Assembly (NCBI RefSeq): GCF_004010195.1
Contig: NC_057756.1
Location: 7,444,275-7,508,274, forward strand
Length of the DNA: 64,000 bases
From: Chiloscyllium plagiosum
Taxonomy: Eukaryota
Reading direction: 5' to 3'
Shown here: positions 1 through 64,000 of the stretch, piece after piece
Layout: the number at the start of each line of letters is the position of its first letter
Position numbering within the stretch: position 1 is the stretch's first letter
Program-made: the position numbers and the translations under genes
Notes under the pieces: generated by a model
The model's database searches: none
Seen by the model: the letters and a program-made list of their open reading frames with translations, nothing else
What the model was told of the DNA's origin: nothing

Positions 1-452
1 GGTTGGAGGATTTGAGCTACAGGGAGAGGCTGAACAGGCTGGGACTGTTTTCCCTGGAGCGTCGGAGGCTGAGGGGTGACTTTACAGAGGTTTCTGAAGT
101 TATGAGGGGCATCGATAGGGTAAATAGGCAAAGTCTTTTCCCTGGGGTCGGGGAGTCCAGAACTAGAAAGCTTAGGTTTAGGGTGATGGGGAAAGATATA
201 AAAGAGACCTAAGGTACAACATTTTCACGCAGAGAATGGTACGTGTATGGAATGAGCTGCCAGAGGAAGTGATATAAACTGGTACAATTGCAACATTTAA
301 GGCATTTGAATGGGCATATGAATAGGAAGGGTTTGGAGGAATATGGGTCAGGTGCTGGCAGGTTGGACTCGATTGAGTTCGGATATCTGGTTAGCATGGA
401 CGGGTTGGATAGAAGGGTCGATTTCCATGCTGTACATCTCTATGACTCTATG
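1..452 (+). mobile_element. CR1-clade (HER1-like) LINE 3' end, relatively young
   Basis: Encodes LSYRERLNRLGLFSLERRRLRGD and FTQRMVRVWNELP, and ends in a ctctatgactctatg tail. It is absent at the paralogous site ~39500. Confidence 0.85.
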
Positions 453-985
453 CGATGTGGCTATACAGGACATTAGTTTGGCCGCTTCTGGAAAATAACC
501 TTCTTTTCTGGTCTGCCTGCTTTAGGAAAGTTGCTGTTAATCTTGAAAGTGATTGGAAAAGATTTACAAGGATGTCGCTGGAGATGTAAAGTCTGAGCTA
601 TAGGGAGAGGCGGGACAGGCTGGGACAGTGTTCGCTGGAGCATCAAAGGTTGAGGGCCATAGATAGAGTGAATACTCAAGATCTTCTCCCCGCGGTAAGT
701 GAGTCCAAAACGAAAGGACATAGACTTAAGCTGAGAGAGGATGGATTTAAATGGTTCTAAGCAGCAGCTTTTCCATACAGAAGTTGATATTTGCATGGAA
801 TGAGCTGCCAGAGCAAGTGCTTGAGGCTGGTACAATGGCAACACTTAAAAGGCATCTGGATGACAAAATGAATATGAAGGATTTAGAGGGGTATTGGTGA
901 AATGCTGGCAAATTGGACTTGATTAATTTTGGAAATCTGGTCAGCATGGATGAGTGGACTGAAGAGTCTATTCCTGCGCTGTTCT
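453..985 (+). mobile_element. Older CR1 3' fragment in the GPCR intron (paralogs ~19840-20575, ~39320-40030, ~61010-61750)
   Basis: Decayed CR1 ORF2 C-terminus and 3' UTR at the same intron position in all four gene copies. Confidence 0.8.
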
Positions 986-1852
986 ATAAGTGATTGAAAG
1001 TAATTGTTGGAGTGTTGCGTGGACAGCCGGCAGGGTACAGGAAGAGGTGAAACCATTTGCAAGAACAAGTTCAAATTTGTATATTCTTCCTTGCATGAAA
1101 GATTTCTTCATTTATTTTTCTTATCCTTTGTTAAACTGCCAGCTCTGTTTGGTTATCTTGATATTCATCAATGGTTTCAGTTTTCTTACAGCACATTTCA
1201 GGTTCTCAATGGTGATCCCCTGTCCATCATATCCTCAGTCCCCAAGTTGTGGTCGACTTGTTGATTCGGTGTGGATATGATCACTTATTGTGGGTGCTGG
1301 TGTTCCCATATCCTTGTGGAATATTGTTTAAAATATGTCTGTCCTGTAATGCAGCATGACATAATGTAATGGTGTCAAATCCATGTTTCTGGGTACTATA
1401 TTTTAAATATGGATGTCATTTTATGTCAGCTTGCATTGTGACCATGTTAAAATGGAGCCTAACAACATTTAAATCCAGTGGTCCTTGGCTAGGAGATCAG
1501 CTTGGCTAATTATTGGGAACACGAAAGGGAAATGGACCGGTTTCTATACTCCTCATTTTTTTTCCTTCTATTAACAGAATGATGTCAATGAAACCAATAG
1601 AATATGTTCAGTCTGATTCTGTACACAACAATAACGTATTGAACTGACCATTTTCCACCTCCAAAGCCATTTTGCAGTACTTCATGTTCAACACCACACA
1701 CTCATTTCCTTTGTTCATTGGGCACAGCTTAACACGGAATGGAATTGGGATTAAAAATATTTTTACATTTTAATATTTTCCTGACTGCCCTAATGCCATC
1801 TCAACTCAAACAGAAGGCTATTCAAAACTAATTTCACTTCTCCCTCTCACAG

Positions 1853-2694
1853 TTAATGCACTGACAATTGTGATTCTGTCACTTGGAAAATGCGAGCTCT
1901 CCAAATGCACCACGCATTATTTGGTGGCTATGGCAACAGCAGATCTGATGGTCATTGTTACTGACGTCATATTGTATCAACAAAGTCAGTACTTTTGCCA
2001 GAGATCATTCCTGCTTTATGTGAGTTCAGACTGTTCTGTCTGGTTCACTGTGACTTTCTCCGCTGACCAGTTTATGACCATTTGTTGTCGAAAACTGAAA
2101 CTGAAACTGTTATTCTTTCAACAACCTGCACTGTTTTCTTTCTAAAAAAAGCTCCTTTGTTTTACACGGGAACCAATGATTGTGGTTGATAATGTACACT
2201 GGTCCTGTCAAATTAAGGACAGCTATTATATAAGGATGGTTTATGACTGGGTTGATAAGGTGTTAACACCATTACTCCCGTTCAGTTTAGTTTTGCTCTT
2301 CAATGCTTTGACAGTTAGATACGTGTTAGTGGCGAATCGGATCCATAAAGGATTGAGGAGTCAGAACACGGAAGAGAAACGCAGTGATCCTGAGATGGAC
2401 AGTAGAAAGAAGTCAATGATTTTACTATTCGCTATATCTAGTAGTTTCATATTGCTGTGGTCACCCTATGTAATAAATTTCTTATATTATCGAATTGCAG
2501 CAATTGATCCCAAATCTTACGATGAAAGTTTGCATGTATTTGAAAGAATTGGATATATGCTGCTGAGTTTGAGTTGCTGCACAACTACGTTTATTTATGG
2601 AATAACTCAGTCGAAGTTCAGGGAACAGTTCATTAGCGCTGTAAAATACACATTGACTGCAATTAAAAGAGTGTTTACTTCGAGAATGAATTGA
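1853..2694 (+). pseudogene. GPR139/142-like class A GPCR, copy A1, exon 2 (disrupted; exon 1 would lie upstream of the window)
   Basis: Acceptor ...ctctcacAG at 1851-1852, then VNALTIVILSLGKCELSKC. The exon is 842 bp against 911 bp in intact copies. Losses are a 36-bp in-frame deletion (~2010, removes the TM3 Cys), 22 bp (~2106, frameshift to TAA at 2143-2145), 2 bp (~2157) and 9 bp (~2230), totalling 69. DRF has become DQF and NTFIY has become TTFIY. Confidence 0.92.
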
Positions 2695-3604
2695 TGAAAA
2701 TCTCTGAGACAGTACCGCATATGACTTTGTTTTCCCAGAGTGCAGCATTGAGTAGAAAATATCCTTCAAATGATTTGTGTCAAAATTCTTAGCTTGCATG
2801 AAAACACAAACAGCAGTGCAGGCTATCCTTCGATTGGATGTTGTTTTGTTTTGGATTTAATAATGAAAAAGGACTGGATTAAAGTCAAAGAAAGATAATG
2901 AGAAAGCATCGGTGGTCTTTATATATAAAACAGTTTGTAAGTCTTCAAATCACAAGCAAAAATGCCATCCCATCTGAATTAAATGTACTGTACTGAGAGA
3001 GTTTCATTTTGTACAACATCTACAGTTGTGACTCAGCAGCTTCTTTTACTTCCTGTTCTTGGGAGTTTGTTAGACTTGTTTATTCACACAACTGAATATT
3101 CTGAGCATCAAAGGACCCTACCTGATTTCACACCAAAAATGCCTGGCTTGGAATTTTCATATTAATACATTTGCAGTAGAATAACAGTTTCAAATTGTTC
3201 GGAATTAATTCCTTTCTGGGAGAGAATTTGTTCAGAATCTTCCAGTCTCTGTGAAATGCTCCAAATACCTCACTACTCAGGTTTTCATTACACAAAAAAG
3301 TCTTTATTCTTCAAAACCAAAAGCAGGTACAAAGTTGCCGTTGCTGATCATAAAAGGCTCGCAAAGCAAATTATTGCACGATATCTCTCCAGTATCACCC
3401 CAATTACCTGCTCTCTGACACAGGATGTTTTGAATTGATGGCTCCAGGAAGACTAACATACTACTGATTACCCTTCATGCACACAGACTAAAGCTCACAT
3501 TTCATCAGGTCAAAAACTGAACGCAAAAGTATATCACGTCTTCACAACATAAATTGTGCTCCTAATATCATATTCCTATGTTTTTACATTACTGCCACAA
3601 GTCA

Positions 3605-3735
3605 AACAAAATCAGGTTATAATTCAATAGGTTTATTTGGAATCACACACATTTGGAGCACTGCTGTTTCGTCAGGTGAAGTGCCATGTGACTTCCGACT
3701 GTGCCGACCCCAGTCCAACACCAGCACCTCCACCA
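3605..3735. mobile_element. Degenerate Penelope-like terminal-repeat relic (paralogs ~23990-24110, ~43140-43260)
   Basis: aggttatagtccaacaggttt...ttcatcaggtg...ccccagtccaacaccagcacctcc, with a decayed CTGANGA core on the minus strand. Family assignment is from recall. Confidence 0.5.
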
Positions 3736-5772
3736 TTTATATTATTACACTCATGGTTTATTTTCGAAACTTCCACACTCTGAATATTCTGTTAATAGAT
3801 TATTTTCTTATTTTGTATTGCTCTTTTTGGTGCTATTTGCTGAGTTATTTGCTTTACACATGTTACCTTTCGAATTTCCCTCTGGAGAAAAACGTCTCCT
3901 GTTTAATCAAAACAATGCTATTAAAAAATGACACTAATGAGTAGCACATAATGACTGAGATGTTTGTAAATTCTCATTTGGTTCAATCATATCCTTTGAA
4001 GAAGGAAGCTGCTATCCGGATGTGTTCTGACCTCCATGTGACTCCAGACTTAGTGCAATGTGGTGACTCTTAGCTGACATATTGGCAATTACCAATGGGC
4101 AATAAATGTTGGCTTCAGTGGCAACATCCACGTCCAACAAATGAATTAACATAAACAGTAATATATTTAGGTTTTTAGACGTCATCGTCTGTATTTGAAA
4201 AAAAAGAGGCTTGATTTCAAATGGTGACTTTAGTCTCAGATGTCAGGTACCATAAAATAATAGTCAAGAAAAGAACCCAATTAAGCTTTAAGTCACTTTC
4301 CCATTCTTTCTTCCGAAGTTAATGACTCAAATCTTTCTTGGTTACAACTGTCCGTTGCTGATCTTATCTGTTTGCACATATCAACAGGAAATTGGCTTCA
4401 ACTCTGGACCATTGATCACTTTCCATCCTGCCTCTAGTTGCTGGTTGCTGAAATTCACATGGATAGTCTTGCTACCTGAAAGGTGACAATTCCTATTTAT
4501 TCTGGACAGTATCTGACATTTCATCACAATAAAACCCAACTAAGAAAGAATACAAGTGAATTTAAGCTGCTCCAAATCCGATTTCAAATTGTTTCCATTC
4601 AGCATGACCTTTGTATTCCAATGGATATTAGTTCAACTATGGGTCAACTTTGAAGCTCACATTGTTGCTCCCCATTCCCAACATAGCCTCTGTCTTCCAT
4701 TACAGTTCCACCATGTGTATCTCTACAGAAAGTTCGCTCTTTGACTATTCCATTCCTCTATATATCGACTGATGTTTTCAAGCCATCCAGCACTAAGAAA
4801 GATATAAAAACACATCTGACCTTGTGAGTCAGTAGCAGTAGGTCATCTGAAATCTAAAGGCTGCACCAACATTGAATAAGTGCAAGGCTGATAAGATTAT
4901 GACTTTAAATCCACATTGTAACCTACCAATGATACCTTCACCCGACATCAAATTGCATGCACTTCGTGAGTATTGTATGACTTTGTTTCCATCACTCTCT
5001 GGTTAGAAAGTTACAAAGATACACTTCGCCATTTTCACCAAGAACTGAATTTGGAACATTGTTAAAGCCTCAATCGTTAAAGGTGTCTGTCTCACAACTC
5101 TCTTTTTAATCTCACTTTTAGAACTATGTTCAAGGTTCACTTTCGATCATCGATCATATTGTTTATGCATAGAGTTCAGTGTCATGGTTTCAGGGTGAAT
5201 TCTACTGTGAAGTATTTGTGCATTTTCATAAATCCTCATTCTTTATAAACATTTTCCTATCATGACTGACATATAGTGTTCTTTAAGAATTGTTTTGCGT
5301 GTATTTAGAGATCATTTAGTGTTCCTACTCCATTTAGCTCCTTTTTCTCTTAGAGAAAGTCATCTTACAATGATAATGGGAATGCAGGTAGGAAGGCGAA
5401 GGTAGGTACACTCTCACCTGTCTGATGTCACGGCAAAATGTAACTGTTTTACGGTCAATTGGACACTTTCTCTATGTCAGATTGAGGACAAAGAGCTCAA
5501 ATAATCAGCTTTATTTAATGATTTTATTTCCAACAAAGCTGCAGTTATTTGATGAAGGCAAAGACAGGTCGAATGAAGTCATTGGAACAAGGTGAGCCAG
5601 GTTGAGCTCAAAGAATAAGACTTCCCTGATTGGGGCTGTTACTCTGGTCCAAACAGGAAGCCCTGACTAACTGACATAAACAGGAGTGGCAGAGGCTCTG
5701 CTCACTCGAGGAGCCGGTATTGAGCTAGCTGGGTACGATGGTATGTACAATAACAGGATACTGTCCTCTCTG

Positions 5773-5775
<3 letters not shown>

Positions 5776-5811
<36 letters not shown>

Positions 5812-5985
5812 GAGAGGGAGAGAGAGAGCAAGAGAGAGAGAGAGAGAGAGAGAGAAAATATGTGTATGTGTGTGTGAGGGAGAGGTAGAGAGAGATAATG
5901 TGCATGTGTAGGTGAGAGAGATAGGGAGAGAGAATGTGTATGTGTGTGTGAGAGAGATGGACAGAAAGAGAAAATGTGTGTGTGT
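5776..5985. repeat. Compound (GT)n/(GA)n microsatellite
   Basis: Directly visible. It produces the spurious SLSL/HTHT/ERER ORFs. Confidence 0.97.
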
Positions 5986-7074
5986 AACATTTCCAGACCC
6001 CACCAGAGGGGAATTAGAAGGTGACTGTCTGTGTGTGAGTCGGTGATGATTCAGTCAGTGATGATTCAGTCAAAGTCATAGACAATTAGAAATTGCAGCT
6101 CTAATTAACCTAGAGAACCTCTTAAAAGAACATTGAAAAGGCGTCTGGGTGGGTGCAAGTATAGGAAGGGTTTAAATGGATTTGGGTCAAATGCTGGCAA
6201 ACAGAACTAGATTAATTTTGCATTTCTGCTCGGCATAGACGAGTTAGACTAAAGGGTTTGTTTCTGTGATGTACAACTCTATGATTCCATGTTTCTTACA
6301 AGTTCATGAGATAACAGACAACAAGTCAAATGAGCACTCCCCCATGATTTTATTGTCTGGTGGGGGTTGAGCTCAATGGGCCAAATGACCTACTTTGGTT
6401 CCTGCATGGTCTGTTTAGCTCAGTCAGTTGGTTTACATTCACTTATTTGGCATTGGTTGAATCCGTTGGTGCTGACGTAGCAATGGCGGACACAGTTCCC
6501 GCAATTACCCTGGGTTTAGAAAGTCCCTATTTCTGATAATGTCCAAATTGCACTCTGGGAAAATCCCTTTGCCAACATATAGTTTCTCAGCATGATGCAA
6601 AGCACAGCTTTTATATGTTTTTCTCAGCTTCCAAATTCTCTTCCTTCAATTTTGATCAAAAAATCAAAGTTGCCGCCATTTGTCAATTGATGGTGGTGAT
6701 TCAGAATTAATACAATGGATGTCAGCGGTGTTCTGTGATATAACACCAATATGGCTGCCACCTCACGGGACAAGCCCAATTTTATTAACGAGGAGGGAAG
6801 CCAGAAGAGCAATGGCTGGCTGACCCTAAGTCTGTTTTAAGTTTTTCTCCTGTTACTTTAAAATATGACCCTTAGTTTGAACTCCCACACCCGAGGGAAA
6901 ACACCCTTGTCATTCACATTATCCATGACCCCCATGATTTTAAAAGCTCTTCAGTCTCCTATAATCCTGTAAACAAACTCCCAGGCTATCCATCCTTTCT
7001 GTACAACACAAACACTTTATCAATGGCAACATCCAGGTAAATCTCTTCAGAACTCTGTCCAAGTTGGTATTTTT

Positions 7075-7865
7075 GAAAATATATGTGTGGGGATGTAGCC
7101 TTCGCTGACTAGGCCAACATTCATTGACTATCCCAAGTTGTGCCTTGAGAAGGTGGTGGGCTGTCTTCTTGAACTGCTGCAGTTCACCTGCTGTAGTTAG
7201 ACCCACAATGCCATTAGGGAGGGAATTCCAGGATTTTGACCCAACGACAATGAAGGAATGGCTGTATATTTCCAAGTCAGGATGGTGAGTGGCTTGATGG
7301 GGAGCTTGAAGTTCAGGGTATTCATACGCTCTTCTGCCTTGTCCTTGTAGATGGAAGTGTTCATGCATTTGGAAGGTGCTGTCTCAGGATCTTTGGTGAA
7401 TTTCTTCAGTGCATCTTGAAGGCAGTACACACTGCTGCTCTTGCTGGAGGGATTGGATGCTTGTGGTCGTGGTGCCAAACAAGCGGAGGCTGCTTTGCCT
7501 TTCGAGTGCTGTTGGAGGTGCACCCAACCAGGCAGGTGGGGTGCATTCCATCACACTCCTGACTTGTGCCTTGTAGATAATGGGCAGGTTTTGAGGAGAA
7601 AAGAGGTGAGTTACTCGCCACAGTATTCCAAGGTTGTGATTTGCTCTTGCAGCCATTGCATTTATATTGTGAATTCAATTGAGTTTCTGGTCAATAATAA
7701 CCCCCAGGATGTTGATAGTGGGTGATTCAGTGATTGTAACATCAGTGAATGTCAATGGGCGGTGGTTAGATTGTCTTTTATTAGGGATGGCCATTGCCTG
7801 TCATTTGTGTGGTATGAACGTTGTTAGCTATTTGCCAGCCAAAGCCTGGATATTGTCCAGATCCT
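7075..7865 (-). mobile_element. Non-LTR retrotransposon 3' part (CR1/L2 group, second family); paralog ~47565-48357
   Basis: Minus-strand peptides IYKAQVRSVMECTPPAWLGA and SFIVVGSKSWNSLPNGIV are typical of the region after the RT domain. The frame is broken by frameshifts. Confidence 0.75.
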
Positions 7866-7899
7866 TTACTGGATGTTACACAGTGATATTTCACAAGGC

Positions 7900-8510
7900 T
7901 CAGTTCTGGGATCTTTGTCCAAAGATCCCACAAATTTGTCACTCAGACTGATAGATTTGCTCTGAAGCTGTATGGCGTGTTGGCTTTCATTATCAGGGCG
8001 ATGGAGTTTAAGAGCAGCGAGGTTATGCTGCAGGTCTATAGAGCCCTGGTTGGACCACACCTGGAATATTGTGTCAAGACCTGGTCCCTTCATCATTGGA
8101 AATATCTGGAAGCTTTCGAGAGGACGCGGAGGAGATTTATCCGGATGCTGCCAGGCTTTTCCCATTGGAGCGAAGAAGAATCAGAGGTGAATTGGTAGAG
8201 GGGTACAGGATGTTGACATGCATCGATCGAGTGGATAGGCAGAGACTTTTTTTCCCATGGCAGAAACATCCATCATTAGGGGGTATGATTTTAAGGTATT
8301 TGAAAGAAGGTTTAGGGCAGATGTCAGAGGTCAGTTCTTGACACAGAGAGTGGTGGGTGTGTGGAATGAACTGCCAGCAGTAATAGTAACGTCAGATACA
8401 TTCAGCGCATTTAAGCAGCTCTTGGATAGTCATATGGGACATTGTACAATGAAGCGGATGTAGCTTAGTCTGGTCTGAGAACAGGATGAAAGGCTGGCAC
8501 AACATTGAGT
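7900..8510 (+). mobile_element. CR1 LINE 3' fragment; paralog ~48390-49030
   Basis: Encodes QVYRALVGPHLEYCV and FLTQRVVGVWNELP. Confidence 0.8.
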
Positions 8511-8649
8511 GCCCACTGGTTGTGGTCAAAGGCTCGGGCCAAAGCCTGACGGGGTACAATTGTTTGAGAAAGTTTCAACTTCATTGGCTCAACATTTTTG
8601 ACAATGAAATGCCTGCCTGTTCTCTGTTCTGTCTTCTTAGCTGAAGCCT

Positions 8650-10010
8650 AATGGGACCTCAAACAGGCACTACAACTGGAAATGCAGCAAGTGGACCATT
8701 CGGGTTCCAGGGTATTCTGACAAAAGTGGACGCACTCACCAGGTTGACTGAGCTTGGGGGACACCACTTGAATGAAGGTATTTGCATAACCTCACTCAGG
8801 AGATATCCTGAACAGAGGGTCACCAGGTCAGTCCACTGCAAAATCCTGAAAAACTGCCAAGACCTGATCAAATTTTCTCAACAATCCAGGCCAGCAGGCC
8901 ATTGTAATTGCTGCTAGTTATCGGACTTCAGACAGGAAATAATTCCCCTCTGCCTGAATTAATTAAGAGAGCTCACACGCCAGTATCCAGGACTGTGCAC
9001 ACCCTGGAAAGTCCACCTATACCTGATATGCAACCATTAAATTGCTTAGCAACAACCACATCAATACCAAATAAAATCTGGAAGTTTTGATAGGGGTTGA
9101 GGCCAATGTGCATTTTTCAGTGATTGCAGAATCAGTTTTGAACAAAATTCGCTCCGGACTCGAACCCTTAAGTTAGCGTAAGATATTGACCAGACTGAGA
9201 GTCTATGCCGGGGACAGTTCTGGTCTGTTATGAGAAGCAGCTGGTTCAGTTCCCACTGGTTGTGGTCAAAGGCTCGGGCCAAAGCCTGACGGGGTACAAT
9301 TGTTTGAGAAAGTTTCAACTTCATTGGCTCAACATTTTTGACAATGAAATGCCTGCCTGAATGAAGTCCTGATTAAATACCCAGAAGCTTTTCAGAAATG
9401 TCTAGGGACTATCATACGGGCATAGGTCACCTTACATGTTGACATGGAAGCAATTCCACAATTGTGCAAGGCCAAATTTGCCTTATGGGCAAAAGGAGAG
9501 GCAGAAATCAGGAGGCAGGAAATCGAAGGAATCATCAAACCAGTGCAGTTTGGAGAATGGTCCGCACTGGTCGTATTGATTGTGAAGCCTGAAGGGTTGG
9601 TTCACTGCAGTGGGGATTTCGAGCAAATGGTAAATCGCCTTCCACAGCTAGATAAATACCCAATCCCTCGTATACAGGGCTCATACACAAAACTGGAAAG
9701 TGGGTGTTCCTTCATGAAAGTGGATGAGCCATGAGTTCAAGTGATTAGATGAAGAATCCCAGATGCATGCTTTCCCATAAGTACAAACTTATCATTATAT
9801 ACGAGACTGCTCCTTTGGGGCATCATCAGCCTGTGCAATTTTCTAGTGGCCAATGTGTGAACATTTTACAAGGGCTCCCCCAGGTCACCATTTGTGTGGG
9901 TAATGTGCCAATCACTGGGAAAATCAATAAAGAGCATCTCAAGAACTTGGAAGTAATGCTTAAGCATTTTTCCAATGCAGATGGATGTTTTAGGGGAAAA
10001 GTATCCATAT
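8650..10010 (+). mobile_element. Decayed Gypsy/Ty3 LTR-retrotransposon gag-pol remnant
   Basis: ORF 9444-9734 EGIIKPVQFGEWSALVVLIVKPEG..CSGDFEQMVNR...DKYPIPRI matches the Gypsy RT N-terminus. The YxDD region has decayed to QVTICVGNVPITG. The 5' boundary is approximate. Confidence 0.8.
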
Positions 10011-10399
10011 AAATAACACCCATCGAGTTACTTCCGACCACTACCTTTGTCACCTCTTTAAAAATGACGGTTTCCAGGCATGAGCTAACATGAATCCATG
10101 CTGGCTCTCTTTGATTAGCTGATATTTTTGAGGTGAGTTATTACTTTCTCCTTCATTACAAGTTCTAACAACTTCCCCATCACAGATGTCAGGCTGATTC
10201 ATCTCTAATTCCCTGGTTTCCCTCTGTCTCCCTTCTCAAGGATTGGAGCAACATGAGCAAAATTCCGACCAGAGGTACAACTCCCCTTGATGATGGGATC
10301 AAGGAGCAGGGGCGTAGATTTAAGGTAAGGGGCAATGGTTACAGAGGAGATCTCAGGAAGAGACTTTTCACATTGAGGGTAGATAGAATTTACAAGAAA

Positions 10400-10895
10400 G
10401 TTATCAACACTGGATGGCTTGAGTTATAAGAAGAGGGTGAATAGAGTTTGAGTCAGAGTCATTTAGCATGGAAACATGGGAATTCTTTCACTGGAACATT
10501 GGAACCAGACGGGTGACTGGACAGAGGTTAATAAACTCATGAGGGGCATGGATACGTTGAATAGGCAAGGTCCTTTCGCCAGGATAGGGGGTATTCAATA
10601 TAGAGGCCATAGATTTAAGGTGAGTTGTGAAAGATTTAAAAGAGACCTAAGGGTTAACCTTTTTACACAGAGGTTGGTGCATGTATGGAATGAGCTGCTA
10701 GAGGGAGTGGTGGATCTGGTATAATTACAACAGTTTAAAGTCATCTGGATAGGTATATATGTATAGGAAGGCTTTAGAGGGATATGGGCTAATTGCTGGA
10801 AAATAGGATTGGATTAATTTAAGATATCTGGTCATCATGGACAAGTTGGACTGAAGTGTATGTTTCTGTGCTGTGCAGTTCTATGACGCTATGAA
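10400..10895 (+). mobile_element. CR1 3' fragment; paralog ~51525-52017
   Basis: Encodes RGHRFKV...FTQRLVHVWNEL and ends in a ctatga tail. Confidence 0.8.
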
Positions 10896-11697
10896 AAAGC
10901 AAATGCTGATGTGACACCCAATTCAAAATGGGAGAAAGGGAAAATGGATAATTGTCAGTCAGTTAGCGTAACATGTCTAAGTAGCAAAACGATGAAATCT
11001 ATTGTAAAAGATAAAATATGAGTATTTTGAAACGTGCAATCAACCAGAGTGAGCATTGAGTCATGAAAGGGAAATGATGGCTAAAGATGGATGACATTTC
11101 TTTGAGAAAGCAACAAACAGGGTAGGGGAAGTCGAACAAGTTGTGGTAATGTGTTGGAATTTCAAGGAGGTGTCACACATAAGACGTCTTTGTTGGATAG
11201 CAATCATTGGATGCAGAACATGACCATGAATAGAGGACTTGCTAACTAATAAGAAGCAGCTAGTTGGTATAGAAGGAAAACTATAGGATGATGTGACATT
11301 TAAGCAACTATTATTGACAATATATTTTCGTGATTTGAATGATGGAAATGAGTGTTCTGTCGTCATTTTACGGTCATGTACCAAACTGTTGGGAAGGCGA
11401 GGGATAAGGATGGCCCAAGGAATCCATGCAATAATATAGACAGTGTAAAGGAGTTGGAAAATAAAATTTGACAGTCGCAATGTAAAGCAGGCATGTGTGA
11501 AGTTGAACATTTAGTCAGGAAGAATAGGAGAGTTGGAAAACATTTACAATGGGGCAAGTTCAGACAAATCTTTAGGGGAGAGAAATTTGTGGGTCCCACA
11601 ACAGGGTGTGATAGAATCTTAGAGTCATAGATATGTACAACACGCAAATAGCGCCTTCGGCCCAACTCATCCAGGCTGACCAGATATCTGAAGTTCA

Positions 11698-11826
11698 GAG
11701 AAAGTGAGGACTGCAGATGTTGGAGATCAGTCGAAAAAGGTGGTGCTGGAAAAGCACAGCAGGTCTGGCAGTGTCAGAGGAGCAGGAGAATTGACGTTTT
11801 GGGAATAAGACCTTCATAATTCCTGA
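11698..11826 (-). mobile_element. Short Penelope-type terminal fragment with a degenerate hammerhead core; paralog ~52826-52955
   Basis: Same family as 35262-35386 (gagaaagtgaggactgcagatg...). Confidence 0.65.
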
Positions 11827-11924
11827 TAATGTCAGAATTAATGACAAATAGTAAAACCTAACCTGAAATCTCTCTGTTGAAAGAAATCTGACTATGATCG
11901 GATGAATCAAGACAGAGGACAAAG

Positions 11925-12415
11925 TAGCAAACTTTTCGATGCAACTTAGAAGGCATCCGGTCCAGATGGATCAACTGCTCTGCTCAAGACCACAAGAAAT
12001 TACAGAGAGTTGGGAGCACAATCCAATTCATCATACAAACCAACCTTCCTTTCATTGACTTCATCCACAATTCCCATGGCCATTGGAAAGCAGCCAACAT
12101 CTTCAAAGACCCTTCCCACCCGAGCTATACATTGTTTCACTCGCTTCCATCAGGCAAAAGATATAATAGCTTGAAAACATGCAGAAACAGATTCAAGAAC
12201 AGCTTCTTCCTCGCTGTTATCAGACTCATGAATGGCTCTCCTGTGTAGTAGACTTGATTATTCTCTGCACCTTCTCTATCATTGTAACACTACATTCAAT
12301 GTTCTCTTCTATTACCCTGATGTATTTACGTAAGGTATGATCTGTCCAGAACACACGCAAAACAATCTTTTTCGCTTTTTATCAGTGCATGCGACAATAA
12401 TAAATGAAATAAAAT
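11925..12415 (+). mobile_element. Rex1/Babar-like LINE 3' end (related copies ~32880-33340, ~35090-35875, ~53045-53540)
   Basis: Contains cttccatcaggc...ttcaagaacagcttcttc (RFKNSFF motif) and an aataaa(tgaaa)n tail. The clade call is from recall. Confidence 0.6.
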
Positions 12416-12784
12416 GGAACCCACTGCGGCATATTAATGACTGATCTGTAGGACTAGAATCTTTTCGATACTGGTCAGTTCTATTGCCACGTAATGACTT
12501 TCAGGATATCCAAAGCCATAGCTCATTGGATGGTGATGGTGATGATAATACAATGCAACAATAACAAGGTTAAATGATGTATTTCATTTGAAGAGTCTTA
12601 CATGGAAACATACAGATTATAAGCTGGTGATAGGACAGGTGAAGAGGAAAAATGACGTGCAAACGCAGTCAAATGTCTCAGCAATAATTTGAATCGGAGA
12701 CCCAAAAATCTTACATGGTATGAAATTATTGGGGATGAAAATAGGAAGCATTTTAGATCCACTCAGGGTTGAAGTGTAAAATTT

Positions 12785-13216
12785 NNNNNNNNNNNNNNNN
12801 NNNNNNNNNNNNNNNNNNNNNNNNNNNNNNNNNNNNNNNNNNNNNNNNNNNNNNNNNNNNNNNNNNNNNNNNNNNNNNNNNNNNNNNNNNNNNNNNNNNN
12901 NNNNNNNNNNNNNNNNNNNNNNNNNNNNNNNNNNNNNNNNNNNNNNNNNNNNNNNNNNNNNNNNNNNNNNNNNNNNNNNNNNNNNNNNNNNNNNNNNNNN
13001 NNNNNNNNNNNNNNNNNNNNNNNNNNNNNNNNNNNNNNNNNNNNNNNNNNNNNNNNNNNNNNNNNNNNNNNNNNNNNNNNNNNNNNNNNNNNNNNNNNNN
13101 NNNNNNNNNNNNNNNNNNNNNNNNNNNNNNNNNNNNNNNNNNNNNNNNNNNNNNNNNNNNNNNNNNNNNNNNNNNNNNNNNNNNNNNNNNNNNNNNNNNN
13201 NNNNNNNNNNNNNNNN
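12785..13216. other. Assembly gap (432 N)
   Basis: Run of N. Confidence 1.
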
Positions 13217-13970
13217 CAGTGTAGGCTATTGCACAAACTACGGAGGCATGGGATTGAGGGTGATTTTGTGGTTTGGATCAGAAAATGGCTAGCTGATAGA
13301 AGACAGGGTGTGGTGGTTGATGGGAAATGTTCATCCTGGAATTTAGTTCCTAGTGGTTTGCCACAAGGATATGTTTTGGGTCCACTGTTGTTTATCATTT
13401 TTATAAATGACCCGGATGAGAGTGTAGAAGGCTGGGTTAAAAGATTTGTGGATGACACTAATGTCAGTAGAGTTCTTGGTCGTGCTGAAGGATGTTGTAG
13501 ATTACAGGTGAACATAGATAAGCTGCAGAGCTGAGCTGAGAGCTGGCAAATCTAGTTTAATGTGGAAAAGTTCCAGGTGATTCACTTTGGAAGGAGTAAC
13601 AGGAATGAAGAAAACTGGGTTAAAGTTTGCAGTGGAGATGAGCAGAGGGAGCTCGGTGTCCATGTACATGGATCCCTGAAGGTTGCCTCCCAGGTTGACA
13701 GGGTTGTTATGAAGGCATACGATGTATTAGCTTTTATTGGTAGAGGAACTGAGTTTCGGAACCATGAGTTCATCATGCAGCAGCTGTACAAAACTCTGGT
13801 GTGGCCACACTTGGAGTATTGCGCACAGTTGTAGGAAGGATGTGGAAGTGTTGGAAAGGCTTCAGTGGAGATTTGCTAGGCAGTTGCCAGGATCGAATGA
13901 AGGTCTTACGAGAAAAGGGTAATGGATTTGAGGCTGTTTTCATTAAAGAGAAGAAGGTTCAGAGGTGATA

Positions 13971-14280
13971 TTTTTTAAATTAGATTTCTTCCAGTGTGGA
14001 AACAGGCCCTTCAGCCCAACAAGTCCACACCGATCTGCTGAAGCGCACCCACCCAAACACATTCCCCTACACCTAACACTACTGGCAATTTAGCATGGCC
14101 AATTCACGTAACCTGCACATTTTTGGGCTGTGGGAGGAAACCGGAGCACCCGAAGGAAACCCACTCAGATACGGGGAGAATGTGCAAACTCCACACCGTC
14201 AGTTGCCTGAGGTGGGAATTGAACCTGGGTCTCTAGCTCTGTGAGGCAACAGTGCTAACAACTGTTCAACCGTGCAGCCC
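13971..14280 (-). mobile_element. tRNA-derived HE1/V-SINE-type SINE
   Basis: The minus strand shows A/B-box-like motifs (gttagcactgttgcctcacag...ggttcaattcc) and the central gtggagtttgcacattctcccc...ggtttcctcccacag domain. It is absent at the paralogous site ~55468. Confidence 0.85.
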
Positions 14281-15551
14281 ACTATTTGAGATATATAATA
14301 TAATCAGAGGTCATGGGAGGGTGAACAGGTGAGAACTTTTTTCCACGAATTGCGATGGCTAGCACGAGAGGACATAGCTTTAAATTGAGGTGTGATAGAC
14401 ATTAGACAGATGTCAGTGGTAGTTTCTTTACTCAGAGAGTGGTAGGGGCATGGAACACACAGCTTGCTACAGGAGTAGACTCAGCAACTTTAAGTGCATT
14501 TAAATGGTAATTGGATAGATATATGGGAGAAAATGAAATAGTGCAGCGTAGATGTGCTTCAGATTGGTTTCACAGATCGGCGCAACATCAATGGCTGACC
14601 GGTCTGCACTGTGCGGTAATGTTCTATGTTCAGAGAAGTTTCCTCAAGCAGCATATAGAGGTTCCTACTCGGGAAAGGGCCAAACTCAACCTAGTCCTGC
14701 GAAATAGGGTTGGTCAGGTGATGGAGTGACAATGGGGGAGCACTTTGGGACCAGTGACCACAGTTCTATGAAGTTTAAAATATGTTTGGAAAGGGACAGA
14801 ACTGGCCCACAGGTTCAAGGTCTAAATTGGGGCAAGGAGAATTTTGATGGAATTCGACAGGAGCTTGCAGGGATTGAGTGGAACAGTTTATTTGAAGGCA
14901 AAGGGATGTCTGGCAAGTGGGAGGTGCTTAAAAATGAGACAGCTAGATCTGAAAGTCTATGTGTTCCTGTGAGGGTGAAGGGCAAGTTTGGTACGAATAT
15001 GATGAAAAGAAACATTGAGGCTTTGACCAGGAAAAAACAAAGGTACAGGCAGCCAGTACCAAGGGAATCCCTGGAGATATCTAGAAAGTACAGGCGTTTA
15101 CTGAAGTAGGAAATCAGCTGAGCAAAAAAGGGGCAGGAGGTTGCCTTGGCTGAAAAGATGAGGGTGAATCCAAAGAGTTATTTTAAATATATTAAAGTAA
15201 ATTAAAGGAAAAAGAATACTGAGAGTGAGAATAGGTCCCGATAAGGATCAAAGTGGAAATGCATGTGTAGAGATGGGTGAGATTCTCACAGATTATTTCT
15301 CCTTGTTGGACACTTATGAAGTTAGTTGTGATATCTTGGGGACAGTCCACATCTCAGCAGAGGCGGTGCTGGATGTATTACAATGTATAATGGTAGATAA
15401 ATCTCCTGGTCCTGATCAGATTTATTCACAAACATTGCAAGAGACTTGAGAGCTATATTAGGGACCCTGGCTAATCTTTTTTGCATCATTGTTAGCCACG
15501 GATGGGGTCCCAGAAGACTGAAGGTTAGCCAAAGTTGTGCCATTATTCAAT

Positions 15552-15722
15552 AGCAACATTTAAGAGGCATTGGATGGGTATATGAATAGGAAGGGTTTTG
15601 AGGGATATGGGCCGGGTGCTGGCAGGTGGGACGAGATTGGGTTGGGATATCTGGTCGGCATGGACGGGTTGGACCGAAGGGTCAGTTTCCATGCTGTACA
15701 ACTCTATGACTCTATGACTCTA
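15552..15722 (+). mobile_element. Young, heavily 5'-truncated CR1 tail inserted into an older CR1
   Basis: Ends in (actctatg)n. The paralog at ~56740 reads uninterrupted ttattcaagaagggctgc. Confidence 0.85.
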
Positions 15723-17961
15723 TAAGGGCTGCAAAGGAAACGCTGGAAACTATAGACCAGTAACCCAAACATCTGTGGTAGGAAAGTTACCCTTGAGAAG
15801 ATTCTGAGGAATAAGATTTCCACACATTTGGAAAGATAGGGTTTTATGTGGAGTAGACAGCATGGCTTTTTGACTGGGTGAACATTGGCTGTCAAATTTG
15901 TTGGAGTTCTTTGATGAAATGAACAGAATGTTTGACGAGGGCAGGGCGATATATGTAGTCTATATGGATTTCAGTAAGGCCTTTGATAAGGATCTACATG
16001 GTAAGCTATTCTGAAAGGTTGGTTCGCAAGGAATCCAGGACGAGCTGGCAAATTGAATACAAAATTGGCTTGATGGTGGGAAGCAGAGGTTAATAGTGGA
16101 AGGATGCTTGTTGAACTGGAGACCTGAGATTGGTAGAGTACCTTAAGATTGGTGCTGGACCCATTACTGTTTGGTATACATATCAATGATTTGGATGAGA
16201 ATGTACAAGGCATGATTAGTAAGTTTGCAGATGACACTAAAATAGGCAGTATTGTGGACAGTGAAGAAGATTATCAAAAACTGCAGCAGTACCTTGGCCA
16301 GCTGGGCAAGTGGGCTGTGAAATGGCAAATGGAGATTAACATCAATAGGTGTGAGGTCTTGCATTTTGTAAAGTCAAGCCAAGGTAGGAGGCTCATGGTG
16401 AATGGTAGGGCCTTCAGGAATGCAGTGGAACAGAGGCATCGTGGAGTTCAGGTTCACACTTCTCTGAAAGTGGAGTCACAGGTAGATAGGGCAGTGAAGA
16501 AAGCATTTAGTACACTAGCCTTCATCAGGCAGAGCATTCAGCATTGAAGTTGGGAAGTTATGTTTCACATGTACAGGACGTTTGTAAGACCGCACTTGGA
16601 GCATTGTGTTCAATTTTGGTCAGCTTGCTATTGGAAGAATATTATTAAACTGGAAAGCTCGCAGAAGGAATTTACAGAGATGTTGCCAGGACTCAATGGC
16701 CTGGGTTATAGGGAGAGGTTGAACAAGCTTGGACTTTTTTCTTTCAAGTCGAGGAGCCTGAGGTGGTGGTGGGGATTTACTGAGGTGTATAAAATCATGA
16801 GGGGCACAAATAAGGTGAACGCAATCAGTCTTTTTTCCCAGGGTTGGGTCATCGAGGACGAGAGGGCAGAAAGGTTCGAGGGGAAGTAATAAAAAGGGGC
16901 AACTTTTTTTTACACAGGAGGTGGATGGACATTTTGCTCGCCATGGGCCTGTTTGGTCCAAAGGCCCTGTCTCCGTGTCAGGGATTCTCTGACTGTATGA
17001 CTCAATGTGAAGTAGGAAGAATATCCCAGAGGATGAAGGAGCAGCAAAGTTCATGATTTTAGCTGAGAATCTACTGAGGGATTTCAAACCATTCCAGTGT
17101 AGCTATTTTTGCATGACTAGTGGGAAAAGAACATTGATTGAATGGAAACATTAAAACAAAGGTGTTTCATTTAATTAATTTTGAGTTCAGTGTAGGAAGA
17201 AGTAGGTGTCGTTCTCAATAACTGGTGCCACCAGAACCAAGGGCTCATAGGACAAGAAATAGATCATTTTGGACAAAGATAGCAAGTCATTTATTCACCC
17301 AGAGCATGATGATACCAAGGAATCCTCTGCCAAAGAAAGTGGTTGAATCCAAAACTTTGGACGTTTTCAAGAAAGTAATCGATATATTTTTATCAAGCTA
17401 AAGTGATTAAAGGATGTCAGGAGAAAGCGGTGAGCAGAGACCTGAATTGTATGATCGGCCATCATTAATATTGGGTGGTGAAGTAGGTTTGAAAGACTGA
17501 ATGGACTCACCCTACTCATGTATTCTATGTCTCTGTGTTTGATTGAGATGCCTCCGTAGAAGCAGCAGCAGCTTATTAGCTTCAGCTGTTGTATTACTTT
17601 GGTTGCTGGATCTGTCAAACAGAAGTATTGGTTTCAATCTCTTTAGGAATTTGAAAGGTTGTATTGATTTATGAAAATGACAGGCAATTTTTTCATACAA
17701 ATGGTGGTGTGTGTATGGAATGAGATGCCAGATGAGGTGATGGAGGCTGGAATAATTATAAGACAGAAAAGGCATCTGGATGGGTAAATGAATAGGATAT
17801 ATTTAGAGAGATATGGGCCAAGTGCTGGCAAATGAGACGAGGTCAGAGAGGGAGGTCTGGTCAGCATGGATCGGTTTGACTGAAGGATCTGTTTCCGTGC
17901 TGAACAACTGTATGACTTTATGATTTCTGCAAATCATTGCTCACAGGGATTGTTCTATCAA

Positions 17962-18134
17962 TGAGTCACTAAGGGTATAAGCCTTCTCTTTGATATTTTC
18001 TTATGAAGTCAGAACGAAGTAATTTGAATGAAACAGGGACTTAATATCTCGGTGGTAATATATTTTCCATAACAGGTAAGAAATAGCAATGATGCAACTT
18101 TAACATCCCCTTGAGAATCTGAAAGAGTATAAAA
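17962..18134 (+). promoter_or_regulatory. Putative proximal promoter of copy B1
   Basis: TGAGTCA at 17962-17968, TGATGCAAC at 18090-18098 and TATAAAA at 18128-18134, 87 bp before the ATG. Confidence 0.55.
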
Positions 18135-18214
18135 TGGTTTCTGAACGCAGTAATACGATGTTCAACTCGAAGGTTTTGGTTTCACCATCCAGGATTAGAA
18201 CTTTCCCACGCAAA

Positions 18215-18281
18215 ATGCTGCAGTTGTTCACCATTGTTGACAAAGTATATTACATCACTATTGCTGCTATTGGCGTCCCTG
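18215..18281 (+). CDS. GPCR copy B1, coding exon 1 (MLQLFTIVDKVYYITIAAIGVP + first base of Val)
   Basis: ATG at 18215 in aaaATGc context, then donor G|GTAAGT at 18282. The phase-1 join to the acceptor at 21454-21455 rebuilds TM1 IGVP-VNTLAIVILS. The peptide is identical in the other two exon-1 copies. Confidence 0.88.
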
Positions 18282-18304
18282 GTAAGTCCTTTTTTTATAA
18301 TTCA

Positions 18305-18640
18305 TTCATATGATGTGGGCATCGCTGGCTAGGCCAGCATTTATGGCTCAGAGGGGAGTTTAGGAGTAGGACACATTGCTGTCGGTCTGGAGTCGCATGT
18401 TGGTCAGACAAGATAAGGATAGCACTTTCCTTCCCGAAAGGACATTAGTGAACTAGACCGATTATACAAAAAATCAACAATGGATTCATGATTGTCATTA
18501 AACTCTTAATTCCAGATTTTTGTTTTCGTTGAATTCAAGTTCCATCATCTACTATAGGGAGTCAAATCTGCGTACCCAGTACATTACCGGGGTCTCTGGA
18601 TTAATAGTCCAGTGATAATGTTGTGAGGCAATTCCCTTCC
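18305..18640 (-). mobile_element. tRNA-derived SINE (second family, possibly SacSINE1-like) just inside the intron; paralogs ~37762-38080, ~59462-59800
   Basis: The minus strand has a tRNA-like head (actggactattaatccagagacc) and a tail (ataaatgctggcctagccagcgatgcccacatc) shared with the LINE at 7075-7865. Other fragments occur at ~3985-4145, ~27950-28093 and ~30847-30960. Confidence 0.7.
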
Positions 18641-21455
18641 CTTAGCCGAACTTTGAAAGTTGCATCAATGGAATGCCATGCGAATGTGCTTATATTTTGC
18701 TCGAAGTATTTACCAATTGTATTCACTGCAGGTCAGTAAGCACTGCCATCATCGGACATGCATTATCAGGATTGTTGCAAGTTTTGACTGGAACTTAATG
18801 ATAGGAGAATCTCTGTGAGCAGTAGATTGCAGCGATCAGAGACTCAGAGAGATATACAGCACGGAAACACAGCCTCCAGTCAAGCCAGCTATTAATATGG
18901 TGGCAAGGTAAGACACTGTAGTCAGACCGCCTGTCTCTCCAGTTTCTTTTCCTTGTCCTTCCTTTCTTCATCACCAGTTTGCAGTATTTTTTCACACATC
19001 CACCTCCCACCCCCGCCCAACCCAAAAGCTTTTAACTACCCCAGCTGGGGAATGGAGATGAGTCATGACCGGAGACAGGACAGGGGTGAGCAGGGGCCAA
19101 AACACAGACAGAATCCTCAGGTTACGGCAGTAGGAAATCCCTGTCCCAGAAAGGCATGTGGGGAATCCTGAGTCCCAGAGTGGCAAGTGGGGAATCCCAA
19201 GATCCGGAGCAGCATGATGTGAAGCGTCACTAATCTTGTTGCTGCTGAGTGCCGGTGAAAGATTGGTCCGGATGCTGGAGAGATGGGGGACACTTGTTGG
19301 ACTTGGGCCCTCGCACCATGTGCTGAGCTGCTGCTGTTGTAATGCTTTACCGGGCTGTAATGTAAATAGCTACCTCATTCCGGACTCATACTCAGACACT
19401 GTCAGTAATGCTACTGCTTCCCTTTTGAAGCTCTTTTGTCTAATATCACTGTATGTTTTTACTCTGTGCGATTTGTACTTGTACCAAAGATGGCATCATT
19501 AAATGGCAGCTATTGTAAAATCTTTCCACTGTACTCCTGTACTTCTGTACTGGAGGATAAGTGACAACAAAGGATATTCATTATGTATAGTTCTGTTGAG
19601 TTGATGACTTGCAAGGAAGACGTTTCCTTGCTTAACACATCTTATTCCAATTTTCTTGTTGAACAATTAAGATTTTCCTTTTCAAAAAATAGAGAAAGAA
19701 GCGCTAATATTTCCTAATCTCAGTGAGTTACATGAAGCAGTGAAATGTATTCAATTACACATCGCCAGTACTGTGGATGTTTTCCAGTCTTCAACATAAT
19801 TAGTGATTCGAAATGTAGTTTCCAAAAATTTATATATATATGAGATGCTAAATTTTGAAAAGGCATATCAGAGCAGGACTACTTCACTAGTTGTCATGGA
19901 TCCTGGGGACTATTGCCGGGCAAACAGATCTTGGAATGCACGTACATAGTTCCTGAAAGTGGAGTTGCTCATAGACAGGATAGTAAAGAAGGTGTTTAGT
20001 TCACTTGGCTTTAATGGGCAGTGCATTGAATGTAGGAGTTGCGATGTCAGGTTGTGGCTGTACAAGACATTGGTTAAGCCACTTCTGGAAAACTGCCATT
20101 ATTTCTATTCTCCCTGTGATAGGAAAGATGCTGTTAAACTTGAAAGTGTTCGGAAAAGGTTTACAAGGATGTTAACAGGGACTGCAGGTCTGAGCTGTAG
20201 GGATAGGCTGGGGCTGTGTTCCCTGGAGCATCGAAGACTGAGGGGCATGGATAGAGTGAATACTCAAGGACTTTTCCCCTGGGTAAGGGGATCCAAAACC
20301 CGAGGGCATTTGGTTTAAGGTAAGAGGGGCAAGATTTAAAAGGAATCTAAGGGGCAGCTTTTTCATGCAGAGCGTGATGTGTGTATGGAAAGAGCTGCTA
20401 GAGAAAGTGGTGGAGGCTGGTACAAGTACAACAATTAAAAGGCATCTGGATGGGCAAAAAAAAGAAGGATTGAGAGTGATATTGGCCAAATGCTGGTAAA
20501 TGGGACTAGATTAATTTAGAATATCTGCTCAGCATGGATGAGTGGACTGAAGGGTCTGTTTCTGTACTGTTCTCAAAGTGACTGAAAGCAATTGTTGGAG
20601 TGTAGCATAGACAGCTGGTTGTGCGCACAGAGAAAACAGGCCATTTGCAAGAACAAGTTAAAATATATGCTTTTTCACATGAAAGAATACTTTGCTCTGT
20701 CTTATCCTTTGTTAAACTGCTGGATCATTTAACAGCTCTGTTTGGTTATCTTGATGTTCATCAGTGGTTTCATTTATCTCACAGCAAATCTCAGTTTCTC
20801 AATGGATATCCTTCATGCGTCCAATTCCCAACACCAGGTCCACTTGTTGATAGAGTGTGAATCTGATCTCTCACTGCAGATGCCAATGTTCTCATATTCT
20901 TGTCAAGCATTTTTTAATGAATGCGGATATCCCACAAGGCAGGGTAATGTCATGTAATGTTGTCAAATCCATGATTCTGGGCATTATGTTTTTAATGCGG
21001 TTTTCATTCTTTGTCAGCTTGCATTGTGACCATGTTAAAATGTGTCCTTTCAATATTTAAGTCCGTAGCTCCTTGGCTGGGAGAATAGCTTGGTTAATTG
21101 TTCAGAACACGGAAGTGAAATGGACAATTTGCTGTCCTGCTCATATTTCTGTTCTTCCATTCACAGAATGATGTCAGTTAAGCCAATATAACATGTTCAA
21201 CCTGATTCTGTTCACAACAGTGACATATTAAAATGACCACTTTCCACCTACCTAGCGATTTTGTAGTAATTCATGTTGAACACCATGCAGCCACTCGCTT
21301 TGTTTATTGGATGCAGCTTAACATGTGATGGAATCGGGATGAAAATTATTTTTACATTTCAATAGTCTTCCTGACTGCCCTAATGTCTTCTCGACTCAAA
21401 TGGAAGACAGTTTGACTTACAATTTCGAAACTAACTTCAGTTTTCTTTCTTATAG

Positions 21456-22365
21456 TTAACACACTGGCAATTGTGATCTTGTCTCAAGGAAAATGCGGCC
21501 TCTCCAGATGCACTACTCATTACCTGGTGGCCATGGCAACAGCGGATCTGATGTTCATCATCACTGACGTTATATTGTATCAACTGAATCAGTACTTTTA
21601 TCAAGGATCATTCCTATATCTTACACCTGCTTGCATTGTGATTCAGTTCCTGCTTTATGTGAGTTCAGACTGTTCTGTCTGGTTCACTGTCACTTTCGCC
21701 GCTGATCGGTTTGTGACATTTGTTGCCGGAAACTGAAACTGAAATATTGTACAGTGAAAACAGCAGCCGTTATTCTTACAACGACCTGCATTATTTTCTC
21801 TCTAAAAAGTATTCCCATTTTCATGACTCGAGAAACTATGATTGTGGTTGAAAATGTACACTGGTCTTGTCAAATTAAGGACAGCTATTACACTGAAATC
21901 AGGTGGATAGTTTACGACTGGTTTCAGAAGGTGTTGACACCATTACTCCCATTCAGTTTAGTTTTGCTCTTTAATGCTTTGACAGTCAGATACGTTTTAG
22001 TGGCGAATCGGATCCGTAAAGGATTGAGGAGTCAGAACATGGAAGAGAAGCGCAGTGATCCTGAGATGGAGAGCAGAAGGAAGTCAATGATTTTACTGTT
22101 TACCATATCGAGTAGCTTTATATTGTTGTGGTCACCCTATGTAATAATTTTCATATATTATCAAATTGCAGCAATTGATCCCAAATATTACAACAACAGT
22201 TTGCTTGTATTTGAAAAAATTGGATATATGCTGCTGAGTTTGAGTTGCTGCACAAATACGTTTATTTATGGAGTAACTCAGTCAAAGTTCAGGGAACAGT
22301 TCATTTGCGCAGTGAAATACCCACTGACTGCAATCAAAACAGTGTTTACTTTTAGAATGAGTTGA
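21456..22365 (+). pseudogene. GPCR copy B1, exon 2, with a single 1-bp frameshift (recent pseudogene or sequencing error)
   Basis: Acceptor ttatAG at 21454-21455. The exon is 910 bp against 911. It reads GTGACATTT at ~21717 where copy B2 reads GTGACCATTT, which splits it into ORFs 21473-21736 and 21754-22365. All 7TM motifs are otherwise intact. Confidence 0.85.
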
Positions 22366-23174
22366 TGACGATCTTTAAGACAGTGCCATGTCCGGCTGTT
22401 ATCCTGAGTGCAGCATTAAGTAGTAAACTTCCATGACATTATTTGTATCAAAAATGTTGTTTTTTTATGAAAGTACGAATAGCATTCTCTTCGATTGAAT
22501 GTTATTTTGCTGGTATTGCCATAACGCTGAGACAAACTTCTTCATCTTCACTGAAGGAAATGTAATGAAGCATTTGTTCAAGAAAGCTACACCATGGTAG
22601 CATCCATAGAGACAGAGGAAAATTTCCATGAAATCGACAGGCAGAAGTGAATTAAGGATATTGCATTCCATCAAAGAGGTAGCACCGAAATTAACCACGG
22701 GGCCCCTCATTACTGTTGGCAGTGAATTGCAAACGAATCCACTCACATTCTGTTTACTCCATTTCAGTTTTGCTTTGTAATAACCTTTCCTCTCATTTCA
22801 TTTACCTCAGAAATGATCTGTTAGGGTCCGACATTATGTTATTATTGAACAGCTCAGATACGAAACAGAAATCAGGATTGCTTGTTCATGTTTATTTTAT
22901 TTCTCATTTAACGTGGTCGGCTTTCAGTGAAAGATAAGTCTGCAACTCTGCACATTTGGTTTTAATAATGAAAACGGTCAGGATTAAAGTCAATGAAAAT
23001 AATGAGAAAGTATCTGTGCTCTTCACATACACGAAAGGTTAAAAATTTTCAAAGGACATGACAAAGATATCCTGCCATTTAACTTTACTGTACTGTGCAA
23101 CATCTATAGCTCTGACTTAGCTGCTTCTTTCACTTCCTGTTCTTGGTATTTGTTTGACGTGCTCTTGATTATCA

Positions 23175-23490
23175 CGCAACATGGGCTCAGTGGTTAGCAC
23201 TGATGCCTCACAATGCCAAGGACCTGGGTTAGATTCCTGCCTCAGGAAACTGTGTGGAGTTCGCACATTCTCCCCGTGTCTGCGTGGGTTTCCTCGGGTG
23301 CTCTCTTTCCTCCCACAATCCAAAGATGATCAGGTCAAGTGAATTGCCCATGCTAAATTGCCCATACTGTTAGTTGCATTAGTCAGTGGTAAATAGAGTC
23401 TAAGGTCTTGGATTGGCTACACTTCGGAGGGGCGGTGTGGACTTGTTGTGCCGAACGGCCTGTTTCCGCATTGTAGGGAACCTAATCTCA
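23175..23490 (+). mobile_element. HE1/V-SINE-type SINE
   Basis: ggctcagtggttagcactgatgcctcac...tgtgtggagttcgcacattctccccgtgtctgcgtgggtttcc. It is absent from the homologous A flanks. Confidence 0.85.
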
Positions 23491-26400
23491 AAATACTTAG
23501 CAGCAAAGGTCCCTATCTGATTTCTGACCAAAGATTCCTGGCCTGGAATTTTCACATTAATACACTTGTAGTAGGATAACAGTTTCAAACTATTCTGAAT
23601 GAACTCTTGTCCAGAAGCAAATCTGTTTCAAACTACCTTCATCCAGTCTCTGTGAAATGCCATCAATTCCACACAAGTTACGTTTCTCATTTCACAAGAA
23701 AATCTTTACTCTTCAAAACCCAAAGCACGTCAAAGGTGTCTTCTTGTGATCATAAAACTCTTGGAATGCAAATGATCTCAGAACATCTCTCCAGTGTTGC
23801 CCCAGTTACCTGCTTTCTGACCCATGATGTTTGAGTTCATGGCTCCAGAAAAAACAAACATTATTTATTACCCTTCATGCACACAGATCATAAACTGAAT
23901 GCAAAAGTACATTATATTCCAGCAACATAAATAGTGCCCCGTATATCATGTTCCTTTGTTTGCATATTATTGCCAGAAGGCAAACGACACCAGATTATAG
24001 CCCAACAGGTTTATTTGAAACCACACGCATTTGGAGCACCGCTGTTTCATCTAGTGAAGTGCCCTGTGACTTCTGACTGTGTCCACCCCACTCCAACACC
24101 AGCACCGCCATCATTTATATTATTGCACTGACATTTTATTTTCGAAATTTCTACATTCTGAATATTCTGATAATACATCATTTTCTCATATTATGTTGGT
24201 CTTTTTTGGCGCTATTTACTGAGTTATTTGCTTTGCACATGCTATCTTTCGAATATGCCTCAATAGAAATAGATCTGTCTGTCTATCCAAACCTATAGCA
24301 TAAAAAAAATGACAGTAATGGGTACTGTATAATGGTTTTCATTGCTTGCAAAATCTCATGTGGTTCACTCATATCCTTTGAGGATTGAAAATGCCATCCT
24401 TATTTATTCTGACCTACTTGTGACTCCAGATCCACAGCTGTGTGGTGACTTTTAGCTGATCTTTCTGCAATTACTGATGGGTAAAAAGTTGTCTTCAGTA
24501 GCAACATCCACGTTCAATGAATGCATTAAAATAAAACCAGATCACATTTAGGTTTCTGGCTGTTATCTTCTATGTTTGAAAGAAAGGATCTTGATTTTAA
24601 CTTATGACTGTTGTTTCAAATTTCTGGTACGAGAAAATAATAGTAAAAAAAACCATACTGCTTTCAGTCACTTTCACACTCTCTACTGCAAAGTTAATGA
24701 CACAAACCTTTCTTGTTGACAATTCTCTGTGACTGATCTTTTCTGTTCACGGTGTAAACTGGAAAGTGGCTTCCAACTCTGAACCATTGATCACTATCCA
24801 TCCTGCCTCCAGTCATTGGTTGCAGAAATTCACATTGAACGTCTTGCTACCTTAAAAGTGACAGTGCCTGTGTATTTTGAACAGTATCTGACATTTCATC
24901 ACAGTCGAACCCAACGAAGAAAGAATATAAGTGAATTTAAGCTGCTCCAGTTCCGATTTAAAAACGTTTCCATTTACCATGGCCCTAGTACTCCAATGGA
25001 TCCTACTTCAACTATGGGTCAACTTTGAAACGCACGTTGTTGCTCACAAATCCCAACATGTCCTCTGTCCTTCATCTCAGTGCCACCTTCTGTATTTCTA
25101 CAAGAAGGTCACTCTCTGACTATTCTATTCCTCCATATATGTTTTAAAGTCGTCCAGCATTATGAAAGCTACAAACGTACATCTTACCATATGAGTCAAT
25201 AAGGGTAGGTCATCTGAGTTCTAAAGGCTATACCGACATTGACTAAGCCCAAAGCTGATAAGATTATGACTTTATTTCCACATTGTAACCTACCAATGAC
25301 ACCGTGGCCACCCCTTTGTCCGGCATCAGTTTGCACGTGTCTCGTGTGTATTATGTGATTCAGTCTCCATCACCCTCTGGTTAGAAAGTTACAAAAATGC
25401 ACTTTGTGTTAAAGATTTTCAGCAACAACTGAATCTACAACATTGCTGACTCCTCTATCGTTAAAGGTGCATGTTTCACAACTCTCTTTTTCAATGTCAC
25501 TTTTGGGACTATGTTTAGGGTTGACTGTTGATTATCTATCATATTATTTCTGTGTAGGTTTCAGTGTCACGGTTTCGGGGTGAATGCTACCATGGAATAC
25601 TTTTGGCCTTTCATAAATCCTAGTTCTTTATAAACATGTCCCTTTTGTGACTGACATATAGTATTCTTTAACAATTGCTTTGCTTTGCAATTTAAAGATA
25701 ATTTCGTATTCCTGCTTAATTGAGTTCCTATTTCTCTAAGGGAAGGTAATACCACAATGATAGTGGGAATACAGGTAGGAAGGCCAAAGTAGGTACAATG
25801 TCACTTTCTGATGTCACAGCAAAATGGAATTGCTTTATCTTATTATGATACGGTCAAATGGATACTATCTGTATGTCGGACTGAGGACAAAGAGCTCAAA
25901 TAACCAGGTCTCTTTTATGGATTTATTTTGAACAAAACTACAGTTATCCAATGAAGATACAGACAGGCCGATTGTCGTTATTGGAATAGGAATTTCCTGA
26001 TTGAGGCTGTTAATGTGGTTCAGTCAGGGAGACCTGACTGACTAACATGAACAGGAGTGTCAGAGGGTCTGCGCACTTGAGGAGCTGGTATTGAGCTAGC
26101 TGGGACAGTGGCATGTACAATAACGAGATACTGGCCTCTCTGGAGCTGAGACTGTCTGCATGTGTGTGTCTGTGTAACATGTACAGTCCCCAGCAGAGGG
26201 AATCAGGCTGTGATTGTCTGTGTGTGAGTCGGTGACGATTCAGACAGTGAGTGATGATTCAGTCAAAATCACAGGCAATTAGAAATTGCAGCTCTAATTA
26301 ACCAATGCAACCTCTTAAAAGAACATTGAAAAGGCACCTGGATGGGTGCAATAATATGAAGGGTGTAGAGGCATATGGGTCAAATGCTGGCAAACAGGAC

Positions 26401-26807
26401 AAAGATTAATTTTGCATATCTGCTCGGCACAGATGTAGAACTCTGTGACGCCATATTTCTCACTAGCTCATGAGATAATAGATGTGTTGGTGTCAATATT
26501 CTAAAATTCAGAACCAAATCTGGAAAGGTTCAATAAGATTATACAGTAACAAAGTTTTTCTTTGATGAAGAAAAGGTTAGGGAAAGCAGTAAATATAGGC
26601 CAGCTAGCCTGGTGACTCTGAAGGTGAAATTGTTAGCATTGATCCTGAAGGAGAATCTCATTGGAAAACTTGGGAAGAGTCAGCTGGAATTTTTGAAATG
26701 GAGATTAATTTTAGTCAACTCCCAGAATTCTTTGAATGAGTTACGTATGCTATTGATAAAGGGGAGCTCATTGATGTATTTCATTTGGATTCCAAAGTCA
26801 CTGTACA

Positions 26808-27590
26808 AGAAGGACGAGTTGCACTGAACTGGAGAGGCACCAATATCCTGGGAGGGAGGCTTGCTGGAGCTCTTTGAGATAATTTAAGCTGGATTGGCAG
26901 GGCCTTGGGAACTGGAGCTACGGATCAGATAATGGAATAGGTAGTGAACAGCCAGATACAGCGTGCAGAGAGTCTGTGATGAGGGATAGGTACTTGATAG
27001 GGCTATGGTACAGTCAGTGTGATGGGTTTAAGTGCGTCCATGCTATCACAAGAAGTATCAGGAATAAGGGTGGCGAACTCAACGCACAGATCAGTATTAG
27101 GACATATGATGTTTTGGCCATTACAGAGACTTGGATATCACAGTGGCAGGAATGATTGTTCGATCTTCCAGAGTTTAGATGTTTCAAAAGGAATGGGGTG
27201 GGGGCGTGGAGGTAAAGGAAGTAAAGGGGTTGCATTGCTAATCAGTGATAGTGTTCCTGCTGTCAAAAGGGAAGTCATTGAAGAAGAGTGAGTATGAGTG
27301 GAAGTCAGAAACTGGAAAGGAGCAGTCACTTAATTTGAACTTTACCCCAGGCCCTCCTATAGCAACATAGAGATGGAGGAGCAAATTGGGAGGCAGAAAT
27401 TGGAAAGGTGCAGACGTAATAGGGTTGTTGTCTTGACTGAATTTAAATTCCAATCGTTTTGGATGGAGCAATGTTTGTCAGTGTTTCCAGGAAGGATTCC
27501 TGACGAAATATTTAGGCAGGCCAACGAGAGGGGAGGCCAACTTGGATTTGGTGTTTGGCACCGAACAGGCCAGTTGGCCCATCTCTTGGT
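26808..27590 (+). mobile_element. CR1 fragment spanning the ORF1 end and the ORF2 endonuclease start
   Basis: aaggacgagttgcactgaactggagaggcaccaatatcctggga translates to KDELH(L)NWRGTNILG, followed by a decayed endonuclease N-terminus (aagtgcgtc...agaagtatcaggaataag). Confidence 0.65.
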
Positions 27591-29193
27591 GGAAACCACT
27601 GCCCAAATATGAATTAAGCCCTTCCCTTCCAGCCAGCCCTTGCTTCACTCCTCCTTCTCTCCTCGCCGCTCTGGCAAAATGGAGCCCGACTACCAAGGTA
27701 AGTCCCTTTTTATGTGGGAAAGAAAGAGAGATGATCTCAATTAAACATATATAGGATTCTTAAGGGGCTTTTTCAGGGAAAGTACTGTTTCCCACTACTA
27801 GAGAGAGTAAGAGTAAATGGACAGTGTAAGACTGAGATGAGGAGAAATGTCTTCTCTTGGATTGTTGTGAATCTTTGGAAGTCCTTGCTGCAGAGTGCTG
27901 GGGTGGCAGAATATTTCTGTATGTTTAAGGCTGAGGTATTTTTATTCACTATTGGGAAGTGTGTGTCGCTGGCTCGACCAGTATTTATTGCCCATCCCTA
28001 ACTACCCAGAGGGCAGTTAAGAGTCAACCACATCGCTATGGGCCTGGAGTCACGTATAGGACAGACCAGGTAAGGATGGCAGTTTCCTTCCCTCCAGATT
28101 ATATAGATTCTTGATCACTTGCATCTTTAAGGGTTGTGGGGAAAGGGCAGGAGAGTTTATGTGATCGGCTAATGATCCATTTTAATGGTGGTGCAGGATT
28201 GAGGGGCCGAATGGCCTCTGGCTGCTCCTATTTCTTACAGTCTTATTTTCTACCTGTTCCTCACTCCTTGCTTTACTCCTGCTTAAGGGACATTAGACGT
28301 TCGAAGCTTGGTAGCAAAATGGGAACAATGTCCGGAACACAGAATGTCCACACGATGAAATGTCTTTTACTGTGGTTAATGACAGGATTGATCGAACATT
28401 AGGGCTCACCGAGCTAAAACAGTTGCTTATCAAAACCAGCTGGTCAGAAATATCTCAGAATATTTTGAAGTAACAAATTACACATGGGGCTGCCACCACT
28501 CGTGTCTATTTACTTCTGGACTGGATTCGTGTCTGGAGTAGAGATTGATGCAAGACTTTTAATTGATTTCTGTTGAGGTGCAGCGAAATAAATGTCATCA
28601 TAGAAGGCCGTCCAACCAAATGAGCTAACTGGCACATACAAAATGGCGGTGCTGGAAAGGTTCAGGCTCCTGGGACCATTCTCTCAAGGTGGCTGATCCC
28701 TCACTTCTTTCCTTTTTTTTTTTACCACTTTCCTTTTTCTTTTCCTTCTTACTTTTCCAGTCAGCGGCAGTGGAGGGGGTTACATTGTGGAATGGAGGGT
28801 CTGGAATGGGACTCTTGGCAAAGCATTAGCCTGGCCTTGCAATGAAGCCAGGGACTCCTGGTTATGGTGGGGCCAGAGTCCTTTACTTTAGTCCTTGGTA
28901 AAACCCAAATCTAACCTATTTGTTAATTCTAAAAGTATGGCCTTTTTCTTTCCTTCTTGGCAAATTTAAGAATCAACTTCAAATCCCAAATCCTCTTCTG
29001 CACTTTCAAAAAGTCATTTATCTCACTTTTAATTTAATCAACCACACCTCACCAAAGTTAAACAACTTGTCTCATCTAGGTTTTATTTAAAGTTCTAGGA
29101 CACTGACCTGCAAGTGTTTAAATCTGCTAGGAATCTTCGTACCCTCAAATCTATCCAAATCTGTCTAAACCAGTTCAAATCACGGACCCAAAC

Positions 29194-29871
29194 TGTTACA
29201 AAAAAAAGGATAAGCACACCTGTTTAATGTAAACCAGCAACACAGAAAAGATTTTCTTTCCATGCAATAATCTGTTTTCGGTCGAGTGGCCAAGGACTAC
29301 TTAGTAAAAAATTAGCTTTATTTCTTAAAGTATAACAGAGGATAATTAACGAACAATTATTTACAATTTCTTTCTCTAACCTATCTTTTACTTATCCCTC
29401 TCCAATACGAGTCCAATAAAAACGCCCAGTTAAGATTTACAAAAACAAAACTTCTTACCTCAAAGCCAGGCATCTTTCATTCTTCTCTGTATTTCGATTT
29501 TCTTTTCTACTAGTTGGGGATTCTGATTCACATGTTACTGATCTATAAAAATACCTTTCAGATAGCAATTTTCGGGCAGTCTTTTAACCAGGTGGTGGCT
29601 TGGCATTTCTCCTCTCAACTGTTAATTTTCGCCAGTCTTATACCCCCAAAGCATCGGATTGGTTTTTAAGATTGTCAACAAACTAAATTCAAACTTGATT
29701 GGATTTTGGCATTTTTGGGTGGGGAGGGGGGCATAATTTAAGCTGATTGGCCTAATTCGAATCTGTTTTGACATTCCCAGGCAACCAGCTAATCGAGTTG
29801 TCTGAACAAATGTTATATTATATTTTACTTTTCAGAACACTTGGTTCTGTCAGATCGCTCTATTGATTACA
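29194..29871 (-). mobile_element. Candidate LTR (~680 bp)
   Basis: The minus strand begins TGTAA and ends TAACA. In order it carries three CCAAT boxes (29750-46, 29702-698, 29662-58), TATAA (29642-38) and AATAAA (~29322-17). Confidence 0.55.
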
Positions 29872-30230
29872 AAGGTTCATACAATCATGAGGGGCATAGA
29901 TAAGATGAATGAAAAGGATTGTTTTCCTATGGTGGGGTGAGTTCAAAACTGGTGGGCCTACTTTTAAGGAGAGAGAAGAATGAACAAAACAGGACATGTG
30001 AAATAACTTTTTTTACACAGAAAGTGGTTCGTGTGTGGAATGAACTGTCAGAGGAAGTGATGGATGCAGGTAGAGTCACACCATTTAATAGATATTGGGA
30101 TAAGGACATGAGTATGAAATGTTTGGAGGGATATAGGCCAAGAGCAGGCAAGCGGGGCTAGTTTAGTTTGGATTATGTTCAGCAAGAACTGTTAGACCAA
30201 AGAGTCTGTTTCCATGCTATATGACTCTAT
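29872..30230 (+). mobile_element. CR1 3' fragment
   Basis: Encodes FFTQKVVRVWNELSEEV and ends in an atgactctatg tail. Confidence 0.8.
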
Positions 30231-31334
30231 GGCTGTCTGTGTTCAGTTCAAAGTAAAACTTTGTTAATCTATGCAACATTGTACTTGCATTTTGATCCTG
30301 GGTTTTCTCATGAGTTTTGCTTTGTCCCACAGCAGATTCTGTGCAAAGAAAGGAAAGCAGGTCAACTTCTTTTCAACTTCCCTCCATTTATTTTATTATC
30401 CAAAGTTGTTGCCCTTAGCTATAGAGTCGTGTACTCACTTAACCCTGCTCATTGACTGGGGCTAAAATGGAACTTCAACAGCCATTGGGGAATCATGGGA
30501 GCATATTGAGTTCAGAATAGTAGGCCATTCTTCCCCTCAAGTCTGTTTCTTGCCATTTTAAACGCTCATGACTCTGACCTCAACTCCATTATCTTGTCCA
30601 CCCCAGATCACCAATGACTTTTTGCTTGTCATCTTGCCCTCACTCACAAGCAGAGATTAAAATAAACCAACATCTACTTATGCAAACATCATTTAACTGA
30701 GAGTTCTTAATTTAGCTTTTTTTCAAGACCTTCCCTCCCACCTAATCTCTGTGAAACATGTATTTTTCTGTATGACAAAATCTACATTCATTCTTGTTGT
30801 CGTTTCACTTATTTCATGTATTCTTTAGGGGACTGCTGCAAGACAGGAGAGATGATGACCTAGTGATATTATTACTGGGCTGTTAATCCCGAGACTCAGA
30901 GGTCCCAGGTTCAAATGCTGCCACAGCAAATTTTATTTCAATAAAAATCTGATCGAATTCTAATGAGGGGAAATTGTTTTGTCGCTCTCCCTTCTCCTCT
31001 TCAGCCTCAATGATCAAGCAAAATGCATCATGCCCAATAAGACTAAACAGTGGTTCTTTGTCAACATTATGGACGAATGAGCATCAGCCTCTAGCTTCAC
31101 AAACATTAACTTGGACTAGAGGATAGAACAGTACTGGTGCTGGTGCTGATCAATGACTCTGGGCTGGAAGCTAAAATTCACTTCCCTGGACACTGTAGTC
31201 TTTCATGACCCACATTAGCACAACAATAAGTTGCCTCGACAATGGGGACAGGAGAGCCACTGGCGGACCTTCAAGACACTTCACCCAGCGTTGGGGAAAT
31301 AAATAAATCATGACTCTAAAAAAAAAACATCGAG

Positions 31335-31480
31335 TGTATCAAAATACTTTGGATGCTGGATGTCTGAAACAAAGACAGAGAATGCACGAGCAATTCAACA
31401 GGTCTGGCAGCTTCTGTGGAGAGAGAAAAACAGAGTTAATGTTTCGAATCCGACATGACTCTCCTTCAGAACTCTGTTCT
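31335..31480 (-). mobile_element. Penelope-type terminal fragment containing a minimal type I hammerhead-ribozyme motif (31429-31478)
   Basis: Minus strand: AACAGAGTT-CTGAAGG-A-GAGTC-ATGTCG-GATTC-GAAA-CA-TT-AACTCTGTT. Confidence 0.65.
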
Positions 31481-31487
31481 GGAGTAG

Positions 31488-32020
31488 TTAGAGTCTACAA
31501 CACGGAAATAGACCCTTCAGCCCAACTTGTCCATGCTGACCAGATTTCCCTAAGTGAACTATTCCGTTTGCCTCTGTTTGGCCCATATCCTTCCAACACT
31601 TTCTGTCCATGCATCTATCCAAATGTCTTTTAAATGTTGTAATGTTACCTGCCTCGACCACTTTCTCTGCAGCTTTTTTTTTGTCTCCTGCCAATTCTTC
31701 TGGCAGCTCGTTCCATGCAGGCACACTGTTTGCATGAAAAAGCTGCTCCTCAGGTCCCTTTAAATCTTTTTCCACTCACCTTAAACCTGCATCCTTTCGT
31801 TCTGGACTACCCTACCCCGGGAAAAAGACATTGTCCATTCACCCTATCAATGCCTCTCATGATTTTATAAACCTCTATAAGGCTCAACCTCCAATACTCC
31901 AAGGGAAAAAGTCCCAGCCTATCCAGCCTCTTCTTATAACTCAAACCCTCCAGTCCCAGAAACGTCACTGTAAATCTTTTCTGCACCTTTTTCAGTTTAA
32001 TAACATCTGTGCCTTTATAG
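31488..32020 (-). mobile_element. CR1 3' fragment
   Basis: Minus-strand GLSYKKRLDRLGLFPLE...EVYKIMRGIDRV and WNELPEE. Confidence 0.85.
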
Positions 32021-32024
32021 CCGT

Positions 32025-32341
32025 TTAGAATAATAGAATCCATAAAGTGCAGAAGGCACCAACCCATCAAAGATTATTGCACCCAGACCCAGGCCCCTAC
32101 CTTATCACCTTAACTGCACTTATATCCTGGCTAATCCACCTAACCTACACATCCCCAGATACTGTGAGCAATTTAGCATGGCCAATCCACATCTATGGAC
32201 TGCGGGAGGAAACCGGAAAACCTGGAAGAAGACAAGGTGAGAACGTATGAACTCCACACTGACAGTCGCCTGAGGCTGGAATCGAACCAAGGTCCCTGGT
32301 GCTGAGGTAGCAGGGCTAACCACTGAGCCATCGTGCCACCC
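32025..32341 (-). mobile_element. HE1/V-SINE-type SINE
   Basis: The minus strand starts ggtggcacgatggctcagtggttagc...ggttcgattcc. Confidence 0.8.
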
Positions 32342-34334
32342 TATTTGCCTCAGACATGATGTGCAATGGAAAATTACACAATGCATTGTGGGCAGGGACG
32401 TGTAGGATAGAGGAATGATACCCTCTTTGCCCGGAAGAGGCCAAGATACCAGACTCTGCCAGTCCCTCACTCCCCCAGTGAACATGTGGAGAAACAACCT
32501 ACAATGCAGGAAGAAGTCAGTCTGCCAGGTGAAGTGCCACTTCTCTCTCCCACTTCAAATGTTCTCTATCTCTGCGATGACACCCACCATCCACCTAGCC
32601 TCATCCTCACTCTCTCTCAGTGTATCATGCAGTGTCCATCGTTGCATACTCCATTCATAGTACTCCGCACACCCTCACTCTCGGGGTTCTCTCTGGAACT
32701 GTACAGTTCAACTCTAACCACACTGACATCATTTTGGCAGACTGGTGTGAGTGCGTAAAAATGATGAAGACATGCAAGGCACCATGTAATCCTGTTCAGA
32801 CATCGCTAAACTCCGGTCGTACAACATCCAGAGGAAGGAGAGGGGAGTGAGTCCGATACCTGGTTTCATTGTATTCCTGCGATTGTTCACCCTTTCCAAA
32901 TCCGCAGTCACAAAATGACTGCCATAGTCCACAAAAATTACCGTGAGCAAAAAAGATACCGAACATCACACAAACCAGCCTTCCTTCCATTGACCTCGTC
33001 TATACCTCTCACTGCTGCGGGAAAGCAGCCAACATAATCGAAGACTCCTCCCACCCTGGTATACTCTCTTCCACCCTCTTCCATCAGGCAGGAGATACAA
33101 AAGTTTGAAAACACTTACCAATAGATTCAAGAACAGCTTCTTCCCAGCTATTATCAGACTTATGAATGGATCTCTCATATATTAAAGTTAACCTTCCTCT
33201 GAACCTAATCTGTGACAGTGTATACTATTATGAATTCTTTTCTATACCCTGATGTACTTAGGTAATGTATGATTTGTCTGGTTACCAGGCAAAACAATAC
33301 TTCTTGCTGTATCTTGGTTCATGCGACAATAATAAATCAAAGTACACAGCTCTGTAATTGTACAACTCTGGAAAGAAAGTTGTGCAAAGCACGATCTGTT
33401 GATAAGCTCTTTTGGCAATGTGGTCCTTTTTTATTTCTGATTTTGATGATTTCAGCGCTTAGTACTTGTACTGCCTTCAATCGCAACTGAAGCTTCTCAT
33501 GCACTTCTGAAGAGGCTATTCTTACTATTTTGTACATGGTTCTCTTGAGTGAAATATTTTTGAAGGCTCCCGTGGCAATTGAGGATCTGAAATCTGAATA
33601 CAGGCTGAAGTAACTAGTTGTAGTCAGGAACAATCATTTAAATTGATTGTTTAAATGCTCTTACTAACATATGCAGCAATAAAATGGCTTCTTGATGCAA
33701 ATAACATGACAAAATGACTTCTGGGCTGCAAACTGACAATCCTGCTTAAAGCTGCATAAAATGGCTTTTAACGCTGCTAAAGCTGAACTAACCACAGTTT
33801 GTCTCAACAAAGATTAGCAGAAAATGCTTTCTTTACAGCATAGAAATAACTAGACCAGATAAAACATTACGAGCCATCCGAACTGACCTTGCAAGTGCAG
33901 GTGCAGAGACTAGGTTCGCGAGATAGGAGTACTTGGCTGTTGGAAAACAAGGTTGGTTCCCAGGAAATATCATTGGGCTAAGCTGGTGTCAATAAAGTCA
34001 CTTCATTAAAATTGATTTGTAATTGTTTGAATGTGTTCTATCATTATGACCTGTGCTTCTCTCAAACAATTGTATAAAAATGTCTTTGTCTTAAGCCATG
34101 TGTGCAGTTTCTCCAAAGACCACAGAAGTGTTTATCCTCTGTGTAACTGGACAACCTGTCCCCGGCTGAGATTAAATAAAGCGTGAAATCTTAGAGAGCC
34201 AGACGGAATTGCTAGTATTTATTGACCAATCGCAGAACTGCAAGTCCTGTCCCATGGGTTGAGTTCTTCACAATCACCTCTGTTTAATGACACTTCATTT
34301 TACAAGTACCAGGAGACTGACTGAAAGTTGCCTT

Positions 34335-35060
34335 GAACAGGGAGTCCAAAACCAGAAGGCATAGGATTGTGGTGAGATGGAAAAGATTTAGAAGGCACAT
34401 GGGTGGTAAATTTATCACAGAGAAGGTAGACCTGTCAAAGAAAGTCGGGGAAGTGGGTACAATTACAACAATTGAAAGGCATCTGGGTGGGTGCCTGAGC
34501 AGGAAGGGTTTCCAGGGATATAGGCCAAGTGCTGGCAAATGGGACTAAGTCAAACTGGAATGTATGCTCGGCATGGATGAGTTGGGAAGAAGGGTATGTT
34601 TCTGTGCTGTATTACTCTCTGAAATAATGACCAACAACTCTGATCAAAGAAAAAGATTTTCATTTCTGCTAAGTTAATCTCTGTAGAAAAAGTTAATGTT
34701 ATGTGTTATCTTATTTTGAAAGGGACATTAATATTTCCAACTGAATATAGTTAATGTCAGGAACCTTAACAGCATGGATTTGCCGAGGGATCTGCGGGGT
34801 TTAGTCCATAGCTCCCTGAAAATGGCCACTCACATTTAAAAAACGCGTAGGCATGTTTGCTTTTAATGGTGGGGGAGCTGAGTACAAGAGTCAGGGTGTC
34901 ATGTTGCAGCTTTATAAGATTTTGGTCAGGCCACACTTAGAGTGTTCTGTGCAGTTCTGGTTTTCACATGAAAGGAAGGATGTGAAGGCATTGGATAGGT
35001 TGCAAAAGTGGTTTACCAGTGTGCTGCCTCGATAAGAGGGTTTGAGTTACAAGGGGCGGG
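34335..35060 (+). mobile_element. Two CR1 fragments (~34335-34620 and ~34750-35060)
   Basis: Encode TRRHRI...GKWD and LQLYKILVRPHLECSVQFW. Confidence 0.75.
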
Positions 35061-35261
35061 GTTGGACAGAAAGTTAATGAGATGATGCATGACCCTATCT
35101 GGATGCATTACCGCTTGGTTTGTCAACTGATGTGTCCAAGACCACAAGAAATTACAGAGAGCTGTTTACACAGCCCAGTCCATCACACAAACAGCCTTTC
35201 TTCCATTGCCTCCGTCTACAATCCCTGCTGCCTCAGGAAAGCAACCAACATCATTAAAGAG

Positions 35262-35386
35262 GAGAAAGTGAGGTCTGCAGATGCTGGAGATCAGAGCTGA
35301 AAACGTGTTGCTGGAAAAGCGTAGCAGGTCAGGCAGCATCCAGGGAACAGGAGAATCGACGTTTCGGGCATAAGCCCTTCTTCAGG
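35262..35386 (-). mobile_element. 125-bp Penelope-type insertion with a 14-bp target-site duplication and a hammerhead core
   Basis: ACATCATTAAAGAG at 35248-35261 and 35387-35400. The minus strand reads CTGAAGA-A-GGGC-TTAT-GCCC-GAAA-CG-TC. Confidence 0.8.
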
Positions 35387-37420
35387 ACATCATTAAAGAG
35401 CCTTCCCACCGCAGTTATAATCTCTTCCACCCTCTTCCATTGGTCAGAAGATACAAAAAAAAAAGAAAACGAACATCAACAGATTCAAGAATAACTTATT
35501 TAATGTTGTTATAGAGTCATAGAGATGTACAGAATGGTAACAGACTTTTCGATCCAACTCATCCATGCCGTCCAGAAATTCTGAATGAATCTTGTTCCAT
35601 TTGCTAGCACTTGGCCCACATCTCTTTAAACCCATCTTATTTATATATCCATCCAGATACCTTTTAAATGTTGTTATCAGACTTTTGATTGAACCTTTTA
35701 TACATTAGAGTTGATCTTTATCTGCACCTTCTCTGTCGCTGTTACGCTACATTCTGCAATCTGTTCTGTTATTCTGATTTACTTTTGTAAGGTATCATTT
35801 GTTTGGATAGCACGCAAAACAATACTTTCACTGTATCTTGGTATATGTGACAATAACAAATCAAATGAATCAAATCCACTGGAGCAGAATAATAAGCGGT
35901 CTTTAGGGCTGGAACTTTTCGGTACTGGTCAGTTCCATTGCAACACAACGAATTTCAGGATATCAAAAGTCATAGCTCATTGGATGGTGATGGTGATGAT
36001 GATATAATGCAACAAAGACAAGTTAAATTGTATGTTTCATTCGAAATGTCTTATATCGAAACATACAGGTTATAAGAATGCAATGGGATAAGTGAGGAGG
36101 AAAAATTGACATGCAAAGACATTCAAATGTCTCAGCAATTAATTTGAAAGCTAGTCGATGGGAAGTCTTTCATGGTCTGAAAATAGTGGGGATGTAATAC
36201 GAACCATTATAGGTCCACTTAGGGTCGAAGTGCAAGATTTATGCTCAGAATATCAGGAACATAATAAATTGTGAGGAATGCGTTGTACTGATGTTTGATA
36301 ATGAAGGAGATGCTGATAAATATCGATAGAAGTGGAGACAATAAATTGAATGTGGTACGAAATTTGTTTGAAAAGAGTTAACGGATATGTAGTCTAGGCT
36401 TTGAGTGGAATTAACGCCTGTTCTGGCCCATTTGGAATTACGGCTTTGAAAGGAAGCAAAGGGTGAATTATGAAATCAGCTGTTATCTTCAATCAGATTC
36501 CAGAAGTAGGAAGAATCTACCCAGAGAACTTGGGAGCAGAAAATTGGACAATTTTAACACAGAACAATCGGAGGATTTCAAATCATCCCAGTGTGACTAT
36601 TTTTGCATGACTGATGGACAAACAGCACACATTGAATGGAAACATTAAAACAAAGGTCTATGGGTTAATTGACTTTGAGTTCATTTTAGATGTAGGAAGA
36701 CTATTCTCACTGACTGGTGGTTGCAGAACCACGGATTGCAGGAGAACAAATGTGAACAAGAAATGTATTCCCCTGAGTGGTGATCGCACTTTCTGCTAAA
36801 GAAAGTGGTTGAAGCCAAAACATTGATTATTTTCAAGAAGGCAACAAATATTTTTCTTCAGGCTAAAAGGATTCAAGGATCAGGAGAAAGCTGGCGGCAG
36901 GGTTCTGATTTCTATGATCAGCCATGATACTATTAAAAGGTTCGAACTACCAAATACACTAATTGTGTTTGCATATTCTATGTACCTATGTTTGATTGAG
37001 ATGCCTCCATAGAAGTAGCCACACCTTATTAGCTTGAGCTGCAGCATTGCCTTGGTTGCTCAGGCTGCTGGATCTGTCAAAGACACTGGTTTCAGTCTCT
37101 GTGGGAGTTTTGGAAGCTGTCTTCTTTCATAGACCAGAAGGGTAACTTATTCATGCAGAGAGTAGTCCATCTATGGAACGAGCTACCAGATGAGGTGACG
37201 GAGGCTGTAATAATTAGAACATTGAAAACCGAGTCTTGATGGGTATCTGAATAGGAAGACTTCAGAGGGATATCGGTTAACTGCTGGCAAATGGGACAAG
37301 GACAGAATGGGATGTCTGGTCAGCATGGATAAGTTTAAGTTAAGGGTCTGTTTCCGTGCTGTTTAAGCCAATGACTATATGAATTTTGCAATCCATTGCT
37401 CACAGAGATTGTCCTATTAC

Positions 37421-37593
37421 TGAGTCACTAAGGCTGTATGTCTTCTCTTTGGTGTTTTCCTATGAAGTTGGAAAGAAATAATTTGAATGCAACAGGGACT
37501 TACCATCTCTGCGCTAATGTAGTTTGCCTAACAGATCAGAAATAACAATGATGCAACTTTAACATTCCCCTGGGAATCCAAAAGAGTATAAAA
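37421..37593 (+). promoter_or_regulatory. Putative proximal promoter of copy A2
   Basis: TGAGTCA at 37421-37427, kB-like GGGACTTACC at 37495-37504, TGATGCAAC at 37549-37557 and TATAAAA at 37587-37593. Confidence 0.55.
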
Positions 37594-37672
37594 TTGTTTC
37601 TGAACACTGTAATACTATGTTCAGTTCGAAGGTTTTGGCTTCATCACCCAGGAACACAACATTATACACAAA

Positions 37673-37739
37673 ATGCTGCAGTTGTTCACCATTGTTGATA
37701 AAGTATATTACATCACTATTGCTGCGATTGGTGTCCCAG
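37673..37739 (+). CDS. GPCR copy A2, coding exon 1
   Basis: ATG at 37673, 22 codons plus G, donor GTAAGC at 37740. A 3156-bp phase-1 intron runs to 40895. It differs from the B exon 1 only at synonymous sites. Confidence 0.9.
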
Positions 37740-40700
37740 GTAAGCTTTTTAAAATATTTTTTTCATGGGATGTGGATAACGCTACCTCGTCCAGAATTTA
37801 TGGCGCAGAGGGCAGTTGAAGAGTCGTCCGCATTACTGCCAGTCTGAAGTGACATGTCAGCCAGTCCAGGTAAGGATAGCACTTTCCTTCCCGAAAGGAC
37901 ATTGGTGCACAAGATGGATTTTTCCAACAATCCAGAATTGCTTATTTTTATAATTAAACTCTTAATTCCAGATTTTTGTTTTCATTGACTTCAAATACCA
38001 CCATCTGCCATGGGAATTCTAACCTGAATCCCCAGTACATTGCTGGGGTCACTGGATTAATAGTCCAGTGATAATACCCCTTTAGTGGAACTTAGAAAAT
38101 TGCATCAATCCGAGCAGTGGAATAACATGCCACTGTCTTTATATTTCGCTTGAACTATCTGCCAGTTGGGTTCACTGTAGGTCAGTTAGCACTGCAATCA
38201 TCGAACATGCATTGTCAGGATTGTTGTGAGTTTTGATTGGGACTCAACAATAGGAAATCCCTGTGAATAGTAGATTGCAGAGATCAGAGACCCAGAGAGT
38301 AAAACAGCACAGGATCACAACCTTCAGACAAATCATACATTAAGACAGTGGCAGGGTAAGACACGCCAGTCAGAGCTCCTCTCTCATCAGTTCCTTTTCC
38401 TTTTCCTTTCATTTCTCTTCTCCTCCTTGCAGCAGTTTTTTTTCTTTCTCTCTCCCCCATACTATTAACTGACCATACCTGGAGATGAGTCATGAACAGA
38501 GACAAGGCGTGAGCTGAGCAGACGGGCTACATCCCACAGCAGCAGCAGAGCGAGCAGGGGTCGAGACATGGACTAAATCCCAGAGTGATGGTAGCAGGGA
38601 AATCTGGTGTCCCGGAACTGCATGTGGGGAATCCTGAGTCCTCGAGTGGCATGTGGGTATCCCAAGTTCCAGAGCAGCACGATGTGAAGCGTGACTGACC
38701 TTTTTGCTGCTGAGTGCTGGTGAGGGAGCGGGCTGGAGGCAGGAGGGATGGGGTCACTTGTTGGATTTGGGCCCTGGTCCCATGTCCTGAGCTGCTGCAG
38801 TTGTAATTCTTTACCAGACTGGACTGTAAATAACCACCTCATTTCTAACTCATCTCAGACACTGTCAGTAATGTTACTGCTCTCCTCCTGATCCTCTTTT
38901 GTATAACAGCACCATATATGTTTTAACTCTGTAAGATTTGTACTTGGACCGATGGTGGCACCATTAAAAGGCAGCCATTGTAAAAACTTTCCACTGTACT
39001 CCTGTACTTCTGTACTAGATGACAATTGACAACAAAGGATATTAATTGTAGATGGTTCCATTGAGTTGATGACGTGCATGGAAACATTAGCTTGCTTAAC
39101 AAAATCTAATTCCCCCTTTTCTTTGTTGAACAGTTTCGATTTTTCTTTCAAAGAATACTTTAGAGGAAGAAGCGCTGATATTTCCTAATCGCAGGTAGTT
39201 ATAAGATCGGAAAGCAGTAATAACGATTCATTAACTCATCGCCAGTTCTGAGTACGTTCTTCCAATCTCCAACATAATTAATGTTTCCAAACGTAATTTC
39301 CCAAAATGTAGACAAATGAGAGATGCGAAATTTTAGAAAAGCAAATCAGAGCTAGACTTCTACTCCTAATGGTAGGGACCGTTGCAAACCAAGGAGGACT
39401 TGGAGTGCAGGGCCCTTGAACGTTGACTCGCATGTAAACAGGGTTGGAAAGAAGGCATTTAGTACGCTTGTCTTTATTAGTCAGTGCATTAAGTATGTGA
39501 TGTGGCGTGCCAGTGCATTAGTTTGGCCAATTCTGGAAAACGATCTTCATTTCCAGTCTCCCTGCTATAGGAAAGATGCTGTTAATCTTGAAAGTGATTA
39601 GAAAAGATTTACAAGGACGTCGCTGGAAATGTAAAGTCTGAGCTATAGGGAAAGGCTGAATAGTCTGGGGCAGTGTTCGCTGGAGCATCAAATGCTGAGG
39701 GCCATAGATAGAGTGAATACTCAACGTCTTCTCCCCAGGGTAAGTGAGTCCAAAACTAAAGGGCATTGACTTAAGCAGAGAGAGGAAAGATTTAAGGGTT
39801 CTAAGCAGTAGCTTTTCCATGCAGTAGTTGAGGTGTGTATGGAATGAGCTTCCAGAGGAAGTGCTTGAGGCTGACACAATTGCAACATTTAAAAGACATC
39901 TGGTTGAGCAAATAAATATGAAGGATTTAGAGGGGTATTGGCGAAATACAGGCAAATTGGACTTGATTAATTTTGGATATCTGGTCAGCATGGATGAGTG
40001 GACTGAAGGGTCTATTTCTGCGCTGTTCTATAAGCGATTGAAATCAATTGTTGGAGTGTTGAGTGGACAGCTGGCTGTGTACATGAAGAGAGGAAACCAT
40101 TTGCAAGAACAAGTTCAAATGCTATATGTTCTTTCTCGCATGAAAGATTTGTTTTCTTATCCTTTGTTAAACTGACAGCTCTGTTTGGTTATCTTGATGT
40201 TAAGCAATTGTTTTATTTATCTTACAGCACATTTCAGGTTCTCAATGGTAATCCCCTGTCTGACATGTCCTCAAAACCCAACTTGTGGTCGACTTGTTAA
40301 TTCGGTGTGGATATGATCTCTTATCGTGGGTGCTGGTGTTCCCATATCCTTGTGGAATATTGTTTAAGAATGTGTCTGTCCTGTAATGCAGCATTACATA
40401 ATGTCAAATCCATGATTCTGGGCACTATATGTTCAGTACAGATTCCATTCTATGTCCACTTGCATTGTGACCATATTAAAATGGGACTTTACTACATTTA
40501 AATCCAGAGGTACTTGGCTAGACGATCAACTTAGCTAATTATTGGGAATACAAAAGGGAAATGGGCAGGTTTCTATACTCCTAACGTTTCATTCCTTCAA
40601 ATAACAGAATGATGTTAATGAAGCCAATAAAATATGTTCAGTCTGATTCTATACACAACAGTAACGTTCTGAACTTAGCATTTTCCACCGCCAAAGCCAT

Positions 40701-40895
40701 TTTGCAGTACTTCATGTTCAACACCACACACTCATTTCCTTTGTTCATTTGGCACAGCTTAACATGGAATGAAATTGGGATTAAAAATCTTTTTACATTT
40801 TAATATTTTGCTGACTGCCCTGATGCCATCTTGACTCAAACAGAAGGCTATTCAAATGATAATTTCAAAACTAATTTCACTTCTCCGTCTTGCAG

Positions 40896-41806
40896 TTAAT
40901 GCACTGGCAATTGTGCTTCTGTCGCTTGGAAAATGTGGGCTGTCCAAATGCACCACGCATTACCTGGTGGCTATGGCAACAGCAGATCTGATGGTCATCA
41001 TAACTGATGTCATATTGTATCAACTAAATCATTACTTTTACCAGGGGTCATTCCTGCACCTCACGTCTGCATGCATTGTGATTGACTTCCTACTTTTTGT
41101 AAGTTCAGACTGTTCTGTCTGGTTCACTGTCACTTTCTCCGCTGATCGGTTTGTCACCATTTGTTGTCAAAAACTGAAACTGAAATATTGTACCGTGAAA
41201 ACAGCAGCTGTTATTCTTTCAACAACCTGTACTCTTTTCTTTCTAAAAAATGCTCCAATTTTTTTTACACGGGAACCGACGATTGTGGTTGACAATGTAC
41301 AGTGGTCCTGTCAAATTAAGGACAGCTATTATTCTGAAATCAGGTGGATGGTTTATGACTGGGTTGATAAGGTGTTAACACCATTACTCCCGTTCAGTTT
41401 AGTTTTGCTCTTCAATGCTTTGACAGTTAGATACGTGTTAGTGGCGAGTCGGATCCGTAAAGGATTGAGGAGTCAGAACACGGAAGAGAAATGCAGTGAT
41501 CCTGAGATGGAGAGCAGAAGGAAGTCAATGATTTTACTATTCGCTATATCTAGTAGTTTCATACTGCTGTGGTCACCCTATGTAATAAATTTCTTATATT
41601 ATCGAATTGCAGCAATTGATCCCAAATCTTACGATGAAAGTTTGCATGTATTTGAAAGAATTGGATATATGCTGCTGAGTTTGAGTTGCTGCACAAATAC
41701 GTTTATTTATGGAGTAACTCAGTCGAAGTTCAGGGAACAGTTCATTAACGCTGTAAAATACCCACTGACTGCAATTAAGAGAGTCTTTACTTTTAGAATG
41801 AATTGA
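40896..41806 (+). CDS. GPR139/142-like orphan class A GPCR, copy A2, exon 2 (intact; spliced product 325 aa)
   Basis: Acceptor cttgcAG at 40894-40895 and an open frame to TGA. Motifs: GVPVN (N1.50), MATADL (D2.50), C3.25 exactly 25 residues before the R of DRF, ECL2 Cys (WSCQ), TM5 PLLPF, TM6 LLWSP, TM7 NTFIY and helix 8 SKFREQF. The family call is from motif recall, not a search. Confidence 0.93.
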
Positions 41807-44800
41807 TGAAAATCTCTGAGACAGTACCACAGTATCCTAGAATGCAGCATTGAGTAGAAAATATCCATCAAATGATTTGTATCAAAACTGTTATTTTGCA
41901 TGAAATACAAAAAGCAGGCTATCCTTCGATTGGATGTTGTTTTGTTTTGAATTGTCATGATATTGAGACAAAATTTTTAATCCTCACATAAAGTAAACGT
42001 AATGAAGAATTCGTTTAAGAAAGCTACACCATTGCTGCAGCAACGCACATGAAGGAATATCTACAGAAAATCGACAGGAAGAACTGAATTAGGGAGATTC
42101 CATTCCATTAAATAGGTAGCACCGAATTTAAGCACTGCGCCCCTACTTAGTGTTGGCAGTGAATTCTAACCGAGTCCACTCAAATAGTGTCTGCCTCATT
42201 TCAATTTTGTTTGGCAAAAACGTTTCCTCTCATTTCATTTATCTCAGAGATCGTCTCTTATCGCCCCAAATGATGTTAAAATTGGACAGCTCATATTTGA
42301 ACCAGAAAATTTCAATTCTCATTTAACATGGTAGTCTTTCAATGAAGGATATGTATGTAAAACTGCAATATTTGGTTTCAACAATGAAAAAGGACTGGAT
42401 CAAATTCAAAGAAAGATAATTAGAAAGCATTTGTAGTCTTCGTATATAAAACAGTTTGTAATTCTTCAAATCACAAGCAAAAATGCCATCCCATCTGCAT
42501 TAAATGTACTGTACTGAGAGAGTTTCATTTTGTGTAACATCTACAGCTGTGACTCAGCTGTTTCTTTGACTTCCTGTTCTTGGGAGTTTGTTAGACTTTC
42601 CGTTGTTTATTCACACAACTGAATAATCTGAGAATGAAAGGACGCTACCTGATTTCACACCAAAAATGTCTGGCTCGGAATTTTCATATTAATATACTTG
42701 CAGTAGAATAACAGTTTGAAATTGTTCTGAATTAATTCCTTTCTGGGGGAGAATCTGTTCAGAATCTTTCAGTCTCTGTGAAATGCTCCAAATACCTCAC
42801 TACTCAGGTTTTCATATCACAAGAAAATCTTTATTGTTCAAAACCAAAAGCAGGTACAAAGTTGCCGTTGCTGATCATAAAAGGCTCGCAAAGCAAATGA
42901 TTGCACAATATCTCTCCAGTATCACCCCGATTACTTGCTCTCTGACCCAGGGTGTTTTGAATTGATGGCTCCAGGAAGACTAACATACTACTGATTACCC
43001 TTCATGCACACAGACTAAAACTCAGATTTCACCAGGTCAAAAACTGGTCGCAAAGGTACATTACATCTTAGCAACATAAATTGTGTTCCTAATATCATAT
43101 TCTTATGTTTTTATATTACTGCCACAAGTCAAACAAAATCAGGTTATAGTCCAACAGGTTTATTTGAAATCACACACAATTGGAGCTCCGCTGTTTCATC
43201 AGGTGAAGTGCCATGTGACTTCTGACTGTGTCCACCCCAGTCCAACACCAGCACCTCCATTATTTATATTATTAAGCTCATGGTTTATTTTCAAAACTTC
43301 CACATTCGGAATATTCTGTTAATAGATTATTTTCTTATTTTGTATTGCTCTTTTTGGTGCTTTTTGCTGAGTTATTTTCTTTACACTTGTTACCTTTCGA
43401 ATTTCCCTCTGGAGGAAAAAGTCTCTTTGTTTATCCAAAACAATGCTATAAAAATTGACACTAATGAGTTGCACATAATGACTGAGATATTTGTAAATTC
43501 TCATTTGGTTCAATCATATCCTTTGAGGAAGGAAGCTGCTTTCCTTACTTGTTCTGACCTCCATGTGACTGCAATGTGGTGACTCTTAGCTGACATATTG
43601 GCAATTAGCGATGGGCAATAAATGTTGGCTTCAGTGGCAACACCCACGTCCAACAAATGAATTAACATAAACAGTAATATATTTAGGTTTCTCGATGTCA
43701 TCGTCTGTATTTGGGAAAAAAGAGGCTTGATTTCAAATGGTAACTGTAGTCTCAGATGTCAGGTACCATAAAATAATAGTCGAGAAAGAACTCAATTAAG
43801 CTTTAAGTCACTTTCCCATTCTTTCTTCCGAAGTTAATGACACAAACCTTTCTTGGTTACAAGTGTCTGCTGCTGATCTTACCTGTTTGCACATATCAAC
43901 AGGAAAGTGGCTTCAACTTTGGACCATTGATCACCTTCCATCCTGCCTCTAGTTGCTGGTCGCTGAAATTCACATGGATAGTCTTGCTACCTGAAAAGTG
44001 ACAATTTCTATTTATTCTGGACAGTATCTGATATTTCATCACAATAAAACGCAACTAAGAAAGATTACAAGTGAATTTAAGCTGCTCCAAATCAGATTTC
44101 AAATTGTTTCCATTCAGCATGACCCTTGTATTCCAGTGGATATTAGTTCAACTTGTGGGTCAACTTTGAAAGTCACGTTGTTGCTCCCCAATCCCAACAT
44201 CGTCTCTGTCTTGTTTACAGTGCCACCATGTGTATTTCTACAGAAAGGTCTCTCTTCGACTATTCCATTCCTCTATATATCGACTGATGTTTTCAAGCCA
44301 TCCAGCATTATGAAAGATCTGACTTTATGAGTCAGTAGCAGTAGGTCATCTGAAATCTAAAGGCTGCACCGACATTGAATAAACGCAAGGCTGATAAGAT
44401 TATGACTTTAAATCCACATTGTAACCTACCAATGATACCTCGACTACCTCTTCACACGACATCAAATTGCATGCACCTCGTGAGTATTGTATGACTTTGT
44501 TTCCATCACTCTCTGGTTAGAAAGTTACAAAGATACACTTCGTCATTTTCACCAAGAACTGAATTTGGAACATTGCTAAATCCTCAATCGTTAAAAGCGA
44601 CTGTCTCACAACTCTCTTTTCCGATCTCACTATGTTCAAGGTTCACTTTCGATCATTGATCATATTGTTTCTGCATAGGGTTCGGTGTCATGGTTTCAGG
44701 GTGAATTCTACTGTGAAGTATTTGTGCACTTGCATAAATCCTCGTTCTGTATAAACATTTTCCTACCGTGACTGACATATAGTATTCTTTAACAATTGTT

Positions 44801-45295
44801 TTGCGCGTATTTAGAGATCATTTAGTGTTCCTACTCATTTAGCTCATTTTTCTCTTAGAGAAAGTTATCTTACAATGATAATGGGAATGCAGGTAGGAAA
44901 GCCAAGGTAGGTACACGCTCAGCGTCTGATGTCGTGGCAAAATGTAACTGTTTTATCTTGTTCTGATACGATCAATTGGACACTTTCTCTATGTCGGATT
45001 GAGGACAAAGAGCTCAAATAATCAGCTCTCTTTAATGATATTTTTCAACAAAGCTACAGTTATTTGATGAAGGCACAGACAGGCCGAATGAAATCATTGG
45101 AGCAAGGTGAGCCAGGTGGATATCAAAGAATAGGAATTCCCTGATTGGGGCTGTTAATCCGGTCCAAACAGGGAGCCCTGACTGACAGACGGACACAAAC
45201 AGGAATGGCAGGGGCTCTGCTCACTCGAGGAGCCGATATTCAGCTAGCTGGGTAAGATGGCATGTACAATAACAGGATACTGTCCTCTCTGAAGA

Positions 45296-45502
45296 TGTGT
45301 GTGTGTGTTTGTGTGTGTGTGAGAGAGAGAGAGAGAGGGAGAGAGCAAGAGAGAGAGAGGTAGAGCGAATGTGTGTATGTGTGTGCATGAGAGAGAGAAT
45401 GTGCATGTGTGGGTCAGAGAGAGAGCGAGAATGTGTGTGTTTGTGAGAGAGAGACGTACAGAAAGAGAAAATGTGTGCATGTGTATGTGCGTATGTGTGT
45501 GT
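45296..45502. repeat. Compound (GT)n/(GA)n microsatellite, paralog of 5776-5985
   Basis: Directly visible. Confidence 0.97.
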
Positions 45503-48500
45503 AACGTTTCCAGACCCCGGCCGAGGGGAATTAGACTGTGACTGTGTATGAGTCGGTGCTGATTCAGTCAGTGATGATTCAGTCAAAGTCATAGACAATT
45601 AGAAATTGTAGCTCTAATTAACCTAGAGAACCTCTTAAAAGAAGATTGAAAAGGCGTCTGGGTGGGTACAAGAACAGGAAGGGTTTACAGGGATTTGGGT
45701 CAAATGCTGGCAAACAGGACTAGATTAATTTCGCATATCTGCTCGGCATGGACGAGTTAGACTAAAGGGTTTGTTTCTGTGATGTACAACTCCATGATTC
45801 CATGTTTCTTACAAGTTCATGAGATAACAGGTCTGTTGGTGTCATTATTCCAAAATTCAGAACCAAATCTGGAAAGAGTCAATGAGATTACAAATTAAGG
45901 AAGTTCTTCTTTGCAAAAGGAAAGGTTCGGGAAAGCAGGAAACGTAGGCGAGTTAGCTTGGTGAATCTGAAGGCGAAATTGTTAGAATTCATCCTGAAGG
46001 AGAATCTCATTGGAAACATTGGGAAGATTCAGTTGGAATTTTTGAAAAGGAAAATATTTTAGTCAACTACCCGGAATTCTTTGAATGAGCAACGTGTGCT
46101 ATCAATAAAGGGGAGCCCATTGATGCATAGTATTTGGATTTCAGGAGGCATTTGATAAGATGCCAAATGAAAGGTTATTGCAGAATACTGGAGTTGATCC
46201 TGCAGGGGATCATATCTCAGATACTATCTGTGGTTTTGTTCTCCTGAAAGAAAGGATGTCAATGCATTGGAGGTGGTTCAGGGAGTGTTCAGTTGATTGA
46301 TATCTGGGATGAGTGAGTTGCCTTGTGAAGAACAATTTTGCAGGCAGCTCTTGTTTTTGCTGGAGGTGGGAGCGACTTGATTGAAGTGTGTAAAATACTG
46401 GGTGGGCTTGACCAGCTGAACATGGAAAGGATGTTTCTGCTTGCATGTAAACCCAGAGGTAGGGGACACTGCTTTGTAATTAGAGGTAGCCTTTTCAGAA
46501 CAGAGAAGCAATTATTCTTTTTCTCAAAATATTGTGTAACGTTGAAATAATTTGTCTCAGAAAGTGACAGAAATGCAATTATTAAGCATTTTTAAGACGG
46601 GGCTGATAGGTTGGGTGAGGGAGTTAAGAATTCTTAGCATCAGGCAGAATTATGGAATTCAGAACACAGACAGATTTGCCATGACCTTAGATTATTTCCT
46701 TATAAACATATTCAGAGATGTTATTACTCTCTTTTGAAGCAGGTATCACTTGAAAAAAGGTCTCCTGGCTCAGAGTGAGGGACACCCCCAACAAGCCAAA
46801 TGAGCCCTCCCCCATGATCTTATTGAATGGTGGTAGTGGAGCTCAAGGGGCCAAATGACTTACTTCGGTTTCTGCATGGTCTGTTTAGCTTCAGTCAGTT
46901 GGTTGATATTCACTTATTTGGCATTGGTTGAATCAGTTGGTGCTGACATAGCCATGTCGGACACAGTTCCCACAATTCCTCTGGGCTGAGAAAGTCCCTA
47001 TTTCTAATAATGTCCAAATTGCACTCTGGGAAAGTCCCATTGCCAACGTACAGTTTCTCAGCATGATGCGAAGCACGGCATTTATATGTTTTTCTCAACT
47101 TCCAGCCACCGAGACTTTCTCTTCTTTCAAATTTGATCAAAAAAACAAAGTTGCCTCCATTTGTCAATTGGTGTTGGTGATTCAGAATTAATACAATGGA
47201 TGTCAGCGGTGTTCCGTGATATAACACCAATATGGCTGCCACCTCAGGGACAAGCTCAATTTTATTAACGATAAGGGAAGCCAGAAGAGCAAGAGCTGGC
47301 TGACCTTAATGTCTGTTTTAGGTTTTTCTCTTGTTACCTTAAAATATGACCCTTAGTTGGAACTCCCACACCCGAGGGAAAACACCCTTGTCATTCACAT
47401 TATCCATACCCCTCATGGTTTTAAAAGCTCTACAACGTCACCCTTCAGTCTCCTACAATCCTGTAAACAAACTCCCAGGCTATCCAGCCTTTCTCTACAA
47501 CACAAACTCTTTATCAATGACAACATCCAGGTAAATCTCTTCAGAACTCTGTCCAAGTTGGTATTTTGAAAATATATTTGTGGGGATGTAGGCGTCGCTG
47601 ACTAGTCCAGCATTGATTGACTGTCCCTAGTTGTGCCTTGAGAAGATGGTGGGCTGTCTTCTTGCACTGCTGCAGTTCACCTGCTGTAGTTCGACTCACA
47701 ACGCCATTAGGGAGGGAATTCCAGGATTTTGACCCAACGACAATGAAAGAATGGCTGTATATTTCCAAGTCAGGATGGTGAGTGGCTTGGTGGGGAGCTT
47801 GAAGCTCATGGTATTCATACGCTCTGCTGCCTTGTCCTTGTAGATGGAAGTGTTCATGCATTTGGATGGTGCTGTCTCAGGAATTTGGGTGAATTTCTTT
47901 AGTGCATCTTGTAGGCAGTACACACTGCTGCTCTTGCTGGAGGGATTGGTGCTAGTGGATGTAGTGCCAAACAAGCGGGGGCTGCTTTGCCTTTCGAGTG
48001 CTGTTGAAGGTGCACCCAACCAGGCAGGTGGGGTGTATTCCATCACACTCCTGACTTGTGCCTTGTAGATAGTGGGCAGGTTTTGTGGAGAAAAGAGGTG
48101 AGTTGCTCACCACAGTATTCCGAGGTTGTGATCTGCTCTTGTAGCCATTGCACTTATATTGTGAATTCAATTGAGTTTCCGGGCAATAATAACCCCCAGG
48201 ATGTTGATAGTGGGTGATTCAGTGATTGTAACATCAGTGAATGTCAATGGGCGGTGGTTAGATTGTCTTTTATTAGGGATGGCCATTGCCTGTCATTTGT
48301 GTGGTATGAACGTTGTTAGCTATTTGCCAGCCAAAGCCTGGATATTGTCCAGATCCTTTACTGGATGTTACACAGTGATATTTCACAAGGCTCAGTTCTG
48401 GGATCTTTGTCCAAAGATCCCACAAATTTGTCACTCAGACTGATAGATTTGCTCTGAAGGTGTATGGCGTATTGGCTTTCATTAGCAGGGCGATGGAGTT

Positions 48501-49049
48501 TAAGAGCAGCGAGGTTATGCTGCAGGTCTAAAGAGCCCTGGTTGGACCACACCTGGAATATTGTGTCAAGGCCTGGTCCCTTCATCATTGGAAATATCTG
48601 GAAGCTTTTGAGAGGACGCAGAGGAGATTTATCCGGATGCTGCCAGGCTTTTCCCATTGGAGCGAAGAAGAATCAGAGGTGAATTTGTAGAGGTGTACAG
48701 GATGTTGACATGCATCGATCGAGTGGGTAGGCAGAGACTTTTTTCCCATGGCAAATTTGGGGCCATAATTTTAAGGTATTTGAAGGAAGGTTTAGGGCAG
48801 ATGTCAGAGGTCAGTTCTTGACACAGAGAGTGGTGGGTGTGTGGAATGAACTGCCAGCAGTAATAGTAACGACAGATACATTCAGGGCATTTAAGCAGCT
48901 CTTGGATATTCATATGGGACATTGTACAATGAAGCGGATGTAGCTTACTCTGGACTGAGAACAGGATGAAAGGCTGGCACAACATTGAGTGCCCACGGGC
49001 CAGTACTGTGCTGAACCGTTCTCTGTTCTGTCTTCTTAGCTGGAGCCTA

Positions 49050-50390
49050 ATGCGACCTCAAACAGGCACTACAACTGGAAATGCAGTAAGTGGACCATTC
49101 GGGTACCAGGGTATTCTGACAAATGTGGACGCACTCACCAGGTTGACTGAGCTTGGGGGACACCACTTGAATGAAGGCATTTGCATGACCTCACTCAGGA
49201 GATATTCTGAACAGAGGGTCATCAGGTCAGTCCACTGCAAAATCCTGAAAAAATGCTAAGACCTGATCAAATTTTCTCAACAATCCAGGCCAGCAGGCCA
49301 TTGTAGTTGCTGCTGGTTGTCGGACTTCAGACAGGAAAAGATTTCCCCTCTACCTGAATTAAATAAGATTGTTCACACGCCGGTATCCAAGACAGTGCAC
49401 ACCCTGGAAAGTCTGCCTACACCCAGTACGCAACCTTTAAATTTCTTAGCAACAACCACATCAAAACCAAATAAAATAAACATCTGGAAGTTTTGATAGG
49501 GGTTGAGACCAATGTTTCTTTTTCAGTGGTTGCAGAATCAGTTTTGAACAAAATTCACTCCGGACTCGAACGCTTAAGTTAGCGTAAGCCCTTGACCAGT
49601 CTGAGTCTATGCTGGGGATAGTTCTGGTATATCATGCGAAGGAGCTGGTTCAGTTTCCACTGGATATGGTAAAAGACTCAGGTCAAAGCCTGATGGGATG
49701 CAATTGTTTGAGAAAGTTTCAACTTTATTGGCTCAACATTTTTCGACAATGAAATGCCTGCCTGAGTGAAGTCCTGATTAAATACCCAGAAGCTTTTCAT
49801 AAATGTTTAGGGACCATCAAACGAGACCTGAAAGCAATTCCACAATTGTGCAAGGCCCTATTTGCCTTACAGGAAAAAGGAGAGGCAGAAATCAGGAGGC
49901 AGGAAAGCGAAGGAATTATCAAACCAGTGCAATTTGGAGAAGGGAAGCACTGGTCGTACTGATTGTGAGGCCTGAAGGGTTGGTTTGCTGCAGTGGGGAT
50001 TTCGAGCAAATGGTAAATCGCCTTCCACAGCTAGATAAATACCCAGTCCCTCGCATGCAAGGCTCATACGCAAAACTGGAAAGTATGTGTTCCTTCATAA
50101 AAGTGAATGAGCTATGAGTTCCAGTGTTTAGATGAAGAATCCCAGATGCATGCTATCCCATAAGTACAAACTTTTGGGTTTGTACTTATATACGAGACTG
50201 TTCTTTTGGGGTATCATCAGCCTGTGCAATTTTCTAGTGGCCAATGTATGAACATTTTACAAGGGCCACCCCAGTTGTGGGTAATGTGCCAATCACTGGG
50301 AAAACCAATAAAGAGCATCACGAGAACTTTGAAGTCATGTTTAAGCATTTCTCCAATGCAAGTGAATATTTTAGGAACAAAGTATCCATA
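49050..50390 (+). mobile_element. Decayed Gypsy remnant, paralog of 8650-10010
   Basis: Encodes LVVLIVRPEGLVCCSGDFEQMVNRLPQLDKYPVPR. Confidence 0.8.
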
Positions 50391-53300
50391 TAAATAATAT
50401 CCATCGACTTACCTCTGACCATTACCTTTGTCACCTCTTTAAAAATGACCTTTGCCAGGCATGTGCTACCCTTCATGAATCCATGCTGGCTCACTCTGAT
50501 TAGCTATAATTTTTTTAGTTGAGTTGTAACTTTATCCTTCATGACAGATTCTAACAACTTCCCCATCACAGATGTCAGGCTGATTCAACTCTAACTCCCT
50601 GGTTTCCCTCTGTCTCCCTTCTCAAGGAGTGGAGCAACATGAGCAAATTTCCGATCAGAGGTACAACTCCAGAATTCAGGGAATTCTGAAAGATTATGGT
50701 GAGGGATTGGCAAAATGCTCTCCCACTTCTTTCAGCACTCGCAGATGGAGGCCATCAGATCCTGGTTTGTGACTCTTCACTTCCATTCATTTTCCATTAC
50801 TTATTATTTACTGTTGCTGATTTTTGTTAAACTTTGCCCTGATCCTCTGTTAATTTCTGTGGAACTTCTTTTCTGCTCTCAGTACTAAAACAAACAACTG
50901 CAACATGTCTGTTATTTCAACACGGTAATCAACCATATCCCAACTCTCAGCCTTCAGTGGGGGCCAGCAGTACTATAAGTAGCTGCATTCCTTTTCTATA
51001 ACCAGAAAATCATTTCTCATTGCCTCTTAAGGCCCTTGAAAGTTTCCTTTCACCATCCTTTTTAGCTGATCTGGTAAACTGCTTTGTGGCCTCCTTTGCC
51101 AATCCTTGTCTTTGGTTGTCTCTGTGAGAGCTATTCTGGTGCTTTCTGTTTTTATAAGCAACCTCTTCTTATTTTATGCTGCTCATGACTTAATTTGAAA
51201 GGGTTAGTGCACTACAGAAATGGTAGAACGGTTGCTTAACAGACGAATGACGAATGGAGATGCTCTTTTTGAACATTCGTTGCAATTCTCCCATGATTAC
51301 CATTTTTTATTAATACTTTCTACACATAATATTTAACTTTGAAAGATATTACAATTCTGTGTTTTCTTTTAATCATTGTTTTAGCAGGATGTTGACAGGA
51401 AGATTTTCCCCTTGATGATGGGATCAAGGACAGGGGCGTAGATTTAAGGCAAGGGGCAAAGGTTACAGAGAAGTTCTGAGGAAAAGACTTTTCACATTAT
51501 GGGTAGATAGAATTTTACAAGCAAGTTACCAACACTGAACGGTTTGAGCTATAAGGAGAGGCTGAATAGAGTCTGAGTCAGAATCATTTAGCATGGAAAC
51601 ATGGGACTTTTTTCATTGGAACATTGCAACCAGATGGGTGACCAGACAGAGGTTAATAAACTCATAAAGGGCATGGATAAGTTGAATAGGCAAGGTCTTT
51701 TCCCCAGGGTAGAGGATATTCAATATAGAGGCCATAGATTCAAGGTGAGATGTGAAAGATTTAACAGAGACCTAAGGGTTAACCTTTTTAAACAGAGGCT
51801 GGTGCGTGTATGGAATGAACTGCCAGAGGGAGTGGTGGAGGCTGGTATAATTGCAACATTTTAAAGTCATCTGGATAGGTATATGTATGGGAAGGGCTTA
51901 GACGGATATGGGATAATTGCTGGAAAATAAGACTAGATTAATTAAAGATATCTGGTCATCACGGACAAGTTGGACTGAAGTGTTTGTTTCTGTGCTGTGC
52001 AGTTCTATGACTCTATGAAAAAGAAACTGCTAATGTGACAACCCAATTCAAAATGGGAGAAAGGGAAAAATGGATAATTGTCAGTAAGTTAGCTTAACAT
52101 GTCTAAGTAGCAAAACGATGAAGTCTATTATAAAAGATGAAATATGAATAGTTTGAAACGTTATACAATCAACCAGAGTGAGCATTGAGTCATGAAAGGA
52201 GAATGATGGCTAAAAATGGATTACATTTCTTTGAGAAAGCAACAAACAGGGTAAAGGAAGTCGAACAAGTTGTTGTAATGTATTGGGATTTCAACGAGGT
52301 GTCTCACATAAGACGTCTTTGTTGGATAGCAATCATTGGGTGTAAAACATGACCATGAATAGAGGACTTGCTAACTAATAGGAAGCAGCTAGTTGGTATA
52401 GAAGGAAAGCTATAGGATGAGGTGACATTTAAGCAACTATTATTGACAATATATTTTCGTGATGTGAATGATGGAAATGAGTGTTCTGTCGTCATTTTAT
52501 GGTCATGTGCCCATTGCTGGGTAGGCGAGGGGTAAGGATTGCCTAAGGAATCCACACAATAATATAGACAGTGTAAAGGAGTTGGAAAATAAAATTTGAC
52601 AGTCACAATGTAAAGCAGGCATGTGTGAAGTTGAACATTTAGTCAGGAAGAATAGGAGAGTTGGAAAACATTTACAATGGGACAAGTTCAGAGAAATCTT
52701 TAGGGGAGAGAAATTTGTGGGTCCCACAAAAGGGTGTGATAGAATCTTAGAGTCATAGATATGTACAACACACAAATAGCGCCTTCGGCCCAACTCATCC
52801 AGGCTGACCAGATATCTGAAATTCAGAGAAAGTGAGGACTGCAGATGTTGGAGATCAGTCGAAAAAGGTGATGCTGGAAAAGCACAGCAGGTCTGGCAGT
52901 GTCTGAGGAGCAGGAGAATTGACGTTTTGGGAATAAGACCTTCATAATTCCTGATAATGTCAGAATTAATGACAAATAGTAAAACCTAAAGAAATCTGAC
53001 TATGATCGGATGAATCAAGACAAAGGATGAGACAGAGGACAAAGTAGCAAACTTTTCGATGCAACTTAGAAGGCATCCGGTACAGATGGATCAACTGCTC
53101 TGCTCAAGACCACAAGAAATTACAGAGAGTTGGGAGCACAGTCCAATTCATCATACAAACCAACCTTCCTTTCATTTATTCCATCCACGATTCCCACGGC
53201 CTCTGGAAAGCAGCAAATATCATCAAAGACCTCTCACACCCCAGTTATACTCTGTTTCAGTCACTTCCATCAGGCAAAAGATACAATTGCTTGAAAACCT

Positions 53301-54169
53301 GTCGCAGCAGATACAAGAACAGCTTCTTCCTTGCTGCTATCAGACTCATGAATGGACCTCCTCTGTATTAGTGTTGATTATTCTCTGCACCTTCTCTGTC
53401 ATTGTAACACTACATTCAACGTTCTCTTCTATTACTCTGATGTACTTATGTAAGGTATGATCTGTCCAGATCACACACAAAACAATCTTTTTCACTTTTT
53501 CTCAGTGCATATGACAATAATAAATGAAATGAAATGAAACTCACTGTAGCATATTAATGACTGATCTGTAGGACTAGAATCTTTTCGATACTGGTCAGTT
53601 CTATTGCCACGTAATGACTTTCAGGATATCCAAAGCCATAGCTCATTGGATGGTGATGGTGATGATAATACAATGCAACAATAACAAGGTTAAATGATAG
53701 ATTTCATTTGAAGAGTCTTACATGGAAACATACAGATTATAAGCATGTGATAGGACAGATGAAGAGGAAAAATGAACGTGCAAACGCAGTCAAATGTCTC
53801 AACGCTTAATTTGAAAGGGAGACCCAAAAATCTTACATGGTATGAAATTATTGGGGATGAAAATAGGAAGCATTTTAGATCCACTCAGGGTTGAAGTGTA
53901 AAATTTATGCTCAGAATGATAGGAAAAGTAGAGGATTGTGAGGAATATTTTGTACCGATGTTTATAATTAAAGAGATATTGATAAATATCGATAGAAGTG
54001 GAAACAATAAATTTAATGTGGTGTGAAATTTGGTTGAAAAGCATTAAGAGAAATGTAGTCAACGTTTGTGGGAAGTTAACGCCTGTTCTGGCTCGTTTGG
54101 AATTATGGCTTTAAAAGCAAATGGTAAATCATGAAATAAATTGTCATCTTCATTCAGATTTCAAAAGCA

Positions 54170-57100
54170 GAAAGGGCAAAATGGTATCACGGCAGGAGAT
54201 TTTAATTTTCCGAACACAGATTGGGACTGCTAGACCATTAAGGACTTAGATGGGTTGGAATACTTTAATAACATTCATCAGAATTTTTTCAATCTATCCA
54301 CTGGGCCGAATGGGATTTATCCGAGGATTCTCTGGAAGACCAGGGAGCAACTTGCATAGTCTTTGGCTTTGATCTTTATGTCGTCATTGTTTACAGGAAT
54401 AATGCCAGAAGGTTGGAGAAGAGCAAATGTTGTTCCCTTGACCAAGGAGGGGAGTAGAGACAACCCTCTTAATTATAGATCAGTGAGCCTTACTTTGTTT
54501 GTGGGTAAAGTGTTCGTAAAAGTGAGAAGAGATAGGATTTATCATCATCTAGAAAGGAATAAATTATTTAGGGATAGTCAACAGGATTTTGTGATTGGTA
54601 GGTCACGCCTCACAAACCTTATTGAGTTCTTAGAGAAGGTGACCTAACAGGTGGAGGAGGGTAAAGTGCTTGATGTGGTGTACATGGATTTCAGTAAGGT
54701 GTTTGATAAGGTTTCCAGTGTAGGCTATTGCACAAACTACGGAGGCATGGGATTGAGGGTGATTTTGTGGTTTGGATCAGAAAATGGCTAGCTGATAGAA
54801 GACAGGGTGTGGTGGTTGATGGGAAATGTTCATCCTGGAATTTAGTTCCTAGTGGTTTGCCACAAGGATATGTTTTGGGTCCACTGTTGTTTATCATTTT
54901 TATAAATGACCCGGATGAGAGTGTAGAAGGCTGGGTTAAAAGATTTGTGGATGACACTAATGTCAGTAGAGTTCTTGGTCGTGCTGAAGGATGTTGTAGA
55001 TTACAGGTGAACATAGATAAGCTGCAGAGCTGAGCTGAGAGCTGGCAAATCTAGTTTAATGTGGAAAAGTTCCAGGTGATTCACTTTGGAAGGAGTAACA
55101 GGAATGAAGAATACTGGGTTAAAGTTTGCAGTGGAGATGAGCAGAGGGATCTCGGTGTCCATGTACATGGATCCCTGAAGGTTGCCTCCCAGGTTGATAG
55201 GGTTGTTATGAAGGCATACGATGTATTAGCTTTTATTGGTAGAGGAACTGAGTTTCGGAACCATGAGGTCATCATGCTGCAGCTGTACAAAACTCTGGTG
55301 TGGCCACACTTGGAGTATTACGCACAGTTGTAGGGAGAATGTGGAAGCGTTGGAAAGGCTTCAGTGGAGGTTTACTAGGCTGTTGCCAGGATCGAATGAA
55401 GGTCTTAGGAGGAAAGATTAAAGGAGTTGAGGCTGGTTTCATCGAAGAGAAGAAGGTTGACAGGTGACTTAATTGAGACATATAATATAATCAGAGGGTT
55501 TGTGAGGGTGAACAGGTGAGAGCTCTTTTCCACGAATTGCGATGGCTAGCACGAGAGGACATAGCTTTAAATTGAGGTGTGATAGACATCAGACAGATGT
55601 CAGTGGTAGTTTCTGTTCTCAGAGAGTGGTAGGGGCATAAAACTCACAGCTTGCTACAGGAGTAGACTCAGCAACTTTAAGTGCATTTAAATGGTAATTC
55701 GATAGATATATGGGCGAAAATGAAAAAGTGCAGGGTAGATGGGCTTCAGATTGGTTTCACAGGTTGGCGCAACATCAATGGCTGAAGGGACTGTACTGTG
55801 CAGTAATGTTCTATGTTCTATGTTCAGAGAAGTTTCCTCAAGCAGCATATAGAGGCTCCTACTCGGGAAAGGGCCAAACTCGACCTACTCTTGTGAAATA
55901 GGGTAGAACAGGTGATGGAGTGACAATGGGGGAGCACTTTGGGACCAGTGACCACAGTTCTATTAAGTTTAGAATAGTTATGGAGAGGGACACAACTGGC
56001 CCACAGGTTCAATGTCTAAATTGGGGCAAGGAGAATTTTGATGGAGTTAGACAGGAGCTTGCAGGGAACAGTTTATTTGCCGGCAAAGGGATGTTTGGCA
56101 AGTGGGAGGTGCTTAAAAATGAGATAGCTCGAGCTGAAGGTCTATGTGTTCCTGTGAGGGTGAAGGGCAAGTTTGGTACGAATATGATGAAAAGACATAT
56201 TGAGGCTTTGACCAGAAAAAAACAAAGGAGGTATGGCTCAGGTACAGGAAGCCGGTACCAAGGGAATCCCTGGAGATATCTAGAAAGTACAGGCGTTTAC
56301 TGAAGTAGGAAATCGGCTGAGCAAAAAAGGGGCACGAGATTGCCTTGGCTGAAAAGATGAGGGTGAATCCAAAGAGTTATTTTAAATATATTAAAGAAAA
56401 TTAAAGGAAATTGAATGCTGAGAGTGAGAATAGGTCCCGTTAAGGATCAAAGTGGAAATGTATGTGTAGAGATGGGTGAGATTCTCATGGATTATTTCTG
56501 CTTGTTGGAAACTTGTGAAGTTAGTTGTGATATCTTGGGGACAGTCCATATTTCAGCAGAGGAGGTGCTGGATGCATTACAATGTATCAAGGTGGATAAA
56601 TCTCCTGGTCCTGATCAGATTTATTCACAATTGCAAGAGGCTTGAGAGCAATTTCAGTGACCCTGGCTAATCTTTTTGCATCATCGTTAGCCACGAATAG
56701 GTTCCCAGAAGACTGGACGTTAGCCAAAGTTGTACCATTATTCAAGAAGGGCTGCAAAGGAAAACCTGGGAACTATAGACCAGAAACCCAAACATCTGTG
56801 GTCGGAAAGTTATCCTTGAGAAGATTCTGAGGCATAAGATTTCGACACATTTGGAAAGATTGGGTTTTATGTGGAGTAGTGAGCTTGGCTTTTTGACTGG
56901 GAGATCATGGTTGTCAAATTTGTTGGAGTTCTTTGATGAAGTGAGCAGAACGTTTGACGAGGGCAGAGCGATAGATGTAGTCTATATGGATTTTAGTAAG
57001 GCCTTTTATAAGGGTCCACATGGTAAGCTATTCTGAAAGGTCAGTTCGCAAGGAATCCAGGGCGAGCTGGCAAATTGCATACAAAATTGGCTTAATGGTG

Positions 57101-58160
57101 CGAAGCAGAGGTTAATAGTGGAAGGATGCTTGTTGAACTGGAGACCTGTGATTAGTAGAGTACCTTAAGGTTTGGTGCTGGACCCATTACTGTTTTATAT
57201 AAATTATTTGGATGAGAATGTACAAGGCATGATTAGTAAGTTTGCAGCTGACACTAAAATAGGCAGTATTGTGGACAGTGAAGAAGATTATCAAAAACTG
57301 CAGCAGTACCTTGGCCAGCTGGGCAAGTGGGCTGTGAAATGGCAAATAGATTTTAACATCAATAGATGTGTGGACTTGCATTTTGTAAAGTCAAGCCAAG
57401 GTAGGAGGCTCATGGTGAATGGTAGGGCCTTCAGGAGTGCAGTGGAACAGAGGCATCTTGGAGTTCAGGTTCACATTTCTCTGAAAGTGGAGTCACAGGC
57501 AAATAGGGCAGTGAAGAAAGCATTTAGTACACTGGCCTTCATCAGGCAGAGCATTCAGCATTGAAGTTGGGAAGTTATGTTTCACATGTACAGGACATTT
57601 GTAAGACCGCACTTGGAGCATTGTGTTCAATTTTGGTCAGCTTGCTATTGGAAGGATGTTATTAAACTGGAAAGCTTGCAGAAGGAATTTACAGAGATGT
57701 TGCCAGCACTCAATGGCCTGGGTTATAGGGAGAGGTTGAACAAGCTTGGACTTTTTTCTTTCAAGTCGAAGATCTTGAGGTGGTGGGGGATTTATCGAGG
57801 TGTATAAGATCATGAGGGGCACAAATAGGGTGAATGCACTCAGTCTTTTTCCCAGGGTTGAGTCATCGAGGACGAGAGGGCAGAAAGGTTCGAGGGGAAA
57901 TAATAAAAAGTGGCAAGTTTATTTTACACAGAAGGTAGTACGCAAATTAAATGAGCTGTCAGTGGAAGCGGTTGAGGTAGGTACATTAACAACATTTAAA
58001 AGGCATTTGGACAAATAAATGGATAGGAGTGGGTTAGAAGGATATAGTCCAAGTGGAGGGAAATGGAGTTAGAGTGGATGGATATTTTGCTCGCCATGGG
58101 CCTGTTTGGGCCAAAGACCCTGTCTCCGTGTGGGGGATTCTCTGACTATATGACTCGATG
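54170..58160 (+). mobile_element. Two adjacent decayed CR1 LINEs, paralog of 13217-17000
   Basis: Encodes WRRANVVPL..NYRSVSLT, PQGYVLGPLLF and SKFAADTK. The block is absent at the homologous A2 position (~36505). Confidence 0.9.
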
Positions 58161-59120
58161 TGAAGTAGGAAGAATATCCCAGAGGATGAAGGAGCAGCAA
58201 AGTTCATGATTTTAGCTTAGAATCTACTGAGGGATTTCAAACCATTCCAGTGTAGCTATTTTTGCATGACTAGTGGGAAAAGAACATTGATTGAATGGAA
58301 ACATTAAAACAAAGGTGTTTCATTTAATTAATTTTGAGTTCAGTGTAGGTAGAGGTAGGTGTAGTTCTCAATAACTGGTGCTATCAGAACCAAGGGCTCA
58401 TAGGACAAGAAATAGATCATTTTGGACAAAGATAGCAAGTCATTTATTCACCCAGAGCATGGTGATACCAAGGAATCCTCTGCCAAAGAAAGTGGTTGAT
58501 TCCAAAACTTTGGACGTTTTCAAGAAAGCAATCGATATATTTTTATTAAGCTAAAGTGATTAAAGGATGTCAGGAGAAAGCGGTGAGCAGAGTCCTGAAT
58601 TGTATGATCGGCCATCATTAATATTGGGTTGTGAAGTAGATTTGAAAGACCGAATGGACTCACCCTACTCATATATTGCATGTCTCTGTGTTTGATTGAG
58701 ATGCCTCCGTAGAAGCAGCAGCACCTTATGAGCTTAAGCTGTTGTATTACTTTGGTTGTTTAGCTCAGGTCGCTGGATCTGTCAAACACAAGTATTGGTT
58801 TCAATCTCTGTCGGAGTTTGAAAGCTGGTATTGATTTATGAAAATGACGGGCATTTTTTTCGTACAAATGGTGGTGTCTGTATGGAATGAGATGCCAGAT
58901 GAGGTGATAGAGGCTGGGACAATTATAACACAGAACAGGCATCTGGATGGGTATATGAATATGATGTATTTCGTGGGATTTGGGCCAAGTGCTGGTAAAT
59001 GAGACAAGGTCAGAGAGGGAGGTCTGGTCAGCATGAATCGGTTTGACTGAAGGGTCTGTTTCCGTGCTGAACAACTGCATGATTTCTGCAATTCATTGCT
59101 CACAGGGATTGTTCTATCAA

Positions 59121-59293
59121 TGAGTCACTAAGGGTATAAGCCTTCTCTTTGATATTTTCTTATGAAGTCAGAACGAAATAATTTGAATGCAACAGGGACT
59201 TAATATCTCGGTGGTAATATATTTTCCATAACAGGTTAGAAATACGAATGATGCAACTTTAACATTCCCTTGAGAATCTGAAAGAGTATAAAA
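59121..59293 (+). promoter_or_regulatory. Putative proximal promoter of copy B2
   Basis: TGAGTCA at 59121-59127, TGATGCAAC at 59249-59257 and TATAAAA at 59287-59293. Confidence 0.55.
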
Positions 59294-59373
59294 TGGTTTC
59301 TGAACACAGTAATACGATGTTCAACTCGAAGGTTTTGGTTTCACCACCCAGGATTAGAACTTTCACATGCAAA

Positions 59374-59440
59374 ATGCTGCAGTTGTTCACCATTGTTGAT
59401 AAAGTATATTACATCACTATTGCTGCTATTGGCGTCCCTG
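59374..59440 (+). CDS. GPCR copy B2, coding exon 1
   Basis: ATG at 59374 and donor G|GTAAGT at 59441. A 3188-bp phase-1 intron runs to 62628. The exon lies inside track ORF 59293-59571. Confidence 0.9.
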
Positions 59441-62400
59441 GTAAGTCCTTTTTTTATGATTCATTCATAGGATGTGGGCATCGCCGGCTAGGCCAGCATT
59501 TATGGCTCAGAGGGGAGTTTAGGAGTCAGACACATTGCTGTAGGTCTGGAGTCGCATGTTGGTCAGACTAGGTAAGGATTGCACTTTCCTTCCCGAAAGG
59601 ACATTAGTGGGCTAGACCGATTTTACCAAAAATCAACAATGATTCATGATTGTCATTAAACTTCTAATTCCAGATTTTTGTTTACGTTGAATTCAAATTC
59701 CATCATCTACCATAGGGAGTCAAATCTGGGTACCCAGTACATTATCGGGGTCTCTGGATTAATAGTCCAGTGATAATGTTGTGATGCAATTCCCTTCCCT
59801 TAGCCGAACTTTGAAAGTTGCATCAATCTGTGCAATGGAATGCCATGCGAACGTGCTTACAGTTTGCTCAAAGTATTTACCAATTGTTTTCACTGCAGGT
59901 CAGTTAGCGCTGCCATCATCGGACATGCATTATCAGGATTGTTGCAAGTTTTGACTGGAACTTAATGATAGGAGAATCTCTGTGAGCAGTAGATTGCAGC
60001 GATCGGAGACTCATAGAGTTATACAACACAGAAACACAGCCTCCAGTCAAGCCAGCTATTAAAATGGTGGCAAGATAAGACACTGTAGTCAGACCGCCTG
60101 TCTCTCCAGTTCCTTTTCCTTGTCCTTCCTTTCTTGTCACCAGTTTGCAGTATTTTTTCACACACCCACCTCTCACCCCCGCCCAACCCTGAAACTTTTA
60201 GCTACCCCAGCTGGGGAATGGAGATGAGTCATGACTGGATACACGACAGGGGTGAGCAGGGACGAAGACACGGAATGAATCCTCAGGTTACGGCAGTAGG
60301 AAATCTTTTTCCCAGAACGGCATGTGGGGAATCTTGACTCCCAGAGTGGTAAGCGGGGAATCCCAAGTTCCAGAGCAGCATGATGTGAAGCGTCACTAAT
60401 CTTGTTGCTGCTGAGTGTCGGTGAAGGATTGGGCTGAATGTTGGAGAGATGGGGGACACTTGTGGGCCCTCGCACCATGTGCTGAGCTGCTGCTGTTGTA
60501 ATGCTTTACCGGGCTGTAATGTAAACAGCTACCTCATTCCTAACTATACTCAGACACTGTCAGTAATGCTACTGCTTCCCTTTTGAAGCTCTTTAGTATA
60601 ATATCACTGTACTTTTTTTACTCTGTGCGATTTGTACTTGTACCAAAGATGGTATCATTAATTGGCAGCTATTGTAAAATCTTTCCACTGTACTCCTGTA
60701 CTTCTGTACTGGAGGATAAGTGACAACAAAGGATATTAATTATGTATAGTTCTGTTGAGTTGATGACGTGCAAGGAAGACGTTTCCTTGCTTAACACATC
60801 TTATTCGAATTATCTTGTTGAACAATTAAGATTTCTCTTTTCAAAGAATAGTTTAGAGAAAGAAGCGCTAATATTTCCTAATCTCAGTGAGTTACAGGAT
60901 GCAGTAAAATGTGTTCACTAACACATCGCCAGTACTGAGGATGTTTTCCAGTCTTCAACATAATTAGTGATTCGAAATGTAGTTTCCAAAAATGTAGATA
61001 AATATGAGGAGCTAAATTTTAAAAAGGCATATTAGAGCAGGACTTCTTCACTATTTGTCATGGGTCCTGAGGACTACTGCCTGGCAAACAGATCTTGGAA
61101 TGCACGTACATAGTTCCTTGAAAGTGGAGTCGCTCATAGACAGGATAGTAAAGGAAGTGTTTAGTTCACTTGGCTTTAATGGGCCGTGCATTGAGTGTAG
61201 GAGTTAGGACGTCATGATGTGGCTGTACACAACATTGGTTCAGCCACTTCTGGAAAACTGCCATTATTCCTGTTCTCCCTGTGGTAGGAAAGATGCTGTT
61301 AAACCTGAAAGTGTTCAGAAAATATTTACAAGGATGTTAACAGGGACTGCAAGTCTGAGCTGTAGGGAGAGGCTGGATAGGCTAGGCTGTGTTCCCTGGA
61401 GCATCGAAGGCTGAGGGGCATGGATAGAGAGTGAATACTCAAGGACTTTTCCCCAGGGTAAGAGAGCCCAAAGTCTGAGGGCATTGGTTTAAGGTGAGAG
61501 GGGCAAGATTTAAAAGGGATCTAAGGTGCAACTTTTTCAAGCAGAGCGTGACGTGTGTATGGAAAGAGCTGCTAGAGGAAGTGGTGGAGGCTGGTACAAG
61601 TACAACATTTAAAAGGCATCTGGATGGGCAAATGCAAAAAAAGGTTTAGTGGGATATTACCTACATACTGCTAATGGGACTAGATTAATTTGGAATATCT
61701 GCTCAGCATGGATGAGTGGACTGAAGGGTCTGTTTCTGTGCTATTCTCAGAGTGACTGAAAGCAATTGCTGGAGTGTAGCATTGACAGCTGGTTGTGTGC
61801 AAAGAGAAAATAAACCATTTGTAAGAACAAGTTAAAATATATACTTTCTCACTTGAAAGAATTCTTCGTTTTGTCTTATCCTTTGTTAAATTGTTCGATC
61901 CATTGACAGCTCTGCTTGGTTATCTTGATGTTCATCAGTGGTTTCATTTGTCTAACAGCAAATTTCAGTTTCTCAATGGATATCCTTCATCTGTCCAAAT
62001 CCCAACATCAGATCCACTTGTTGATTGGGTGTGGATCTGATATCTTTTTGCAGGTGCCAATGTTGTCATATTCTTGTCAAACATTGTTTAATAAAGTGTC
62101 TGTCCTGTAAGGCAGGATTATGACATGTAATGTTCTCAGAGCCATGATTCTGGGCACTATGTTTTTAATACGGATATCATTCTATGTCAGCTTGCAATGT
62201 GAACATGTGAAAATGAGCCCTTGTAATATTTACATCCGTAACTCTTTGGCTGGGAGAATAGCTTCGTTAATTGTTTAGAACACAGAAGTGAAATGGACAG
62301 TTTGCTATCCTGCTCATATTTCTGATCTTCCATTCATGGAATGATGTCAGTTAAGCTGATACAACATGTGCAACCTGATTCTGCACACAGCAGTAACATA

Positions 62401-62628
62401 TTCCACTGACCACTTTCCACCAACATCGCGATTTTGCAGTACTTCATTTTGAACACCGTACACCCACTCCCTTTGTTTACTGGATGCAGCTAAACATGCA
62501 ATGGAATCAGGATGAAAATTATTTTTACATTTCAATATTCTTCCTGACTGCCCTAATGTCTTCTCGATTCAAATAGAAACCTGTTTGACGTACAATTACA
62601 AAACTAATTTCAGTTTTCTTTCTTACAG

Positions 62629-63539
62629 TTGACACATTGGCAATTGTAATCCTGTCTCAAGGAAAATGCGGCCTCTCCAGACGCACTACTCATTACCTGG
62701 TCGCCATGGCAACAGCGGACCTGATGTTCATCATCACTGACGTTATATTGTATCAACTAAATCAGTACTTTTACCAGGGATCATTCCTATATCTTACACC
62801 TGCATGCATTGTGATTCACTTCCTGGTTTATGTGAGTTCAGACTCTTCTGTCTGGTTCACTGTCACTTTCTCCGCTGATCGGTTTGTGACCATTTGTTGC
62901 CGGAAACTGAAACTGAAATATTGTACAGTGAAAACAGCAAATGTTATTCTTTCAACAACCTGCATTCTTTTCTCTCTAAAAAGTATTCCCATTGTCATGA
63001 CACGGGAAACTATGATTGTGGTTGACAATGTACATTGGTCTTGTCAAATTAAGGACAGCTATTACACAGAACTCGGGTGGATAGTTTATGACTGGTTTCA
63101 GAAGGTGTTAACACCATTACTCCCATTCAGTTTAGTTTTACTCTTCAATGCATTGACAGTCAGATACGTGTTAGTGGCGAATCGGATCCGTAAAAGATTG
63201 AGGAGTCAGAACACGGAAGAGAAGTGCAGCGATCCTGAGATGGAGAGCAGAAGGAAGTCAATGATTTTACTGTTCACTATATCGGGTAGCTTTATATTGT
63301 TGTGGTCACCCTATGTGATAATTTTCATATATTATCAAATTGCAGCACTTGATCCCAAATATTACAACAATAGTTTGCATGTATTTGAAAGAATTGGATA
63401 CATGCTGCTAAGTTTGAGTTGCTGCGCAAATACGTTTATTTATGGAGTAACTCAGTCAAAGTTCCGGGAACAGTTCATTCGCTCTGTAAAATACCCACTG
63501 ACTGCAATCAATCGAGTCTTTACTTTTAGAATGAATTGA
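62629..63539 (+). CDS. GPR139/142-like orphan class A GPCR, copy B2, exon 2 (intact; spliced product 325 aa)
   Basis: Acceptor cttacAG at 62627-62628 and a 911-bp open exon. It has the same 7TM motifs as A2, except TM1 reads GVPVD (N1.50D). Confidence 0.93.
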
Positions 63540-64000
63540 TTTAGATCTTTAAGACAGTGCCACATACGACTGTTTTCCTAAGTGTAGCATTGAATAGTAA
63601 ATGTCAATGACATTATTTGTATCAAGAATGTTGGGTCATATGAAATTATTAACAGCATTCCATTCAATTAGATGTTACTTTGATTTGTATTTATAATACT
63701 GAGACAAGATTTTTAATCTTCACTTGATGGAAGCGTAACAAACCATTTGTTCAAGAAAGCAGCCACAGACACAGAGGAAAATCTCCAACAAATCGACAGT
63801 CAGAAGTGAATTAAGCAGATTGCATTCCATCAAAGAGGTCGCACCGAATTTAACCACGGGGCCCCTCATTAGTGTTAGCAGTGAATTGCAAACGAGTCCA
63901 CTCACATTCTGTCTGCTCCATTTCAGTTTTGTTTTGCAAAAACCTTACCTCTCATTTCATTTACCTCAGAAATGATCTGTTAGTGTCCGAAATTATGTTA

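Follow-up and report, generated by a model that had tools for sequence, protein, structure and literature searches.

A tandem array in the bamboo shark genome belongs to a large, expanded chondrichthyan family of GPR139-like receptors

Four class A GPCR genes lie in the window analyzed here, a stretch of 64,000 nucleotides from the bamboo shark Chiloscyllium plagiosum, and by sequence comparison they are members of a very large, monophyletic GPCR family of chondrichthyans. The family falls within the wider GPR139/142-like group, in which GPR139 is its nearest characterized relative. Taking chemosensory, immune and somatosensory roles together, these receptors very probably constitute a diversified sensor repertoire; the narrower proposal that they detect external, water-borne chemicals in sensory cells is one that we favor tentatively, at slightly less than even confidence. 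The genes are already present in RefSeq under automatic 'probable GPR139' names, and the expansion itself has likely gone undescribed. What is new here is an amphibian/sturgeon sister gene, a contrast in the ligand pocket and an EBF-like promoter site.

Six-frame translation and self-BLAST of the window recovered the four genes, here A1, B1, A2 and B2, on the forward strand at a spacing of about 20 kb (Table 1), as an earlier note on this DNA had described. Exon 1, which encodes 22 identical residues in B1, A2 and B2, is located about 3.2 kb upstream of exon 2, and tblastn returned no match to an A1 exon 1 inside the window. Thus, the two-exon organization that the note had ascribed to all four genes stands for three of them, while for A1 it is deduced, because its exon 1 falls outside the window. 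In A2 and B2, GT..AG splicing in phase 1 produces ORFs of 325 aa, and the two proteins are identical at 279 of 325 positions. The claims of two intact genes, of one copy with a single frameshift (B1) and of one with several deletions (A1, with five) all proved correct, with the qualification that the open B2 carries Asp at 1.50. Birth-and-death evolution was likewise borne out by the tandem copies and the two pseudogenes. The array does not consist of four equal units, since A and B were copied together as a pair. Self-BLAST put identity at about 76% between A and B flanks and at 86-97% for the pieces of the A-B block; as read from these alignments, the array was built in two steps, an older duplication separating A from B, after which the pair was copied in a single block of about 41 kb. 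An assembly artefact was rejected as the source of the copies: they differ by 6-12%, carry private lesions, and a DNA run covers A2 in 30 of 30 bins. LINE fragments surround the four genes, and the one fragment checked matches RVT_1.

Table 1. Positions of receptor exons, duplicated blocks and promoter-like blocks in the window
Feature	Positions	Strand	Description	Basis
Duplicated A-B block, copy 1	449..22841	+	matches 39494-64000 in 86-97% identical pieces	self-BLAST
A1 exon 2	1853..2694	+	pseudogene; deletions of 36, 22, 2, 6 and 3 nt and a premature stop	self-BLAST, tblastn, translation
B1 promoter-like block	17962..18134	+	AP-1-like 17962; homeodomain-like 18020; degraded EBF/O-E-like site 18107-18116; TATA 18128	
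B1 exon 1	18215..18281	+	ATG, 22 codons + 1 nt, GT donor	
B1 exon 2	21456..22365	+	pseudogene; 1-nt deletion near 21717	
A2 promoter-like block	37421..37593	+	AP-1-like 37421; homeodomain-like 37479; EBF/O-E-like site 37566-37575; TATA 37587-37593	
A2 exon 1	37673..37739	+	N-terminus and first half of TM1	
Duplicated A-B block, copy 2	39494..64000	+	reaches window end	self-BLAST
A2 exon 2	40896..41806	+	spliced ORF 325 aa; intact 7TM receptor	Pfam; AlphaFold model of 95% identical P0001
B2 promoter-like block	59121..59293	+	AP-1-like 59121; homeodomain-like 59179; EBF/O-E-like site 59266-59275; TATA 59287-59293	
B2 exon 1	59374..59440	+		
B2 exon 2	62629..63539	+	spliced ORF 325 aa; open, Asp at 1.50	Pfam, alignment

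The extent of the family became apparent in a search with A2 exon 2, which gave 1329 clusters (90% identity) at E<=1e-5 among 2249 candidates; the best 120 were inspected, and the remaining 1209 may include distant non-members. All of the best 120 carry elasmobranch names, mostly with the annotation 'probable GPR139', and the closest among the matches listed come from Hemiscyllium ocellatum (95%) and Chiloscyllium punctatum (91%). The horn shark, Heterodontus francisci, contributes 68 of these 120 clusters, distributed on 13 scaffolds over 27 Mb (counted by eye); all 68 stay distinct at 95% core identity and 63 do so at 90%, and the figure is a lower bound, at least 68 genes, for one genome. 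An exhaustive search at E<=1e-30 yielded 108 clusters (50% level), and fragments account for many of these. Thirty of 150 proteins from that search were looked up, and the 18 with at least 37% identity comprised 17 chondrichthyan proteins (from sharks, skates, rays and Callorhinchus milii) and one unnamed. A metagenome scan produced 135 pattern matches, none of them confirmed. With at least 68 genes in the horn shark and clade support of 97/93 in the tree described below, the suggestion of a lineage-specific expansion in cartilaginous fish holds.

The tree was computed from 71 chosen rows and 338 columns under LG+C20+F+G4 and rooted on eight invertebrate-type receptors; its 42 family rows were picked for taxonomic spread, with long gene models mostly excluded. 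The chondrichthyan family forms a single clade (97/93) with the Callorhinchus gene nested inside it. Of the phylogeny with GPR139, GPR142 and invertebrate receptors that had been proposed for this family, our tree thus supplies the invertebrate-type receptors and the monophyly, its rows being without vertebrate GPR139 and GPR142. Sister to the expansion, with support of 100/99, is an amphibian/sturgeon clade (clade B), to which a salamander protein with 32% identity gave entry; the next sister is clade C (99/98), entered through a coelacanth protein with 27% identity, and amphioxus-type proteins lie beyond it. The clade B search returned 25 matches from 1675 candidates, namely 20 amphibian clusters from 20 species, one sturgeon cluster and four members of the chondrichthyan family; neither teleost nor amniote occurs among the 25, an absence that weighs little in a word-based search. 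The gene is apparently single-copy in amphibians and sturgeon. Clade C has 145 matches, the best 120 of which derive from sharks, sturgeon, bowfin, bichir, teleosts, amphibians, turtles and squamates, with bird and mammal names absent among those listed (120 of 145). The expansion is chondrichthyan, in keeping with the earlier picture of a repertoire of cartilaginous fish, but the lineage is not confined to sharks in its origin, as clade B occurs in amphibians and sturgeon and clade C ranges over non-mammalian jawed vertebrates. Within the family, deep subfamilies are common to sharks, rays and a chimaera, and the chimaera gene groups with shark paralogues (91/90); because of this nesting, the expansion probably began before the chimaera and elasmobranch lineages parted.

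In terms of fold, A2 and B2 match only 7tm_1 among Pfam models at E<=0.01, and their E-values (1e-21 and 7e-25, respectively) set the match apart from chance. The AlphaFold model of P0001, a database protein 95% identical to A2, has a mean pLDDT of 86 and comprises helix 8 in addition to seven TM helices; helix 1 is predicted to begin at residue 2, the N-terminus is tiny, and A2 has no sequon. The anchors of class A GPCRs are in place, i.e. N1.50 (with the exception of Asp in B2), D2.50, the C3.25-ECL2 cysteine, DR3.50, W6.48 and Y7.53, while P7.50 is absent from both proteins; the TM3-ECL2 cysteines are C82 and C161. Several known families were tried and rejected. Odorant receptors are recognized by characteristic motifs, which are missing from the translations, and 7tm_4 is absent from the Pfam matches at E<=0.01. 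TAARs and amine receptors have Asp at 3.32, where A2 has L89 and B2 V89; in 85 shark rows the five most frequent residues at this position do not include Asp. Membership in V1R/ORA, TAS2R or V2R was rejected as none of A2, B2, P0001 and P0149 matched the Pfam models of those families. Hence the earlier statement that these are neither ORs nor TAARs is upheld.

Among PDB entries, human GPR139 ranks first by sequence (E 3e-14 for P0001 and 2e-25 for the family profile) and also in Foldseek, with 24% identity by structural alignment and other peptide receptors scoring nearly equally in the latter. It also heads the PDB matches of A2, clade B, clade C and the amphioxus-type protein, and the P0001 match is weaker than those of the coelacanth clade C protein (2e-18) and the amphioxus-type protein (2e-21). 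Atlas neighbors of the shark family are clusters named GPR139 and FMRFamide receptor. Orthology to GPR139 or GPR142 was rejected on the 24% identity and on the presence in Chiloscyllium plagiosum of one gpr139 and one gpr142 of its own, which share an orthogroup with the human genes according to table rows, as distinct from sequences, in PMC13689627. The label 'GPR139/142-like' hence remains apt insofar as GPR139 is the nearest solved relative, and misleads if taken to mean copies of GPR139 or an orthologue of GPR142.

The predicted ligand pocket sets the shark receptors apart from their relatives. It was represented by 25 positions, numbered by anchor-residue offsets as opposed to a ligand-bound structure, in those 85 of the best 120 shark proteins whose length is 300-345 aa. 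Their pocket entropy is 1.69 bits versus 0.48 in the inner TM halves (six numbered helices, TM4 excluded), with a p of 4e-9 from rows that are not independent; the most variable pocket positions are 3.29, 3.32, 3.33, 7.35, 7.39 and 7.43. Single-copy relatives show the inverse pattern: the pocket has 0.04 against 0.55 overall in the 20 amphibian proteins of clade B, and 0.70 against 1.31 overall in 93 clade C proteins, although clade C is the more divergent set (median identity 56%, versus 71% in sharks). In GPR139, the response to Trp and Phe requires F109, H187, W241 and N271 (PMC5430874), and an agonist makes contact through R244 (PMC8807744). At the corresponding Trp/Phe site (F3x33, H5x43, W6x48, N7x38), A2 has F90, D180, W248 and Y280, thereby retaining two of the four residues (F and W), and it lacks equivalents of H5x43, R6.51 and N7x38. 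B2, with Y90, Q180, W248 and Y280, retains one. The amphibian gene is invariant at F3.33, W6.48, K6.51 and N7.39, and so keeps three of the four (F3.33, W6.48 and N7.39). We infer that an ancestral site for aromatic amino acids or peptides diversified in sharks. Between A2 and B2, five of 25 pocket positions differ as against 46 of 325 overall, with no clear excess. Pocket variability of the kind seen across the sharks fits any diversifying repertoire, including an immune one.

Upstream of B1, A2 and B2 lie promoter-like blocks in which we recognize motifs that we take to be AP-1, homeodomain and EBF/O-E sites. All three promoters of the window have the AP-1-like and homeodomain-like 7-mers and, some 85 nt ahead of the ATG, a TATA box; the EBF/O-E-like site is placed 11 nt before the TATA in A2 and B2 and is degraded in the pseudogene B1. 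The composite of EBF-like site and TATA occurs twice in the window, both times at an intact gene, against an expectation of 0.05, for a pattern drawn after inspection of the sequence and with two paralogous matches that amount to one event; taken by itself, the EBF-like 10-mer shows no enrichment (5 matches versus 3.1 expected in the window). Over the 300 nt preceding the ATG, A2 and B2 are 84% identical, while the adjacent LINE and the intron are at 75-78%. At A2, a LINE fragment stops some 300 nt short of the ATG, and a 26-bp satellite is absent ahead of the promoter. EBF sites mark olfactory-neuron and B-cell genes alike, so the motif cannot separate sensory from immune readings.

Expression was sought in reads over positions 37300-42700. 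Two single-cell runs, of which 2% and 6% were read (tissue unstated), gave 113 and 0 records, a probable DNA run 8937, and a possible RNA run 903. In this last run, also of unstated tissue, reads lie mostly on intronic LINE pieces, exon 2 has a depth below 0.5, and the records listed include no spliced joint. GPR139 names found no match in the supplements of PMC11372145, PMC13188829 and PMC10529500 or in 12 of the 19 supplementary files of PMC12286861; as such tables may use locus ids, these blanks, which include supplements of shark immune single-cell papers, are no evidence. In a catshark brain and olfactory library, the 50 top genes include no GPCR, not even V2Rs (PMC11979771, as far as its available text goes). 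Catshark olfactory neurons are apparently all of the Go/TRPC2 microvillous type with robust V2R expression, data which argue for a nose without a gap for a further family, in a study restricted to the four known receptor families (PMC10116579).

Tandem expansion, pseudogenes and a variable predicted pocket are marks of a chemosensory repertoire, and all three are found here. If the shark receptors are chemosensory, the family would descend from one GPR139-like receptor sensing short peptides or aromatic amino acids, and its duplication would have started before the chimaera/elasmobranch split, with the copies being retuned toward many water-borne small molecules. Each copy would combine a common inner signaling face with its own ligand pocket and signal via a common G protein, such that one pathway serves many ligand specificities, and the compact EBF-site/TATA promoter would drive expression in chemosensory neurons or cells of the nose, mouth, gill or skin. 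A fuller version holds that the largest chondrichthyan chemoreceptor repertoire arose from a GPR139-like amino-acid sensor as a fifth vertebrate olfactory-type family, with hundreds of genes, sparse sensory-neuron expression from the EBF/TATA promoter, an age of more than 400 million years and only one conserved amphibian/sturgeon gene elsewhere; it is somewhat unlikely to be right in all these respects.

Less probable still is an immune or barrier sentinel repertoire of the FPR or mast-cell MRGPRX type, in which leukocytes, B cells or epithelia would use the receptors for microbial or parasite metabolites and peptides. Pocket variability and birth-and-death are equally expected of it, and the AP-1-like and EBF-like promoter sites also suit B cells and leukocytes, EBF being a B-cell factor; the nearest solved relative, however, is GPR139 and no chemoattractant receptor. 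MAS1 and related receptors are reportedly absent from cartilaginous fishes (PMC8455134, in its available text), which would leave that niche free. The same absence of the MAS1/MRG group is compatible with somatosensory or irritant receptors, comparable to rodent Mrgprs, in trigeminal and dorsal-root neurons or skin cells, a role that compact size, short N-terminus and tandem clusters would also suit; yet no MRGPR figures among the best PDB matches listed, the TM3-ECL2 cysteines are retained, and we regard this role as improbable. Fewer grounds still remain for receptors of endogenous neuropeptides, hormones or nutrients in brain, gut or gonad, with extra copies providing dosage or tissue specialization of a GPR139-like role. 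GPR139 is indeed the top PDB match in sequence and fold and has been connected with the receptors for AST-B, proctolin and FMRFamide (PMC12208981), but sharks retain their own gpr139, gpr142 and clade C gene, the shark pocket is variable where single-copy relatives are fixed, and A2 has lost the three GPR139 contacts named above, making such a role distinctly improbable.

Selection bears on both the sensory proposal and a neutral alternative. The dN/dS of A2 versus B2 is 0.22-0.31 by three methods, and values of 0.18-0.35 were obtained in all four pairwise comparisons made; purifying selection, as estimated from these alignments, is acting between A and B. Across 87 aligned rows the inner helices and loops are nearly invariant, and B2 has the sole Asp at the canonical N1.50 (84 rows have Asn and two have gaps), so that B2, although open, may be impaired. 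Largely neutral amplification, whereby unequal crossing-over in LINE-rich DNA yields copies that drift with little function, could account for two broken copies of four, a third with Asp at 1.50 and a window full of LINE fragments, but is very improbable, being largely refuted by the dN/dS values, the conserved inner face, the deep subfamilies in sharks, rays and a chimaera, and the promoter conservation over flanking DNA.

A chemosensory role for the family would matter for how cartilaginous fishes are perceived. The whale shark genome paper reports a paucity of GPCRs in these animals (PMC8455134), and they are described as poor in olfactory receptors, the catshark having 34 V2Rs and 4-9 genes in each other olfactory family (PMC10116579); this poverty is hard to square with their large olfactory organs. 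The horn shark complement of at least 68 genes exceeds the catshark count of any known olfactory family, and by these counts the family outnumbers the four known families combined in at least one shark. If the fuller chemosensory version is true, the idea that shark olfaction relies on a few dozen receptors would have to be given up; if the function is immune instead, the earliest-branching jawed vertebrates would possess a large unrecognized sensing system. The conserved amphibian gene could give access to the ancestral ligand in Xenopus or axolotl, and may inform work on the still-orphan drug target GPR139. The available text of GPR139 review literature (PMC12208981, PMC12294341) does not mention a shark expansion, and we found no description of one in a literature search by word matching that covered few subscription journals and could miss a paper using a different name; with RefSeq providing automatic names only, the earlier characterization of the family as functionally uncharacterized is sustained.

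Compared with known systems, the shark receptors resemble human GPR139 (PDB 7vug/9m42) and GPR142 in a TM7 motif without proline and, in A2, in W6.48 and F3.33, and differ from them in three replaced pocket residues of A2 and in forming many tandem copies with pseudogenes, whereas GPR139 is one conserved gene. With clade B (RefSeq 'probable GPR139', e.g. XP_069092602.1) they have in common a motif before TM6 and 32% identity; clade B has one 90% cluster per named species and an almost invariant pocket, in contrast to the expanded and variable shark family. Clade C is comparable by description to GPR210A and GPR210B, GPR139/142-related orphans of fishes and coelacanth with no human orthologue (Rinne et al. 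2019); in its available text that paper makes no mention of sharks, cartilaginous fishes or any expansion (PMC6504862). Tandem clusters on many chromosomes, pseudogenes, a short N-terminus and a variable outer pocket are features shared with the OR, TAAR, V1R/ORA, V2R/OlfC, FPR and MRGPR families, to none of which the shark family belongs by sequence, its Pfam match being 7tm_1 alone. An expanded cluster of class A receptors is of a known kind, and the shark one arose independently, from a different ancestor.

The A- and B-type genes of this array are most alike in exon 1 (compared in A2, B1 and B2), whose 22 encoded residues are identical between the two types. At the nucleotide level they share 94-96% identity in exon 1, 88% in exon 2 and 75-78% in the introns. 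Elsewhere in the family, the chondrichthyan expansion of GPR139/142-like receptors, the N-terminus ranks among the most variable regions. The sameness of exon 1 could reflect either gene conversion or strong local constraint. Both B-type genes, B1 and B2, have an open frame 5' of the ATG shared with the A-type, and it contains two further in-frame ATGs. The shared ATG is likely to be the start codon, because the frame upstream of it is shifted in A2 and a TATA box sits just ahead of it. In the A- and B-type genes alike, the 3' end of a LINE adjoins the promoter approximately 300 nt upstream of the ATG. This LINE end is therefore older than the A/B split, and it delimits the proximal promoter.

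Although B2 is open, it may be a non-functional frame, as the near-invariant N1.50, the canonical Asn of TM1, is replaced by Asp; the pseudogene B1 has Asn here. In the probable DNA read run X1, summed contig depth reaches ~12,200 over the most conserved TM3 stretch vs ~14-37 in unique-looking bins, which would fit hundreds of paralogues, though such depth gives no copy number.

Coordinates of the features discussed, in window positions
Feature	Position	Remark
Assembly gap	12784-13216	~430 N, within first block copy
Open frame upstream of shared ATG, B1	18134-18214	
Open frame upstream of shared ATG, B2	59293-59373	
Identical exon 1 residues, A and B	37673-37739, 18215-18281, 59374-59440	
LINE 3' end and promoter	37073-37372	and equivalents
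High-depth interval of run X1, spanning the TM3 stretch	41101-41281	
B2 position 1.50	62629-62633	

Among the relatives, two clade C proteins (the next sister, from non-mammalian jawed vertebrates), P0318 and P0416 from zebra shark and a tree frog, are annotated as TMEM183A isoforms, suggesting that this gene adjoins TMEM183A, which would provide a synteny anchor. Clade B, the immediate sister of the chondrichthyan family (P0222, P0282-P0301), is a strongly conserved unnamed receptor present in sturgeon as well as in frogs, salamanders and caecilians. Its pocket is invariant, it is wrongly labelled GPR139, and it constitutes a separate finding on its own merit.
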